Source: Sedimentisphaerales bacterium (GTDB lineage Bacteria > Planctomycetota > Phycisphaerae > Sedimentisphaerales > Anaerobacaceae). Taken from it: a stretch of 64,000 nucleotides of DNA. Location: NCBI GenBank assembly GCA_963708075.1, contig OY970194.1, positions 4,128,001-4,192,000 of the forward strand, written 5' to 3'. Positions 1 to 64,000 of the stretch are shown here, one piece after another. The position numbers and the translations under genes are program-made. The notes below the pieces were generated by a model, which saw only the letters and a program-made list of their open reading frames with translations, was not told where the DNA came from and made no database searches. The stretch's first letter is position 1. The number at the start of each line of letters is the position of its first letter.

Positions 1-21
1 GTTCGCCATAAAGGAGAACCG

Positions 22-414
22 ATGCTAGTCAAATTATCCACGGACAAAACCGTGAGTGAAGCTGCGGCTGCCTTGCAGACCGCCGTCCAGGCCAATCACT
101 TTGGTGTCATGCAGGTTCACAATCTCAAAGAGACCATGGCGAAGAAGGGTGTGGAGTTCGCCCGCGAATGTCTGATCTTCGAGGTCTGTCAGCCGCAACA
201 AGCGAAGAAGGTGCTCGATCAGGACATGAGCGTCTCAACCGCACTGCCATGCCGGATCTCCATTTATGAGGAGGGCGGTAAGACCATTCTGGCTACTTTG
301 AAGCCAACCACTCTTCTGGCGATGTTCAACGCGCCGCAACTGGAAGGGGTGGCGCAGGAAGTGGAGGCCACCATTTTGAAGATCATGACAGCGGCCGCTC
401 AGGAAGCCAAATAA
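22..414 (+). CDS. DUF302 domain protein
   Basis: AAGGAG RBS; FGV..VHNLKETMAKKG, EVCQP..A, LPCRISIYEE pattern typical of DUF302; copper-gene context. Confidence 0.85.
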   Translation: MLVKLSTDKTVSEAAAALQTAVQANHFGVMQVHNLKETMAKKGVEFARECLIFEVCQPQQAKKVLDQDMSVSTALPCRISIYEEGGKTILATLKPTTLLAMFNAPQLEGVAQEVEATILKIMTAAAQEAK

Positions 415-475
415 AACGGGGTATTTGCATTATCCAACATACATAGATGAAGCACCCCCCAAGGAGAGTAACTAT

Positions 476-1060
476 ATGAAAACTTCCGTCAAGAATGGGC
501 TCATCTTTGGAGCGGGTTTTTTGGCCTGTGTTCTGCTCACGTTCATTGTCCCGCTGCTGGTCATGGACATAGGGATGATGGACATGTCCGCCAGCGCCAA
601 GCCGGGACTGCTTGAAAAGATATTCGCACCCTGGGCTTTCACCAATTCCATGGAGAAACGGGCGCCCGAAGCGAAAAACCCGTTTGCGAATGACCCGTCC
701 GTGCTGGCTTCCGGCATGGCCCATTACCGGGAAAACTGCGTCCTCTGCCACGGGGCGCCCAATGTCAAACCTGCCGAGCTGGCGGCAGGACTCAATCCTC
801 CAGTACCCGAGCTCTATACCGATGATGCGCAGTCTCTTTCTGACGGCAAGCTTTTCTGGATCATCAAGAATGGAATCCGGATGACCGGCATGCCGGCCTT
901 TGGCGAAACCCATAGTGACGAGGAAATCTGGCATATCGTCACCTTTGTACGCCATTTGCCCAATATCACCGATGCGGAAAGAGAAACGCTCAAGCCCGCG
1001 GCCAGTGATATGGAGCACCATCATGAAGGGATGGACATGAACGCCGAGATTGTGAAGTAG
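476..1060 (+). CDS. Monoheme c-type cytochrome with N-terminal TM/signal and His-rich tail
   Basis: AAGGAG at 461 before ATG 476; CVLCH heme motif; LFWIIKNGIRMTGMPAF; C-terminal MEHHHEGMDM. Confidence 0.85.
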   Translation: MKTSVKNGLIFGAGFLACVLLTFIVPLLVMDIGMMDMSASAKPGLLEKIFAPWAFTNSMEKRAPEAKNPFANDPSVLASGMAHYRENCVLCHGAPNVKPAELAAGLNPPVPELYTDDAQSLSDGKLFWIIKNGIRMTGMPAFGETHSDEEIWHIVTFVRHLPNITDAERETLKPAASDMEHHHEGMDMNAEIVK

Positions 1061-1161
1061 AGAGCGCTCAGAAAAAACCTCTAACCGGGGCGGGGGACGG
1101 CTGCGGTCCAGTCTCCCGTTTCGAAACCAAGACCGCACCCGCAGAAGAAGAAGGAATCCAA

Positions 1162-2214
1162 ATGAAGAAACGCATAGTCATAATCGGACTGCTGGGCCTG
1201 GCGCTCGGCGTCTGGCGGCTGCCGATCGTATCGGCAGCGGAGGGCTTTGTTTATACCGCCAATGAACGCGGAAACTCCATCAGCGCGATTGATGTTGGCA
1301 CCGGGCAGGTCAGAACTATTGTCACGCGCATCACACCGCATAATGTCCAGGTGTCGCGCGATGGCCGGCTATTGCTCGCCGTCGGCCCGGTCGCCAATAT
1401 GACCGATATGACCGCAAATCAATCTCCAATGAAGATGACAGATGCCGGCAAGATGGCCCGAGGCAGGCTTTTGATCATCGACGCCGAGACGCTTGCCGTC
1501 GAGAGCGCGGCGGATGTGGAAATAGGCCGTCATCCTGCACATGTCATCATCGATGCACAGGGCAAACTGGCTTACGTGACGAATTCCGAGGATGACAATG
1601 TCCTTGTCGTTGATGTGGTACAGAAGAAAGTGGCCGGCGAGATCAAGACCGGCAAATTCCCGCACGGTCTGCGCATGAGTCCGAACGGGCGTGAAATCTA
1701 TGTCGCCAACGTCAACGATAACAGCGTCTCGGTAATAGACGTCGCCCTATCTAAGGAAGTGACACGCATACCGGTTGGCAAAGCGCCGGTTCAGGTTGGC
1801 TTCACGCCGGATGGTGGTCGGGTCTATGTCTCCTTGCGAGATGAGAACAACGTCGCCGTGATCGACACGGCTCAGCGTAAAAAGATCGCTACTATCGCAG
1901 TCGGACACAATCCGATTCAGGTCTTTGTCACGCCGGACGGACATTACGTCTATGTCGCAAATCAGGGTACGGAAGCCGATCCGGACAACACCGTGTCGGT
2001 GATAGAGACAGCCAATAACAGCGTGGTTGCCACCATCGTGACCGGAAAAGGTGCGCATGGCGTCGTGGTAAGCGATGATGGAAAGCGCGCCTTCGTCGCC
2101 AACATCGTGGACGAAACGGTGTCGGTGATAGATACGGCGACCCAAAAAGTGACTCAAAACATCAAGGTTGGCAAGGGACCGAACGGAATTACGTTCAGGC
2201 GCGCGAATCGTTGA
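1162..2214 (+). CDS. Exported YVTN-family beta-propeller protein
   Basis: Signal peptide; repeated YVTN/YVAN..NxVSVID...I.VGxxP blades. Confidence 0.9.
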   Translation: MKKRIVIIGLLGLALGVWRLPIVSAAEGFVYTANERGNSISAIDVGTGQVRTIVTRITPHNVQVSRDGRLLLAVGPVANMTDMTANQSPMKMTDAGKMARGRLLIIDAETLAVESAADVEIGRHPAHVIIDAQGKLAYVTNSEDDNVLVVDVVQKKVAGEIKTGKFPHGLRMSPNGREIYVANVNDNSVSVIDVALSKEVTRIPVGKAPVQVGFTPDGGRVYVSLRDENNVAVIDTAQRKKIATIAVGHNPIQVFVTPDGHYVYVANQGTEADPDNTVSVIETANNSVVATIVTGKGAHGVVVSDDGKRAFVANIVDETVSVIDTATQKVTQNIKVGKGPNGITFRRANR

Positions 2215-2223
2215 GACAGGCAG

Positions 2224-2302
2224 CGCGCCGCAACTGAAAGGAGTGGCACAGGAAGTAGAGGCCACGATTGTTAAGATCATGAAGGAAGCGGCGTCAGGTT
2301 GA
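2224..2302 (+). pseudogene. Orphan 3' fragment of a DUF302 gene
   Basis: Encodes APQLKGVAQEVEATIVKIMKEAASG*, homologous to 330-414 (APQLEGVAQEVEATILKIMTAAAQEAK*). Confidence 0.85.
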
Positions 2303-2411
2303 TTGGCTGGCCTTTGAACTTACCGATGGCTAGTGCGTAGTCATCATCGCGCCAGGCTGTCTGAATCGCAGTTATGACACCGCTGAACCAGTCAAATGAA
2401 ACCGGATTGAT

Positions 2412-4688
2412 ATGGCCATCGACCCCATCTGCGGCATGACGGTGGACGAAGCGTCCGCGCTACGTGCCGAGCGTGACGGACAGACGTTCTACTTTTGCAG
2501 CGACCACTGCCGGCAGAAGTTTCTGTCAACGCCCGCCACCGCGAAGCACGAAGAGAAGCCGCAGGGCAAAGCCATCTACACCTGCCCGATGCACCCCGAA
2601 GTGCAGCAGGACCATCCCGGCGATTGCCCCAAGTGCGGCATGGCGCTGGAACCGAAGACGGTGACAGCGGGTACGGATGACGAGGAAAACGCCGAGCTGC
2701 GCGACATGACGAAGCGCTTCTGGATCGGCGCCGCGCTGACGTTGCCGGTGTTTGTCCTGGCGATGGCTCACTTGATCCCGGCACTGGCCAGGCAGTCCTG
2801 GGCGGATAGCCACGCCTCACGCTGGATGCAATTTGCGCTCACCACGCCCGTGGTCTGGTGGGCAGGCTGGCCGTTCTTCCGCCGTGGCTGGCGCTCCGTC
2901 GTGACGCGTCACTTGAACATGTTCACGCTGATCGCCATCGGCGTGGGCGCAGCATTCGTCTTTAGCGCCGTGGCGATGCTCATGCCCGGCCTGTTCCCAC
3001 ACACGATGCAACACGAGGGCAAGGTCGCCATCTACTTTGAGGCCGCCGCGGTGATCGTTGTGCTGGTGCTCCTCGGTCAGGTGCTCGAACTCCGTGCCCG
3101 CAGCCGCACGGGCAGCGCCATCAAAGCGTTGCTGAACCTCGCACCGCCCACGGCGCGACAAGTCGCACCGGGGGGCGATCATGAAGTCCCGCTCGACCAG
3201 GTGAAAGTCGGCGACTGGTTGCGCGTGGTTCCAGGTGACAAGGTGCCCGTGGATGGCGCGGTGGTCGAAGGTCACTCCAGCGTGGAAGAGTCCATGATCA
3301 CCGGCGAACCGCTCCCGGTGGAAAAGACCGTCGGCGACAAGGTGACGGGCGGCACCGTCAATGGCCCCGGCAGTTTCGTCATGCGCGCCGAGCGAGTCGG
3401 CAGCGACACGTTGCTCGGGCAGATCGTGAACATGGTTGCCGAAGCCCAGCGCAGCCGCGCGCCCATTCAAGGTCTCGCCGACAAGGTCGCGGGCATCTTC
3501 GTGCCGGCGGTGCTGGCGGTTTCGGTGCTCACCTTCGTCCTCTGGATGTGGCTTGGGCCGGAGCCAAAGCTCGCGCACGCCATCGTCAACGCCGTCGCGG
3601 TCCTCATCATCGCCTGCCCGTGCGCCCTCGGCTTGGCCACGCCCATGTCCATCATGGTCGGCGTCGGACGCGGCGCGCAGGAAGGCGTGCTCGTGAAAAA
3701 CGCCGAGGCGCTCGAACGGTTGGAGAAAGTCACCACGCTCGTCGTGGACAAGACGGGCACTCTCACGGAGGGCAAACCCAAGCTCATGGATGTCCTGCCC
3801 ACCGGCGGTTTCGACGCGAAGGAGTTCCTGCGTCTCGCCGCCTCACTGGAGCAGAACAGCGAACACCCGCTCGCCGCCGCGATTGTGCAGGGCGCGAAGG
3901 AACAAGGTATCGCTTTCGAGGCCGTGAAAGACTTTCGTTCGGTGACGGCGGGCGGTGTTCTCGGCACCGTCGCCGGTCGTGCGGTGATGATCGGCAAACC
4001 GGATTTCCTGCGGAACGAAAAGATCACCGGCCTGGAGCCGCTCGAAGCCTCGGCCGTGAAACTTCAGGAAGAGGGCAAGACCGCGATGTTTGTCGCCATC
4101 GATGGCAAGCCGGCCGGAATCCTCGCCGTCGCCGACCCGATCAAATCCACCACCGCCGAAGCCATCCGCGAACTCCACGCGCTCGGGTTGAAGCTCGTCA
4201 TGCTCACCGGCGACAACCGCCGCACCGCCGCCGCGGTGGCCAAGCAACTCGGCCTCGATGCGGTGGAAGCGGAGATCGAACCCGCCGGAAAAGTCGCCCA
4301 TGTCAAGAAGCTGCGCGCGGAAGGCAAACATGTTGCGATGGCCGGCGACGGCATCAACGACGCACCCGCCCTCAGCGAAGCGGAAGTCGGCATTGCCATG
4401 GGCACCGGCACCGACGTGGCCATGCAAAGCGCGGGCATCACCCTCGTGAAAGGCGACCTCCGCGGCATTGCCAAGGCCATCCGCCTCAGTCGCGCCACCA
4501 TGCGGAACATCCGGCAGAACCTGTTCTTCGCCTTTCTCTACAACGCGCTGGGTATTCCGGTGGCGGCGGGAGTGCTTTACCCGTTCTTCGGCTTGCTGCT
4601 CAGCCCGATCATTGCCGGCGCCGCGATGAGCCTGAGTTCCGTCTCGGTCATCAGCAACGCCTTGCGGCTGCGGAAAGTGAGGCTGTGA
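2412..4688 (+). CDS. copA: Copper-translocating P1B-type ATPase with YHS-like and heavy-metal-binding N-terminal domains
   Basis: [49 protein letters not shown] and MSLSS motifs. Confidence 0.95.
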
Positions 4689-4702
4689 TTGAGTTGCGAA
4701 AC

Positions 4703-4796
4703 ATGAAAACAAAAACAAAGACGCTCACTCTGGAACTGGTCTACGAGGCAAACGCCTATTGGCGTGCCGCCAGCTATCTGTCGGGCGGCGGCCAGC
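4703..4796 (+). pseudogene. Degenerate 5' fragment of a phosphoketolase gene
   Basis: MKTKTKTLTLELVYEANAYWRAASYLSGGGQ resembles the N-terminus of the intact xfp ([20 protein letters not shown]). Confidence 0.75.
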
Positions 4797-4893
4797 CGGG
4801 TTGCGGTCCGCGTCATTCGCACGGACGAAGAACGCATGATAGCCAAGATGGTGTGCCGCGTTCTCGGCCTCCCGGTTGGAAAGGAAATGTGCC

Positions 4894-6396
4894 ATGAAGA
4901 CGAAGAGGACTAACCTCAGGGACAGATCAGCGATGACGATGGCTGTTGGTAATCTGGTGTTCGACGTCTGGCACATCGCTGCCATCGGACTTGGGTTGCT
5001 TCTCTCTGTGTTGGCGACGGGGCACGCGGTTCTCAACAAGCGTGATTCGCGCGCCGCCATCGCGTGGGTGGGTTTCGTTTGGTTCGTGCCTCTGGTCGGG
5101 GCGGTCATGTACTTCATCTTCGGCCTGAATCGTATTCGCCATAGGGCCGCTTTGCTGCGAAGGAACCTGGAGCGATATCGGGCACAAGCCGCGCAACCCG
5201 AATGTCTGCCGGAAGAGTTGCAGCGCCATCTACCGGATCACGGAGGGCATCTCCAGATGCTGGCTCGGGTCGTTGGGGGTGTGATAGAGCGGCCCTTGCT
5301 GCCAGGCAATCGGATCGATCCGTTGGTGAACGGAGATGAAGCCTATCCGGCCATGCTGGAAGCGATCCAACACGCACGCCAGACAGTCTCTTTCGTGACC
5401 TATATCTTCGATCGGGACGAGGTCGGGATGGCCTTTGCGCATGCGCTGGGCGAGGCCGCGCGCCGGGGCGTGGAAGTGCGGGTGCTGATTGACGCGATGG
5501 GGACTCGGTATTCCTGGCCCACCATTCTCCACACGCTGCGACGAGAAGGGGTGAAGCATGCACGGTTTCTCCCGCCGTCTGCTTTGTGGCATCTGATGTC
5601 GATGAACATGCGCACACATCGGAAGATCCTGGTGGCGGATGGGCGCGTGGGATTTACCGGCGGCATGAATATTCGAGTGGGACATTGCCTTCAACGCCAA
5701 CCGCCACACCCGGTACAGGACATCCATTTCCGAGTGAAAGGCCCTGTGGTGACCCAACTGCAAGAAGTGTTCACCGATGATTGGCTGTTTACGACCGGCG
5801 AAGCTTTGCGTGGTGATTCGTGGTTTCCCAAAAGCGAAAACGCGGGGCAGGTGTTGGCGCGAGGCGTGCCCGATGGCCCGGATGAGAATTTCGAGAAGCT
5901 TCATTGGACGCTGTTGGGAGCCCTCTCGATTGCCCGCTATTCCGTCCGGATCATGACTCCCTATTTTCTGCCCGACCCCGCCGTGGTATCCGCCCTGAAT
6001 CTGGCATCAATGCGGGGTGTGCAGGTTGATATCATTTTGCCCGCACGAATCAACCTGCCGTTCATCCTGTGGGCCTCCCGGGCGATGTGGTCGCAAGTCC
6101 TCCAGCATGGATGCCGGATGTGGTTAACCCCGCCTCCATTCGATCACTCAAAACTCATGCTGGTGGATGGCTGCTGGGTGCTACTGGGATCGGCCAACTG
6201 GGATTCACGAAGCTTGCGTCTCAACTTCGAGTTCAACGTGGAATGTTACGACGCCGAACTCGCCCAGCGGCTTGATCAGTGGGTCGAGACGAAACGGAAG
6301 GGCGCCCATCCCGTGACGATGGAGGAGGTCGATGGCCGCCCACTGCCGGCTCGCCTGCGCGACGGCATTGCGCGATTGCTGACGCCGTACTTGTAG
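4894..6396 (+). CDS. cls: Cardiolipin synthase (phospholipase D family)
   Basis: N-terminal TM pair; two HKD motifs ([16 protein letters not shown]); TPYF; GSANWD; start position uncertain. Confidence 0.92.
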
Positions 6397-6442
6397 TCCG
6401 GGACTTATGTGTGGGCAAATCCATCTGGAAAGGAATGCGATC

Positions 6443-8833
6443 ATGAAGATAGACAAGAAGAACGCAGCGGATAAACCATTGTCAAACGAACTGCTTTCCA
6501 AGATGGACGCCTACTGGCGCGCTGCCAACTATCTGTCGGTCGGCCAGATTTATCTTTACGACAATCCGCTGCTGAAGCGGCCGCTGACGCTCGCGGATGT
6601 GAAGCACATGCTGTTGGGGCACTGGGGCACGACCCCCGGGCAGAACTTCATTTACGTGCACTTGAACCGGGTGATCAAGAAATACGACCTCGACATGATT
6701 TACGTCTCCGGTCCCGGGCACGGCGGCCCGGCCGTCGTGGGCAACACTTACCTCGAGGGCACGTACAGCGAGATTTATCCCAATATCAGCCAGGATGAGG
6801 CCGGGCTTCGGAAGCTCTTTATTCAGTTCTCGTTTCCCGGAGGAATTCCCAGCCACGCCTCGCCGGAGTGCCCGGGCTCGATCCACGAGGGCGGCGAGCT
6901 GGGCTATTCGCTCAGCCATTCGTTCGGGGCGGTGTTCGACAATCCCGATCTGATCGTCGCCTGCGTCGTCGGCGATGGCGAGGCGGAAACCGGACCGCTG
7001 GCCACAGCGTGGCATTCCAACAAGTTTCTCAACCCAATTACCGACGGAGCCGTGCTGCCGATCCTGCACCTCAATGGCTACAAGATCAGCAACCCGACCG
7101 TCCTGGCCCGCATCGAGCATGAGGAATTGGAGCAGTTTCTACGAGGTTGTGGCTGGACGCCCCACTTTGTGGAAGGTGATGAGCCCGAAGAGATGCATCA
7201 ACTCATGGCCGATGCTTTGGAAAAGGCCATCGAGAGCATCCGGCAAATCCAAAGCAATGCACGGAACAAGAACGACACCACTCGGCCTCGCTGGCCAATG
7301 ATCGTCCTGAGGTCACCCAAGGGCTGGACGGGACCGAAGATGGTCGATGGCCTGCAAGTTGAAGGCACGTTCCGTTCGCACCAGGTGCCGCTCTCCGACC
7401 CGGCCACCCATCCCGAACACCTCAAGCTGTTGGAAGACTGGCTGAGGAGCTACCGGCCGGAGGAACTCTTCGATGAGCAGGGCCGCCTGAAACCGGAACT
7501 GGCCGAACTTGCGCCCAAGGGCGAACGACGCATGGGCGCGAATCCCCACGCCAACGGCGGCATTCTGCTCCGCGACCTGCGGATGCCGGACTTCCGCGAC
7601 TACGCGGTCGACGTGCCCTCGCCGGGGGTGCGCGGCATCGGCGACACACATGTGCTCGGGCCTTTCCTGCGCGATGTGGCGAAGCTGAACAGTGAGCAGC
7701 GAAATTTCCGGGTCTTTGGCCCTGACGAGACGCTCTCCAACGGCCTGGAAGCCCTCTTTGACGTGACCCAACGCCAATGGGACGCCGCGACCGTGCCGAA
7801 CGACGAATTTCTCGCGCCCACCGGGCGAGTGATGGAAATGCTCAGCGAGCACCAGTGCGAGGGCTGGCTCGAGGGCTACCTGCTCACCGGCCGGCATGGG
7901 CTCTTCAATTGCTATGAGGCGTTCATCCACATCGTCGATTCGATGTTCAACCAGCACGCCAAGTGGCTGAAGGTCACGTCGCGGCTGCCGTGGCGGAGGA
8001 AGATCGCCTCGTTAAACTACCTGCTGGCCTCGCATGTCTGGCGCCAGGATCACAACGGCTTCACGCACCAGGATCCCGGCTTCATCGACCACGTCGTGAA
8101 CAAGAAGGCCGAGATCGTGCGCGTTTACCTTCCGCCGGATGCAAACTGCCTGCTGTCGGTGATGGACCACTGCCTGCGCAGCCGCCACTATGTCAACCTC
8201 GTGATCGCGGGCAAACACCCGGCGCCGCAGTGGCTGACGATGGACGCCGCCGTCAAGCACTGCACCGAAGGCATCGGCATCTGGCAGTGGGCCAGCAACG
8301 ACCAGGACGTTGCACCCGATGTGGTCATGGCCTGCTGTGGCGACGTGCCCACGCTTGAGACGCTCGCCGCCGTCTCCATTCTGCGCGAGCATCTGCCCGA
8401 CCTGAAAATCCGGGTGGTCAATGTCGTCGACCTCATGAAACTGCAGCCGCAAACCGAGCACCCGCACGGGTTGAGCGACGTCGATTTCGACGAGCTCTTC
8501 ACCAAGGACAAGCCGGTCATCTTCGCCTTCCATGCCTACCCGTGGTTGATCCACCGGCTAACCTACCGCCGCACCAACCACGACAACATCCACGTCCGCG
8601 GCTACAAGGAAGAGGGCACCATCACCACGCCCTTCGACATGACGGTGCTAAACGATCTGGACCGCTTCCATCTCGTGATGGACACTATCGACCGCCTGCC
8701 GCAGACCGGCGACAAAGGCATCTACCTGAAGCAGCAGCTCAAGGACAAGCTCGTCGAGCACAAGCAATACATTGACAAGTACGGCGAAGACCTGCCGGAG
8801 ATTCGGAACTGGAAGTGGAGCAGCCCCAAATGA
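6443..8833 (+). CDS. xfp: Xylulose-5-phosphate/fructose-6-phosphate phosphoketolase
   Basis: [39 protein letters not shown] motif [22 protein letters not shown]. Confidence 0.97.
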
Positions 8834-8991
8834 ACGCACAAGAGCTCATAGACACCACGAGAGCGCTGGTCGCCGGCGACAAGGGCCTGCTGGCGATGGA
8901 TGAAAGCAATCCAACCTGCAACAAACGATTTGCCGGGTTGGGGATTCCCCAAACGCCCCCGTCGGGCAAAACGAAAAAGGAGTCGTTATGA
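8830..8991 (+). pseudogene. Truncated class I fructose-bisphosphate aldolase (first ~42 codons)
   Basis: [42 protein letters not shown] matches the class I aldolase KGILAxDES motif; ATGA overlap with the xfp stop; homology then ends. Confidence 0.85.
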
Positions 8992-9380
8992 AAGGATTTG
9001 TGCAAGACATCGAAAGTCTGGCCATCAAGAATGATGAGTTTCGCCGAGTGCTTTACACGGCAAAACACTGCCAGCTCGTCGTCATGGCACTGAAGCCCAA
9101 GGAAGAGATCGGGGCGGAAGTCCACAGGCTCGACCAGTTCTTTCGCGTGGAGGAGGGTTCCGGTGAGGCGGTTCTCGATGGCGTTCGGACGGCGATCCGA
9201 GCGGGCTTCGCGGTAGTCGTCCCGGCTGGGACGAATCACAACATCATCAATACCGGCGGTGTTCCACTGAAGCTCTATACGCTCTATGCGCCGCCGAATC
9301 ATCGGGACGGCGTCGTCCACCATACCCGCGACGACGCGGAGGCCGACAACGAGCACTTCGACGGCAAAACGACGGAATAG
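8988..9380 (+). CDS. Cupin domain protein
   Basis: AAGGAG RBS; IGAEVH..DQFFRVEEG, VVVPAGTNHNIIN, KLYTLYAPPNH. Confidence 0.9.
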   Translation: MKGFVQDIESLAIKNDEFRRVLYTAKHCQLVVMALKPKEEIGAEVHRLDQFFRVEEGSGEAVLDGVRTAIRAGFAVVVPAGTNHNIINTGGVPLKLYTLYAPPNHRDGVVHHTRDDAEADNEHFDGKTTE

Positions 9381-9469
9381 AGAGTCGACTGCGCGCCGGG
9401 CTGATCTCCGCAGGAGGGGAACGCAGATCTACTACAAGGACGTCGCATCATGTTTGAATAAGGTTTGCA

Positions 9470-10642
9470 ATGGCGAAAAATGATATCCCGCGTCACGTCC
9501 GCTTCGAGCTATCACCCAAGACCTTGGTGGCGCTCGTCCTCGTCGCCGCTTCCCTCTGGCTGCTGATCCGGCTCTGGCCTGTCCTCCTTGTGCTCGTCGT
9601 CGCTCTTCTCGTCGCCGGCACGTTGAGCCCGGCCGTCCGCTGGCTCGAAGAGAAGCGCGTGGGACGCGGGTTCGGAATCGCGATGGTCTTCTCGGTCTTC
9701 TTCATCCTCGCGCTTCTCTTCGTCATCCTTACGATCCCGACGCTGGTGTCGCAGGCGGTGGCGCTTCTCGAGCACGAGCCCGCGCTGCGCGCGCGACTCG
9801 CGGACCATCTCGCCGGCTCTCATCTGAGCGCCCCGCTGGCGACTTGGCTTCGCGGCCTCAAGCTCGACGCGCTGACGGGCACCATCGGCGCGACGGCGTT
9901 CGCCTTCTCCCTACGCGTCTTCGGCGCGGTCGCGTACGGGTTGAGCGCCCTCTTCCTCGGGCTCTACATCCTGATCGACCGCGATCGGCTCCGAGGGGGG
10001 CTTTTCGCCGTTGTCCCCCGCTCGCACCACATCCGGCTCTCTCGCATCATGATGAACCTCGAGACGATCGTCGGCGCGTACATCCGTGGACAGATGGTCA
10101 CGTGCCTGCTGATGGCACTCTTCGCGTTCGGGCTTCTGAAGGCGTGCGGCGTGGAGAACGCTCTGGCGCTCGCGGCGTTCGTCGGCCTCATGGACGTGCT
10201 GCCCTACATCGGGCCTCTCCTCGCGGCAGGGCCGGCGGTCCTCGCGGCACTGTCGCGTGGGCCCATCGTTGCCGTCGTCGTTCTCGTCCTCATGCTCGCG
10301 TACCAGGAGTTCGAAAACAGTGTGCTCGTTCCTCGGATCTATGGCCGGGCGCTGCGCCTTCCCTCGTCCGTCGTCCTGTTCGCGCTCCTGGCGGGCGGGA
10401 CGCTGATGGGGATCCTCGGCGTGCTCCTCGCCCTACCCGTCGCGGCCACGGTGATGATGCTCATAGAGGAGTTGCGAGTGGAGCTGCCTGGTGAGCAGGA
10501 GCAGGTCGCGGATGCGCAAGTGCGTGAAGCCGACGACCGCGGGGAGAAAGAGTACGAACGCAGGACGGAGGGTGTGGGCGCGGAGCAGGCCGCCGCCATC
10601 GCCGTCGAGATCTCGGCAGACCGGCGGGAGGAAGAAAGCTGA
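9470..10642 (+). CDS. AI-2E family transporter
   Basis: Multi-TM; YIRGQ, LPYIGP, YQEFENSVLVPRIYG, GILGVLLALP; its stop codon is the first 3 nt of a tRNA-Phe fragment. Confidence 0.9.
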   Translation: MAKNDIPRHVRFELSPKTLVALVLVAASLWLLIRLWPVLLVLVVALLVAGTLSPAVRWLEEKRVGRGFGIAMVFSVFFILALLFVILTIPTLVSQAVALLEHEPALRARLADHLAGSHLSAPLATWLRGLKLDALTGTIGATAFAFSLRVFGAVAYGLSALFLGLYILIDRDRLRGGLFAVVPRSHHIRLSRIMMNLETIVGAYIRGQMVTCLLMALFAFGLLKACGVENALALAAFVGLMDVLPYIGPLLAAGPAVLAALSRGPIVAVVVLVLMLAYQEFENSVLVPRIYGRALRLPSSVVLFALLAGGTLMGILGVLLALPVAATVMMLIEELRVELPGEQEQVADAQVREADDRGEKEYERRTEGVGAEQAAAIAVEISADRREEES

Positions 10643-10669
10643 ACCAGCGACACACGGATTTTCAGTCCG
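10640..10669 (-). repeat. tRNA-Phe internal fragment, att-like copy 3
   Basis: 30-nt identity to 55656-55685. Confidence 0.95.
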
Positions 10670-11100
10670 AACAGGGCGTTCGTAAGTCCTTGTGGGATAA
10701 GGGGTAATGGTTGTCAGATAAAGACTTATGTAGATCAGGCGTAGATCAGCCGAAGGTCAGCCGTAGACCAGACATACATGTCTGGCGCGCACTTTGGCAC
10801 GCGTCTGGTGATTGCCAAAGCTTGTAAGACCGGTCTCACTGTGATTAGCTCCGGCATCGCCCTCAAATCCTGTTTGGCTCCGGCTGCGGCTTCGGCGGGG
10901 CCTTCGCCACCGGTGTCATGTAGCCCAGCAATCTGTCGCTGCCAGTCAGTCTCGCCGACCCACCCCACTGCGGCGGCACCCCCGAAACCCCGCACAGCGT
11001 CGTCCAGAAGCGTAAACTTACTCATCCGCGCCATCGGGCGGGCCTGCGGTGAGGCTTTCGAGAGCCCGCCAATGTACTCCAGGTAGATTGTTTCGCCGTC
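10670..11100. mobile_element. Island-end module: att-flanking motifs plus degenerate 3' end of an rve transposase
   Basis: Colinear homology to 49364-49860 (taagtSctt..ataagg..taatgg, ttggcac, aagaccggtc, tcctgtttggctYcggct, cgtcgtccagaaScgtaaa). Confidence 0.75.
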
Positions 11101-11307
11101 CTGCCGACATCATCCAGAGCATTCCCGTGGGTTTACGTTCATCACCAGTTCAAGCTCTCTCGTCTCGAACGATCTTTCACAACTGCCGGGCCTTGGCATT
11201 TTAACCACAGTGCCTCTGAGAATCGACCGGTCTTCCGTCAATCCGGCCGCCACCAACTGGTCTGACGACCGTTTGACAGGCACGTGCGCCCTCGCACGAC
11301 CATGTGA

Positions 11308-14300
11308 CTACTTATCCAGCGGCTTCGTCAGCCCGGCCAGGTACGCGATCTCGGCCTGCTGCAAGGTACGATTATAGAGATAGAACTCATCGATGGTGCC
11401 CGGGAAGAAGCGAGAGAGGCTGTCGTGCCTCAGCACGCCGATCGTCAGCCGCGGCAGGACTTCGGCGAACTCTGTGCTGTCCGCCGCTGTGGCCGCCTGC
11501 TCGCCATTGATGTACAACCTGATCGCAGTCGCCGACTTCACGGCCGCCATGTGGTACCACTCCCCGTCAGCGTAGTTGCTGTTGCTGCGCATGTCGTTGC
11601 CACCCGAGGTACCCAGGGGGACCCGATGCAGGAAGCGAAACGCCCCGGTGTCCGTAATCTCCAGCAGCACGCCATGGGAGCTGCCGGAGTAGATCGACAC
11701 CAGGTCCCTCGTGCCGGTGCCGCCCTCCACATTGAACCACATGGCGGCGGAGTACTCGGCAAGGGTGAACGAGCCCTCGACCATGAGATAATCGGTTGCG
11801 CCGTTGAGCTTGATGGCCTGGCCGACCTTGCCGGGGACGTATGTCGGCGTCCCGCCGGCGGTGGCATGCAGCGTTCCCGCGCTGCTGTTCGTGTTGCCCT
11901 CTAAGGCATAATGGATCAGGAGATTCGCCGTATCGGGTTTGACCGGCGTCACGGACTGCCGATCCTGCGAGGACAACCTGATATCGTCGACGAACACGAG
12001 GCCCTTTCCGCCCTCGAAGCCGATGGCCAGCTTGGTAACCTTGCTGAGGTCCACGCCGCTGAACTGGCTCAGGGAGATATACCAGAGATGCCAGGGCTTG
12101 CGAAGAAGATTAGTGGCGTCACCGTCATACGCCACTTTGCGGCCGTTGACCTTCACGTACATCTGCGACGCTGTGTTGGTGGCATTGCCACAGAACCAGA
12201 GCATCAGGGCCTTGATTCCGTGTCCGGTCCAGTCCTGGGGATCCGTGAAGGTCCGTTCCGCCTCGGAAGTCGCCGCGACGGAACTGTCGTAGGACACCGG
12301 CATGGACTGCGTGCCACCATGGACCGTCGCGGTCTCCATGATATTGCCCGCCGTGGGGTCGTACCCGACCATGGCGCCCGTGCCGTTTCCAGGATTCCCC
12401 TTCGGAAAGAACTCATCCTCCGAGAAGCCCATCCCATCGATCCACGTCTGGAAGACCCGCTTGGGCGAATCATTCGTGCAACTCTCGAAGTCATCCACCA
12501 CGAGGTACTCATGGGTCGAGAAGCTCCACACATCGCCTGTCCAGACGCCGGGACGGGCGGCATCGTTGACCTCATCCACTCTCCAGTAGTAAGTCGTCGC
12601 AAGATTGAGGCCGGTCGGATCAAAGCTGTGCGTGCTCACTGTGTTTGCGGAGGCCGTGCCGTTGGCTACGGCATTCGGATCGCTGCTGAGATAGACCTTA
12701 TGCAACGCCGCCTCACGTCCGGGCCGCCAGTTCAGCGTGACATCCAGCTCTTGTCCGGTCGCATCAATGGCCGGCTGGGGCTCTCTAGCCTGGACGGGAA
12801 CATAGAAGAACCGCACTTCGCTCAGGCCCGCCTGAGCCATCCCGCCCCATGTGCTGTTGATGGTCAGCTTGACGTACTTTGCCGGTGCACCACCGAAATC
12901 CACAATCGTATCGTGAACATAGTTGGTCGAGCCGCTTGCACGTGTGAACACGGGTACCCCGCCCAACGGAGTCCACGTACTGCCGTCGGCGGAATACTCG
13001 ATGGCAACATCCTTGGCTCCAAAGCCGATGATATTCTCGTTTGGCTGGTTGTAATTCCAGATCCACAGTTCATCCAGCCGGTAGAGCTTGTCAAATTCGA
13101 ATTGGATCCAGTTCGGCAGCGTACCCTTGCTGAACCACATCTGCTTGACATCCGTTGAATGCTGATCATCCGCGTTCAGGCCGGCTCCGTCGATTGTTTT
13201 CTCCGGCCCCATGTCGGCTTGTGAACTGGACGCCGTGGCGGTCACGTTCGTGATCGGATAGGCATACGGCTCGACTGTAAAGCTCCATACGCTGCCCTTG
13301 GTGATTGACGGGACATTGACCTCATCGACCCTCCAGTAGTAGGTTTGGCCCAGAGCGAGCAGCCCCGGCACGTAGGTGGCGGCATCCTGGCCCTGGCTGA
13401 CCAGTACGTCCTTTGGGCTGGTCCTGCCGGCAGCGTTAACGTCTGCGAGCACGGTTCCAAAGTACACATCATGCGTCCTGGCGAGTTGCCCGGGGGACCA
13501 GCTCAGGACCGCATCACGAGCTATGTCCTCTGCACCGTTTCCCGGCGAAGGCCCTCCTGCGGCGAGGTACGGATGACTGGTCACATCCTCCCAGGTGGTG
13601 CCCAATCGCATCAAATCCACTTCCTTCTCGCCCGAATTGCTCTGACCGACACGGAAACTGAACCCGATGATTCCCGTCGCCGGGTTGATGTCATTGCCCG
13701 TCTCGGCGATGGCGGTTGCGTCCGCCGCGGGTTCGGGCGCCCCGACCGGCGGGTTCACCCATAGTTGCACGGTGTCATTATTCGACCCCGGGACCATCGT
13801 AACCTTCATGACCACCAAGGCGGTCTGTCCCAGCGGAATGGGTTTCTTACTCAGCACCGTAGCGGTGCGCATGCGGCAACCCAATTCCACTTGCCCGTTG
13901 GTATTCTTGCCGTCAATTCTCCCGAGCTGGCCCTGGATCGAGCCTGTCGTGTCAAGCTGGAACCAGTATGTGCCGGGAATACTCAGGGGCTTGTAAAGGA
14001 AGGACGCGTAAAGGGAATTCCCTTCACCGGTCACCGGCCTTGACAGAGCGTGGTAGATGTTGTTCGAACCTGCCTTTACGTAAAGTCGTCCATCCTGGGA
14101 GGTGATGCCGGGGTACTGAAGCGAGTTCGTGCCGCCGTCTCCCAATCCGTCGTCATTTAACACCCAGTGGGCGGTGGCATCAGTAGCGGTCCACCCTCCG
14201 ATGCCATTAAGATTCGTTCTGTCCGCATAGGCAAAGTCATCGGAAAACAACACCTCCGCCCCAGCAGGTGCGCTCAGGACCAAGCCGAACATCAGGACCA

Positions 14301-14340
14301 ACCCTCGGACGACGACACGGAAGATGCACTGCTTCCACAT
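11308..14340 (-). CDS. Large secreted protein with discoidin (F5/8 type C)-like and C-terminal LamG-like jelly-roll domains
   Basis: AGGAGG RBS; signal peptide; two TYYWRVDEVN..G.VWSF modules; ATASSS..WIQFEFD..GLSEVRF; WYHMAAV..LYING..FPGTIDEFYLYNR. Confidence 0.9.
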   Translation of the reverse strand: MWKQCIFRVVVRGLVLMFGLVLSAPAGAEVLFSDDFAYADRTNLNGIGGWTATDATAHWVLNDDGLGDGGTNSLQYPGITSQDGRLYVKAGSNNIYHALSRPVTGEGNSLYASFLYKPLSIPGTYWFQLDTTGSIQGQLGRIDGKNTNGQVELGCRMRTATVLSKKPIPLGQTALVVMKVTMVPGSNNDTVQLWVNPPVGAPEPAADATAIAETGNDINPATGIIGFSFRVGQSNSGEKEVDLMRLGTTWEDVTSHPYLAAGGPSPGNGAEDIARDAVLSWSPGQLARTHDVYFGTVLADVNAAGRTSPKDVLVSQGQDAATYVPGLLALGQTYYWRVDEVNVPSITKGSVWSFTVEPYAYPITNVTATASSSQADMGPEKTIDGAGLNADDQHSTDVKQMWFSKGTLPNWIQFEFDKLYRLDELWIWNYNQPNENIIGFGAKDVAIEYSADGSTWTPLGGVPVFTRASGSTNYVHDTIVDFGGAPAKYVKLTINSTWGGMAQAGLSEVRFFYVPVQAREPQPAIDATGQELDVTLNWRPGREAALHKVYLSSDPNAVANGTASANTVSTHSFDPTGLNLATTYYWRVDEVNDAARPGVWTGDVWSFSTHEYLVVDDFESCTNDSPKRVFQTWIDGMGFSEDEFFPKGNPGNGTGAMVGYDPTAGNIMETATVHGGTQSMPVSYDSSVAATSEAERTFTDPQDWTGHGIKALMLWFCGNATNTASQMYVKVNGRKVAYDGDATNLLRKPWHLWYISLSQFSGVDLSKVTKLAIGFEGGKGLVFVDDIRLSSQDRQSVTPVKPDTANLLIHYALEGNTNSSAGTLHATAGGTPTYVPGKVGQAIKLNGATDYLMVEGSFTLAEYSAAMWFNVEGGTGTRDLVSIYSGSSHGVLLEITDTGAFRFLHRVPLGTSGGNDMRSNSNYADGEWYHMAAVKSATAIRLYINGEQAATAADSTEFAEVLPRLTIGVLRHDSLSRFFPGTIDEFYLYNRTLQQAEIAYLAGLTKPLDK

Positions 14341-14490
14341 GACCAACCTCCTGCCTTTTACAGACTTTCAGCTCAGCGAACTCTACGCTTATGCGAGCAA
14401 GACACATGGGTCAGGACCTTCGAGGCGGTCCGACTGCACGTTGACACGGCAGGAGTAGGGCATCGATGTGCGCACCCGACTCCTATAGCC

Positions 14491-14519
14491 TTTATAACAA
14501 ATGAGCCGATCTTAGTCAA
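14491..14519 (-). promoter_or_regulatory. Sigma70-type promoter for the LamG gene
   Basis: Minus strand TTGACT-N17-TATAAA with TG extension. Confidence 0.65.
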
Positions 14520-14541
14520 CGCGTAGCTGACACGAGGCACG

Positions 14542-14572
14542 GTTGAACCAGCGACACACGGATTTTCAGTCC
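14542..14572 (-). repeat. tRNA-Phe internal fragment, att-like copy 2
   Basis: 31-nt identity to 55654-55684; followed by taagtcctt..ataag and direct repeats ACAAGTGGATAGC/ACAAGTGGCTAAC. Confidence 0.95.
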
Positions 14573-14681
14573 TTGGCTCAGCTCATAAGTCCTTATACAA
14601 TAAGATGTTACAGGCGCACAATTGGCGTTTTTCGAGAGATACAAGTGGATAGCAACTCGGCTACCACTCAGTGACAAGTGG

Positions 14682-15287
14682 CTAACACGTGACGACTGAC
14701 CCACTTTTGACCCCATCGCTCGTTCCGGAGATACTGTTCCAGCCGGGCCCGAGGCTATCAATCTTGATGAGGTCGGCGCTACCTGGAGTGATGAACGTGA
14801 ATGTTGAGGTGCCGGTGGAAGCACCATCAATGAATACGGGCTCAAGGCCGGTGAAGGAAATCAAGGTGGCGCCGACCTGAATCGTGCTGTCGCCGAAGAC
14901 CACGCCCGGAGCGTAAGTCCCCGCAAAAATGCCACTTATGACGGGAGTATCATACCCCCCTGCACCACCGTGGAAGGTGACGGGAATGGGCAGATCGCCG
15001 CGGCTCAAGTCCACGACGAGGGTGTCGTCCGTCTCATCCAAACCCCGGATGATCAGACCACAGATCCCCTCCTCGGCCAACCGTTTCCGCTGGAAGTCCC
15101 ATACATCGATCATCCCTGAAGCTGTCACGGTCAGGATCGAGCCCGCCTGTGGCGGAGGATTCGAAACGTGCAATGTGTCGAGGAGTCGCGACTCGAGAGA
15201 CTCCACGCTGTAGTTCGTCTCGCCATCGCGCGGACCAGCCGCGGGCTGTTTTCTCCCCGAACGCGTTGCCCACCATCGTGCTAACAC
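14682..15287 (-). pseudogene. Internally deleted, 3'-truncated paralogue of the giant LEPRxLL protein N-terminus
   Basis: VESLESRLL|DTLHVSNPPPQ..TVTASGMIDVWDFQ..DETDDTLVVDLSRGDLP..FTGLEP, colinear with ~46300-47330. Confidence 0.85.
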
Positions 15288-15367
15288 TGCGAAGAAAGCA
15301 ACCCTTCAGGCTTCTGTCCGGATCGCAGGGTGACAGGACATCCTGCGCAAGATGTTCCGAAAAGGCG

Positions 15368-15395
15368 TTGCAACCATGCGGAGGCAGTGTACAAT
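15368..15395 (+). promoter_or_regulatory. Putative sigma70 promoter for the GAF-HlyD/M50/SecA-like operon
   Basis: TTGCAA-N16-TACAAT upstream of ATG 15443. Confidence 0.45.
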
Positions 15396-15442
15396 CAGAG
15401 TTGATTGGCTTGTGTTCTTGTGTCCAAGATAGGGTACGGCTG

Positions 15443-17308
15443 ATGGCGGACGAGTTGTCTCATACTCCAGAAGATGCCAATGAAGGCTCGCCGCCGCGAG
15501 CTGAAGGACCATCAAATCGAGCGCCAGGTGCCGAAGCGGGACTGGGTCGGTTCTTTACTCAGCTTTTGGCTATGCAATGCCACTGCTGCCGAGCCAAACA
15601 TGGTGCGGTGCTCCAGCTGGATGGCGATAAGACCTTCCGGACAGTGGCCTTGTTTCCGTCGGGGCAGATTGAGCAGGAACAACAGCAATGGCTGCAGCGT
15701 TCTGCGGCGGCAGCGAGCCAGGTATTCGCCGGCGGTGGAGCTGCGGTTGTGCCCGTGGACGGGGACTTGCGAACCCATGCGGTTATTGTGCCCCTTCGAA
15801 TTTCCGGCCACGACCGGCTGTTGGCGACGCTCCTGGTCAAGACGGCCGAAAAGACTGCCTTGGAAGGAGCCAGACAACTGCTCGAACTGACGACGCTTGT
15901 GGTCGGCATGACGTGCGAACACTTGTCCTCGCACGGCAAAGAGACCGCCCTGCAGAAGTTACACAAGGGATTGGAGGTCCTCGCAGGGACCAACCGCCAG
16001 AACCGCTTTCGGGCCGTGGCGATGGCCTTCTGTAATGAGATGGCCTCGCAGTGGCAGTGCGAGCGGGCCAGTCTTGGCTTTCTCAAGGGCCGCTATGTCC
16101 AGGTGAAGGCCATGAGCCATGCCGAGCACTTCAGCCGCAAGATGCGACTGGTGCAGGACATCGAAGCCACCATGGAGGAGTGCCTGGACCAGGATTGCGA
16201 GGTCATCTATCCCTCTTCGGCTGACGCGACTTACATTGCACGAGCGGCCGGTGAGTTGTCGGATCATCACGGCCCAAAGACCCTCATGAGCCTGCCATTA
16301 CGACAGGAGAGCCGGCCCATAGCCGTAGTCACTCTGGAGCGGATTGCCGGCCAGGCATTTACAGATGACGAAGCCGAGGCCATCCGGCTGGCGTGCGATC
16401 TGTGTGCCCCACGACTACTGAACCTGCAACACTACGATCGCTGGATCGGAGCCAGGATGGCCGCCAATGCTCGTCGCGGGTTAGCCGTCGTGCTGGGTGC
16501 CCAGTACACCTGGACCAAACTGGCGGTGATTGGCGGCTTCGTCCTTGTGCTGTTTTTGGTCTTCGCCAAGGGTTGGTACAAAGTCAAAGCTCCCTTTGTC
16601 TTTGAGGCGATCTCTCAGTACAAGATCGCTGCCCCATTCGATGGGTTTATCAAGAGCGTGGGTGTAGAGGTCGGCGACCGCATCGTGGAGGGCCAGACCG
16701 CTTTGGCGGAGTTGGATACAGCCGAGCTGCGACTACAGTTGGCTTCCGCCAAGGCCGAACAGGCCGGCTATCTCAAGCAGGCGGATGCCGCCATGCGAGA
16801 CGGCAAGACCGCCGAGGCCCAGATCGCCCAGGCGAGCGCCGATAGGGCTCAGGCTCAGATGGACCTGCTCAGTTATCACATCAGCCAGGCACGGATTCTG
16901 TCTCCCGTGACCGGCACGCTCGTGACCGGCGATCTCAAGCGCCAGATCGGTGCTCCCGTGGAGACAGGCAAGGTACTTTTTGAAGTTGCTCCCCTGGATT
17001 CTTTGCGAGCCGAACTGTATGTATCGGAGGATGAAGTGTCGGACGTGGCGGTAGGTCAACAGGGTTATCTGGCGACGGCCACCTATCCGGGGGACCGGAT
17101 CGGCTTTGCGGTGGAGCGAGTGAATCCGGCGGCGGAGGTAGTCAGCAATCGCAACGTCTTCAAGGTGTGGGTGAAGCTCTCGGAGAGCCGGCCCTGGATG
17201 CGGCCGGGCATGGAGGGTGTGGCGAAAGTCACGATCGAGAAACGCCCCTACGCATGGATCTGGACGAGGAAGGTTGTCAACTGGATACGGATGAAGCTGT
17301 GGCTTTAG
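15443..17308 (+). CDS. HlyD/MFP periplasmic adaptor with N-terminal GAF-like domains
   Basis: GAF-like region (CERASLG..MEECLDQ..SLPL..VVTLER), one TM, IAAPFDGFI..V..GD lipoyl half, coiled coil, ILSPVTG, MRPGMEG.AK. Confidence 0.88.
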   Translation: MADELSHTPEDANEGSPPRAEGPSNRAPGAEAGLGRFFTQLLAMQCHCCRAKHGAVLQLDGDKTFRTVALFPSGQIEQEQQQWLQRSAAAASQVFAGGGAAVVPVDGDLRTHAVIVPLRISGHDRLLATLLVKTAEKTALEGARQLLELTTLVVGMTCEHLSSHGKETALQKLHKGLEVLAGTNRQNRFRAVAMAFCNEMASQWQCERASLGFLKGRYVQVKAMSHAEHFSRKMRLVQDIEATMEECLDQDCEVIYPSSADATYIARAAGELSDHHGPKTLMSLPLRQESRPIAVVTLERIAGQAFTDDEAEAIRLACDLCAPRLLNLQHYDRWIGARMAANARRGLAVVLGAQYTWTKLAVIGGFVLVLFLVFAKGWYKVKAPFVFEAISQYKIAAPFDGFIKSVGVEVGDRIVEGQTALAELDTAELRLQLASAKAEQAGYLKQADAAMRDGKTAEAQIAQASADRAQAQMDLLSYHISQARILSPVTGTLVTGDLKRQIGAPVETGKVLFEVAPLDSLRAELYVSEDEVSDVAVGQQGYLATATYPGDRIGFAVERVNPAAEVVSNRNVFKVWVKLSESRPWMRPGMEGVAKVTIEKRPYAWIWTRKVVNWIRMKLWL

Positions 17309-17324
17309 GGGGGCAGCGGTTCCC

Positions 17325-19511
17325 ATGGCGGTAGATCGTCCGACATTCCATGAGTCCTGGTACCGCGTGGCGGATCTGCGGCCGAGGCTGCTATCAGGGG
17401 TAAACATCCGGCGGCAGTACTTCCGGGGGCAATTGTGGTATATCCTTGAAAACCCCGCCAATAGCGAATACGCCCGCATCGCAGAGAACGCCTACCGCTT
17501 CATCGGCGCCCTCGACGGCCGAAGGACGGTGGCCGAGCTCTGGCAATTGTGTAACCAGCAGCTCGGCGATGGCGCCCCAACCCAGGGGGAGGTCATCCAA
17601 CTGCTCGGCCAGCTCCACGGGATGAATCTTTTGTATGTGGATTTGCCCCCGGATGCCGAGGGGCTGCTCAACCGCTACAACCGCCGCATCCAGCGACAGG
17701 TCCTGAACTATCTGGCGAACCTGCTTTTCCTGCGGATTCCGCTGATCGACCCTGATGCATTCCTGGAGCGCTGGGTGGGTGTGCTTGGATCGGTCTTCAG
17801 TTGGACTGGCTTTTGCTTGTGGATGGTCTTGCTGGTCGCGGGATTGTATTTCGTCATCGGCAACTACAGCGAGCTGGTTGCCCAGAGTGCCGACGTACTG
17901 GCCCCGGGCAACCTGTTCCTGCTGTACCTGGCCTTCGTCGTCGTCAAGATCTTCCACGAGTTCAGCCACGCCTTCGCCTGCAAGAAGCTGGGGCGGCTCA
18001 ATCGCAGCAGCGGCGAAGTCCACAGCATGGGTGTGATGTTCCTGGTGCTGTTTCCCCTGCCATACGTGGACGCCTCCAGCGCTTGGGCCTTTCGCAACAA
18101 ATGGCACCGGGCGATTGTGGGCATGGCCGGAGTCATGGCGGAACTGGCCGCGGCGTCCGTCGCCGCCATCGTCTGGGCACAGACTTCCACGGGGACTATC
18201 CACATCATTGCCTACAACGTCATCTTCGTCGCCAGTGTTTCGACGATCTTGTTCAACGGCAACCCCCTGCTGAGGTTCGATGCCTACTATGTGCTTTGCG
18301 ATCTGCTGGAGATTCCCAACCTGGCCCAGCGGTCGAAGAACTACATCTATTACCTGGTCAAGCGATATGTCTGGGGCCTTAAGAAGCTCCGGAACCCCGC
18401 CTACGGCCCTGGAGAGACCTTCTGGTTCATCGCTTACGGTCCCGCGTCGACTGTCTATCGCATCTATATCAGCATACGAATCCTCCTATTCCTCAATCGG
18501 CGCCTTCCCGAGGAATTGTTCATTCTTGTTCCGTTGTTAGCGATAGCCGCCATCGTGGGCTGGCTGTTCGCACCGCTGGCGCGATTCATCAGGTACTTGG
18601 CGACAGGCCCTGAGCTTACCCGCAATCGCCGCCGGGCGGTCGTGTCCACTGTGGGCGGTCTGTGCGTGACAGTAGTCCTTATGGGCCTGATTCGCATGCC
18701 GGACCATTACCGTATCGAAGGGATCGTCGAGCCCGCTCATCTCGCCCTGATCCACGCAGAAAGTGACGGCTTTGTCACCGGTTTTCTCCCATCCGAGTCG
18801 GTTGCCTCGCCAGATGGCCAGTCCCTTGTACAGGCAGTCAATCGGGAGTTGGAGGCGGAGAAGGCGAGCCTGCTGGCGGAGCGACGTGGCCTGGAGGCGA
18901 GGCACCGTCTGGCTGAGACCCAGGAGACCGCCGCGGCACAGATCATCGCCGAGCAGATCGACGCTCTCAATGAAAGCCTTGCCCGCGTCCAGTGGCAACT
19001 GGATAACCTGAACTTGAAGCCGCCGTTCAAAGGCATCTGGGTGGCCCCGGAGATCGATCGCACCAAAGGCACATACCTGAAACGGGGTGAAAGAATCGGC
19101 TTCGTCGGCAGCCTGGAGGATCTGATCATTCGCGTGACCGCCGGGCAGGATGTCGCCGCTATGATCTTTGAGCAGGCACACAAGACCGTTGAGATTCGGG
19201 TCAAAGGCCGGCCGGACAGGACCTTCACAGGCCAGATCGAGAAGATCTTCCCCGCCGGCAGCGATGAGCTGCCCTCTGAGGCCTTGAGCTATGCCGCCGG
19301 TGGTGACGTGCCCACGCGTTCACCAACGCCACAGGATAGAACCGCGGCAGAGAAGTTCTTCGAGATTCGCATCAGGCCCGTGGCATCGGACGCTTCGGCC
19401 TTATTCACGGGCCAGCGGGTAGTAGCCAGGCTCACCATGACAAGCAAATCGCTTCTGGCCCAGTGGTGGCAGTCGGGCAGGCGGCTGTTCCAGAGGAGGT
19501 TCCACATCTAA
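17325..19511 (+). CDS. M50 (site-2) metallopeptidase-like membrane protein with PqqD-like N-terminus and HlyD-like C-terminus
   Basis: LDGRRTVAEL; HEFSH; YVDASSAW; NGNPLLRFDAYY; C-terminal coiled coil and barrel-sandwich. Confidence 0.88.
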   Translation: MAVDRPTFHESWYRVADLRPRLLSGVNIRRQYFRGQLWYILENPANSEYARIAENAYRFIGALDGRRTVAELWQLCNQQLGDGAPTQGEVIQLLGQLHGMNLLYVDLPPDAEGLLNRYNRRIQRQVLNYLANLLFLRIPLIDPDAFLERWVGVLGSVFSWTGFCLWMVLLVAGLYFVIGNYSELVAQSADVLAPGNLFLLYLAFVVVKIFHEFSHAFACKKLGRLNRSSGEVHSMGVMFLVLFPLPYVDASSAWAFRNKWHRAIVGMAGVMAELAAASVAAIVWAQTSTGTIHIIAYNVIFVASVSTILFNGNPLLRFDAYYVLCDLLEIPNLAQRSKNYIYYLVKRYVWGLKKLRNPAYGPGETFWFIAYGPASTVYRIYISIRILLFLNRRLPEELFILVPLLAIAAIVGWLFAPLARFIRYLATGPELTRNRRRAVVSTVGGLCVTVVLMGLIRMPDHYRIEGIVEPAHLALIHAESDGFVTGFLPSESVASPDGQSLVQAVNRELEAEKASLLAERRGLEARHRLAETQETAAAQIIAEQIDALNESLARVQWQLDNLNLKPPFKGIWVAPEIDRTKGTYLKRGERIGFVGSLEDLIIRVTAGQDVAAMIFEQAHKTVEIRVKGRPDRTFTGQIEKIFPAGSDELPSEALSYAAGGDVPTRSPTPQDRTAAEKFFEIRIRPVASDASALFTGQRVVARLTMTSKSLLAQWWQSGRRLFQRRFHI

Positions 19512-21497
19512 ATGGCGGCCCTCTCCCACGTAAGCTGGAAGACGCTCGATCAGGGCCTGCAGGCGAAACCCCTGCCCCAAGGCGCAGACGCCGCTTGGCA
19601 TGCAGGAGCGGGCATGCTAAGTCGATGCCTCCCACGACAGCGGTGGTTCCTTCGCCGGGCCCGGAAAATTGCGGAGCTGGATACGCAGTTCTCCGCCCTG
19701 ACGGACCACAAGCTGCGAGAAGAGGCCACCGGGCTTCGACAGGTGTTTCGGCTGGGCCGGGACAAGGCAGACGACTTGGATCGGGCATTTGCCATCGTGC
19801 GGGAGGTTGCCCTGCGGCAGATCGGTGAAAAGCCTTTCCCCGTCCAGATAGCAGGAGCTTTGGCTCTGGCCAAAGGCTGTGTCGTAGAGATGGCTACGGG
19901 CGAGGGCAAGACTTTAAGCGCTACACTGCCCGCGACGGTCGCTGGCTGGCGAGGCCAGGGCTGTCACATCATCACGGTCAACGACTACCTGGCCAAGCGG
20001 GATGCCGAATGGATGGGCCGCATTTATCAGTTTTGCGGGCTTCGGGCCACCTATATCGAGCAGGGCATGGCCCCGGAGGATCGCAGGAACGCCTACGCAG
20101 CGGATATCACCTACTGCACGAACAAGGAAGTGACGGCGGATTTCCTGCGGGATCGACTGCTTCTGGGCCGGTTGCGGGGGTCCAGTTCCGCCCTCTTATC
20201 CAAGATTGCCTCCGACGGCAGGTCCCCTCTGGATCGTCTGGTCCAAAGAGGGCTGCAGTGGGCAATTGTCGATGAAGCGGACTCCATCCTTGTCGATGAA
20301 GCCGTAACTCCTTTGATTATCTCCGGACCCGCTCCCAATCCCGAGCAGACGCAAGCCTTCTGCCAGGCGGTGAAGATTGCGGAAAGTCTCACCCCTCCAA
20401 GAGATTACTCGGTCAATCCTCGCTACCGGGAGGTGGAACTGACCGCCGAGGGACGCCGGCGTCTGGCAGATTTGGCGGCGCCTTTGCCAGGGATCTGGCA
20501 AGGCGCCCGCCGCCGCGAGGAGATCGTGACGAAGGCCCTCGTCGCCCAGCAGCTCTACCTCAAGGATAAGCACTACATCGTCAGCGATGGCAAAGTCGTC
20601 ATCGTGGATGATTTCACCGGCCGCATTATGCCGGACCGCTCCTGGCGGGATGGATTGCACCAGGCGATCGAGGCCAAAGAGGGGCTGGAGGTCACCGCCT
20701 GGAAGGATACCTACGCACGAATCAGCTTTCAGCGGTTCTTTCGATCGTACAAGCACCTGGCCGGCATGACAGGCACGGCCCAGGAGGCCGCCGGCGAGTT
20801 CTGGCAGATCTACAATCTGCCCGTAGTGACGATCCCGACGAATCGGCCGTGCATCCGGAGGGTACTGCCGGATATCGTTCTATCCGGCAAAGAGATCAAA
20901 TGGCAGCGGCTCGTACAGGAGATTCGTAAAGTTCACGATAACGGCAGGCCGATCCTCGTGGGAACACGAAGTGTTCGAGACAGTGAATACCTGAGCATCC
21001 TGCTAACAGCCGAGCATCTGGATCATCAGGTGCTTAATGCGGTCCGCCATCGTGAGGAGGCCCAGATCGTCGCTGAGGCGGGTCAACCCGGCAGGATTAC
21101 CGTGGCGACGAACATGGCCGGCCGAGGCACCGACATCAAACTCGGTCGGGGCGTGGCTGAACTTGGGGGTCTGCACGTGATTGCCGCTGAGCGAAATGAG
21201 TCCGGCCGGATCGACCGCCAGCTCTTCGGCCGGTGTGCCCGCCAGGGCGATCCGGGAAGTGCCCAGGCGATAGTGTCACTGGAGGATGAGTTCGTCTGCC
21301 GCTACGCAACACACCTTGCCGGCCACTTCAAACGCCGCCACGCTCAAGCCTCGGGAGACCTTTCTTCCATCCTCGCCAGGACAACATTTCATCTGGCCCA
21401 GTACCGCGCCGACAGATTCGCCCTGAGCCAGCGTAAGGCGGTCATGCGGGCCGATCACTGGCTCGATGAGACCATCGGCTTTGCCGGTAGGGCTTAG
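19512..21497 (+). CDS. Accessory, C-terminally shortened SecA-like ATPase
   Basis: EMATGEGKT, TVNDYLAKRD, IVDEADSILVDEA, GLHQAIEAKE, GMTGTA, IPTNRP, ATNMAGRGTDI, RIDRQLFGRCARQGDPG; only 661 aa. Confidence 0.93.
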   Translation: MAALSHVSWKTLDQGLQAKPLPQGADAAWHAGAGMLSRCLPRQRWFLRRARKIAELDTQFSALTDHKLREEATGLRQVFRLGRDKADDLDRAFAIVREVALRQIGEKPFPVQIAGALALAKGCVVEMATGEGKTLSATLPATVAGWRGQGCHIITVNDYLAKRDAEWMGRIYQFCGLRATYIEQGMAPEDRRNAYAADITYCTNKEVTADFLRDRLLLGRLRGSSSALLSKIASDGRSPLDRLVQRGLQWAIVDEADSILVDEAVTPLIISGPAPNPEQTQAFCQAVKIAESLTPPRDYSVNPRYREVELTAEGRRRLADLAAPLPGIWQGARRREEIVTKALVAQQLYLKDKHYIVSDGKVVIVDDFTGRIMPDRSWRDGLHQAIEAKEGLEVTAWKDTYARISFQRFFRSYKHLAGMTGTAQEAAGEFWQIYNLPVVTIPTNRPCIRRVLPDIVLSGKEIKWQRLVQEIRKVHDNGRPILVGTRSVRDSEYLSILLTAEHLDHQVLNAVRHREEAQIVAEAGQPGRITVATNMAGRGTDIKLGRGVAELGGLHVIAAERNESGRIDRQLFGRCARQGDPGSAQAIVSLEDEFVCRYATHLAGHFKRRHAQASGDLSSILARTTFHLAQYRADRFALSQRKAVMRADHWLDETIGFAGRA

Positions 21498-23341
21498 AAT
21501 GACGGGGACATCTCCCAGGGCGGCTCGGAGATCGTCCGCCGTTCAGAGCCCTCCTGAGGCGGCTCTGGATCAGGCAGGCTCTGCAGAACCGAAGACAATG
21601 ATGCTTCCACCATGCGCAGGTCAAGGATCGTTCCGGCCGCCTGGGCAAGCTCGGCCAAGGCGATATTGAGTTCCACGATCGCACCGATCTCGCCCCGCTG
21701 AGCCTGGGCATAGGTCTCCTGGGCCTGTAATTTCACCAGCAAAAACTCCGGCGTGAGCTTTTCTCGAATGGCCTCCGATTCCTCCAGCGTCTGCAGGTGT
21801 GCCCGGGCCGCCTGCACGGCCTCCTGCTGTACCTTGAGCTCATCGAAGCTCGTCTGGACTCTCCTGGCTCTCTCGCGCACCTGCACCGCTACCTGGTCAG
21901 CCGTATTATGCAGAATCGAAGTGGCCTTTCGCCGCTCCCACTGCCGGCGGAGCCATTCGGCCTGTCGGCTGCGATTACCCAGCGGATACTCCAGGTTCAG
22001 CCCAACCGCGTAGCTTGTATATTGGCCATCCTCGATCTGATCGTGTGCTTCGAACCTGTCCTCGCCCAAACCTCGAGCCCTCGCTGAGCCCACCAGGTCC
22101 AGCCGGGGCATGCGTTGATTCTTCGCTACATCGATGTTGATCTGGGCGACCTGAACGCCAAGGTGGGCCTGCTGAATCACGGGATTTCGCTGCATCGCCG
22201 TCGCCAGCGTGCGATCCACCAAGGTTGCAGACTCCGGCAACTCCTGCGCGACCTGCGGCTCACTCGCTGGTATGATCTCGAGCTTGCTGGCCGTATTGAC
22301 CTGTGGATCAGAGATCAATCGCACAAGAGCATCCTGCACGTCCACCGCCTGCTTTTGCGACTCCAACAGCGTCGCCTCGCGGCTCTTGGCGTAGGCCTCA
22401 GCCTGCTTGATCTGGACATCCGTAGCATCGATGTCCCGCCGACCCTCTACCTTCTTGAGCGTCTGATTCGTCTCGTCCACAAGCTGACGCTGGATCTCGG
22501 CATCCTGCCGGGCCTGGACCAATCGCCAATAGGCCGTAATCACAGCCGCCGAGACAGCTTCCGCTTTCTCACGAAAACCAAGGAGCGATGCCTCATAGTT
22601 GAGCTTGGCCACATTCACGCCGGCCAGATTCACCTGCGTGCCGGCATCACGGAGCAAAGGCTGGCGAAGCTCAAAGATGACCATCGGCTCATAGCGAGTC
22701 GGTAACGTTCGCCCAACCAGATCATCCCAGATATGGCTTAGACCGTAGCTGGCTGACCACTCAGAGCCCAGGATGGTCCTTTGCTTTACCCCGGACTCGA
22801 ACAATCGTGTCTCTGCCTCTCCGGGCTCAAAGAAGCTGTTGCGAGGATTGTCCTGATCGTCATAGTTCACGCGGCTAAACGCCGTCGGGTCAAAATCCCC
22901 CGCCGCCTTGGCGACCTCTTGCCGCACGATCTCCGGATCGAAGCTGACGATTCGAATCTCAGGGCTATTGGCCAAAGCGCGCGTGATGGCCTGCTCGATC
23001 GTCAGCGTCGCGGTCTTCTCGCCGTTATTCGGGTCCTCAATTATCTGCAAGGGCGGGATGGCTTCTTGCTCAGTCTCGACCGGCTTGAGCATGCTCAACG
23101 GATCAAGCGATGGCGGTTCCTGTGCGTTGAGGCGCTGCTGTGGCCCACTGCCGGCTAACCGCTTCTGGTATGTGCTCACTTTCGATCCATCGCTGACTCG
23201 ATCGGAAACGCAGCCGCCAAATACGACCAGACAACCGATCAGGATAGGTGAGTATGCCCCCCAACCACTCACGTGCGACAGGCTGAGCCATCCTGTCCTT
23301 CGGCGGGACTGTCTTGGTGTCCTCTGTCTCAACTGCATCAC
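21494..23341 (-). CDS. TolC-family outer membrane protein, probable lipoprotein
   Basis: Lipobox-like VVFGGC; LTIEQAI..AL.NSPEI; LRQPLLR; MPRLDL; two helical repeats; converges on the SecA-like gene with a 4-nt overlap. Confidence 0.88.
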   Translation of the reverse strand: MMQLRQRTPRQSRRRTGWLSLSHVSGWGAYSPILIGCLVVFGGCVSDRVSDGSKVSTYQKRLAGSGPQQRLNAQEPPSLDPLSMLKPVETEQEAIPPLQIIEDPNNGEKTATLTIEQAITRALANSPEIRIVSFDPEIVRQEVAKAAGDFDPTAFSRVNYDDQDNPRNSFFEPGEAETRLFESGVKQRTILGSEWSASYGLSHIWDDLVGRTLPTRYEPMVIFELRQPLLRDAGTQVNLAGVNVAKLNYEASLLGFREKAEAVSAAVITAYWRLVQARQDAEIQRQLVDETNQTLKKVEGRRDIDATDVQIKQAEAYAKSREATLLESQKQAVDVQDALVRLISDPQVNTASKLEIIPASEPQVAQELPESATLVDRTLATAMQRNPVIQQAHLGVQVAQINIDVAKNQRMPRLDLVGSARARGLGEDRFEAHDQIEDGQYTSYAVGLNLEYPLGNRSRQAEWLRRQWERRKATSILHNTADQVAVQVRERARRVQTSFDELKVQQEAVQAARAHLQTLEESEAIREKLTPEFLLVKLQAQETYAQAQRGEIGAIVELNIALAELAQAAGTILDLRMVEASLSSVLQSLPDPEPPQEGSERRTISEPPWEMSPSF

Positions 23342-24192
23342 GGCTGTCGCCCCGCCTGTGGCTGTCCATCCCCTGCGAATGTCACCAGCACGTGCTCTCC
23401 CGCCGGTCTGCCCATTGGGTTCGGCACTTCGATGCGCACCCGCAGTGTGCCACTGGCGGCATCGGCCACTGCCGCAACAAAGATCACACGCCCCTCGGCA
23501 GCCGACGTCGCCTTGCCCGAGTCGGTGAACTGTACCCGAGTCGTCCCGCCCGTCTTTAAGTTGATCCCCTCAGCCAGTGGGACAGGGGCGTCGATCCACA
23601 ACGGGTCAGTCTGCACGACCCGAATCACATCCGCCAAGGCGTTCGCCGACTCGCCCACTTCGACATCGACCTTTTCGATCCACCCATCGACAGGGCTTTT
23701 GAGCTGCATGTTGTCAACGCGGATTCTGTACTCCTCGTACTTGCGGCCCGCCTGCTCATGCTCGAATTTGGCCAATTCAAAGGATAACTGCGCAATGGTC
23801 ACATCCAGCTTGGCGTGCTCGACCTCAAGGAATGTGGCGGCATTGCTGGCAGCGGCCTTCTGGAGCTTCTCCAGATCGACTTTCTTTTGCGCCAGCGATG
23901 CTTCGCTCGCCCGCATCTGCGTGAGGTCCTCGCTCTGGGCCTTGAGCTGGGCAAGCTGAACCTGCTCGGCGGCATCATCCTGCCGGACCAGCACCTCACC
24001 GACCTTTACCGAATGCCCCTCCTTGAACGGCACGCTCGCAATCCGCCCCGGCTGCACGAAGGAAAGGGTAATATCCGCGCTCGGCCGCGTGATAGCTCGA
24101 ACGCCTGTGCCCATTCCGGCGGATGTCACGCCGCAAAGCAATATCACTATGAACGACAACGAAAACAGCTTATGTATTCCATTCGTGACCAT
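23338..24192 (-). CDS. Efflux RND/MFP periplasmic adaptor subunit
   Basis: LSFVQPGRI...KEG..VK.GEVL; coiled coil; LKSPVDG; ADAASGTLRVRIEVPNP; overlaps the TolC start; start may be 24216. Confidence 0.88.
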   Translation of the reverse strand: MVTNGIHKLFSLSFIVILLCGVTSAGMGTGVRAITRPSADITLSFVQPGRIASVPFKEGHSVKVGEVLVRQDDAAEQVQLAQLKAQSEDLTQMRASEASLAQKKVDLEKLQKAAASNAATFLEVEHAKLDVTIAQLSFELAKFEHEQAGRKYEEYRIRVDNMQLKSPVDGWIEKVDVEVGESANALADVIRVVQTDPLWIDAPVPLAEGINLKTGGTTRVQFTDSGKATSAAEGRVIFVAAVADAASGTLRVRIEVPNPMGRPAGEHVLVTFAGDGQPQAGRQP

Positions 24193-24229
24193 CAGCCAAG
24201 CCTCTATGCCATACATCCAACAATTCGTT

Positions 24230-24258
24230 ACTGTACATCACGACAGGAGATACTGCAA
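24230..24258 (-). promoter_or_regulatory. Putative promoter for the MFP-TolC operon
   Basis: Minus strand TTGCAG-N17-TACAGT. Confidence 0.4.
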
Positions 24259-24275
24259 GTGAGTTCGCACAAGAA

Positions 24276-24298
24276 GTAGTGTAATGAGTTGTGTGTAA
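24276..24298 (-). mobile_element. Isolated IS256-like terminal inverted repeat
   Basis: Minus strand TTACACACAACTCATTACACTAC resembles IS256-family ends (from memory). Confidence 0.45.
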
Positions 24299-24402
24299 GC
24301 TGGGCTGGGCAGGGATAGGGGCCACCCGTCTGGAGCAAAGGCGAGCGTAGCGAGCCGTAGCGCAAGGCGGGTAACAGCGGCCATGAAATAGGGGTACGTA
24401 CT

Positions 24403-24590
24403 TGCTCTGTAGAGAAGGTCCCTGAGAAGTAGGATGAGAGCGATGTTGTGCGTGAGCACAAGAAGGAGCATATCGCAACACTGGGACCAGTACTGCCTCG
24501 CCCGCAGGGCCGACCCATAGTTGCGTCTGATCATGCTGATCACCGTCTCGGCTTGCCAGCGCTGGCGGTAGAGTTTGCGTCTAAAATGGC
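24403..24590 (-). pseudogene. C-terminal remnant of an IS4/IS5-like DDE transposase with its terminus
   Basis: KLYRQRWQAETVISMIRRNYGSALRAR..LLVLTHNI (Y..RW..E..K/R signature); ends CTCTACAGAGC. Confidence 0.7.
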
Positions 24591-25210
24591 GTAGGGTGCA
24601 AATATTATCTGATTACGCCGGAGACGATCCTATCCTGGTATCGGCAACTCATCGCCGAGAAATATGATGGCAGCAAGAACTGTAAGAACCCCGGCCCGCC
24701 TAAGATCTCGCAGGAAATCATCGGCCTTGTGATCCAATTCAAAGAGGAGAACCCGCGCTGGGGCTACACCCGAATTCGGGATTACCTCGTCTACCTCGGA
24801 CACAAGATCGGCGAAACCACGGTTAAGAACATCCTCATCGAGAACGGCTTAGATCCAGAGCCAGACCTGACCCGCAAGACCACCTGGAAGGAGTTCCTCA
24901 AGAGCCACTGGAATGTGCTGGCCGCCTGCGATCTGTTCTCGATTGAGCTACTGGTCAAAGGTAAACTTGTCCGCTACATGGTGCTCTTTGCCATCAATCT
25001 GGCCACTCGCAAAGTGGAGATCCTGGGCGTCGGTGCGCAACCGAATGGTCCCTGGATGGAGCAAATCGCCCGCAATGCCAGCGGCGAACACGGCTTCCTG
25101 GCCGGCAAGAAGTACCTGATCCATGATCGGGATCCACTGTACACAGACAAGTTCGACAGCATCCTCAAAGCTGCCGGGGTGGAAGCTGTGAAACTACCAC
25201 CGCAAAGCCG
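24590..25210 (+). pseudogene. Integrase-core (rve) transposase fragment, truncated at both ends
   Basis: WYRQLIAEKYDGS..ENPRWGYTRI..WKEFLKSHW..ACDLF..YLIHDRDPLYT..KLPPQS then stops; paralogue of 49791-50887. Confidence 0.85.
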
Positions 25211-25463
25211 CGTGACAGGCACCCTGCCACGTCATCTTCGCGGGGACAGTATGCGCCCGGGTATGATCTGGGCATCAGGAAACTCCTTCTATGCGATGCT
25301 CAATGCTGGATGATCTACGATTCCGTCCGCCCTACCGACTCATCTTTCCTGGCGATTTCAGTGCTAACAGTCTGAAATCGCTAGCGTTATGCTTGGATGA
25401 GTATTTGCACCATACGGGTTCTCCGCAACGCTATCGTTCGAAGGGGCAATATCGATCGGCAAT

Positions 25464-28400
25464 CTATTCCACGATCCCGGGAGCACCGACGTAACGCAGG
25501 TGAATCAGGCCGGCGTCGAGTATCGCGCCGATCGTGCCGTGATAGCGGAACGTAATCCAAGAGACGCCGTCGGCCGTCGCACGGAGAAGAGCCGTGGTGG
25601 GAACGGACCAATTGAATTCGAGGCGGTTCATGAAGGTGCCGGTTCCGCCCGGCGCCTTCAGCGTGATCCTGACGCCCGTCACATCGCTGGCGAGGTCGTT
25701 TAGGGCGTCCAGGATGGAGGCGTCGCTCGCGGTGAGCGCGACATCGCCACCGCGCGATTGGACCAGGCCGACAAGCAGGTCCCCGGTGGTTTCGGTGAGA
25801 ACGACCCAATTGTCGACATTGACGTCGATATGGCCGCCAGTGCCCAGGAGGTCCGTTCGGGAACGCACCGCAATCGTTGACGGCGTCAGCCCGGCTACCC
25901 CGCCAACCTTCGCGCCGTCCACGTCCTCAATGATGATATTGCCGCCCGCAATCAGGCCGGCCACAGTCCGATTGTCGGTCGGCAGATTGAGATTGCCGCC
26001 GGTCTCCAGATCGAGGTCGCTGGTCTCCAGATTGAGGTTGCGGAAGTCATAGATGCAGTTGACAGGCGTGACGGTCGCCCCGCCGGTCGCCCCGCCGTTG
26101 GAATCGGGACGGAAGAAGTTGCTAAAGATCCAGTCGCGGGTTCCATCCGCAGGCGGGGAACTTGGATAATCAAAATTGGCGCCCTCGTTCAACGTGGTGA
26201 CGCGAACACCCGCCCCCGCCCCAGCCTCAGGATCCTTCTCGGCGTCCTGAAGGAGCAGGTCAATGGTTCCGCCTGCCGTCAGCGAATCGATGGTCGCAGT
26301 GAACTCGGTCACCGCCGAGTCATCGCGCAGAACCGCTTTCAAGTCGAGGTAAATGTCTCCGCCCGCGACACCCACGACATGCTGAGCGGCCGTCAACTGA
26401 TGCACGGGAGCAACGTCCGAAGCGGACGGGTCCAAGGTGATGACATCACCGCCCGGTGTGGCGAGCTGAAGGGTGGTGCCGTCGGCGGACAGGATCACCG
26501 TGTAGTAGTGCCCGTTCTCCAGCCCTTCGATTGGTGTCCCGGGGGTCCCGTTGGCGTTGACGGCCTGGTACTGCACGAGCTGCCCGTTGAAGAATGGGAC
26601 ATAACCCAGGAACAGCACATTGGCTGCGCCACAAACCCCGTTGGCGAGGAAGGTCGTGGTCGCCCCGGGGTAAGTCAGGTCGACATTGACCCGCGGCGCA
26701 CTGCTACCGATCCCGCCTGCCGGGGCCCGAATGTCGAGGATGGCCGTGCGGATGAGAGAGGTGCGGCCGTTACCGTTCGGTGCATCGGCATCCTCTGCCA
26801 CGTCACGTCCGCGCGCCGCGGTGATGTTGCCGCCGCTGTTGTGGATGACGGTGCGGCCGATGGGGTTATTGATCGTGCCGTTCAGGATGATATTTGAGTT
26901 GGTCTCATTGATGATCTGCACCAGCGCCGGCCCCCCCGTGCGGCTGAGCGCGAATGTCAGCGTGACGTATCTGCTGTTCAGGTCCACCAGCGGATTCTCC
27001 GTGGTATTGACCACGTTGATGTTGTTGATCTTGAGCGGCATGCTCGAGTAGTTCGTGATCAGCACCCGGCCGAGCGTGCCACTGAGGTCCCATGTGCTCC
27101 CCTCGCCGCTGATCCCTACCGCGTCTCCGTCGACCCAGGCGTCATTGAAATAAACCTGGCCGCTGCCGCCGTTTCCGATGTCATTGACGAAGATCTCGGG
27201 CTCGGAAACGATCTGGCCCGATGTCTGGGATGCGTTTTCGCTGGTCCACACGCTGACGTTGGTGGCCTTCGTAATCCACCCGTACTCGTCGATCACCAGC
27301 TCCGCGCTCTGGCCCGAAGAGATGTGCACATCGGCGTTCCAGACGATTCTACGGTCCTGGTTGTCGTTCAGCTCGGTGTCTGCATGACCAGCCGCTATCG
27401 CCTTCTTCTTCACCTTGGCATCGGCAGCGATTTTCACGTTGTAGTTCGTCGTATTGACGTACAGCGCCAGTTGATCCAGGGTATTGGGGTCGGTGGCGTC
27501 GCCGACCACGTTATCTGCCAGATGGTCGCGCAAGATCGCCACCGGGTTCCATAAACCAGGGTCGCTGTAATTCTGCAGACTCAGGTCAAATTTCTGATTT
27601 TCGGCTGCAACCAGGTCGCTATCGGTCTGTAAGACGCCGATGTACTCGTAAACGTTGCCGCTGGAGACGCGCACCGTCATTCCCGGAGCAAGCGCGTTGA
27701 CCATGGTTCCGGCCCCCTCAGAATCCTCGGAGGTCGTAACTTCGACTTGTTTCCACTGGTCTGCATCCTCGTAGGCCTGGAGACTGAGGTCAAATTTCTG
27801 ACTGCCGTCTATATCCGGGTCGCTATCGGTCTGTAAGACGCCGATGTATTCGTACACGTTGCCGGCAAGACCACCGCTGGCGATGGCTACCATCATGCCC
27901 GGAGTAAGCGCGTTGACCTCGTCGAGGATAGTTCCGTCGCTCACGCGCGGACCGGCGGTCACCTGGGCACGTGGGGCCCCCGTAGCTGCATCGGGGCCGT
28001 CGGCCACTACGCTGGAAGTCAATGTCGTAGTGTTGTTTCCGTCGGAGTCGACCCAGCCGAATAAGCCCATGACGCGACCGTAGGAGTAGGCGTAGGTATC
28101 GACGTTATTGAACGTGGCCTCGAGGTCGACACCGCGATAGCCCGTAAGGCTTGACCCGCTGCCCAGCAAAACCTTGTTCTCGGCGTCGATGTCCATATCG
28201 GTAAAATCATCCGATACGCCGACAAAGCCGGCGCCGTATCCCTCGGCGTCGGCATGGACATCCATGTTGCTGGTTGTCGCGCGCAGGGCCACGGTGCTCG
28301 CGATTACGACTGCGCTTCCTCGAGTGTCACCAGGCTCTGGCTGCCGTCAAGGATGTCCATATCGGTTTCGGCATAGCCGCCGCCGCCGAAACCGCGTCCA

Positions 28401-31400
28401 TCGGCATAGGAATGAGTCAGGGCGTCGACATTGGCGTCGGAAGTGATTCCGACATGGCCTGCGGCCGCGATCTTGGCTCCGCCTTCCAGGTACGCCTGGG
28501 TGTCGTAGGACAGTACAGACGTCATGTAGGCTCTCACGTCGGCCGCGGCGCCGCCCGCTTTAGCCGTGGCGGTGCCGCTGGTAACATGGTTCGACCAGGC
28601 ATCGACCGTCACGTCGCCGCCGCTGATGATGTTGGCGCCGGCCGCAATGTAAGCGTAGGTGGTGCTCGTTTGATCGGTGGTGGCCCAGGACTTGCCGATG
28701 CCGACAAAACCGCCCGTGGAGTTGGTGGTGTTGGCGCGGGCATTGGTCTCCGATGCGGCCAGAACCGAGATATCCCCGGTGACTCTCAGCGACCCTGACG
28801 CAATGTACGCGGTGACCGTGACATCGGCGTTTGAATTGGATTCGTTTTTCGACTGGCCATAAACGCCGCCGGCGGAGCCCTTGCTGTCCGCGCTGGACAC
28901 GGTATCGCCCGGAGGCGCGACCAGTTCGGCGAGATCCACTCCGCCCAGGCCTGTGATCCAGTGACGCGTCGTGCCGTCAGGCAAGGTGCCGCCGGGCAAG
29001 GTGGTGGTCGTACCGTCAGGCAGGGTGATGGTAGTGAGGTTAATGCGGAACTGATGGGTTGTGCCGGACTCTGCTGTCCCAAGGTCGACGCTTTGTGTTC
29101 CAACCCAGTGCGTGGTGGATGCATTCAGCCCCGTCGTGCCCAGGGTGATCGCGGCGCCTCCTGGGGTGCTGGCAAGCTGGTAACTGCTCTTGGTCGCATT
29201 AATAATGTAGTAGGTCTGGCCACTTACCAGGCCGTGAATCGGCGCGTTGCGTGCGAGCACCACGCTGTGCACGGAGCCATCGGCCTTGTTCGGCCCCAAC
29301 TCGATCGGCGTCTTGCCATCGACAGTCTTGCCGCTGATGGTCGCCGCCGTACCGAAGTTGCCGGTGATATAGAGGGTGCCATCGACGATGCTGTCGATCA
29401 CGTAGTCTCCGTTATTGTTGCCCGCGCCGCCGATCCTGATGCTTTGGCCCGGAGCGAAGCCGTAGGCGCTCCAGGGCTGGCCGCTCATGTACGCCTTGTT
29501 GCCGTTCGCCTGCGGAACAAACGTGATTACTCCCGTAACGGTTGGCGCCAGTTTGATCGTATGCTCGGTCTTGTTTATGACGCGGTAGACGCAGTCGTTG
29601 TTCAGTCCGCCGATCGCCGTGGGTTCGCCGATCATTGAGCTCACGTGATAGACAACATAATCCCCATTGGTGAAATGATGATCGATCCCAACCAGACTAC
29701 TATTGCCGTTGGAATCGATCACCTCTTCGAAGAAGACGATGTTGTTGGCGCCCGGATTGTCGGTGACCTCCGGCTTATCACCCAACGTGACGTCGGCATC
29801 GACCTGGGAGCTGGCGAAGGTGAGCGTCTTTGGCGCTATGTAGGTCACCGCCTGCCCGTTGACGAAGTTGTTGGGGTCGATGATCGTCTTACCGTCGGGT
29901 TGCACGTTGCTCACGATGAAGCTGTTGAGAGATGCCCCCGGCGCCACCAACTGGATACTGTTCGCATCGATCACGCGCACCGTATACACGCCGCCATCCG
30001 TCAATCCGCCAATAAGCTTGCCCAGATCAGACGCATGATAGACCACCTGGTCGCCATTCAGGAAGTTGTGGGGCGTGGCAAAGGTGATGGTCTCGTTGTC
30101 CGGGTTGACGACGCCGAAATCAATGGCGTCAGGGTCGGCGGTGAACCCGGCGCCGAGCGCGATGGTGTCGTCGTCGACGTAGATCACGCTGTACTGGCGT
30201 GCGCTGGTCTCGCCTTCAGCATCCGTATAGGTCTGGTCCAGGCCGCCGATTTCAATGAAGTCAGTCTTGTATTCGATCACGTCGCCTGTTTGCAGATTGT
30301 GGTTCGATACGGTCAGAGTGTCTTCGATATCCCCGACAGCCTCAATGTGGTAGTCAGGCTGGCCGGGCTGCATCGCCGGCTTGGCGATCGCACTGACGTT
30401 CACCGAGCCGGCCTTGATCAGCGAGCCACTGCCGATGTAGGCGGTCACATCGGGCGTCACATTGACCGTGGCCTTCGACCCGCCGACGCCACCAGCACCT
30501 TTGGCTACGCCCTTGGTGGAAGCGTCGGCCTCGGGGTTCTCCTTCGCTTCGACGGTGATGTTGCCGGACACGTAGATCCTGCTGTTGTCGCCGATGTGGG
30601 CGTCGAGGGCTGGGCTGACGGTCGACGTTGACTCGTTGTCACTGGGGCTCCCCTCGGCGGCAAATCCTTTTGACACCGCCTGAGATGTGGCCTTGGCTTT
30701 ATCGACGCCGAGCGCCCTGACCTTCAGGCTGACGGCGCCCGGCCCAGTCTCGGAGCCGATAGTGCCGTCCATGCGTGCCTTCACAATGGGACTGCCGATC
30801 GCAGTGGCATGGCTCTCGCCGAGTCCAACGAAGCCGCCGTTCTGGCCGGCCGCGGTAGCCTCGGGAGTAGTCGCCGAGCTCGAAATCACCGCGATGGCGT
30901 CCCCGGCGCTGAGTGTCGCATCGCTATCGACCCAACTCTCGAGGTACGGAGTCTCCGTGGCTATGGCAGTCGCACCGCCTTTAGCGAGGAAGCTGCCTGA
31001 CCTCGAATAGGCGATAGCTTCTGCACCCGAGCCTAACAACACTGCATAGCTGTCTTCCGCGCTCAGGTCCTGGTTGTATATGGACTTGAGGTTGATGTCG
31101 CCGTTTGTCGAAACGATGTTGCCACCGCTGATCGAGCTCGACACCATGCTGGCAGGTGTTGCCGCGTTGGGAGCGATCGTCGCCGTTGCCACGGGCGCAC
31201 ATCGGGCCTCGCCGATGGAGAAAGAAACGGAATTTCCATCCGCCAGGGCTGCCGCACTGGCAGCCAGCGTCGAGCCGACCGAAATGGTGCCGTCAGCCTT
31301 GGCCTGCCGAGCATCCGCATAACCACCCAGCCGGCTTTCGACTGTCGGCGTCACGTTGGCGATCGCTGCCGTTATGACGTCGGAGGTCGCGGTGAAGGCG

Positions 31401-34400
31401 ACCGACAGAGCTTTGCCCTCCGTCGTGGAATCTGCATCGACCGACGAGATGGCGTTGATCTCGACCTTGCCTCCGATATCGAGTTCAACCGGGTCGGCGT
31501 AGGCCCGCGTCGTGGTCGTCACCGTCGCGTCGCTGGTCGCGCTGCCAACGGCACCGGCGAAGACTCCGGCGACGGCCGCAGCAGAAGCGGTCGACATGCT
31601 GGTGACCGTCGCATCTTCCGTGGCGGTGATCGTCAAGTCGCCGGCGCCGGTCGTGACGATCTTCGCTTGCGTGGCATACGCCTCCACGTCGTTGTCGATC
31701 GTGTTGACGGCTTTTGACAGGCTGATAGCGCCGGCGCCGCCGAGCCCGATCGCCGCGGCGAACGAGATCGCGTTGGCAGTGGCGCTGACCATAGACGTGT
31801 CGCTGGCGATCATCGTCACGATACCGGCGGCATCGACGAGCGTGGCTATGGGGTTGGAAGCGGTGTCTGCGACAAACGCCTTGACGCTCGTGTTGATCCT
31901 GTTCTCGATGAGAATACCCGCCCCGGCGGCGGCGACCGCGATCTGTCCCCCGGCGGCGGACGCCACAGTGGCCCGGATATCGGCCGTGATCGTCGCGCCT
32001 TCGGTGGCGCGGAGGGTCACCGCGCCCTCGGCGTCGACGGTGCTGTCCTGGAGGTAAGCCAGCACCTCAGCCGCCTGCGCCGTGCCGTCCGCCTTATAGC
32101 CGATGAAGTTGTGCGCCGTCACGGCACCGATGGCCATGGCGCCGGCCACGCCGCCCGAGGCAACCGAGGCCACTTCCGTCGTAACTCGCGCGCCGATGGT
32201 GGAGGTGTCGCCGGCGGTGAGGTTGATCGTGCCGGCGCTGATCAGGGCGCTGCCGTCGGCATAGGCCCATGTCTTGGTCAGAATGACGTTGCGTGCTTCC
32301 GCACCCCCGCCGGCGATGCTGATCCCGCCCAGCCAGCCGGCGCCGACCGCCGCACTGGCCGCCGTGGCGATGCAGGAAATAGTAGCGGCGTCAACGGCTC
32401 TGATCTCGATGCCGTCGGTCCCCATCGCCTTCAGCAGGCCGGCATTCTTGACGTAAGCGTCGACCTCGCTGGCGATCTCATTCTCCGCCAGCCCGACCGA
32501 AACCGAGATCGAACCCGAGATCAAGCCGACTGCCCCTGCCAGGGACGCCGATCCGGTGACTGCGGTGATGCTCGAGCTGTCGTCAGCCCACAGCGATATG
32601 CTGTCGGCGATGATGCCCGTTGTCCCGGTGCCGTCGATGAAGGCCTTGACCAGTGTACGGATGCGGTTTCGGCTGCTGACTCCGGCCCCTGCGCCCGTAA
32701 TCGCCACGACGCCGCCGCCCAGCGCCAGCGAACCGGCCACCACCATCGCTTCGATGGTCAGGTTGGCGTCGGCCGTGAGGCTAAGATCGCCCAGCGCGTA
32801 GATGCTCGAGTCTTTGATGTATGCCTGCACCTCGGCCGGATCGGCGGTGCCGTCGGGCGTGTAACCGATCAGGTTCTCGGCCATTGCGACACCGACCGCA
32901 ACTCCCACGGCAACAAAACCGCCGGAGGCCGCGACCGCCAGGCCGCCCACCTCGGCATCGATGAGGGAGGTGTCGGTGGCAGTGATTGTGACGTCGCCCA
33001 CCTTGGCATCCTTGGTTCCAACGACGGCGTTCTCGATATACGCGTTGGTCTTGTTGAGGATGACGTTGGTCACATCGACACCGGCCCCCGCGAAGCCGAC
33101 TCCAACCAGTCCGGCACCCAGTGCTGCCGAGGCCGCTACCCCCAGTGCGTTGATCGTCGCATTCTCAGTCGCCGAGATCGTGATGGCGCCGCCGTCGCGT
33201 GTCTGCACACTCTGGCCGTTGGCGATGTAGGCGCTGACCTGGTTGTCTATCTCGTTGCTCGCGATCGATACGCCCACCGAAATCCCCGCCCCCACGAGCC
33301 CGACACCTATGGCCACCGCAGCGGTGCCGACCGTGGCATCGATGATCGAGGCGTCGCGGGCCGTCAGCGAAATGCTGTCGGCGGTAATGTCCGTGGCGCC
33401 GGACCCGTCGATATAGGCTTTGACATTGGCCGCCACGCGGTTGATCGCACTGGCGCCGGCGCCGCTGACACCGATGCCGGCGAACCCGCCTGCGGAAGCC
33501 GCCACCGAGCCGGCCCAAATGATCGCATCGATACCCAGCGTCGAGGTCGCGGTCAGCGTCAGATCGCCTGCCGCATCGACGCTCGAATTCTTGATATAGG
33601 CCTGCACCTCGATCGGCGAGTAGACACCGGTGGCCGAATAGCCAATCCGGTTCCGGGCGATCGCCGCACCGATGGACAGTCCGGCTCCGACGAACGCACC
33701 GCCGCCGATGGCGGCCGCGACCGCCAGCACCTCGGCATTGATGGTGGAAGTGTTGTCCGCGTCGAGAATCACATCCTGCGCGCTGCGGAGCACGCTGTTG
33801 TCCACGTAGGCGTTGGCGCTGCCGAGAATGATGTTGTTGGCCACAGCGCCGGCGCCGCTCAGGCTGGCGCCCACCAGACCCAGCGCCACCGCCGCCGAGG
33901 CCGCGGCCGCGGTAGCTTCGATGTCGGCGCCCTCCGAAACCGTGATGCTGATGTCGCCGGTGGCGTCCGTATTGGTATTGGTACTGGTCACACCCGCGTC
34001 TACATCCTTGATGAAGCCCGCCACGTCGTTGTCGATCTCGTTGAAGGCAATCCCCACGCCGATGGACAGCGATACCCCGACGCCGCCGAAGGCGGCCCCG
34101 ATCGAAGCGGCGCCCGTGAACGCGTCGATGGCGGAAGTGTCGTCGGCATTCAAGCTGACGCTGGCTGCGGTGATGCCTTTTCCGTCCTTGTCGCCCTGAA
34201 TGTAAGCCTGCACGAGCGTCGCGATGCGGTTCTCGGAGCCGGCGCCGCGCCGCTCAGCGACACGCCCACGAGCCCGCCCGAGATCGCCACCGACCCGGCG
34301 AAGACCGTCGCGTCGATGGTCTGATTGGAGATGGCATCGAGGGTCAGCACGCCGGTGGCGTCTACGTTGGAATCGAGGATATAGGCTTGGATTTGCGCCG

Positions 34401-37400
34401 CGTCCGGGTCCAGGCTGACCAGCCGCCATTGGGAGTTGTCCCCGTAGTTGAGGCGGGTCAGCCAGTTGTTGTTCTCGTTTGCATTACCTTGGCCATTGCC
34501 GGAGCCGACGGCGGTCGGCCGAAACAGGGTTTGTGTCCCGATGTACTCGTAGACGTTGCCTGCGTTGGCGCCGGCGGTGATTTTGACCGTATTGCCCGTC
34601 TCAATCCAAGCGGGATTGCTGCCGGTGGCGTAGTCGGCCGCGTAGAGGTAATTCGGGTTCCAGCCGATATAGTTGCGGGCGACGGCTACGCCGAGCGAGG
34701 CGCCGATCCCGGCAATGCCTCCTACGGCAATGGCGGCAGAGGCGCTCACGACCACCGCACGGATGCTGGCGGTGTTGCCGGCGTCAAGGTCCACCGTGCC
34801 GGCACTGCTGACCGCGCTGCCCTGGATATAGGCATTGGTGCCGGTGAGGATGATGTTGTTCGCGTCGGCTCCCGCGCCGCTGATGGCGACGCCCGCCACA
34901 CCCGCGAAGCCGGCGGCCAGCGAGGCGGCGGTGGAGATCGCATTGATGGCGGCACTCTCAGTGGCACGGATCGTGATGCCGTCCGATCCGGTGGCGTCGA
35001 TGCCGAAGTCGGTCAGAGTGTCAAGATCGTCTTCATCCGCCGCCAGACCGTCGGCATTGAGGATGTAGGCCTCGACGTCACCGGTGATAGTATTGCGCGC
35101 CAGGGAAACGCCGATCGAGAAAGAGACGCCTACTGTGCCGCCGACCGACGCGGCGAGCGAAGCTGCGCCGGCGAGTGCCTTGATCGTCGAGGTGTCATCC
35201 GCGGTCAGTGTTACGCTGTCGGCCACGATGCCGCCGTCCCCGTCGCCGTCGATGTAGGACTTGACGTCGACGCCGATCTTGTTCTCGGCCCAGACGCCCG
35301 AGCCACTGGCGGCGACGCCGACCGTTCCACCCAGAGCCACCGCCGCAGATCCGGCAAACACGACGGAGTCGATCGTCTGGCTCGCCAGAGAACTGAGCGT
35401 GAGGTTGTCAGCGGCTACTACACTGGTGTCGGCGAGGAAGGCCTGGACATTGCCGGCGACATTCACCCGTTTCCACAACGTGGTGTTGCGGTATGGCTGC
35501 AGGCTGAGGTCGAACGGCTGATTGCCGGCTGTAATCGGATCGCTATCGCTGTTTGACGGGCCGACGTATTCATAGATGTCGCCCGCCAGCGCGCCGCTCG
35601 AGATGCGCACCGTCATCCCCGGAGTCAAGGCGTCAATGTTAGTTCTACTTGTCGTGCCGCTCGACTCATAGTCGACCTCGACGTCAGCGCCGTTGGGATC
35701 CCAGCCGATGAAGTTGCGGGCGATGGAGACGCCGATCGAGACGCCCACGCCTGCTGCCCCGCCGCCCCCGATGGCCAGCGAGGCCGCCACCACCGCGGAC
35801 GAGATTGTCGATGTGCTCGCGGCGTTGATCGTCACATCGTCGTAGCTGTCGAGCACGCTGTCCTGGGAGTAGGCATTGGTTTTGGTCAGGATGACGTTTT
35901 GCGCCACGGCGCCCGCGCCACTGACGGCGACCCCGCCGGAACCGCCGATGCCGATCGCCAGCGAAGCGGCCACGGACACGGCGCTGATCGTCGTATGCGA
36001 CACGCTGATCTTGTTGGTCCCATTCTTGGTAATCAGTTCGAGCACATAGGTCTGGCCGTCGGGCGCCAGCAGCATCCAACTTTTGCCTTCAACCAGGATC
36101 GACAGCTTGAGCTCGTCGACGAGCTGCCACTCGTCGGCGTTCGTATAGTCTTCCTCGCTAAGGTCGATGTCGTTCGGAGTCTGGTACGTCTCCGAGCCGT
36201 AAGTCCCGTAGGTGCCGGAATTCTCGGGCGCCTTCACGATGTAGCGGTAGACACGGCCCCCTAAGCCGCCGGCGTAGTCTTTCGCCAACAGGACCGTGTC
36301 GCCCTCGCGCACATCCTGCTCGTCGTCACTGGACCGGTATTTCGCCGCCGTGGCGACGGTGCCATACAGCGCCAGCGTTTCGCCAAATGCCGTGCGCAGG
36401 GCTTCCAGGATCGCGCGATCGTCGTCGGCATCCTGCACTGCCTCATTGACCGCGTCGTCGAAACGACTGGTGACGCTGTCAGTCTCACTGGCCGGGTCAT
36501 CCGGATTGTCCGTGTCCGCCGTGGCGGCGTCGTCGAGGTTGGCCGCCGTAATCAGGCTAGTCAAGTCCAGATCGAACAGGTGCCGGCCCTGGCTCACCGC
36601 TGAGATCGTGATGCTGCCGCCGGAGGTGGTGACGCCTCCGTCGGCGTTGCTGATGTAGGCCTCCACGTCGTTGCGGACTTCGTTGATGGCTATCGAAAGC
36701 CCAATCGATACCGCTCCCCCGCCCGTGCCGCCGACCGAGGCGGCCAGCGAAGCTGCGCCGGCGACGGCGTTGATACCCGACGCGTCGCTGGCGGCGATGT
36801 GCACGCTGGCGGCGGAGATGCCGTCGGTAGCGGTAGTCGCGCCGTCGCCATCGATATAGGCCTGGACGACGCTGTTGATGCGGTTCTCGGAATAGACCCC
36901 GGCGCCACTGGCCGCGATGCCGGTGGTACCGCCGCCGGAAAGCGCGGCGGCGCCCGATCCCACCTTTGCCGTGATGCTTTGATTAGATTGTGCATCCAGC
37001 GTCAACACATCCAAGGCCTGTACGCTGGTGTTTTCAAGGTAGGCCCGCACTTCGTTGGGGTGGCTGTCATCAACATTGACCTGCTTCCAGAGCGAGCGGT
37101 CGGAATAGTCCAGGGTGCGCAAGTCGATGCTGATCAGTTGCCATCTGTCGGTATCGGTGTAGTCCTCCGCCGAAAGATCGACATTGCTGTCGTCATCGCC
37201 AACATACTGGTAGGTCGCCCCCAGCGTGCCCCCGGGTCCGTCGTAATCATCAGCCACGCGGATGCGACTTACGTTCTTCGTCAGTGTCACGCCGGTTTCG
37301 GAGGAATCGCCGGTTTCGAGCGGCTGAGTCAGGGTTGGGCCGAGGTACTCGTAGACATCACCCGCGCGTGCGCCGTCGGAGATCTTTACCGTCGTTCCCA

Positions 37401-40400
37401 GCGGCGTCCCCTTCGTCTGCGCATTGGACAGCGTTTGCCCCTGCGGCAGGCCGTCACTGGTTTCGTAGTCGCCATCAGCATCGGTGATGTCCCAACCGAT
37501 GAAATTGCGGGCGACGGCAACGCCCAGCGCCACACCCACGCCCGTGGTGCCGCCGTAGGACACCGACGCCGCCACCGCCACAATCGTCGCATCGATATCG
37601 GCAGTGCTCTTGGCATCGAGATCGACCTCGCCGACCTGCTGGCCGGACGAGCCCACGGTGCAGTCGCTGATATAGGCATTCGTAGTGGTCAGGATGATGT
37701 TTGTCGCTTCTGCCCCGCCGCCGCTGAGAGCAACGCCGTTCGTGCTTCCCATGCTACCGGAAACCGCTACGGCAACCGCCGTGGCACGGATCGTCGACTC
37801 ATCTTCTGCACTGATGCTGATATTGCCGCCGTTCGTGAGCACGGCCGGCAGATTATCGAGGAACGCCTCCACCCGGTCATCAATCCGGTTGTGGGCCAGA
37901 GCCACGCCGATCGACAGGCTGAACGAATTGGTAGAGCCGAAGGCGAGCGCGACAGAGACCGCTCCCGCCTCTGCCTTTATCGTCGAAGCATTCGTCGCCG
38001 AGAGCGTGAGATTGCCGCCGGACAGTGTGACACTTCCGGCCGTGATGAAGGCCATCACATCCATGGCGATTTCATTCCTCGTGAACACACCCGCCCCGCT
38101 CGCCGCCAGGGAGGTGCTGTCCGAGGAGGCCGCCACTACTCCCACCGCCGCCGCGTTGACGGCCGCCCCGATGTTCGCGGTAGAAGTCGCCGTCAGAGAC
38201 AGATTGCCCCCAACGTTAAGTACGACATCCTGTGCATAGGCACGCACCTGAAATGCCTCTCGACCGTCCTGGTCCTCACCGCTGATCGTATTGAGGGCGA
38301 CCGCTGCCCCGAGTGCGCCGGCGCCGACCGAAGCGGCCAGCACCAACGCGTCGATGCGCGAGCCATTGTCGGTGGCGAGCGTCAAGTCGTGCGCCGTGAC
38401 AGTGCCGCCATTGATGTAAGCATTCGTGTCGCCACTGATACTGTTGTTCGATAGTGCCCCCGCCCCGCTGATCGCCAAGCCGCTGCCACTGAACACGGCG
38501 ATGGCCAGGGAGGCGGCCACCGAGGCGGACCTGATGGTGTCGTCACTGTCGGCCGTGAGAGCGATATTGCCCGCGGAAGACGTCACATCCGAGTCATTGA
38601 GATACGCCTCAACGGTGCTGTCGATAATGTTCCAGGATACGCAAACCCCGATGGAAACGGAGATGGCGTTGCTTCCTGACGCGACGCTCACCGACACGCC
38701 AATCCCCAGGGTCTCGATGTCGGCATCGGAATCCGCTTCGACCACCATGTCGCCGTTGGCAGTAACGTCGGACGCATCCACATAGGCGAGGACGGAATCG
38801 GTAATTTCGTTCATGGCCAACGTGCCGCCAATCGCAACCGCCACACTCGTACCGTCTCCGGACGACACGGCCACGGCGCCGGCCACCGCAATGGAAAAGA
38901 TCAGAGGCTTCGAAAGGGCGCGGATCTCAATGCCATTCGTGGTTGAGGCGACCGTCGTGTCGGAGATGTACGCGAGGGTTTCGTTGTCGATCTCGTTGTA
39001 GGTCACCGACACCCCGATCCCCACCTTACCCTTGGCGAAAGCGACACCGCCAGCTATGGCATAGATGCTCGACGCATCGACGGCGTTGAGCCCGATCGGC
39101 CCGGAGGCCGTGATGCCGTGCTCATTATCGTCGTCGGACTTGATGAAGGCGGCCGTGGTGTTGCTCACCATGTTGACCGATACCGCCGCTTCCGCTGCCA
39201 TCTTTCCGGAACTGGCGCCGACCGCCGCGGTGACCGCGATGATCTCGGTCTTCGAATCCGCCTGGGCGGAGACGGAGGCGGCCGTCACATCCGAATTGAG
39301 GATAAAGCTTTCAGTGGTGTTGGACACGGTGTTGATCGCCACCGAGGCGCCGATCCCGGCCTTGCCCCCGTAAGCGACAGCGCCGGCTACGGAGACAATC
39401 TCGGCAGCGTCCTCGGCGACGAGGGCCACGAGGGGCACCTCGGTACTCGCCTCCGGGCCGCTGACGACGGTGTCGGTGATGTAGGCCCGGCTTTCGTTAT
39501 CGATCTTGTTGTAGGTAACCTGACCTGCCAGGCTGATCTTGCCTTTGTCGGTGGCGACCGAGACGCTGGCGCCGATCGAATAGATCGCGGCGGGCGTGTG
39601 GGCGCCGAGGACGAGCTGGCGGCCGATCCGGGCCACCGTATGAGCGAGGAAAGCCTCGGTCCGGGCATTGATCTGGTTCATCGTAAATGAACCGGCGATA
39701 GCGGCGCCGGAGCCTTGCCGTCTCGTAATCGTTACGGCACCGGCCAGGGCGAAGATCTGGGCGGCCTTGCCACGGTCCGCGGCGGTGATGACGACGCCTG
39801 TAATGGGCCCCTCGTCCTGCAAGGTGATCAACTGGTCTCCGACCAGAATACCTGTGAGAGTGAGCGTGGTCGCGGAGACATCGGCCAGAGTGTATTCCCC
39901 GTTGTTCTCCTGCGTCCCGGAGACTTTGATCTTCATGCCCGGCCGAAAACCGTCGGCGATCCAACTGCCCTCGGAACGCTCGATCGTATCCTGGGCGAGG
40001 GGCAGGGCGGTAAAGGTAAGCGCCGGATTGCCCGTCATAGCCGCACCCGCCTCGATGGACGGGTCGTCGCTGCTATTGGTGGTCTCGGTGGTGAGCATGG
40101 CGCCGGAGGTGAGGGTCAGCGTCGTCGGGGTGGCGTCCGCTATGATGTAGGTGCGATTGTTCGATGTTGTCCCTGAGACCTTGATCGACTGGCCGGCGCG
40201 GAAGCCCTCCGCAATCCAGTCGCCCGATGAGCGGGTGATGGTGTCCGCGGCCGCACCGTTGTCTCTGAAGGTCAGGGTCTGCTCAGTCGTCGGGCTTTCC
40301 GTGCCAAAAGTATTGGGTGCCGTGACGGCAGGTGTGGCAACGCTCATGCCGCTCGCGGTGCCGGCCGCTACTACATCGCCGGCGCTCAAGGTCAACGTCG

Positions 40401-43400
40401 AGTCCGTTACCTCGGCGATCGTGTAGGTACCGTCGTTGCCATCCGAACCTTGCACATAGATCGTCTGCCCGGCTTCGAAGCCGTCGGTCAGCCAACTGCC
40501 GCTGTCGCGAGTGATCGTGTCCGCGGCCGCACCGTTGTCGGCAAACGTCAGCACCGGACTGCCGCTCATCACGTGTCTCGTCAGCGTCTCGTTGGTCAGA
40601 ACCGCGTCCTGAGCCAGGGTCAGCGTCGACGCCGTCACCTCGGCGATCGTGTAGGTGCCGTCGTTGCCGGCACTGCCTTCGATGGTGATCTTCTGGCCCG
40701 CCCTGAACCCATCTGTCACCCAACTGCCGTTGTCGCGGGTGATGGTGTCGCGCGTGTCGGTCTCTGAGGAGGCGTTGTCGGCAAACGTCAGCTTGCCGGT
40801 CCCCGTCATCGCCACGGTTCCGAAGTCCGGCGACGGGTCGTCCGTGAGACGCGGAGAACTGGAGGTCAGTGCGACCAGGTGAACGTCATGGGCCTTGACG
40901 CTCACGGCACCGTCGATGTAAGCCAGGGTGGTCATGTTGACATAGTTCACCGACGCGTCACCCGAGATGCCCAAGCCGAAGCCACCGGTGTTTCCGGCCG
41001 CATCCTTCGCCGTAGTCGGGGCCCCCGCCGTCGAGTCACCGGATGCCGGCGCCTGATTCTGGCTCAAGGCCACGTAGCCGGCCAGCGAGAAGGAGAAAAT
41101 CTGTGGTCCCGAAAAGGCCTGGATGTCGATGTCGTCAGCCACGGAGATCACGCCGGTGGCAGCCTCGGGATCGTTGGTCACCATCGCCGTAGTGGACGCC
41201 CCGTCTGTGAGCGTGTCCGTGCGAATCAGCGTCAATACCTGCTCCGTCACGTAGCCGATCGTGTAGGTTCCATTGTTAGCCCCGGCGCCTGAGACGGTGA
41301 TCGTCTGGCCGGGCTGGAAGCCATCGGCGAGCCAACTGCCGCTGTCGCGAATGATCGTGTCGGGCGCCGACACCGTATCATCGCTAGCACTGGCCACCGT
41401 CTCGTCGCTCAGGCGCTCGTTCGGGTTCAGGGTGATGCAGGTGTCGGTTACCGAATTGATGGTGTAGGTGCCATTATTGGCAGTCGTACCGCTGACCGTA
41501 ATCGTCTGGCCGACGAGGAAGCCATCGTCGATCCAGCTCCCGCTGTCCCGAGTGATCGTGTCGGGCGCCGTGAGGGAGATGGTCGCGACGCTGGCGCTGC
41601 TGGCGGTGCCCGGATTGAGGCTGTCGCTCGCGACCAGTGTCAGCGTGGAGGCCGTCACAGCCGCGATCAGGTACAGGCCATCGTTGTCGCCCGAACCTTC
41701 CACGCGGATCATCTGCCCGGCTGCGAAGCCGTCGGTCAGCCAACTGCCGCTGCCGCGGGTGATCGTGTCCGCCGCCGCGCCGTTGTCGGCGAAGGTCAGG
41801 CTCCCGCTCATCGCGTGTCTGGTCAGCGTCTCGTTGATCAAGGCCTCACCCTCAGCCAGGAACAGCGTCAAGTCCGTTACCTCAGCGATCCTGTATGTGC
41901 CGTCGTTTTCGGCGCTGCCTTCGATGGTGAGGTACTGGCCCGCCCGGAAGCCGTCAGCCAGCCAACTCCCGGCGCTTCGGGTAATGGTGTCGCGCGTATC
42001 GGTCTCCGAGGCGGCGTTATCGGTAAAGGTCAGGGTATCGGTCCCGGTCATCGCCACGTGCTCGAAGCGCAGCGAAGGGTTGCCGGTCAGGCTCACGTCG
42101 GTGAAGGTGAGCCCGGGCGTACCGCTGATCTTGGCGCCGTTGCCGATGAAGGCCTTCGTGATGACCGTCACCTGGTTGAACGACGCGGAGATGCCGATGC
42201 CGACCTGCGCGCCCAGCACCACCCCGCCCGAGAAGGAGTAGACCCGAGGGTCGTTGGTCGCCCGAACCGTCAGGTCGTCGCTGGCCGTAATGTCGGCCCT
42301 ATCCTCTATATACGCGAGGGCTGTGCTGTTCTGCAGGACGATGTCGCCCGACCCATAGACGGCGATCTTTGCCGATGAACCCTCGGACGCGGCGACGGTG
42401 ATGAGCCTTTCCTGGGTGTCTGCCAGAACGTTGACGTCGGCAGCAGCGGTCACCTTCGCGCCGTCGGCGATCCGGGCGATGGCCTTGTTCTTGGTATAGA
42501 CGAAGCTGATCGCGCCACCAACCCCCGCCTTCGGGTCGTCGAGGGCCTTCACGCTGATGCTCTTTTCCCAGATCCCACTATCGAAGATCAGATCGTTGAT
42601 ACGCTCCAGCATCGCGCTGGACCCCAGCTTGTTGGCGACCTGGTTCGTGAGCAGTTGGTCCAGGAAGCTCCAACCGGCCATCTGGCCGGTCAGGTGCAAG
42701 CCGTTGACTTCGTTCCGGGCGTAAACGGTCACCGAAGCCCCCGAATCCACATCCGCCCCCTCGTCGATATAAGCCTCGGCGACGTTGTTGATGATCCGTA
42801 CATCCACCGAAGCGGCCAAGCCGAACTTGGATCCGGTACTGGAGTTGAAAACATAGGAGCTGAGAATGAGTTGTATCACATCGCCGCCGAGGATGGTCAT
42901 GAGGAAGTCGAGTACCGCGTCAGGCGAAGTGAAGTCCGTCTCCCACGGGAAGGGCGTCAGGAAGGTGGCGGTGATATCAATCGGACCTTTGGCGTTGACC
43001 ACGGCGTTCTCGCCGATGTAGGCCTTGACGTCGTTGTCATCCATCGTGATCGCCACCGCGCCGCCGACGGCAACGCCATCGGAGGTGGACTGGCTCACGG
43101 CCGTGGTGAAGCTGCGGTAAACCATGGACGCGGTGATCTCGATCGCGCCTCCGGCGTCCACGTTCGCGTACACGTTGTCGGCGATAAAGGCATGGACATC
43201 ATTGTCGACCTTAGCGAAGGTGACGGCGCCGGCGAGGTTGAACTTGCCCGATTTTATGACGGGGAAGATCAGGCCCACGACCTCCTCAAGAGGATTGAAC
43301 AGGGGGAAGCCTTTGGTGAAATCGGTGAAGATCGTTAACTTGTCCCTGAAGAACTGGTTGTACTGATTGCTGAGCTGGGTGAAGATGTCTCCAGTGCTGC

Positions 43401-46400
43401 CCAGGCACCGCGACTCGGATTGGGTAATGTTGGACTCCTCGGCGACGGCGGAGATGCTCACATCGCCGGAAGCATAGACTGTCCCGGCAATCCAGGCGTC
43501 GGTGTCCGTATCGATCAGGGTCAGCGCCAATGCCATGCTGACACCGGAAGCGCCCGTATTGATGACCGCGCCGGCCGTCTCCACATCCGTGCTCCCCTCA
43601 GCACTGACGATCAGGTCCCCGGTGTTCACCGTGGTGCCCACCCCCAGGTAGGCCTTGGCAATGGTGTCCGCCTTGCTGCCCGCGAAGGTCACGCTGACCG
43701 GCTTGTTCTTCCCCTGCGACATGGCATTGCCGGTCACGCTGTTGCTGGCGCTGGCGTCGAGCTCGAGGGCACCGTGTGCGGTCACCAATGTCGTGCCGTC
43801 GATCGACGTTTCCGCCGTCGCACTGGACTGCGTCCAGACCGCGGCGAGCCCCGCCACCTTCGGGATCGGCACGCCGGGGAAGGAAGACGACGCCGGCGAC
43901 TCCGCACTGGAACTCAGGCGGACGCTGCCGGTGGCAGCGGTGATGCTGGAGGCCCCCAGGATCTTGACTGTGGCCTCGGCGTTCGACAGGCTGAACAGCA
44001 TCGGGTTGGGGAACGGGATGAACTGGCTGATGATCGTCTCCGGATCAGGGACCAGCAACTGGCCGATGACCTGAGCACCCGCCACGTCCGCTTCGTCAAC
44101 GAGGGTGTCGTCCCAGATGAGCGTGATGGTGTCGAGGGTCGCGACCGCCACGGTATAGTACCCGTCGTTGTCTTCCGTGCCGTAGACGGTGATTGCCTGG
44201 CCGGTGAAGAATCCGTCGAGGAGCCAACTGCCGGTGTCACGCGTGATGGTACCCCAACCGATCGCATTGTGGCCGAAGGTCAGATTCGGGTTGCCGGTCA
44301 TCTCCGGGTCGACCGGAGGAATCAGCGAGGTGTCGGCGCCCGCCTCCATACTGACGGCATTGGCTATGATCACCGTATCCGTGAGGGTGACGCGCGCGAC
44401 CGCGTCCTTCTTCCACCCGAAGACGCCGAAACAGTCTTGGGCATAAGCATTCATCCCGACCCAATCGCCTTTGATAGTCGCGCCTGTAGCCGTGATCGTA
44501 GCACTGGGTCGCGGCGTGCCCGCCCAGCGGACGATACTCGATGCCCAGGCTTCGAGCGTGACGTCGCCTGCCATAAACTCGGCGGCCGCATCCGCGAGCA
44601 GACCGGAGCCCGCTTCGAGCGTGATCGTCCGCGCCCCGAGGTCGATGTCACCGCTGTTTCCGGCAGTCATGCTGGTCGAGAGAACCGCATTCGTCTTAAC
44701 GGTAATTGTGTCCGCTATGACCCCGATATCACCGCCATGACTGGATATGCTGCCCGCGAACACGACGCTATCGACATCGTCATCGCCTACGAGATCTTTC
44801 AGAGAGTCGAGCAAAGAGTCGATCACCAGGTCGATCTCGGCAATGCCGGTTAAGCTCCTCCTGCCGTAAATCTGGAGGTCGGCGGAGAAATCGGCCGGTA
44901 GCGACTCGACGGTGATCGTGTCGCTGCCTTTCCTGCCTTCGATCGTGAGCGACTCCAGGGCTGCAAGCTGCACGATGGAGATCGTGTAGATCGTGCTGCC
45001 CCGCTGTATGTTCAGCCCGGCGTCGTCGGCGTAAACGCGAATCGTGTCGTCGAATGTCGACCCGGTGATGACCGGGTCATTCGCATCGCCGCCTACGAAC
45101 GGCTGCGGGTCGAGGTTGGCGTAGGTCACACCCCCGTACGAGCCCTCGCTGTCGGGGTCCGCAACCTCGACGATCACTCCCGAGATAAGCAGGCCGTCCG
45201 TACCGCCTGTTCCGCCATCAACGCCCACAACACTGCCCCCCGCCTTGATGATGAAAGCGTCGATGTTGTCGGCCCGGCCCGTAAGGTGCTCTATGCCCGT
45301 GAAGTCGCTTTCATGCTCGTTGAACGTCAGCGCACCCGCGTTTGTGCCGGTGACGGTCCAGGTATTGTCGACAACGGGCGCTCCGGTGACTGTGTCATTA
45401 CTGCCTGAGCCGCCCTCGATGGAACCGGAGACGGAGCCTCCACCCTCGAACGCGAAATTATCGTCTCCGACGCCGCCGACAAGATGCTCGACATTGGCGA
45501 AATTCATGCCACCGGCCATGCCGGTGTCCGCACCGCTGATAACCCAATTGGTGCCCGCGTCGGGCCCGTTGATGGTGTCGGTGCCCTCGTGAATATACTC
45601 CACGACCGCCCCTGTGCCATCCTGATCGATATAGTAGATGTCGTCTCCGGCCCCGCCGGCCAGGATATCTCCGCCGGCACCGCCCGTGAGCGTGTCATTA
45701 CCGGCGTTGCCCACGAGAATATTCACGCTGCTGTTGCCGGTCATCTCATCGGCTCCGGAGCCGCCGATGACGTTCTCGATGTTCCACACGCCCCCGGTCC
45801 CCGTGGCGCTGCCCATGGTCAGGTTCACCACCACCGGATCGGTCCAGGTGGAGTAGTCCAGCGTGTCCGACCCGCCCAGGCCGTCAATCGTACCCCCGAA
45901 AGAAACACCGGCCGGGAAGGCAAAGGTATCCTGGCCGCTGCCGCCGACCAGGCTCTCGACGTTCGTGAACACCAAGCCGGTAGTCCCACCCAGGTTCCCG
46001 GCGCCGCTGCCGGTCAGGTTCCAAGTGATGTCCGTCGCGGGCCCCTCAATCCGGTCCGTTCCCTCTTCGCCATCGAAACTCAGGACGCCGCCGGCCACCG
46101 GCAGCGTGAGGTTGTCGGTGGTCTGGACCCGGAGTACATCGTCGCCGGTGCCCGTGGTGATCGTCAGGTTCGCAAGCCCCGTGGCGACCAGGCCGCTCAC
46201 GATGGTGATGCTATCCGCGTCGGACCCCGCCACGTCATGCGTGCCGGTATCGATCACGACCGTCTGGATATTGGTGAAGGTGATGGACTCGAAGGCCACT
46301 CCACCACTGGTTCCGGATATGCGATTCTGGCCCGCCGCGGGACTATCGATCGTGATGACATCTACGCCACCGGGGGTGGTGAAGGTGAGCGTCGAAGGAC

Positions 46401-47400
46401 GAGCAGAGGTGTCCAGGCCCGTGGGCCCGGTGCCGGTTACAGTGGCGCCGTCAATAAGAATAGGCTCAAGACCGGTGAAGGAAATCGAGCTGACGCCGGC
46501 TTGAATCGTACCGTCGCCAAAGACTTGACCGGGGGTATAGGTCCCGGCAACCATTCCAAGGATGACCAGTGTGTCGTATCCGCCCGCTCCGCCGTGGAAT
46601 GTCACAGGCAGTGGCAGATCACCGCGGCTCAAATCCACGACGAGCGTATCATCCGTTTCATCCGTCCCCTGGATGATCAGACCGCAGACTCCGCTCTCGG
46701 CCAGCAGTTGAGGCTGGAAATCCCACACATTAATCATCCCTGAAGCGGTCACGGTCAGGTAATTTGCATCCTGCGGGGGAGGGTTCGGAACGTGCAACGT
46801 GTCAATAAGTTGCTCGGTAGAGGACGGCAAGTCCTCGTATGTCACAGGCGACTGCGGATCGCAGACGCCGTCATCGACACCATTACTGATGGGCTCGCCC
46901 TCGTACGCAACGTCGCAATACGATGCCGCAAGCGAGCCACTGTACTGAGACGAGGTCACGCCGGACAGGTCCGTACTCAGCAGTTGGTCTGTTTCAATCC
47001 CGGATTCAGCCGGTTGGCTGTCAACAATCGTCGAGTCGCTGCCTCCGTTATCGGCCTGCGTCTCATCAGTAGCATTTTGTGTAAGGAACAGTTGAAGACT
47101 GTCGAGCTGGGCGTCAGTCGCACAGTCACTTGTGTCGGTGCTGACCTCTATGGCGGCTACGGGGATAACACTGGCAGTGGGATTGACATCGATGCGAATT
47201 GGATCGACCTCTTCGCTGCCGAACACGGCGGAAAGCAGGAGTCTCGGCTCGAGAGACTCTACGACACAGCCCGCCTGGCGGCCGTCTGTTGTCGCCAGTG
47301 AGCTCTTGCCTGCCCACCACTTCGCCAACCGTCCTATCACCACTACTCCCCTCACACGCACCACGCCGGTACGTGGAGATACCCACCTTCGCCGCGCCAC
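25464..47400 (-). CDS. Giant (~7,300 aa) LEPRxLL-motif repetitive surface protein/adhesin, split by two single-base frameshifts (~34247, ~28315)
   Basis: GAAGGAG RBS + GTG; VESLEPRLLLS; RTX-like GGxGxD repeats; Ala/Gly/Ser-rich repeats; adding 1 nt at each site joins ORFs 34150-47400, 28304-34429 and 25464-28292 with continuous repeat pattern. Confidence 0.85.
39830..42060 (-). repeat. Eight intragenic ~70-90 aa repeats DTITRxxGSWxxDGFxxGQ..NDGTYTI
   Basis: Counted in the translation; a further copy near 44090-44260 and a degenerate one near 29380-29490. Confidence 0.9.
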
Positions 47401-47547
47401 GCTCCTTCAGTAGAATATCCCTGCTGAGCCGGCACTCGCAGGTGCCGCTCAAGCTAAGAAATGAATCGGACTGGCTCTGCGGCTCTCACCCTTAGATGCC
47501 TACGTTCGACTCCGACAGTGCCGTCGGGGACGACTGCACACCATGAC

Positions 47548-47577
47548 ATCTTAACTCAGGCTGCCCATCTTCGTCAA
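47548..47577 (-). promoter_or_regulatory. Putative promoter of the giant protein
   Basis: Minus strand TTGACG-N18-TAAGAT. Confidence 0.4.
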
Positions 47578-48019
47578 GGAAAAATCGAGATTTCCTCAAG
47601 GTGAGGCGCACGTCACGCCCATGGGTAGGTTTTCAGGCAGCTAAGGACCTCCGCTCCCAGTCGCTACACACACAGGATCGGCCACTGCCCTGGTGACCCC
47701 GGGGCTGTTTCGAGAACCACTCGTTGCAGCAAACCCTGCCCCTCATTGCCGCAGCAAGTCTGTTCTGTCACTCGGTCCTCTAAAGCCCCAGATTCCTGTG
47801 AAATAGAGACAATTCCTCTCCCTAAGCGGCTCCCGATGTCGCGACGATCCTGGCATCCATGGCACACTATCCCTCCCTTGCGACAAATCCTCAAAACAGC
47901 CTTTTGGGCCTATCGCAGAGCAATTCTGATACCTGCAAACGTGACGTGCACCCGCCTGCCACGAGTCGGGCGTCCCACAGGATCGCCGCGGCATTCCGGC
48001 GAAAATATGGACATGCCTA

Positions 48020-48048
48020 TTGACAAGGGTTGGAGAAGCTGATATCGT
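48020..48048 (+). promoter_or_regulatory. Putative sigma70 promoter of the VPLPA-CTERM gene
   Basis: TTGACA-N17-TATCGT with TG extension. Confidence 0.5.
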
Positions 48049-48217
48049 CGAGTTAGAAGGCGCAGGGAAGTTGTGCCGGATCACACTATGCGTCTTTCCT
48101 TAAGCCCCAAGGTACTAAGGCACAGGGACGTACTGTGCGGCGATAGGCCGACCATTGCAGAATCACTGCGTCGGCATTTCGCCTGAGTCGTTGAGGTTTG
48201 AAGGAAGGAGGAGAGAC

Positions 48218-48931
48218 ATGAGAACAGTGGTTGTGGCATGCGTCATTACAGCATGCGCATTTATTGGGCACTCCGCGTGGGCCGACCTATTTGATCCGGC
48301 CGACATTGATCAACAGCAGACGAGTATAGATCTCTGCTACGCGGTCGGGGATCTGCTTGGGATGCCGGTTTCGACTATGATGGCCCAGACATTCACAGTG
48401 GGCAAGCCGGGCATCTGGTATGGTATCGAAATCGGCGTCATAGATGCACCTATTTACGGGCCCGTGTCCCCGCCGCTTGTGCAGATCGGATACACGCAAG
48501 AAGATGGTCTGCCTCCTTGGACGAATCTCGGATCTGTCACTCTGTCCGACCCTGACCCCTCCGATGGCTGGATCCGCGGCACCCTTGTCTCGCCCATCTC
48601 CGTCACCGCGGGGGAAATGTACTCCATCATCGTGCAGCGGGACCCCGAATCTCCTGGAATCGTCTCGGTGGGTGCCACATATAATGAATCCTACCGCCCC
48701 GACCCCCTGAACCTGAACCCCCTGGACCCGGACGGCGGGGCCCTGTGGGGAAACGATGACGGTACCAATTGGGAGTTGTTAATGTTAAGTGGCGACGGCC
48801 TATTCGACTTCCCTGTCTACGACATGCAGTTCCGAACCTACGTCGCGCCTGTTCCCCTGCCGGCGGGAGTCTTGTTGGGGATTCTCGGCCTGGGCGTCGC
48901 GGGCTGGCGTCTGAGACGTCAAATGGCATAA
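48218..48931 (+). CDS. Exported protein with VPLPA-CTERM (PEP-CTERM-like) sorting signal
   Basis: GGAGGAG RBS; signal peptide ending AWA; C-terminal PVPLPAGVLLGILGLGVAGWRLRR. Confidence 0.88.
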   Translation: MRTVVVACVITACAFIGHSAWADLFDPADIDQQQTSIDLCYAVGDLLGMPVSTMMAQTFTVGKPGIWYGIEIGVIDAPIYGPVSPPLVQIGYTQEDGLPPWTNLGSVTLSDPDPSDGWIRGTLVSPISVTAGEMYSIIVQRDPESPGIVSVGATYNESYRPDPLNLNPLDPDGGALWGNDDGTNWELLMLSGDGLFDFPVYDMQFRTYVAPVPLPAGVLLGILGLGVAGWRLRRQMA

Positions 48932-49194
48932 CCGAGCATCGGCAACCATCGTAATTTCAGGGCTGCGTTTCACCACGGACGCAGCCCTGTTGCTTTTGTC
49001 CATCCGGGTCGACAAACAGGACCACGTGTACCTGTCAAGCGCCGACGGGACCATCCTGGAAACCCGCCTATCTCTTTGAAGCATAGGCACTTAGATCCCG
49101 GAGCCACGAGCTCGCATTTTCCCCCATCTGAGACTATACTGCCTGGCGAATTGGCCCGGCTTCCATTGTGTTGTGAAGCCTTGGCGGAGGTGGC

Positions 49195-49336
49195 ATGACA
49201 GAGAGTCTCGACATCCTCAGTACCGCTGTTTCACTGCTCATCAGAGCCGCTCTGCTCGCGGCGCGGTTCTCGGGACGCGTTCGCAAGCGAAACCTCAGAC
49301 GACTGGCGGCCAAGGATACCGATGACAAGGCCAAGG
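49195..49336 (+). pseudogene. 5' gene fragment, probably transposase-associated, cut off by the tRNA-Phe fragment
   Basis: GGAGG RBS; MTESLDILSTAVSLLIRAALLAARFSGRVRKRNLRRLAAKDTDDKAK runs directly into the att copy; family assignment from memory only. Confidence 0.45.
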
Positions 49337-49363
49337 TGAACCAGCGACACACGGATTTTCAGT
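49337..49363 (-). repeat. tRNA-Phe internal fragment, att-like copy 1
   Basis: 27-nt identity to 55656-55682, extendable to 49368 with one mismatch. Confidence 0.95.
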
Positions 49364-49790
49364 GCGTTTAGGCCATCTGTAAGTGCTTATGGCATAAGGG
49401 TTAATGGCTGCTACATAAGGACTTAGAGGGCTGGCGTAGGTCGCACAGAGGACGAACTGAGGGCCAACGTAGCAGCGTTGGCACACGTTTTTGGCACATC
49501 AACGAGTTGAGAGCACTGACAAGACCGGTCCAGTATCAGCAGCTCCCATCTCAGGAACAGCGGCCCACCGCTACCATGGTTGAGCCCGAGGACCCTTTCC
49601 TGTTTGGCTTCGGCTACGGCTTCGGTAGGACCTCCGCCTACGCCAAACAGGCGGCGGCATTCGCCGCCGGAGTCGCGGAGCCCAACGAGTTGTCTCCGTC
49701 CGCCAGCCTCGCCGATCCGGCTGCTTGCCGCGAGGCCCCTGGAGCCCCGTACGGCGTCGTCCAGAACCGTAAAGATATTCATCCCATCCA

Positions 49791-50887
49791 TCAGGCGGCC
49801 CTCCGATAGAAGTGCAGGAGTCCGCCAAGCCGCTCCTGGCAGACGACTTTGCCTTCCCCTTGCGGAGGCGGCTCGATGATCTCGTTGCCGATACCCTGGT
49901 GAGCCCGCTCCGTATGATAGTGCTCCATGTACTCTTTGATGACGAACTCCAGGTGCCGCTCGCCGAAGATCAGCATCCGATTCAAGCACTCGCTCTTGAT
50001 GCTGCGGACAAACCTCTCGACGATGCAATTTAGGTGCGGTGCCATGGGCAGGGTCCGGATGCACTTGACCCCGGACGACTTCAGGATTTCCCGGAACTCC
50101 TCAGTGAACAGAGGGTCCCGGTCGTGGATCAGGTACTTCTTGTCCTTAAGGAAACCTGAGAATTGATCGGCCAGATTCCTGGCTTTCTGGAGCATCCATT
50201 CGCGATGGGCCTGCTGGATGATACCGGCCACGTTCGCCTTGCGCGTGGCGTAGTCGATAGTGACCAGAACCATGTATCGGGTAAGGCCAGACAGGGTGTA
50301 AATCTCAGTCGTGAAGAAGTCGATAGCCGCCAGAGACTCCCAATGCGACCGTAGGAACTCTGACCAGCGGGTCTCTCTGGCTCGATCCGGACCGGGCGTG
50401 TATCCATTTCGCTTGAGGACATTGTCGATGGTCGTGTGGCAGATGTTGTGCCCCAAGTACTTGAGTTGTCCTTTGATCCTTCGAGAGCCCCAAGTCTTGT
50501 TCTTGCGTGTGATTTGGACGATCAGTTCCTCCATCTCTTCGGAGATTCTCTTTCTACCGGGTGTCCCCTTCTCCTTCTTCTTGCTGCCATCATACTTGCG
50601 AGCGATGAGATTGCGATGTCATCGGAGGATCGTATCTGGGGAGAAGACAGAACAAGCGTCATTCAGGACCGACCGCCCCAAACGTTTGCCAGTCGTGCCA
50701 ATCGCATCCGCTGGTTGTCATTGAGAAGGATTCTCTTGGTGTCGAGCTTCTCGCGTAGAATCTTGTTCTCCTCCTTGAGGTACACAATCACATCCCGCTG
50801 ATGCCGGTTGATCCAGCCGGCCAGCATCATCAGGAGCATGCCCATAGGTTTGACTTTCACCACCACTTCAGCCTTTCCACCTTCCAA
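49791..50887 (-). pseudogene. Integrase-core (rve) transposase pseudogene
   Basis: AIDFF, LIHDRD, ERFVRSIKSECL, ERAHQGIGN, RLGGLL; frameshift near 50688 plus in-frame TGA near 50620. Confidence 0.9.
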
Positions 50888-50959
50888 ACCATGTCCAGGA
50901 AATCAGGGTAAGCCATTATAGGTGGAATGCTCTCCGAGAGGAATCATTATCGCCGGTCC

Positions 50960-51284
50960 CTCCAGCGCGTTCGAAAGGCCGGGGTGAATTGAAGGTGCCA
51001 GGTACGAATGGCAGGAAGAAGATCGGGCGTTCGATTTTAAGACGCATCCGGTGAACGGCTTCAAGGCCGGCGGTGTGGTGCGGGTGAAGCTCAACGGCGA
51101 GAACGACAACTGTCGCTGGTATCTCAACGATGCCGACGACATTCCGACGGTTGCCCTAGCCTACACGACGAACCTGGTGCACACACTCTATCCCGAATAC
51201 GGCAAGATCAGGTGGGAGTTCTGCAAGCACTATTCCCGCGATCAGAAGACGGACGCCATCAAGTACGACCCGTACGCCAAGTAA
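50960..51284 (+). pseudogene. 3' remnant of an unidentified gene
   Basis: Coding-like frame (YEWQEEDRAFDFKTHPVNGF..KYDPYAK*) with an upstream in-frame stop and no proper start. Confidence 0.35.
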
Positions 51285-51432
51285 GCCACTTCTGTCCACC
51301 ATGCACTTACGACAAGAGGTCCAGCGTCGTACTGCTGGGCCTCTTATGCCGTTGCCAGCCGATCCGCTGGCGATCACCTTCGTCAAGGCGCTGTGATCCA
51401 GGTGTGGCGGCGCGGAATATGATCTACTTCGC

Positions 51433-51476
51433 GGTTCGGGACCAAGAGGGTGCAGGTTCACACCTTGTCGCCCCGA
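51433..51476 (+). repeat. Degenerate 3' half of tRNA-Pro(CGG), att relic
   Basis: GGTTCGGGACCAAGAGGGTGCAGGTTCACACCTTGTCGCCCCGA: anticodon loop TTCGGGA, damaged T arm, acceptor CGCCCCGA; no 5' half. Confidence 0.7.
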
Positions 51477-51560
51477 TTTGGCAAAGGTATTGCTCTTTCT
51501 TGCCGCTGTCATCCGCACAGTCTCAGAAAACGCTTTCAGACAATTCCCCTTTCTTTTTGC

Positions 51561-54500
51561 CTATTCTCTCTGAGGACCGAGTACGATGGGGTGCGCAGCG
51601 TTAGATCCATCAAGAAGTCTCTCGATCAATCGAAATTCAGGGAGAAGGTCCTGATCATGTTCCACGCCCTTGAATGGATTGCCGGTCTGCGGAGTGGCAG
51701 GATTCACCGCCGTAAGCTCTTCACGCGAATAGGGAACGTAAAGCCCAAAACCGATCTTGCCCGTAGCACGCGTCAACCAATCACCGTGCTTGCTCACACG
51801 AATTGGCCGATGCACGTTGTGCTCTCTAAGATAGTTCTTGATCTCTTGTTGATGAAGAAAATGTGGATAAGCACCTTGCGGGCGTTTTGCCAACTTGGCT
51901 GCCTTCTCCTCGTTTTCTGATAACTTTTGCCGCTCCCACACTTCAACCTCAGCGGCAAGTTCCTCAAACGCTCGGCCCAATTGCTTCCGTCGATCGCTCA
52001 TCGCGTACGGAATTACGGGCTGGCCGATGATGTCCCGCCAAAGCGCAACGACAGCGTTTTCGTTGGATCTTCCTCCTGGATCGAGAAACCATTCGCAAAC
52101 AATGCCTGCTTCCTCTATCCGTGTTCGCTGCTGCTCGAACCATGCGGCACACGCCTTGAGTAGATCCGGCTCTCCATGCGACGTGTCGCTCCTCGATTCG
52201 ACCAAAAACATCCTGCCATTCAGCAATGGTGTCAGTCGCTCTGCTTGCGTTCTCTCAATTCCTGGTGGAACTTGTGAGATAGTTTCGAGATCATCGTCAG
52301 GCAAATATTCCCGTCGCTTGAATTCTGCGGTACGTGCTTCGAGAAACTCCTTCACGTTATCTCCGATCAACACACGGGACTTGAGCAAAATAGCCTCATC
52401 GGGAAATGGACTGTGAATCCTCAGCGGAACTGACAGGAGAGGAACGCGATCGTCTAATGGCCAGAACGCATCTCTATATTGCGGGTCCACATCTGTTTTT
52501 ACGGCGATAAGGGCCGTATTTTCATCAGTCCGCAAGCTTGGAAGGATGCGCCCATTTCTTCGCGAGGCCAAAATGATGCATCGGTGAATGCCCGCCCAGC
52601 GGAGCATTGAGATCCATGACAGTGTGAAACCTTGGGGCAAACTCGCCCATTGCGCTACTTCGATTCTGTCGGTCCCAGGTGTATAGCCCGGGTACCGCAG
52701 CCCACGGTAGTAGGCGTGGCTACTCCCTGTCAGCCGCTTCGTCGGTCCATAGACCAAAGCATATGCGAGCATATCCCGCATCACGGCTTCAAGGAGTGGT
52801 TTGCTGAAAGGATACATTTCGGTTGCCAAGCGATCCCGTGTCAGGGTCAGTGGCAATGCCCCGTCTGGATCGAAGATCGAAACTGAAGGCACTTTCAGGC
52901 ACAAGGACTCCTCTGTTGACTTGTCGCTCCCCAAATGTGTCTTGCCATTTGTGGAGAGTGTATGCCACTTGACTCCCCTATCGCGCTCCATGTCCCCAAT
53001 CGTGATGCCGTTGCATGTCAATGTGGTCCCGTATTCTTCATAGGTCCATTGGATGTCCGTAAAGGGCTGATACGTGATTCGTCGCCACTTCAACGGTAGA
53101 GTTGCGCCTTCGGAAGGAAGCCAATTGTCATTATGGTCATTGAAATCGCCTGACCGATCAGTGTCTTCACCGTTACGAAGGCGTTTGACGACCGGATCAG
53201 ACAACCGATACCAATTCCACTCAAAACGAGAACTGTCGCCAAGGGGAGCAGAAAGCCTGACCCTAACTGTTGTTCCAATCTCCCGGCGCGCATGAAAGAG
53301 GTCAATTGACTCGTCTTCAAGGCGGGCCGTGAACTGGATGGCACGAGCAGAGGAATAATGCCGAGTGATGACCTGCAATTGTTCGCCCAACAAGAAAGCT
53401 GCAAGTGCGCCGACGCCAAAGCGACCGCTGCGGAGGACTTTGGAATGCCCGTTTGCGTCAGTGAACAACTTCTGCCAATCCGAGGAACGGCGATATGTAG
53501 CACCGGCCTTCAAGAAGAAATCTCGGACGATCTCAGCAGTCATTCCGATGCCGCGGTCAGCAACTTCGAACCAGTGAAGCCAATCCGATGGCGGACCGCC
53601 ATTTTCGGGCGTCGGTGTTTTCTCATCACGGCTGCATTCGGCGAGAATCACATCCGCATTGGGGAATCGAGAGTCGATGGGCGCAAAACTCGATTTACTC
53701 TCGAACGATAAAGCTCGCCGTTCCCGAACGGCGTCGAGCGCGTTTTGCAGCAACTCACGCACGCCAATGCCGGGGCTATCCCCATACAACGGCTTGACGA
53801 GCAATTTCAAGTATTCGCCTTGTGCGGTATCGAAGGCGGCGCGACAAGGCACGAACGTCAACTTTGATTCAAAACTCTGATCATAGAGATTCGATTTCAC
53901 TCGCCGTAAGCTCAACCACAATCGTGACAGGCGATCATAACGGCCATAGACCTCACCCAACACGGTCCAGCCGTGATCAAGCTCGGATTGAAGCATTTCG
54001 TGCCATTGCCGTAATCGAAACAGGGTCGACGCGATGAAGACTTCGCTCGGTTGGACATCAATGCAGACGGCTTCAGGGTCTTCATCGACATTGAGCCGAA
54101 CATCAAAAATTGCCTGATGAGACTCCTGTTCGCGCCGAGAGTAAGGGCTGGCAAGCTTCTGAATCAAGGCACGGGAGCCCGCTGCACGCTCGGCGTGTAC
54201 GTGCAACACATCGGCAACGCGCAGCACTGCCATCAGGTACACGACGTGTGTCCCGCGACTCTCTCGAAGATTGTTGGAGTGGTGGCGTGAGAGATAGCCA
54301 AATGTGTCGCGCAACTGCATGCCGTGTGAGCGAGATACCAGCCCGATCAAATCCCTCAGTTCCGGCGATACCATCGAGGAATCACTAACAATCAGTTGTG
54401 GGCCGTCATTGCCCGGCCATCCGTAACAAGCAATCTCATGAGCCAGGCGATGATGATGTCTCCGAATGAACTCTCCGATGAGCAGTGTTTGGCACTCGGT

Positions 54501-55055
54501 CAGTGGCTCGTTGCAGCGTACGATATGTGTTAGATGTTGTGTTGATTTGCTGTGTGACCATGGCAATTCGCCGAACAGCCGGCGAATCGTTCGCTCCCCC
54601 CAATGCCGCGATTCTTCAAGGTACATTTCCCATAAGGCGTGCCACGGCTGGTCCAACGCCTTATCGATCAATGGGCGAGCAGCACCGTCTATGAGTTCTG
54701 CAAAGGCCGCTTGCGTGAGGAACATCCCCATATCGTGGTACAAAACCGCGCCCGTTAGCACAAAAACGTCCTCCGCTGAGGTAACATCCCAACTATTGGG
54801 CCGGCCAAAACCACCAGTACATATCAAAAACTCGGCAAGGTGGGCAACGCGTAAGAGATGTTGTATCCCGTGGTCGGTGTATTCAGGAAAGAAGGTCATT
54901 CGAGGATGCTTACCAAGCCAAGCCACGTAGTGGCTGTAAGCAGCGTCAAGCAGCGGATAGCAGTTGCCGGCTTTTTGTTCTATTCTAGTCGGCAGTATCT
55001 GCTTGATGGGCAAATTCGGTATATCATTATGGCGTTCAACTGGCATTCGAACCAT
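51561..55055 (-). CDS. HD-domain (HD-CE-like) + Hsp90/GHKL ATPase multidomain protein, putative defence/conflict effector
   Basis: YTDHGIQH, LYHDMGM, RRHH, SHG, LRVADVL; LYG..VRELLQNALDA, DRGIGMT, GRFGVG, GTTVRV; more AT-rich than flanks; start uncertain. Confidence 0.85.
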   Translation of the reverse strand: MVRMPVERHNDIPNLPIKQILPTRIEQKAGNCYPLLDAAYSHYVAWLGKHPRMTFFPEYTDHGIQHLLRVAHLAEFLICTGGFGRPNSWDVTSAEDVFVLTGAVLYHDMGMFLTQAAFAELIDGAARPLIDKALDQPWHALWEMYLEESRHWGERTIRRLFGELPWSHSKSTQHLTHIVRCNEPLTECQTLLIGEFIRRHHHRLAHEIACYGWPGNDGPQLIVSDSSMVSPELRDLIGLVSRSHGMQLRDTFGYLSRHHSNNLRESRGTHVVYLMAVLRVADVLHVHAERAAGSRALIQKLASPYSRREQESHQAIFDVRLNVDEDPEAVCIDVQPSEVFIASTLFRLRQWHEMLQSELDHGWTVLGEVYGRYDRLSRLWLSLRRVKSNLYDQSFESKLTFVPCRAAFDTAQGEYLKLLVKPLYGDSPGIGVRELLQNALDAVRERRALSFESKSSFAPIDSRFPNADVILAECSRDEKTPTPENGGPPSDWLHWFEVADRGIGMTAEIVRDFFLKAGATYRRSSDWQKLFTDANGHSKVLRSGRFGVGALAAFLLGEQLQVITRHYSSARAIQFTARLEDESIDLFHARREIGTTVRVRLSAPLGDSSRFEWNWYRLSDPVVKRLRNGEDTDRSGDFNDHNDNWLPSEGATLPLKWRRITYQPFTDIQWTYEEYGTTLTCNGITIGDMERDRGVKWHTLSTNGKTHLGSDKSTEESLCLKVPSVSIFDPDGALPLTLTRDRLATEMYPFSKPLLEAVMRDMLAYALVYGPTKRLTGSSHAYYRGLRYPGYTPGTDRIEVAQWASLPQGFTLSWISMLRWAGIHRCIILASRRNGRILPSLRTDENTALIAVKTDVDPQYRDAFWPLDDRVPLLSVPLRIHSPFPDEAILLKSRVLIGDNVKEFLEARTAEFKRREYLPDDDLETISQVPPGIERTQAERLTPLLNGRMFLVESRSDTSHGEPDLLKACAAWFEQQRTRIEEAGIVCEWFLDPGGRSNENAVVALWRDIIGQPVIPYAMSDRRKQLGRAFEELAAEVEVWERQKLSENEEKAAKLAKRPQGAYPHFLHQQEIKNYLREHNVHRPIRVSKHGDWLTRATGKIGFGLYVPYSREELTAVNPATPQTGNPFKGVEHDQDLLPEFRLIERLLDGSNAAHPIVLGPQRE

Positions 55056-55291
55056 TATACATGTTTTTAGCGAGTTGCACTCGTGGACGATGAGGAACAG
55101 CAATTAGTAGTTGAGGAACCCGCCGTCCTCCGCCATCCGTGCTCCGTCCTCCATTCTCTGCGTTTGGGTGGTGAAGAACTCGGCGGGCGAGCCCCACCGT
55201 ACCGTCCTCGTTCTCCGCGGTGAGGAATCCGTATTCATCTTGTGTGAATCCGTGTCTCCTCTGCGTCCCCCGGCGTTCTCTGCGATGAAAT

Positions 55292-55530
55292 CCCGCACCA
55301 CTGGCGTTGAAGGTCCGGTTGGCTGCCGTTGGTATTATCGACGGGGAGCGGATCAGTGCGGCCAAGCCACTGGCTGAGTTGCTCAAGGACTTTACAGGTC
55401 ACATGGACGCCAAAGAGAGAAGTGCACAGCACGTGCGGTTGAACGATGAGCGGGCGGCGCATGCCTTGCTTCCCGATCTGGCAGCCAAACCCGATAGTGA
55501 ACAGGCGAGAGCGACCGGCACAGACAACGC
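55292..55530 (+). pseudogene. Internally deleted tyrosine integrase remnant
   Basis: RLAAVGIID..KPLAELLKDF..MDAKERSAQHVR fused to LNDERAAHALLPDL..RATGTD; points toward the tRNA 3' end; no catalytic domain left; recognised from memory of planctomycete integrases. Confidence 0.55.
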
Positions 55531-55639
55531 GATTGTCACTGACTTGGGTGGGACGCTTCGGGGTACAAATCGGCAGAATTCGGCGCATCTCGGCGCAAAG
55601 CAAGACCGCGTTTCTGATAGCGGCAACGCGGTTTCTGAG

Positions 55640-55712
<73 letters not shown>

Positions 55713-55738
55713 GGGTAGTGCCCATAAAAGGCGGAGCT

Positions 55739-55766
55739 AGTGTACCACAGGCCGTAACGATTGCAA
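55739..55766 (-). promoter_or_regulatory. tRNA-Phe promoter
   Basis: Minus strand TTGCAA-N16-TACACT with TG extension. Confidence 0.55.
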
Positions 55767-55870
55767 GCATTTTAAGCTCGCACCCGACATTTTGTTCGGG
55801 GTGGCGGTGGAAAAGGCGGGCGAACGCTCTTGGCCGGGTATCCACTGAAACGAAACATCCCCCTTTGCTT

Positions 55871-55915
55871 TTTACATGGCATTTACACACTTCGGGTCGT
55901 ATTTTAGCCTATAAT
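55871..55915 (+). promoter_or_regulatory. Response-regulator promoter with tandem TTTACA repeat
   Basis: TTTACA at 55871 and 55882 (11-bp period); TATAAT at 55910. Confidence 0.55.
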
Positions 55916-55935
55916 TAAGGTGTGGCAGGATGATT

Positions 55936-56633
55936 ATGGAATTACAGGCACACATACTGGTTGTTGAAGACGAGCAGGCGATCCGGACGGCGCTGGTGGA
56001 TTTCCTGGAGTACCACGGCTTCCGGGTCACGCCGGCGTGCGACGGGCTTGCGGCCAAGCAGGCGGTCGAGCAGAACCGCTTCGACCTGATCCTGCTCGAC
56101 CTGATGCTGCCGGGGATCGGCGGCGAGCAGTTGTGCTCGCTGTGGCGCCACGGCGGGGTACAGACCCCCATCATCATGGTCACGGCCAAGGGGCAGGAGA
56201 AGGACAGGATCCAGGGCCTCGACCTCGGGGCCGACGATTACATTACCAAGCCATTCTCGCTGGAGGAGATGCTGGCCCGCATCCGGGCGGTGCTTCGGCG
56301 GACGGACCCGGCCCGGGGCGTCGGCCAGAGCTTCGCGTTCGGCGACCTGCACATCGACATGGCCTCGCTCAAGGCTCTGCGCGGCGGCCGCAACATCGAC
56401 CTGACCAAGCGTGAAGCCCTGATCGTCCAGTACTTCGCCGCCAACCCCAACCGGGTGATCGATCGCGAGGAGCTCTACCGCGAGGTCTGGCACGATCTTC
56501 TGACCGACCTGGGCACGCGGACAGTCGATATGCACATCGCCAAGCTGCGAGCCAAAATCGAGCAGGACGTTTCCGCCCCGCAGATCATCCAAACCGTCCG
56601 GGCGCGGGCTACAAGTACGCGACCGCCCTGTAG
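55936..56633 (+). CDS. OmpR/PhoB-family response regulator with a single-base frameshift at ~56600
   Basis: ILVVEDE, DLILLDLMLP, GADDYITKPF, RTVDMHIAKLR; adding 1 nt restores TVRGAGYKYATAL*. Confidence 0.92.
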
Positions 56634-56701
56634 GTCGCTGGGTCCATGCGCGGCTGGTGCCAGGAAGAAACTGGAGTGTCTGTGAGAATAATCGGGTATC
56701 C

Positions 56702-56794
56702 GGGTGGCAGCGGCAAGCGAAGAGAATCGGAGCTTGCCGATGGTGCTATGCATCCGAGGAGCCATCGGCAAGCTGGCGCTTGCCGCTGCCACCC
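56702..56794. repeat. REP-like nested palindrome
   Basis: GGGTGGCAGCGGCAAGCG / CGCTTGCCGCTGCCACCC enclosing AGCTTGCCGATGG / CCATCGGCAAGCT. Confidence 0.85.
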
Positions 56795-56850
56795 AGCACT
56801 TTGCCCAAGAACCTGGACAGACACAAACTGGATGTGATTGGATAAGGCTT

Positions 56851-56922
56851 GGGTGCCATGCTTACGCTCGCGTAAGCATGCTGTTTATGGAACATGTCTA
56901 CGCGAGCGTAGACATGGCACCC
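56851..56922. repeat. REP-like inverted doublet
   Basis: GGGTGCCATGCTTACGCTCGCGTAAGCATG and inverted CATGTCTACGCGAGCGTAGACATGGCACCC, each internally palindromic. Confidence 0.85.
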
Positions 56923-56958
56923 GATCCGTGGGTTTCTTAAGAGAACGATCCGACGAGT

Positions 56959-59103
56959 ATGTACAGACGTCTTATCATTTTGAGCCTTGTCATCGTGGCC
57001 GCCGTGTGCGGGCTCGGGGGGCTCGGCTATCATGCTGTGGCCAAGTGGGCACAGGGTCTGGAGGGGGCCCGGCTGGGCGAGTTCGCCGAGGTGGCGGAGC
57101 AAATCCGTCAGGACGTCAAGCGGAAGCTCGATGAGTTCATCGAGGCCGAGCAGCAGCGAAAGTACACGGATTATCTGTACTACTATGTGCCCGAGAACAT
57201 GGCGGAGATGCAGCAACAGCAGTTGCCGCTGCTTCGGTCGCCGCTGGGCAACCAGTTGTCCAACAGCTTCGCCTACGGCTACTTCCAGATCGAGGGCGAT
57301 GGCAGCATCGTCACGCCGTACTACCCAGGCACACTGCCCCGGATGGACCAGGGCAGTGCGATGACAGACGAGGTGGAGCGTCAAGGGAGGAACATCAAGG
57401 ACAATGTGCTGCCGTCGATCACCCGCAGATCGGGTGTCTTGCGATTGCCCGACCAGCAGATGACACAGCAGGCCGAGAGTCAGAGCCCGCAGTTGACTTC
57501 GCTCCGGGACAATCAAACATCGGAAAACAACACCGTTGTGAAAGGCAAAGGCGCGCGCAGCAAGGCCTACCCGATCGAAAGCTTGAACAAGGAGGCCCAG
57601 GCGTCGCAGGTCATCAGGCAGCAGCGACTCTTTGTCAACTCGAACCAGGTCCAGGCCGTCCCGCCTCCATCGCAACCACCGACTGAGACACAAGCAGGTC
57701 CAGCCGAACAGGTTGCGCCCATGCCAGCCCAGCGGGGGCAAGTTGCAGAGCCATCCGCAGCGGCTCAGGAGCAGACTCAGGTGGCAGCCGCCCTGCCACC
57801 GCAGGATCAGCGGGACCTCTCCACCTCGTCCGGCATCCAGGCGGATTTGCAGCAGGCAAAGGACCTCTCCGAGATGGTGCAGATCCGCATCGAGCCGTTC
57901 GTGCCTCTCATCGTACCTGGCGTAAACCCGGAGACCTCCATCTTCGGCGGGCAGGTTTTCCTGCTGCGGCACGTGCAGATCGAGGACAGGCACCTTCTCC
58001 AGGGCTTTCAGTTGGATGAGCAGAGGCTCGTCACGGAGATCGAGGAATCGGCCGGACGATTCATGCGGGACGGCATGGGTTTCGAGTTGCCGCGGGTCAC
58101 CAAGGCGAGCGGGTACGTAGACGACGTCGGTGAGAAAGCCGCGTATACAGCCATCCTCGACTTCGGTTTTGGGGATCTCGCCCTGAGCCTCAAGGAGCTC
58201 GACCCCGCCTGGATCACCAAGCGAAGCGGGGAATTGCACCGGATTTACTTCGGGATTCTCGCGACCGTCGTGGCCGCCGTCACGCTGGCCCTGGTGAGCC
58301 TGTGGCACAACGTGCGGGCCCAAATCATACTGGCGAGGAAGAAGGACGACTTCATCTCGGCTGTCTCGCACGAGCTGAGAACACCTCTGACCTCGATTCG
58401 CATGTACTCGGAGATGCTGGAAAGGAACTGGATCAAGTCGCCGGACAAGCTGGGCGAGTATTACCGGAATATGCGGCAGGAGAGCGAACGGCTCAGCCGG
58501 CTTGTGGAGAACGTGCTCGATTTTGCGCGACTGCAAAAGGGTCGCAAGCGCTACGCCTTCCGGCTTGGCAACCTGAATGACTGCGTCGCCGAGGTCGTGG
58601 AGATGATGAAGCCCTATGCGGAGCAGCGCGGGTTCACCATCCGGACCGATTTCGAGCCGCTGGGCCAGACGCCATTCGACAAGGACGCCGTCACGCAAAT
58701 CGTCGTGAACCTGATCGACAACGCCGTCAAGTACGCCGCCTGTGCGACGGACAAGACCATCGCCGTGCACACGCGAGGACAAGACAGCTTCACCATCATC
58801 GAGGTCGAGGACCACGGCCCGGGCGTCCCCCATCGCCAGCGCAGGAAGGTCTTCGAGGAGTTCTATCGCATAGAAAGTGGGAAGTTTGAAGTGTCAAGTG
58901 TGAAGCCCAGAGAGCCTCTTCACACTTCAAACTTGAAACTTGACACTTCAAACTCGCCTCAAGTCACAGGCACCGGCCTGGGCCTGACGCTGGTCAAACG
59001 CTTCGCCGAAGCCCACGGCGGCTACGTCGAGATCGACTCCGCCCAGCCCACCGGCGCCATCTTCCGCGTCGCCCTCGCCACGCACCTTTTGCCCGCCTCA
59101 TAG
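56959..59103 (+). CDS. Membrane sensor histidine kinase
   Basis: Two TMs around a large Gln-rich periplasmic region; SHELRTPL, NLIDNAVKY, DHGPG, GTGLGL. Confidence 0.93.
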   Translation: MYRRLIILSLVIVAAVCGLGGLGYHAVAKWAQGLEGARLGEFAEVAEQIRQDVKRKLDEFIEAEQQRKYTDYLYYYVPENMAEMQQQQLPLLRSPLGNQLSNSFAYGYFQIEGDGSIVTPYYPGTLPRMDQGSAMTDEVERQGRNIKDNVLPSITRRSGVLRLPDQQMTQQAESQSPQLTSLRDNQTSENNTVVKGKGARSKAYPIESLNKEAQASQVIRQQRLFVNSNQVQAVPPPSQPPTETQAGPAEQVAPMPAQRGQVAEPSAAAQEQTQVAAALPPQDQRDLSTSSGIQADLQQAKDLSEMVQIRIEPFVPLIVPGVNPETSIFGGQVFLLRHVQIEDRHLLQGFQLDEQRLVTEIEESAGRFMRDGMGFELPRVTKASGYVDDVGEKAAYTAILDFGFGDLALSLKELDPAWITKRSGELHRIYFGILATVVAAVTLALVSLWHNVRAQIILARKKDDFISAVSHELRTPLTSIRMYSEMLERNWIKSPDKLGEYYRNMRQESERLSRLVENVLDFARLQKGRKRYAFRLGNLNDCVAEVVEMMKPYAEQRGFTIRTDFEPLGQTPFDKDAVTQIVVNLIDNAVKYAACATDKTIAVHTRGQDSFTIIEVEDHGPGVPHRQRRKVFEEFYRIESGKFEVSSVKPREPLHTSNLKLDTSNSPQVTGTGLGLTLVKRFAEAHGGYVEIDSAQPTGAIFRVALATHLLPAS
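58874..58955. repeat. Inverted heptamer-repeat element in frame inside the kinase
   Basis: AAGTGGG AAGTTTG AAGTGTC AAGTGTG AAG ... CTTCACA CTTCAAA CTTGAAA CTTGACA CTTCAAA. Confidence 0.85.
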
Positions 59104-59188
59104 CCCTTCCACCTCGGCCCTCCAGATCAGCTTCGTCTCGCATGGGGTAGGGATTTGGGCTATATCGGGTTAGAAAGGAGCCGTGGCT

Positions 59189-59460
59189 ATGAAGCTCAGT
59201 GAACGAATCAAGCCAGTCAGTTATCTGAAGGCCCACACGGACAGGATCATACGCGAGTTGAGCACAAAGCGCGGGACCATGGTGATCACGCAGAATGGTC
59301 ACCTGAACTTGAGCGTGTCGGCGTGCGCGGCTACAGGGAAGTCCACTTTAAGCCTTACAGGATTATCTACCAGATCGTGGGGAGGAAGGTGTTCATTCAT
59401 TGTGTTCTGGATGGACGCCGGGCTGTGCAGGAGGTTCTTGAACGTCGTCTGCTCCGTTAA
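59189..59460 (+). pseudogene. Collapsed type II TA locus: Phd/YefM antitoxin 5' end joined out of frame to RelE/ParE toxin 3' end
   Basis: AAGGAG RBS; MKLSERIKPVSYLKAH..MVITQNG then, from 59302, PELERVGVRGYREVHFKPYRIIYQI..VLDGRRAVQEVLERRLLR*. Confidence 0.85.
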
Positions 59461-59520
59461 CATCCAGCCAAATGATCCGGTTGAAATGGCAACAGACAAG
59501 ACCGGCTGCGTAGGCCAATA

Positions 59521-60000
59521 TCACTCTTCTTCCGGGGCGCCGGGGGTGAAGCAGACGAGGGCGATCAGGACCAGACCGGCGCCGGCGATGAACAGGGTGA
59601 TTCGCTTGGGGGGATCGCTGCACCGTTGCAGCCAGACTGGGATTTCCGGGGCGTCGGGCTCCTGCTCGGCCTCCGCTACCAGGGCCTTTCGGGCAATCGC
59701 CAGCTCGCCGGCCCGGGCCTTGGGATAGACGGTGTTCGGATCGTTGGGCTCGGTCCCCAGGGTCACAGGCACGATGCGCTGGAGCAGGTCAGGGTCCTTC
59801 TCCAACTCCTGCAACAGGGCATCATACTCGGCGTTGAGCGACTCAAGCTGTTTGAGGGACGATTGTGCTTCCCGGAGATAGCTCTTGTTGCGGCAGTACT
59901 GGGTGAAATCATCGCACAGGACCGCCCCGCCCAGCGCGACGGCACCGATGCTGAAGAACACCACAAAGAAAAGGAGGTGGAGAATCCCTTGCCTCTGCAT
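59521..60000 (-). CDS. Hypothetical membrane protein (TM, coiled coil, TM)
   Basis: Hydrophobic termini; LKQLESLNAEYDALLQELEKDP..LQR..LG is loosely FtsB/DivIC-like. Confidence 0.65.
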   Translation of the reverse strand: MQRQGILHLLFFVVFFSIGAVALGGAVLCDDFTQYCRNKSYLREAQSSLKQLESLNAEYDALLQELEKDPDLLQRIVPVTLGTEPNDPNTVYPKARAGELAIARKALVAEAEQEPDAPEIPVWLQRCSDPPKRITLFIAGAGLVLIALVCFTPGAPEEE

Positions 60001-60012
60001 GGCAGACCACCA

Positions 60013-60043
60013 ATTGCGGATTGCGGATTTCGGATTGCGGATT
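60013..60043. repeat. ATTGCGG heptamer tandem repeat
   Basis: attgcgg attgcgg atttcgg attgcgg att. Confidence 0.85.
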
Positions 60044-60191
60044 CACGACGCGGCTTCGATCCGCAAGTCCATCATTGGCCCAATCCATTCATCCATACAC
60101 ACAGGGTGCGCTTGATCCGGTCGCCGCAGCGCCCTGCAACCTATCCGGCTTATCGGCCGCCGCCGGGCTCGTTCTGAAATGTTTCTCGGAC

Positions 60192-60245
60192 TAAAAGAAA
60201 TGCGGATTGCGGATCGGGGTCAAAGGCCCAATCCGCAATCCGCAA
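60192..60245 (-). terminator. Putative intrinsic terminator of the enolase-like gene, built from heptamer repeats
   Basis: Minus strand TGCGGATTGCGGAT..ATCCGCAATCCGCA followed by TTTCTTTT. Confidence 0.55.
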
Positions 60246-60264
60246 TCATCAATCTGCAATCAAC

Positions 60265-63014
60265 TTATACGGGGTAAACCGGCAGTTGGGCCCGGAGCAG
60301 CTCGTAGATGGTCTTGCCGCTCTTGACGCACACCGCCGCACTCTGGCGATACTGGGTGGTAAGCTGGTCGAAGTCCAGCTTCTTGAGATCCGCCAGACTC
60401 TTTTTGCCGCCGTTGGCCACGATGAACTTGGCCATGGTGTCGCTGGCGATGTCCCGCATGAGCTGCCAGAGCTCCCGGCCGTCCGCCGCCGCGACCGCCC
60501 GGCCCAGGGCCAGCGACATCGACAGGATGGCGTTCATGCCCAGCAGGCCCTTGCGCTGCATGGCGTGGATCTTCTCCTCTTTCGAGGCGTCCTTGCTGAT
60601 CCGGCCGGCAGCGATCGCCTGCTCGAGTTCCAGCCCGAGGAGCTGACGGTCGGTGTCGAGGAGCGAGCCCAGCGTACCGACTCGCTTGCCGACGAAGGCC
60701 TTGGCGAGCACGGTTTCGATGTGCTGGACGGCGTCCATGCAACCCTTGCCGTCGTATCGCCGGGACTTCTTCCAGAGGGCCATGAGCTTCTCATCGTTCT
60801 TGGCCCGGACCGCGTCCACCTTGACGTCCTTCTTGAATCGGAAGGTGCCGTCGCCGGCGGCCTTGAACAGGTCGGGATACTTCTTGACCGTATCGGACGG
60901 CTCGATGATGCTGTCCACATAGTGGATGGCTTCGTCCTCGCCGGCGCTGGTGCCCAGAGGGGTCGAGCCCTTGAAGCGAATGATGCCGCTTCGGCCGAGG
61001 AACAACGTGGCGGCCGCCGACGGGATACCGGCGTTGGTCGCCTCTTCCGTACCACTGACGGCCTCGATGGCCAGCATCTTCATCAGGAGGCTGGTCAGAT
61101 CGATGTCGCCCGCCTTCGCGGAGATGGTGCAGTCGTCTTTGCCGGTGAGGATCTTGACCAGCTCTTTGACGCTCTCTTCGATTTCCTTGCGCTCTTTGGC
61201 TGTCGTTTCGCGCTGCGAGGCTCGAGCCAGGGCGAGGATTTCCATCATGCGCCCGTACTTCTGGAGGCGTTCGGTGTTGGCGCCGCCGCCGCACTTGACG
61301 CCCAAGGCGTTCATCGCGGTGCCGATTTCCGCCTCGAACGGGTCGTTCGGGCTCTTGGACCGGTGGGAGATCACCAGCTCGGCGCCGTAGGCCAGCGAGG
61401 TCAGCATGGCCAGCACGGTCTCGGTCAGGGTTCCAATCTGGTTGGCCTTGATCAGCGAGGCGTTGATTTCGCCGTTCTTGGCGCACTTTTCAATGTTCGA
61501 GTCCTTGGTGGTGACCAGGTCGTCGCCGATGATGAAGATCTTGTCGCCAAGCTCTTTCACCAGGTTTTTCCAGCCCTGGTGGTCGCGCTCGCCGAATCCG
61601 TCTTCGATGGACAGGATCGGGATGCCTTCTTCCATGGACTTCTTGAAGAGGTCCAGGATCTGGTCGCGGCTCATCTCGACCTTGCTCTTGTCGCGCCAGA
61701 AGCGATACATGCCGACGGAATCGGGCTCGCCGCGCTCCTCGCGGTAGGCGTTTTCGAGCTCGGAGCACGCCGGGTCCAGAGCGATCGCGACATCGACGCC
61801 GGGGACCCACTCGCAGTCCAGAATGGCCTGCTTCATGAAGCGCCACATGCGCTGCTCAGGCACCTGGTCTCCCTCTGCCTTATCGACGTAGGGTGCGATG
61901 CCGCCTTCGAGGCCGACACCCATGACCTTGCGCCCGGGGCCGACTCGATGATTTCCTTGAGCCGGTACTGGAGCTTCACGGTCATTTCCTGGGCGTCTTC
62001 GTAGGTCTTCGGGGAAAGCGGCATGAACATGCTTTCCTGCATGGAAATGTTGCTTTCGGGGTATTCCTTCTCGGTGTGCCGGCCGCCCATGGCGCAGTTT
62101 CGGAACTGCCACGGGGCCGCAACGCGGTTGCCGTCCTTGAGGATGATCTGCTGCATGCGCGTGGTCAGCAGCCTCTGCTTCACGGCAGCGACCTGCACGG
62201 GCCAGCTCTCCTTCGAGGCAGCCGCAGCCGCGCGGGCCGCCTGCTCGGCGGCGATCTTCTCGCGGGTGCGGAACTCGCGGAGCTTGCCGGGGTCGGCCAG
62301 CAACCGGTCCAGCATGCCCACGCAACCGGGAGCCAGGAAGAACCGGCCGACGTAGACGAAGAAGTCAACGCCGGTGGAAAGGCCAATGGCGATGAGCACG
62401 ATAGCCGCCGGCAGGCAAACCGCCGCCAGGTATCCGCTCCACACGGGGGCCGACGCCGCGACGGCCAGGTTGTACGGGGCATCGGGGACGAAGTTGCCAT
62501 GCTCTTTCTTGACGCCGTAGAACTTGCCCCACGGAATCAGCAGGAGCATCTGGGCGTAGTAGCCGAACTTACTGCCGCTGCTCTTGAGGATCGCATCGGC
62601 TTTCTCCTGGGAATCCTTATTCAAAGCCGTCAGCTTCGCGGCCGTGAGGAAGTGTCCCATTTCGTGGACGGCAATGGCGATATGCCACGACAGGTAAAGA
62701 ACGGCCAGCGAGATCCACACTTCGATGTGGGTCGGCAGGAACATGAACTGCAGCACGACGGACTTGATGTTCACGCCGGCCTCGGCCTGCTGTCGCAGTT
62801 GCTCGGCCGGCAGGCTCAGCACGGAGGAAATGAAGGCAGCGTGGAAGGAAACCAGCTTGTGGTTCGCGATTACCCAGCCGCGCTCCAGGGCCATCCGCTG
62901 AAGGCCCGCCGCACGGTTCGGCCTGCGGAATATATCACGCACCGCCTGCCACCCGCGGCGCACGATCCCGTTGTTCCGGTGGACTCCCACCTCTGACTCT
63001 GCCAGTTGACTCAT
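60265..63014 (-). CDS. eno: Circularly permuted enolase fused to an N-terminal HExxH membrane domain (~916 aa; single-base frameshift at ~61930)
   Basis: AAGGAG RBS; TMs + HEMGH; barrel motifs GGRH, QES, GLEGG, ALD, IEDG, GDDL, LIKANQIGT, SHRS, VKCG, ERLQKY; then capping-domain motifs PLGTSAG..EA, RYDGKG, LGMNAILSMSLA. Confidence 0.85.
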
Positions 63015-63380
63015 TCTCAACTTCTCCTTCATCTATAGCTCGACCCATGTCGGCATTTCAGCCCCAACTGAAAGGCTCATGGGCTCTTACCACCTTGCAG
63101 GACGTGCCTCGTGAAGCCATCCCCCACTTGTCGTGGATTGATGGTTGCGGACTCACCATCTTCCGTGATCCGCCACCAATCCGACCTCCGCAGTCGCTAC
63201 GGGCCCGTGCCATTCCCCGCGCTCGGGGAACACAGAACCATACGAATTCCGCGCGAGAAAGTCAATAGCGATTCCGCAAAGTTCATAGGAGAATCGCGGG
63301 ATTGTGCCGGCGAAGAACGGCGGCGGGACAGCAGCAAACGAAAGACACTCGAAAATGCCATCTGTCTTGGGGACCACAGC

Positions 63381-63699
63381 CTCGCTGTCCCCAAACCCCT
63401 GAGATTTTTCGCTTTGCGCCAACAGCATGGTAGGAGAATGAGGCTGCCCAGTTGCCCTGCCAGCTTCCCATTTTGCTGCCAGGGGCCTTGGGGTAATCTG
63501 CCTTCTGCGGTCGCTTGCCGGCGAGGAGCATCGATGGTATTCTTGCACGTGCCGTTGCGGAGGACAGGGCTCTGCTGAGAAGCAACCCGAGCGCCGTAAC
63601 GGTCCAATGGCATAGCGATGCCGCTTCTTCGGGGCATCGCTCTTCATATCGATGCTGTTGGCAAAAAGCGAAAAATCTCGGGGGTCCGGGGGCAGAGAG
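63381..63699. mobile_element. MITE-like element with ~48-bp imperfect terminal inverted repeats
   Basis: 63381-63428 is the imperfect reverse complement of 63652-63699 (core GAGATTTTTCGCTTT..GCCAACAGCAT). Confidence 0.7.
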
Positions 63700-63743
63700 G
63701 CTGTGAAGAAATCGGTCTTGACGGGGATGGTAGAATAACGGGC

Positions 63744-64000
63744 ATGAAAGAGCAAGGAACTCTGCCGGGAATGGAATCTCAGGTTAGTGAGATGGAACAA
63801 GATTCGAGAGACTGTGTGCCTGCGGGTCCGTTGCGGTTTCGTCGGCCGGACCGGTCACAAACGCGGATGGTTCCGTTGTCCCTGGAAGAGACGATCCCGC
63901 CGGGCCATCACGTGCGGGTGCTTTGGGCCGTGGTGGAGCGGCTGGACCTGTCGAAGTTTACCGAGGGACTGAAGGTCAGTGAGGGACAGGCCGGGCGGTC
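63744..64000 (+). mobile_element. IS1182-family transposase, 5' part running off the window
   Basis: RFRRPDRSQ..PLSLEETIPPGHHVRVLWAVVERLDLSKF..GR; probable left end GGCTGTGAAGAA at ~63699. Confidence 0.8.

Follow-up and report, generated by a model that had tools for sequence, protein, structure and literature searches.

In type I secretion, a membrane-fusion protein (MFP) and a TolC channel form a conduit, as in HlyB-HlyD-TolC, and the giant adhesins LapA (LapEBC) and SiiE (SiiCDF) are among the cargo; to our knowledge, type I signals have no sequence consensus. In accessory Sec systems, both SecA2-only and SecA2-SecY2, a second SecA handles special substrates. A locus encoding a secondary SecA_DEAD protein together with Peptidase_M50-HlyD, GAF-HlyD, HlyD and OEP proteins was described computationally by Kamneva, Poudel & Ward in 2015 (PMC4452313), with SecA suggested as the ATPase and M50 as the pore, and with the SecA clade placed beside actinobacterial SecA2. 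The S2 Table clusters of that study include M50, HlyD, GAF, SapC and a small hypothetical protein; the passages that deal with the locus name neither cargo, signal nor RRE, and the survey they describe was anchored on SecA, so that SecA-less versions fell outside its subject. A candidate signal comes from other work: the motif of Studholme 2004 (PF07595) was put forward as a novel export signal, as related in PMC8567305, where eight of the ten longest Tuwongella proteins are reported to carry this LEPR-XLL motif. LEPRxLL giants of Chlorobium are described as produced and exported, with signal in the periplasmic fraction and no major processing apparent; they are said to 'lack known signals' and are attributed to SapC/TolC/HlyD (bioRxiv 10.64898/2026.03.19.712371). 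In their passages on the motif, neither PMC8567305 nor this preprint assigns a machine to it. Last, a daptide site-2 protease, MpaP, is said to remove a leader bearing an ELExMEAP motif (bioRxiv 10.1101/2023.03.08.531785).

The locus examined here lies in a window of 64,000 nt from a Sedimentisphaerales bacterium, to which all coordinates refer. Five genes were found in two convergent groups. On the plus strand are (i) a GAF-HlyD membrane-fusion protein of 621 aa (15443..17308), with one predicted transmembrane helix (360-378) and a C-terminus of periplasmic adaptor type; (ii) the M50 protein of 728 aa (17325..19511); and (iii) a short SecA paralogue of 661 aa (19512..21497). These converge on two minus-strand genes for a TolC-family outer-membrane channel of 615 aa (21494..23341), a candidate lipoprotein with ...GGC near residue 44, and a stand-alone MFP of 292 aa with a hydrophobic segment at its N-terminus (23338..24216). 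Neighboring genes are separated by gaps of 16 and 0 nt or overlap by 4 and 4 nt. The coordinates and domain matches thus agree with the convergent operons read by an earlier note on this DNA, and its statement that ABC, RND and SecY proteins are absent also held, with no match to any of the three among the 28 window ORFs scanned. Promoter and terminator scans gave only chance-level results. Searches with Pfam, phmmer and a custom profile found no DUF3467 in the genome of the window.

The gene set is the one described in PMC4452313, with a short SecA_DEAD protein lacking SecA_SW, adjacent M50-HlyD, GAF-HlyD and HlyD, and no ABC transporter. The gene set is therefore already published, and the earlier note, which knew of no mechanism, had been preceded by the proposal of a SecA ATPase and an M50 pore in that study. 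Among the papers listed in a literature search that covered few subscription journals, none links the ExLExRxLL leader to this gene set. The system would be a variant of TolC-type export. It shares with type I secretion the MFP and TolC conduit and a cargo that is giant, acidic, rich in Gly/Ala/Thr/Ser and devoid of a Sec signal, but it lacks an ABC transporter, has three distinct adaptors (one of them on a membrane protease) and carries its proposed signal at the N-terminus. Peptidase-containing ABC transporters couple leader cleavage to export, as proposed here, yet no C39 peptidase-ABC exporter fusion was detected among the 28 window ORFs scanned. We also considered that this might be a normal type I system with its ABC gene at a distant site and with SecA and M50 as accessories. 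MFP and TolC are standard parts of such systems, a few RTX-like repeats occur in the cargo, and the Chlorobium giants have been assigned to SapC/TolC/HlyD (bioRxiv 10.64898/2026.03.19.712371). However, the genome gave just two ABC_membrane matches, both outside the locus and neither of them near an adaptor-like gene; no ABC exporter was detected near the homologous loci scanned, where the ABC proteins were ABC-F, LolCDE-type or unassigned; and the RTX-like repeats of the giant are N-terminal. A consistently linked cognate ABC transporter, which the earlier note had named as evidence against an ABC-free exporter, was thus not seen, and the type I explanation is left with a very slight probability.

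The M50 protein is predicted to combine three parts. Its predicted structure (pLDDT 88.6) begins with a winged-helix (PqqD) fold of three strands and three helices, for which residues 18-105 of the model were matched to the lasso-peptide RRE-leader complexes 6JX3 (Z 9.7, rmsd 2.8, 83 aligned) and 5V1U (Z 9.6, rmsd 2.9, 81 aligned) and to PqqD 5SXY (Z 8.6, rmsd 2.7, 88 aligned). This agrees with the PqqD domain reported earlier for the M50-HlyD protein. Residues 192-330 of the model resemble the site-2 protease RseP (7W6Z; Z 9.4, rmsd 3.2, 131 aligned), and residues 459-706 the adaptor MexA (Z 14.0, rmsd 4.2, 217 aligned); a Foldseek search with the full model gave only adaptor matches among those listed. 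At the sequence level, PqqD 3G2B (E 0.0027) and the MJ0392 site-2 protease (E 0.0023) were matched, the value for the Atlas PqqD clusters was 0.95, and the best NCBIfam match was the daptide RRE-site-2 protease NF041824 (E 2e-43), at 149 bits against a cut-off of 300. The zinc-ligand motifs of the protease part, HEFSH (residue 211) and NGNPLLRFD (residue 311), lie in predicted membrane helices, and H211, E212, H215 and D319 were invariant in 44 of 44 sequences; the third-ligand motif is of the NxxPxxxxDG type, with DA in the window's protein and DG in most homologues. When M50 residues 1-350 were modeled with Zn and the 54-aa leader, the complex scored 0.30, 0.31 and 0.31, just short of a mark of 0.32, with control values of 0.00-0.01, and was counted neither for nor against binding. 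The earlier suggestion that M50 may process the N-terminal leader is plausible, and the protein may serve as the leader peptidase. As described in bioRxiv 10.1101/2023.03.08.531785, daptide MpaP likewise has an RRE N-terminal to an intramembrane HExxH protease, and its leader motif, ELExMEAP, is short, acidic and Leu-containing like ExLExRxLL; the RREs of MpaP and of lasso B1 act on short RiPP precursors, from clusters with ABC transporters. Unlike MpaP, the protease here carries a periplasmic adaptor, and the substrates proposed for it range from 400 to >10,000 aa. No site-2 protease is known to conduct proteins, which weighs against the exporter proposed here.

The short SecA was found to contain SecA_DEAD, PP_bind and P-loop domains without SecA_SW. 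Walker A, DEAD, the PPXD clamp and motif VI are intact, and the SecA motifs were kept in 20 of 20 aligned short SecA sequences. The protein stops inside the scaffold helix, the predicted model ending in a single helix (620-656), and alignment to a canonical SecA of 858 aa reached only residues 16-612 of the latter, in line with the truncated SecA-like ATPase of the earlier note. Since the wing domain and two-helix finger are missing, the textbook pushing of substrate is impossible for this protein. As in the accessory Sec systems, a second SecA would serve special substrates, but unlike SecA2-SecY2 the locus has no SecY2 or Asp genes, its SecA is ~660 aa long, and it is linked to MFP and TolC. 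These features bear on a two-step route, in which the short SecA would target substrates to SecYEG in the manner of SecA2-only systems, M50 would act as a signal peptidase devoted to them, and export from the periplasm would fall to the adaptors and TolC. The genome (92.8% complete) encodes a canonical SecA and gave a single SecY match, 2.9 Mb away, and no further one in or outside the locus; SecA-less loci could borrow the canonical SecA; the SecA clade has been set beside actinobacterial SecA2 (PMC4452313); and the Chlorobium giants occur in the periplasmic fraction (bioRxiv 10.64898/2026.03.19.712371), a signal that, with their lack of processing, would be compatible with two steps as well as one. 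Against this, wing domain and finger are both missing from the short SecA, the leader has no hydrophobic h-region, and fusion of an adaptor to an inner-membrane protease is expected of a continuous conduit. On balance we regard the two-step route as unlikely.

The distribution of SecA further suggests that it is not the defining part of the system. Among 301 genomes sampled in the phylum, 76 have the M50 gene, which also occurs on proteobacterial plasmids, and short SecA was restricted to M50-positive genomes but present in only 49 of the 76. The other 27, five of them single-contig, yielded no clear short SecA, and SecA-less loci have tagged proteins of 3,500-7,000 aa as neighbors. Because it is dispensable in other clades, the short SecA is not the defining motor. 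The RRE-M50-adaptor protein is therefore the likely core, as also argued by its architecture, its invariant zinc ligands and the tracking of leaders with M50, and SecA is likely a subtype motor. Within the clade of the window (quick tree) SecA was adjacent in 20 of 21 rows. Of the 51 metagenome loci that extend 1 kb or more downstream, 48 have it. A search of genome contigs with the single SecA protein recovered mostly canonical SecA, with the gene set at 7 of 80 loci. Thus the earlier idea that a SecA-like motor, M50/HlyD and TolC drive the substrate stands as regards a conserved unit with a likely cargo, whereas SecA proved not to be universal and the idea was already in print.

The proposed cargo is a giant gene on the minus strand, spanning 21,877 nt or ~7,290 codons. 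The ~7,300-aa substrate of the earlier note therefore holds as a span, but in this sequence it comprises three ORFs (47400-34150, 34429-28304 and 28292-25464), the reading frame being broken near 34245 and again near 28305. The first piece (34150..47340, ~4,400 aa), with a likely GTG start at 47340 after GAGGGAG, has the ExLEPRxLL leader and LktA_tand_53 repeats; the middle piece (28304..34429, ~2,040 aa) has LktA_tand_53 filament repeats; and the last (25464..28292, 942 aa) has no family match and no RTX nonapeptides. The two frameshifts are probably assembly errors, a point that run X1 (99% alike, at low depth) did not decide. The proposed export signal, ESLEPRLLLS (47230..47259, minus strand), is a motif of the kind shared by LEPR-XLL/Planc_extracel proteins. 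Scored on the 54-aa N-terminus, the leader VESLEPRLLLSA reached 21.6 bits against NF012209 (cut-off 17), compared with 15.9 bits for the whole giant ORF. With PF07595 it scored 11.8 bits, below the gathering cut-off of 25.5; at E<=1 this family matched 21 of 26 aligned leaders. A hydropathy scan detected no hydrophobic segment before residue 1258, in agreement with the description of a LEPRxLL giant without a classical signal peptide. The cargo is likely a filamentous beta-repeat adhesin. Its three RTX-like nonapeptides are all N-terminal (~490-620), with none in the last 3,000 aa. RTX position was considered as a general indicator of export direction and dropped, being inconsistent across giants.

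By analogy with LapA/LapG, the leader might instead tether the giant at the inner membrane after another motor has threaded it through the adaptor-TolC conduit, the M50 cut, possibly GAF-gated, serving only for release. The GAF domains on one adaptor, the invariant protease site and the adhesin-like cargo would suit such retention and release. However, no other inner-membrane transporter is linked, so the M50 complex would still be required as the entry point, and the cargo C-terminus lacks the RTX nonapeptides typical of C-terminus-first export; we consider this explanation quite improbable.

Co-occurrence of the leader with the M50 gene was examined across genomes, a survey proposed in the earlier note. 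When 40 PF07595 matches were inspected and true leaders sorted from false by eye, true N-terminal ExLExRxLL leaders were found in 15 of the 20 top matches in M50-positive genomes vs 0 of 20 in M50-negative genomes; the sampled genomes are related and so are not independent samples. The raw PF07595 count (222 of 301 genomes) was rejected as a leader census, being mostly antisense noise. Of 18 genomes in the genus of the window, the same eight have both M50 and short SecA, and true leaders were detected in seven of those eight and in two of the other ten, one of which has the cognate MFP at a contig end. Some genomes departed from the pattern: in G312 a leader was detected but not the system, in G309 the system but not a leader, and in G042 and G274 M50 was detected but short SecA and leader were not. 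The genome of the window has a single system and a single long tagged gene, adjoining each other. Loci with a tagged ORF alongside numbered 11 of 42 among genomes, 12 of 80 among metagenomes and four of six among the plasmids inspected; a fifth plasmid locus has an 8,800-aa neighbor, its start outside the view. No tagged ORF was found in the DNA covered at the remaining 31 genome and 68 metagenome loci, where flanks were often short. This co-occurrence supports the five genes as a conserved unit with the leader-tagged giant as likely cargo. It also bears on whether the genes form a signaling or small-molecule efflux module, combining regulated intramembrane proteolysis with GAF sensing and merely sharing mobile islands with adhesin genes. 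Signaling typically involves site-2 proteases and GAF domains, and the locus moves and is patchily distributed (8 of 18 genomes in the genus). Counter to this, the leader tracks the system even where unlinked, and at several plasmid loci from alpha- and betaproteobacteria tagged giants run in the same direction as the system genes, leaving such a module very improbable.

We think it reasonably probable that the five genes form a dedicated ABC-free exporter, which would recognize the ExLExRxLL leader of the giant and carry the protein to the cell surface by way of three adaptors and TolC; that the giant is exported and its leader bound and cut is here inferred from sequences and predicted models. 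In this scheme the M50 protein would bind the leader with its cytoplasmic RRE domain, and its HExxH...D zinc site would cleave at or just past the motif, where conservation ends. Together with GAF-HlyD and the stand-alone MFP, the membrane helices of M50 would provide the inner-membrane entry and a periplasmic tunnel docking on TolC, while the short SecA may clamp the unfolded chain and feed or ratchet it by ATP, N-terminus first; in SecA-less relatives the drive may come from another source, for example from extracellular folding. More tentatively, at slightly below an even chance, the RRE-site-2-protease-adaptor may both read and remove the leader and be the inner-membrane translocon of a Gram-negative system that exports N-terminus first through TolC, without ABC or SecY, cargo of up to 10,000 residues and beyond, with a finger-less SecA driving one large subfamily, and may be the route for the 2004 'planctomycete export signal' and the Chlorobium symbiosis giants. 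If so, the 2004 motif and the cargo-less, TolC-linked gene set of 2015 would belong together, and a 10-residue tag, carried by many of the longest bacterial proteins, would predict the secretome of a widespread system. A site-2 protease would then take part in protein translocation, and a SecA would work without SecY or the two-helix finger; SecA-less subfamilies offer a natural comparison for the contribution of the motor. Three apparent M50-SecA fusions (P0121, P0122 and P0123) were considered as Rosetta-stone evidence and rejected, each being a singleton: the two bacterial fusions have lost the last 65-85 M50 residues at junctions that look out-of-frame, and the third is a eukaryotic gene call spanning the whole operon.

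The giant and the five genes lie in one block flanked by att-like direct repeats, a 29-bp exact copy of part of tRNA-Phe at the left edge (14543..14571) and a 27-bp exact copy at the right (49336..49363), with the tRNA-Phe gene at 55639-55712 (minus strand). The att-bounded island of the earlier note is borne out in these repeats, but no site-specific integrase was found among the 28 ORFs scanned, only an IS-type rve_3, smaller ORFs being partly covered. Inside the left edge is a truncated second copy of a leader-tagged gene (14682..15287, minus strand; SVESLESRLLD...), 67% identical to giant residues 197-373 and divergent from GAF-HlyD; the same position in the homologous locus L001 holds an intact tagged gene. 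The giant, said to be next to the five genes, shares their block but is separated from the MFP gene by an IS (integrase-core transposase) remnant (24600..25313, plus strand), which resembles the rve_3 ORF at 49791-50534.

The candidate machinery was found to be encoded by two convergent operons, with GAF-HlyD (15443–17308), M50-HlyD (17325–19511), and a 661-aa SecA paralogue (19512–21497) on the forward strand; and TolC (21494–23341) and an MFP (23338–24216) on the reverse strand. The giant gene was placed upstream of the MFP, beyond an IS remnant. A second, truncated tagged gene (14682–15287) pointed away from GAF-HlyD and had an intact counterpart at the same place in a relative's locus (L001). 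Assembled as one contig of 7.5 Mb and 92.8% complete, the genome carried one copy of the system and one long tagged gene. This gene content was observed directly, as was the absence of a linked ABC: no exporter-type ABC was detected near the homologous loci scanned, where the ABC ATPases seen were ABC-F, LolCDE-type, or unassigned, in keeping with the earlier note's proposal of export independent of a cognate ABC transporter. Two ABC_membrane matches were found in the genome, both distant from the locus, and an unlinked ABC transporter as the actual exporter was judged the least probable of the alternatives, with very little chance of being correct.

The giant gene spans 21.9 kb and is read as three ORFs, the frame being broken near 34245 and again near 28305; thus, the earlier note was accurate as to the convergent operons, the missing linked ABC, and the tagged giant, but not as to an unbroken frame. 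Its start, ...VESLEPRLLLSA, alone exceeds the NF012209 cut-off. Three RTX-like nonapeptides lie close to the N-terminus, and 35 LktA_tand_53 repeat stretches were present among the matches listed. No N-terminal hydrophobic segment was found by hydropathy scan, which agrees with the lack of a classical signal peptide noted previously. Both frame breaks were covered by contigs of X4, a sequencing run with a related strain (~94–95% alike), with (i) 1352 letters versus 1351 window bases and one gap in one contig; and (ii) 3760 letters versus 3765 window bases and seven gaps in the other. At the level of length rather than indel position, both differences would keep the frame open. Elsewhere in the assembly, 2 of 31 sampled loci (~40 kb aligned) were frameshift-like, a rate at which one or two breaks would be expected over 22 kb; a third flagged locus proved to be tandem paralogues. 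Judged from these sequence comparisons, the frameshifts in the giant are probably assembly errors, with real, recent inactivation of the gene as a possible alternative. An enolase-like region (60265–63032, reverse strand) and one ABC exporter gene (G000:C1:154224–156001, in the window's own genome) also appeared frameshift-split, as would be expected if the assembly contains indel errors.

Leader motifs and machinery were found to be co-distributed. Of the 20 top PF07595 matches from M50-positive genomes (a sample omitting G068, G157, and G272), 15 had N-terminal ExLExRxLL leaders, one had a decayed leader, and four were noise, compared with 0 of 20 high-ranking matches from 19 M50-negative genomes, picked mostly for long frames; leaders were judged by eye, and related genomes are not independent samples. 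Among 25 M50-negative genomes searched with a profile, none yielded a full-length M50-HlyD. Within the window's genus, M50 was present in 8 of 18 genomes and short SecA in the identical eight. True leaders occurred in nine of the 18, comprising seven of the system-bearing genomes plus G305, with a cognate MFP at a contig end, and G312, in which neither the system nor a SecA match was found; no leader was found in the system-bearing G309, and eight genomes had neither leader nor system. Of 42 genome loci, 11 had tagged ORFs alongside, as did 12 of 80 from metagenomes. Among the plasmid loci read (6 of 24 records), that of Pontibrevibacter encoded a LEPR-XLL giant, DUF3467, GAF-MFP, M50, SecA, and MFP; that of Methylosinus kept this gene order, with TolC added, behind an 8,800-aa gene; and that of Rhizobium was interrupted by the record start. 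On the Thalassospira, Azospirillum, and Eleftheria plasmids, tagged genes of 3,500–4,000 aa were accompanied by adaptors, M50, and TolC, and no SecA was present at the locus itself. In three SecA-less genomes (G109, with a 7,079-aa frame, G142, and G233), tagged genes lay 6–25 kb from M50; none was found in G042 and G274. That the gene set is instead a signalling or efflux module was, set beside this distribution of leaders, considered very improbable.

Several features of these loci varied. A small DUF3467 gene, possibly an optional chaperone, was often directly upstream of GAF-HlyD in relatives (L207, L208, L211, L212, L215–L218, L281, L282, and L285), and was not found in the window's genome nor at L001. 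A SecA-less clade (L142, L144, L145, L146, L284, and L286) combined a shorter second adaptor with variant leaders (MEERIVLD, LEPRFMFDA, LEARLMFDA), most of which preceded DUF4347. Leaders of the genus opened with a Trp/basic segment (such as LAKWWAG, GIWRWLKR, or GFWSWIRG) 15–25 residues ahead of the motif (L289, L290, L306, and L315; 47340–47310 in the window), possibly a membrane-targeting helix.

The short SecA of the window aligned only with residues 16–612 of the 858-aa canonical SecA, confirming the truncation reported in the earlier note and indicating loss of both the wing domain and the two-helix finger. Walker A, DExD, and motif VI were conserved in all 20 aligned short SecA (with S for T in the Walker A of one row), each ending 60–110 residues past motif VI. 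The closest SecA-like matches were from Phycisphaerae. M50-HlyD was present in 76 of 301 phylum genomes; short SecA, identified on the basis of score, frame length, or adjacency, was detected in 44 of these at E ≤ 1e-205 and in five more by relaxed search (one degenerate, one with internal stops), and the other 27 had canonical SecA or fragments only (three ambiguous; five single-contig genomes). No clear short SecA was found at the strict threshold in the 225 M50-negative genomes, with G089 ambiguous and a loose re-search covering 10 of them. When 49 M50 domains were placed in a quick tree, the window fell within a 21-row clade (SH-aLRT 98) with SecA adjacent in 20, and SecA-less loci fell mainly into two other clades; SecA was also present in 48 of 51 metagenome loci having at least 1 kb downstream (among the best 80 of 551). 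SecA therefore marks a subtype. A much-diverged short SecA still followed M50 in G158 (L123:11130–13106; 163 bits versus >800 for alignment members) and might represent a stage on the way to losing SecA.

A structure model of the M50 protein (44-row alignment, pLDDT 88.6) predicted (i) at the N-terminus, a domain similar to lasso RRE-leader complexes and to PqqD (Z 8.6–9.7); (ii) a site-2-protease core similar to those of RseP and SpoIVFB (Z 9.1–9.4); and (iii) a MexA-type adaptor (Z 14.0). The Z-scores of the first two parts are moderate, yet agree with sequence matches, Atlas matches, and a daptide RRE-protease model; the daptide enzyme is said to remove a leader with ELExMEAP (bioRxiv 10.1101/2023.03.08.531785). 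The zinc ligands were invariant in 44 of 44 sequences (identity down to 19%), which argues in favor of preserved catalysis. Six hydrophobic segments were identified by scan, and the model has an additional long helix (362–393) that would put the adaptor on the periplasmic side. We propose that the RRE would bind the leader, the protease would cut close to the leader end, three adaptors and TolC would form the conduit, and short SecA would clamp the chain and feed it N-terminus first; as a whole, this mechanism is favored with modest confidence. A protease serving release only appears quite unlikely. A two-step route through SecYEG, for which the genome has one canonical SecA and one SecY, is likewise unlikely, if somewhat less so; the system falls outside Sec in having no wing or finger and no SecY2. 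Its outer half works like that of a type I system, but with no ABC it does not belong to that class.

Studholme (2004; cited via PMC8567305) reportedly put forward the motif as an export signal, independently of the gene set, and no publication joining the two was found in our literature search. The gene set was described by Kamneva et al. (2015; PMC4452313), who pointed out that an ABC and SecA_SW are lacking and suggested that SecA serves as the ATPase and M50 as the pore, such that the SecA/M50 mechanism of the earlier note is already in print as a hypothesis; no cargo is named in the parts of the main text, S2 Table, or supplements consulted. Added here are the proposed link to cargo and signal, the recognition of an RRE, and the finding that SecA is dispensable beyond the window's clade. 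At somewhat under even chances, the gene set may form the heart of a secretion system in its own right. Production and export of the Chlorobium LEPRxLL giants were shown in a 2026 preprint, which describes them as lacking known signals (bioRxiv 10.64898/2026.03.19.712371). C. chlorochromatii has a second entry in the S4 SecA tree, beside Magnetococcus and verrucomicrobial entries, and appears in the S9–S11 trees of three partner families (PMC4452313), so that exported giants and these families coincide in one organism, a link absent from the available portion of the preprint. Omnitrophota giants carry wing-less SecA domains within the protein itself (10.1101/2023.11.21.568195), unlike the separate SecA gene of the window.

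The block is bounded by 27–29-bp tRNA-Phe copies, in line with the att-bounded island of the earlier note. These are among six copies arrayed in tandem on one strand within 96 kb (10639, 14543, 49336, and 55655 in the window; G000:C1:4087589 and 4090394). Flanking sequence is also duplicated for some copies (10636–11048 resembles 49333–49805), which suggests that related elements integrated here more than once; no integrase was seen in the window. A 258-aa protein within the block (48155–48931, forward strand) had no Pfam or NCBIfam match and ends in VPLPAG, a hydrophobic stretch, and a basic tail, an ending that resembles a PEP-CTERM/VPLPA-type sorting signal. A segment adjoining the tRNA contains a gene of lower GC (~54%) for a 1,180-aa HD-CE and HSP90-like ATPase protein (51561–55103, reverse strand), which has the appearance of a defence-island gene. 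The sole gene between two att copies (11308–14346, reverse strand) encodes a LamG/F5-8 protein of 1,012 aa that seems to carry a classical signal peptide.

Follow-up and report, generated by a model that had tools for sequence, protein, structure and literature searches.

Enolase is among the most conserved enzymes, and in its canonical form the capping domain lies ahead of the barrel. In motifs of the HExxH type, the Glu acts as a general base and is not a metal ligand. For the site-2 proteases, an excerpt of one published study (PMC9672952) links the extended NxxPxPxLDG motif to substrate binding, and an excerpt of a preprint on M. tuberculosis (bioRxiv 10.64898/2026.08.31.746906) gives the gene order eno-divIC-Rv1025-ppx2. 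Literature searches found neither a natural circular permutant of enolase nor the architecture considered here in print.

In this study, a permuted enolase gene with an N-terminal HExxH domain was analyzed in a window of 64,000 nucleotides from a Sedimentisphaerales bacterium (GCA_963708075.1, contig OY970194.1, positions 4,128,001 to 4,192,000), and all positions below are those of the window. The new element is genomic evidence on the function of the permuted enolase. On the sequences compared, the gene quite probably encodes a housekeeping enolase that is anchored in the membrane and has taken over from eno at the eno locus itself. The features of the locus, all on the minus strand, are as follows.

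60265..63014, minus strand: whole gene (HExxH membrane domain, enolase barrel and enolase cap), ~915 codons as an intact frame
62823..62888, minus strand: near-invariant motif LERGWVIANHKLVSFHAAFISS, start of the N-terminal domain
62652..62666, minus strand: HEMGH (HExxH), closing a hydrophobic helix and predicted to provide Zn ligands and the general base
62445..62459, minus strand: AASAP, aligned with AAAGP of distant homologues
62304..62318, minus strand: GMLDR, with the candidate third Zn ligand Asp (D236 of the intact orthologue P0004)
61237..62117, minus strand: enolase TIM barrel (Enolase_C), counterparts of the catalytic and Mg-binding residues all present
61929..61930, minus strand: frame break, one base fewer than in aligned relatives
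61072..61236, minus strand: barrel-to-cap linker of ~48-55 aa, helical in the model, joining the canonical C-terminus to the canonical N-terminus
60455..61071, minus strand: capping domain of the enolase (Enolase_N), which carries the Ser loop PLGTSAG
60268..60454, minus strand: C-terminal helical tail ending in LPVYPV, from the sequence and the P0004 model
60201..60244, minus strand: terminator-like hairpin of 18 pairs with a T-rich tail, directly 3' of the stop
59521..60000, minus strand: weakly DivIC/FtsB-like gene of 159 aa (E 0.0019 in the best homologue, under the cut-off), marking the ancestral eno slot

The locus is assembled as two minus-strand frames, from 63014 to ~61930 (361 aa) and from 61926 to 60265 (553 aa and the stop). 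The ATG at 63014, taken as the start, aligns with that of P0004; another possible start is the in-frame ATG at 63032. The hairpin is built from short ATTGCGG-type repeats, and terminator-like sites show no excess in the region (three observed versus 4.0 in shuffles); a promoter-like site at 63265-63237 is likewise at chance level (one found versus 0.8 expected). The window also contains a phosphoketolase gene. RNA run X15 covers all 30 bins with contigs of relatives; in the absence of a silent control this is not read as expression.

The two frames are separated by a single base at ~61929 that is absent relative to five of five aligned relatives, and an assembly error is the most likely source of the break. 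Frameshifts occur in 13 of 113 other loci of this genome, rnc among them, and its other genes carry approximately one per 10 kb, which gives a ~23% chance of one in a gene of this length. Apart from the break, the gene has no other lesion, and dN/dS is low on both halves (~0.07-0.17), indicating purifying selection that includes the HExxH domain. These observations speak against a recent true pseudogene in an otherwise functional family, which would leave the strain without a working enolase, or with little of it made through frameshifting; the gene is moreover the sole near-complete enolase gene in a genome that has the flanking glycolytic enzymes. What such a reading can draw on is the break itself, which is present in the assembly and has zero cover in the near-identical read run X1, the phosphoketolase gene, and a DNA-level comparison with the genome G019 that has one isolated indel in 31.8 kb, a background below the estimate from the 13 of 113 loci. 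We consider it very unlikely. Chance and misassembly as sources of the domain order were ruled out by 75 of 80 loci of relatives and by protein homologues.

The domain order put forward in the initial annotation, namely a membrane HEMGH domain followed by barrel, linker and cap, is borne out by Pfam, in which Enolase_C precedes Enolase_N. The first half matches Enolase_C positions 5-60 (E 0.058), and the second half matches Enolase_C 66-277 at aa 4-230 (E 5.5e-39) and Enolase_N 52-130 at aa 387-489 (E 2.9e-8); the last score is slightly under its cut-off (34.4 versus 35 bits) because the cap carries two insertions, of ~47 and ~21 aa, relative to canonical enolase. Enolase_N is above the cut-off in many homologues, the cap aligns full-length to canonical caps, and P0004 matches Enolase_C at E 7.4e-48. 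TIGR01060 scores 171.8 bits versus a cut-off of 300, so that the equivalog threshold is missed.

The catalytic and Mg-binding motifs that had been listed, from GGxH to PxGxSxG, were all found where they had been placed: in the barrel GGRH (62087), SMQE (62045), LEGG (61911), ALDP (61782), SIED (61611), IGDD (61530), LIKANQ (61455), SHRS (61368) and VKCG (61299), and in the cap the Ser-loop motif PLGTSAG (60960). Their correspondence to canonical enolases was established by alignment, and the residues compared are, in yeast numbering, H159, E168, E211, D246, E295, D320, K345, H373, R374, S375, K396 and S39. Eleven catalytic or metal positions of the barrel show no variation in any of 70 aligned homologues; for the Ser of the cap loop, the count is 69 of 69. 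Conserved motifs are altered near the active site (GDEGG to GLEGG, HRSGET to HRSKSP and DSRGNP to TNAGIP), and five residues are inserted after the catalytic His. The predicted model of P0004 has a pLDDT of 88.9 and a pTM of 0.84, the latter suggesting a fixed placement of the domains. The modelled barrel superposes on 1w6t with Z 32.6 and an r.m.s.d. of 2.1 Å over 282 residues, versus Z 12.3 for the best non-enolase superfamily member; the structural aligners are order-dependent, and the superposition covers the barrel only.

The architecture, for which the initial annotation had proposed to look for homologues of the same domain order, extends well beyond this genome: both halves lie in one long ORF in 75 of 80 relatives' loci (full-length, ~900 aa), four loci are cut off by a contig edge that falls at the junction or ahead of it, and one is broken by many frameshifts. 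At least 982 proteins of similar length match P0004 at E<=1e-20 (7999 candidates scored), and among the best 120 of these 982 matches the NCBI name of family members is 'hypothetical protein'. The barrel precedes the cap in 28 of 28 long representatives showing both domains, and follows the HExxH domain in 35 of 36. In a quick, unrooted tree, the permuted enolases form a clade separate from the canonical enolases of their hosts. An obligate dikinase partner was rejected, as the queries used recovered none from this genome or from any of the 43 genomes that carry the permuted gene; the only match to the dikinase parts in this genome is its complete PPDK, and no dikinase is among the 22 commonest neighbour clusters of the permuted loci.

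No Enolase_C match other than the permuted gene was found in this genome, a single contig that is 92.8% complete and in which PGK, a PGM-type metalloenzyme, PK and a full PPDK are present. A second canonical eno, which the initial annotation had proposed to look for, was sought with PF00113, PF03952, TIGR01060 and tblastn with 15 canonical enolases, and the sole trace recovered is a ~140-bp deletion relic of a divergent canonical eno (G000:C1:17686-17826 of this genome). Within the order, 43 of 216 genomes carry the permuted enolase. Canonical enolase was not found in 24 of these 43 carriers (14 genera) versus one of 173 non-carriers, and in that single genome a contig ends at the eno slot. 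Completeness of the genomes is 90-99%. Because kin are non-independent, a Fisher test on this table overstates the association and is not relied on. An intact canonical enolase occurs in 17 of the 43 carriers, and in all 17 it is of a divergent type, 51-56% identical to a vertical reference. The vertical type (78-100% identical) occurs in none of these 17 and in 21 of 30 non-carriers tested. The divergent copies lie outside the eno slot in four of four examined, and one has decayed in the genome G022; four further genomes of the genus with the permuted form only yielded no canonical-eno relic.

The slot itself contains the permuted gene, which occupies the ancestral eno position upstream of the DivIC-like gene. 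A DivIC-like gene lies downstream of vertical eno in ten of 14 canonical loci examined (these loci and the 30 non-carriers were selected by hand); of the 58 permuted loci that could be assessed, 36 have it after the permuted gene, and at least one slot marker is found at 63 of 74 permuted loci. The DivIC assignment is weak (E 0.0019 in one of nine homologues scanned). A small membrane gene upstream in many loci was considered as an obligatory partner and rejected, as it occurs in 29 of 43 carriers and 25 of 173 non-carriers and is absent here; it also adjoins vertical eno in some non-carriers. No neighbour gene is common to all permuted-enolase loci.

These distributions bear on whether the protein is instead a non-catalytic or altered-substrate paralogue, the barrel of which only senses 2-PG/PEP or a related acid, with canonical eno missed in the assemblies. 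The motif changes near the active site would fit such a protein, as would the canonical eno kept by 17 of 43 carriers, which could also mean that the permuted form works poorly or has a specialised role as an enzyme. Canonical eno is likewise present in two other Planctomycetota that have a 2100-aa dikinase-fused form, and this coexistence means that the family can be a paralogue elsewhere. Against this stand the invariance of all catalytic positions, the excess of carriers over non-carriers in which no canonical eno was found, the deletion relic as the only other trace on the one contig of this genome, and the occupied eno slot. A pure sensor is unlikely because in 24 genomes no other near-complete enolase gene was found, and the paralogue reading as a whole is highly doubtful.

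The preferred reading is the housekeeping enolase: a role in everyday glycolysis is likely because the eno slot is occupied and this is the sole near-complete enolase gene here. The enzyme would convert 2-phosphoglycerate to PEP, likely tethered to the cytoplasmic membrane. The barrel would supply the Mg ligands and the acid/base residues, and the cap, now C-terminal on a linker of ~50 residues, would bring its Ser loop down over the active site in the manner of ordinary enolase. Attached to the barrel's freed N-terminus is a helical, M50-like domain for which docking on the enzyme is predicted. A Sedimentisphaerales lineage may have acquired the module from the broader permuted family, leaving out the dikinase-linked domain of the fused forms; the module would have entered the eno slot, and the vertical eno would then have been lost. 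The divergent canonical enolase held elsewhere by some lineages would be dispensable, in keeping with the relic here and the decayed copy in G022. The donor and the order of events remain inferred, because the tree is quick and unrooted. The active, membrane-anchored enolase proposed at the outset is supported by the invariant catalytic residues, the barrel superposition and the replacement of eno in its own slot.

The role of the HExxH domain is less certain. The LERGWVIANHKLVSFHAAFISS stretch has 20 of 24 columns invariant in 51 close homologues and is recognisable in most distant ones. HExxH is kept in 68 of the 69 homologue rows with residues there, and the downstream LD Asp in 67 of 70; Zn is likely bound through the H-H-D set, judging from these alignments. 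Hydrophobic segments of P0004 at 99-117 and 183-214, with modest hydropathy peaks (1.7-2.2), and long helices in the model lead to a predicted membrane domain. The Peptidase_M50 assignment fared less well than those of Enolase_C and Enolase_N, which fell as had been claimed: a match exists at aa 118-263 of the first ORF (E 0.011, 15.5 bits), below the cut-off, and homologues reach E 1.1e-5 in two cases, the best score of 25.4 bits lying under the PF02163 gathering value of 27.2 in all members scanned. The xAGP motif also occurs in the five M50 proteins extracted from this and related genomes, in which NxxPxPxLDG is intact, whereas in close and distant homologues of the present protein it is reduced to LD. 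No PDZ or CBS domain was detected in Pfam scans of the family. The language-model neighbours of the domain are small M50 proteins (0.89, a lead only). Modelled alone, it has a pLDDT of 66 and a best Z of 7.2, to unrelated helical proteins (Foldseek, VIA). Its profile recovered no M50 link among PDB sequences, hhalign against a shallow five-sequence M50 alignment was no better than column shuffles, and an HMM run against 31,088 frames of this genome did not retrieve its M50 genes (best RseP-like match E 2.8); these outcomes are not counted as evidence against M50 homology.

Docking of the membrane domain on the enzyme part gave an ipSAE of 0.53 versus 0.00 for the best control, with runs agreeing in at least 96% of contacts and a partner pLDDT of at least 79. 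The mark is reached by 116 of 157 solved versus two of 215 mismatched pairs, and at 0.60 or under by just 18 solved pairs and both mismatches; the models therefore give weak support to docking. Protease activity of the domain is unproven, HExxH and the Asp being kept and NxxP missing from its sequence.

The initial annotation's other reading, a 2-PG/PEP sensor coupled to an intramembrane metalloprotease, is neither established nor refuted by these results. A bifunctional flux sensor would add to the housekeeping explanation rather than replace it: 2-PG/PEP-driven cap closure of a working enolase would control an active intramembrane Zn protease, and the protease would cut a regulator in the membrane. 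A plain anchor need not keep the HExxH Glu, which is retained down to ~35-50% identity, and the conserved Asp, the two stronger M50 matches, the language-model neighbours, the purifying selection on a domain consistently followed by the barrel, and the weakly supported docking all point the same way. The sensor is nevertheless unlikely, given M50 scores under the cut-off, a motif cut down to LD from the form that the excerpt of PMC9672952 ties to substrate binding, and the lack of a neighbour common to all loci, the small membrane gene of 29 of 43 carriers being absent here. Slightly less likely still is the full combination, in which the housekeeping enolase was replaced in place by a permuted flux sensor whose 2-PG/PEP cap closure switches a docked intramembrane zinc protease; if it were true, the housekeeping enolase would itself convert glycolytic state directly into regulated proteolysis.

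For the housekeeping enolase, the cap-barrel connection can evidently be rewired, and the ordinary gene appears to have given way, at its own locus, to a permuted form fused to a membrane domain, which is the sole enolase found in 24 genomes of 14 genera. Genomes with permuted genes below the TIGR01060 cut-off and named 'hypothetical protein' will be scored as lacking eno. The question raised is why a core glycolytic enzyme keeps a Zn-protease-like membrane domain, including its catalytic Glu.

Among known systems, the eno-divIC/ftsB pair, of which M. tuberculosis is an example in the preprint excerpt, resembles this locus in that a DivIC-like gene comes immediately after an enolase gene in the same orientation; at this locus the enolase is the permuted form and the neighbour is weakly assigned. 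Site-2 proteases (MEROPS M50: RseP, SpoIVFB, MjS2P; PF02163) share with the present domain an HExxH that closes a hydrophobic helix, an xAGP further on and, downstream, an LD that again sits in a hydrophobic helix, and Pfam matches to them are weak, whereas the present domain is without the NxxPxP part of NxxPxPxLDG and is fused to an enzyme of central metabolism. The giant permuted-enolase/PPDK-like fusions (P0138, P0175, L213 and L214), which belong to other uncultured bacteria, contain the same HExxH-barrel-cap module, 35-50% identical over its length; in the G526 fusion the module is followed by a 736-aa domain, which is absent from 43 of 43 carriers with the queries used, whereas here the module stands alone. 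Canonical enolase (EC 4.2.1.11; PF03952 and PF00113; TIGR01060; 1w6t, 6bfy, 4a3r and 1iyx) has the same barrel fold (Z 29-33, r.m.s.d. ~2 Å), a cap that likewise carries the Ser loop, and all the catalytic and Mg-binding positions; in this lineage the two forms also share a chromosomal slot. The permuted form differs from it in the reversed order of cap and barrel, an extra N-terminal HExxH domain of ~290 aa, a new linker between barrel and cap, two insertions in the cap and a tail at the C-terminus, with 30-39% identity in the barrel.

The permuted enolase gene of the window is read on the minus strand in two frames:

63014 to about 61930, minus strand: first frame, with HEMGH and Enolase_C positions 1-60
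61926 to 60265, minus strand: second frame, with the rest of Enolase_C followed by Enolase_N

The initial annotation had claimed a reversed domain order, and Pfam on the window frames agreed, placing Enolase_C (E = 5.5e-39) before Enolase_N (E = 2.9e-8) in the second frame. Homologues of the same architecture, for which it had suggested looking, were found: among the best 80 of 130 matches, both halves lie within a single long ORF in 75 relatives' loci, four loci end at a contig edge at or before the junction and one contains many frameshifts. In a DNA-level alignment, five of five relatives have one base more than the window at ∼61929. The additional base is also present in relatives' contigs from an RNA run (X15), and contigs from a run near-identical to the window (X1) leave 61842-61964, including the break site, uncovered. 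When compared with five relatives, each half gives a dN/dS of about 0.07-0.17. Comparison with relatives' proteins showed that a frame change splits 13 of 113 other loci in this genome (G000), many of the 13 on one query. Among them are rnc, split against 21 of 21 queries, and an RseP-like gene, split against five of five, a sign of residual indel errors in the assembly:

G000:C1:6345007-6345676, outside the window: frameshifted rnc
G000:C1:4699653-4700992, outside the window: frameshifted RseP-like gene

The frameshift rate of about one per 10 kb gives a 23% chance of a break in a gene of this length; DNA comparison with the related genome G019 gave a lower background of one isolated indel in 31.8 kb. 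An assembly error is favoured over a true lesion, and a true pseudogene in this strain is improbable. The intact orthologue P0004 (918 aa), the halves of which are 84% and 94% identical to the window gene, was used as a stand-in.

Retention of the catalytic and Mg-binding residues, also claimed initially, holds across 70 aligned homologues, of which 51 are close and 19 distant: eleven barrel catalytic and metal positions are invariant in all 70, and all 69 rows that extend to the cap Ser have it. Residues follow yeast enolase numbering, and their correspondence was seen in alignments with PDB enolases and with canonical enolases of the same taxonomic order. The permuted cap can be aligned to canonical caps end to end, apart from two insertions. 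The P0004 model (pLDDT 88.9, pTM 0.84) has a barrel that matches enolases with Z of 29-33 and an r.m.s.d. of about 2 Å, whereas Z for other superfamily members is far lower (12.3); the aligners superposed the barrel only.

The permuted gene is the only near-complete enolase gene found in the assembly (a single contig, C1, 92.8% complete). It is the one match to PF00113, PF03952 gave no match at E ≤ 0.001, and tblastn with 15 canonical enolases added one trace, at C1:17686-17826 outside the window; the suggested check for a second canonical eno thus returned nothing besides a relic. This trace comprises the first 20 canonical eno codons with an upstream purine-rich stretch, joined at a shared PT(I/V)xE motif to codons ∼176-207, beyond which lie unrelated sequence and a stop (E = 2e-8; best of 20 shuffles 0.005). 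Judged from its sequence, it is a deletion relic of canonical eno. The canonical eno of the related genome G022 (L118, G022:C500:4600-6500) has a frameshift and two in-frame internal deletions and is decaying beside an intact permuted gene. G000 also encodes PGK, a PGM-type metalloenzyme, pyruvate kinase and a complete PPDK, and an intact phosphoketolase (XFP) gene lies in the window at 6407-8833 (+).

The distribution of the two forms across the order is complementary. In a survey of 216 genomes, each at least 90% complete, the permuted gene occurs in 43; canonical eno (TIGR01060) is intact or near-intact in 17 of these carriers, fragmentary in two and not found in 24, the last spread over 14 genera. 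An enolase match was found in 172 of 173 non-carriers, and in the exception the ancestral eno slot falls at a contig end; these counts include kin and hence are not independent. The canonical copies of the 17 carriers are all 51-56% identical to the vertical (inherited) reference, and of 30 hand-picked non-carriers 21 are at 78-100%, seven at 63-68% and two at 51-56%. In one of these two (G015) the slot may be unassembled, because the marker gene, a 159-aa weakly DivIC-like gene, is also missing. Vertical-type enolase was found in no carrier tested, and in each of four genera (g39, g50, g66 and g82) some species have vertical eno alone and others the permuted gene alone. Carriers' canonical enolases (L119-L124, L155-L158) form a divergent clade, 51-56% identical to the vertical type and outside the slot; G008 and G012 have two copies.

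The permuted gene and vertical eno share a chromosomal slot. Of 58 permuted loci that could be tested for the marker gene (59521-60000, minus strand, in the window), 36 have it downstream; a psd, rnc, STAS or small membrane gene lies upstream, and some slot marker is present at 63 of 74 testable loci. Ten of 14 fetched vertical eno loci also have the marker gene downstream, in the same orientation, with psd upstream in five; the others have an rnc/STAS context (two) or no marker (two). In G000, psd lies about 4.8 kb upstream of the permuted gene, outside the window. Divergent canonical copies in four carriers have no slot marker around them, and G109 and G123 have an empty slot, with an enolase located elsewhere. 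The simplest reading is that the permuted gene displaced eno in place, a displacement that probably spread by recombination between the conserved flanks. The slot of G041 and G049 (L153, L154) is filled by a third canonical type in inverted orientation, possibly a second replacement; both are non-carrier species, and the permuted gene occurs in the other species of their genus.

Other genes were noted nearby. A membrane protein of 123-126 aa with no Pfam family (L079:1307-1684, minus strand) is upstream and divergent at 30 of 62 testable permuted loci; it occurs in 29 of 43 carriers versus 25 of 173 non-carriers, adjoins vertical eno in G135 and G146, and is missing from G000. A response regulator and histidine kinase (55930-59103, plus strand) converge on the DivIC-like gene, the kinase recurring downstream in seven related loci. 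The gap separating the permuted gene from its DivIC-like neighbour (60012-60261) is filled with short direct and inverted repeats of the ATTGCGG type; repeats like these were seen in many other contigs from the runs compared. A 1180-aa HD-CE plus HATPase protein is encoded at 51561-55103 (minus strand), where the GC content is lower (53-55%). Close by is an integrase-like ORF identified by eye from the translation (49791-50534), and the stretch resembles a small island of mobile or defence genes. Three large consecutive ORFs (25464-47400, minus strand; 4416, 2041 and 942 aa) have almost no Pfam matches, the largest containing one weak RTX calcium-binding repeat; with the adjoining HlyD/GAF gene (15149-17308), a gene of 728 codons that matches M50 weakly and another, short and SecA-like (19512-21497), they possibly encode a giant secreted protein and its export system.

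The N-terminal domain, which would place the enzyme at the membrane, retains HExxH in 68 of 69 alignment rows and the LD aspartate in 67 of 70; distant homologues have AAAGP, the motif order is that of true M50s from these genomes, and conservation is about equal to that of the cap. Pfam M50 gave E = 1.1e-5 in two family members and reached its cut-off in none; small M50 proteins are the neighbours given by a language model (0.89), which is no more than a lead. The domain is filed as M50-like on these sequence criteria, not assigned as an M50 member. Folded together with the enzyme but as a chain of its own, it scored 0.53, and the best control 0.00 (at least 96% agreement in contacts, partner pLDDT 79 or more), where 116 of 157 solved and two of 215 mismatched pairs reach the docking mark, with only 18 solved pairs and both mismatches at 0.60 or under; this lends weak support to predicted docking on the enzyme. 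A zinc site is probable, whereas peptidase activity of any kind is rather doubtful and its gating by enolase ligands unlikely. An added sensor-protease role for the permuted enolase is unlikely, and a pure sensor is more improbable still. We consider it likely that the product is the housekeeping enolase, with putative enolase activity.

At least 982 proteins of similar length match P0004 at E ≤ 1e-20, and the N-terminal domain profile found 137 representatives (50% clustering). Among 36 long representatives scanned with Pfam, 35 have Enolase_C, 28 also Enolase_N, always behind the barrel, and two PPDK_N. An Atlas cluster of 512 members, most commonly from Acidobacteriota, shows the permuted form. 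Of 400 other Planctomycetota genomes, drawn evenly, only two contain it, both as a ∼2100-aa dikinase fusion with canonical eno kept alongside. In a quick barrel tree (midpoint root), the 29 close sequences group as a single clade (SH-aLRT 100) nested among distant permuted enzymes and well apart from the host's canonical enolases; because of this separation, the gene would not be a rearrangement of the host's own eno. The dikinase parts of fused forms match only the complete PPDK in G000, and the 736-aa domain following enolase in the G526 fusion was found in none of the 43 carriers; as far as the queries used reach, the permuted module appears to work without the dikinase-linked domain in this lineage. 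In four proteins of 1200-4100 aa (P0178, P0183, P0214 and P0216), the HExxH-barrel-cap module or parts of it recur as diverged copies; P0142 has 6041 aa and P0140 an added GPI-like domain. Five G000 ORFs with PPDK_N (ATP-grasp; C1:893501-897046, 998829-1000796, 1396440-1398230, 5422623-5425868 and 5676252-5679854) are possibly exported dikinase-like proteins; by eye, at least four have a signal-peptide-like start and two a lamin-tail-like insert.

No published description of a circularly permuted natural enolase was found in a search of mostly open-access literature, and passages of a bioRxiv Omnitrophota preprint name enolase only as a KEGG hit. The permuted enolase is a real, conserved variant of enolase without a description in the literature searched. 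It differs from canonical enolase in some motifs that neighbour the conserved residues, having GLEGG, HRSKSP and TNAGIP, and five more residues after His. Its N-terminal domain lacks the NxxPxPxLDG motif described for site-2 proteases (PMC9672952). Its weakly DivIC-like neighbour fits the known eno-divIC gene pair (bioRxiv 10.64898/2026.08.31.746906).
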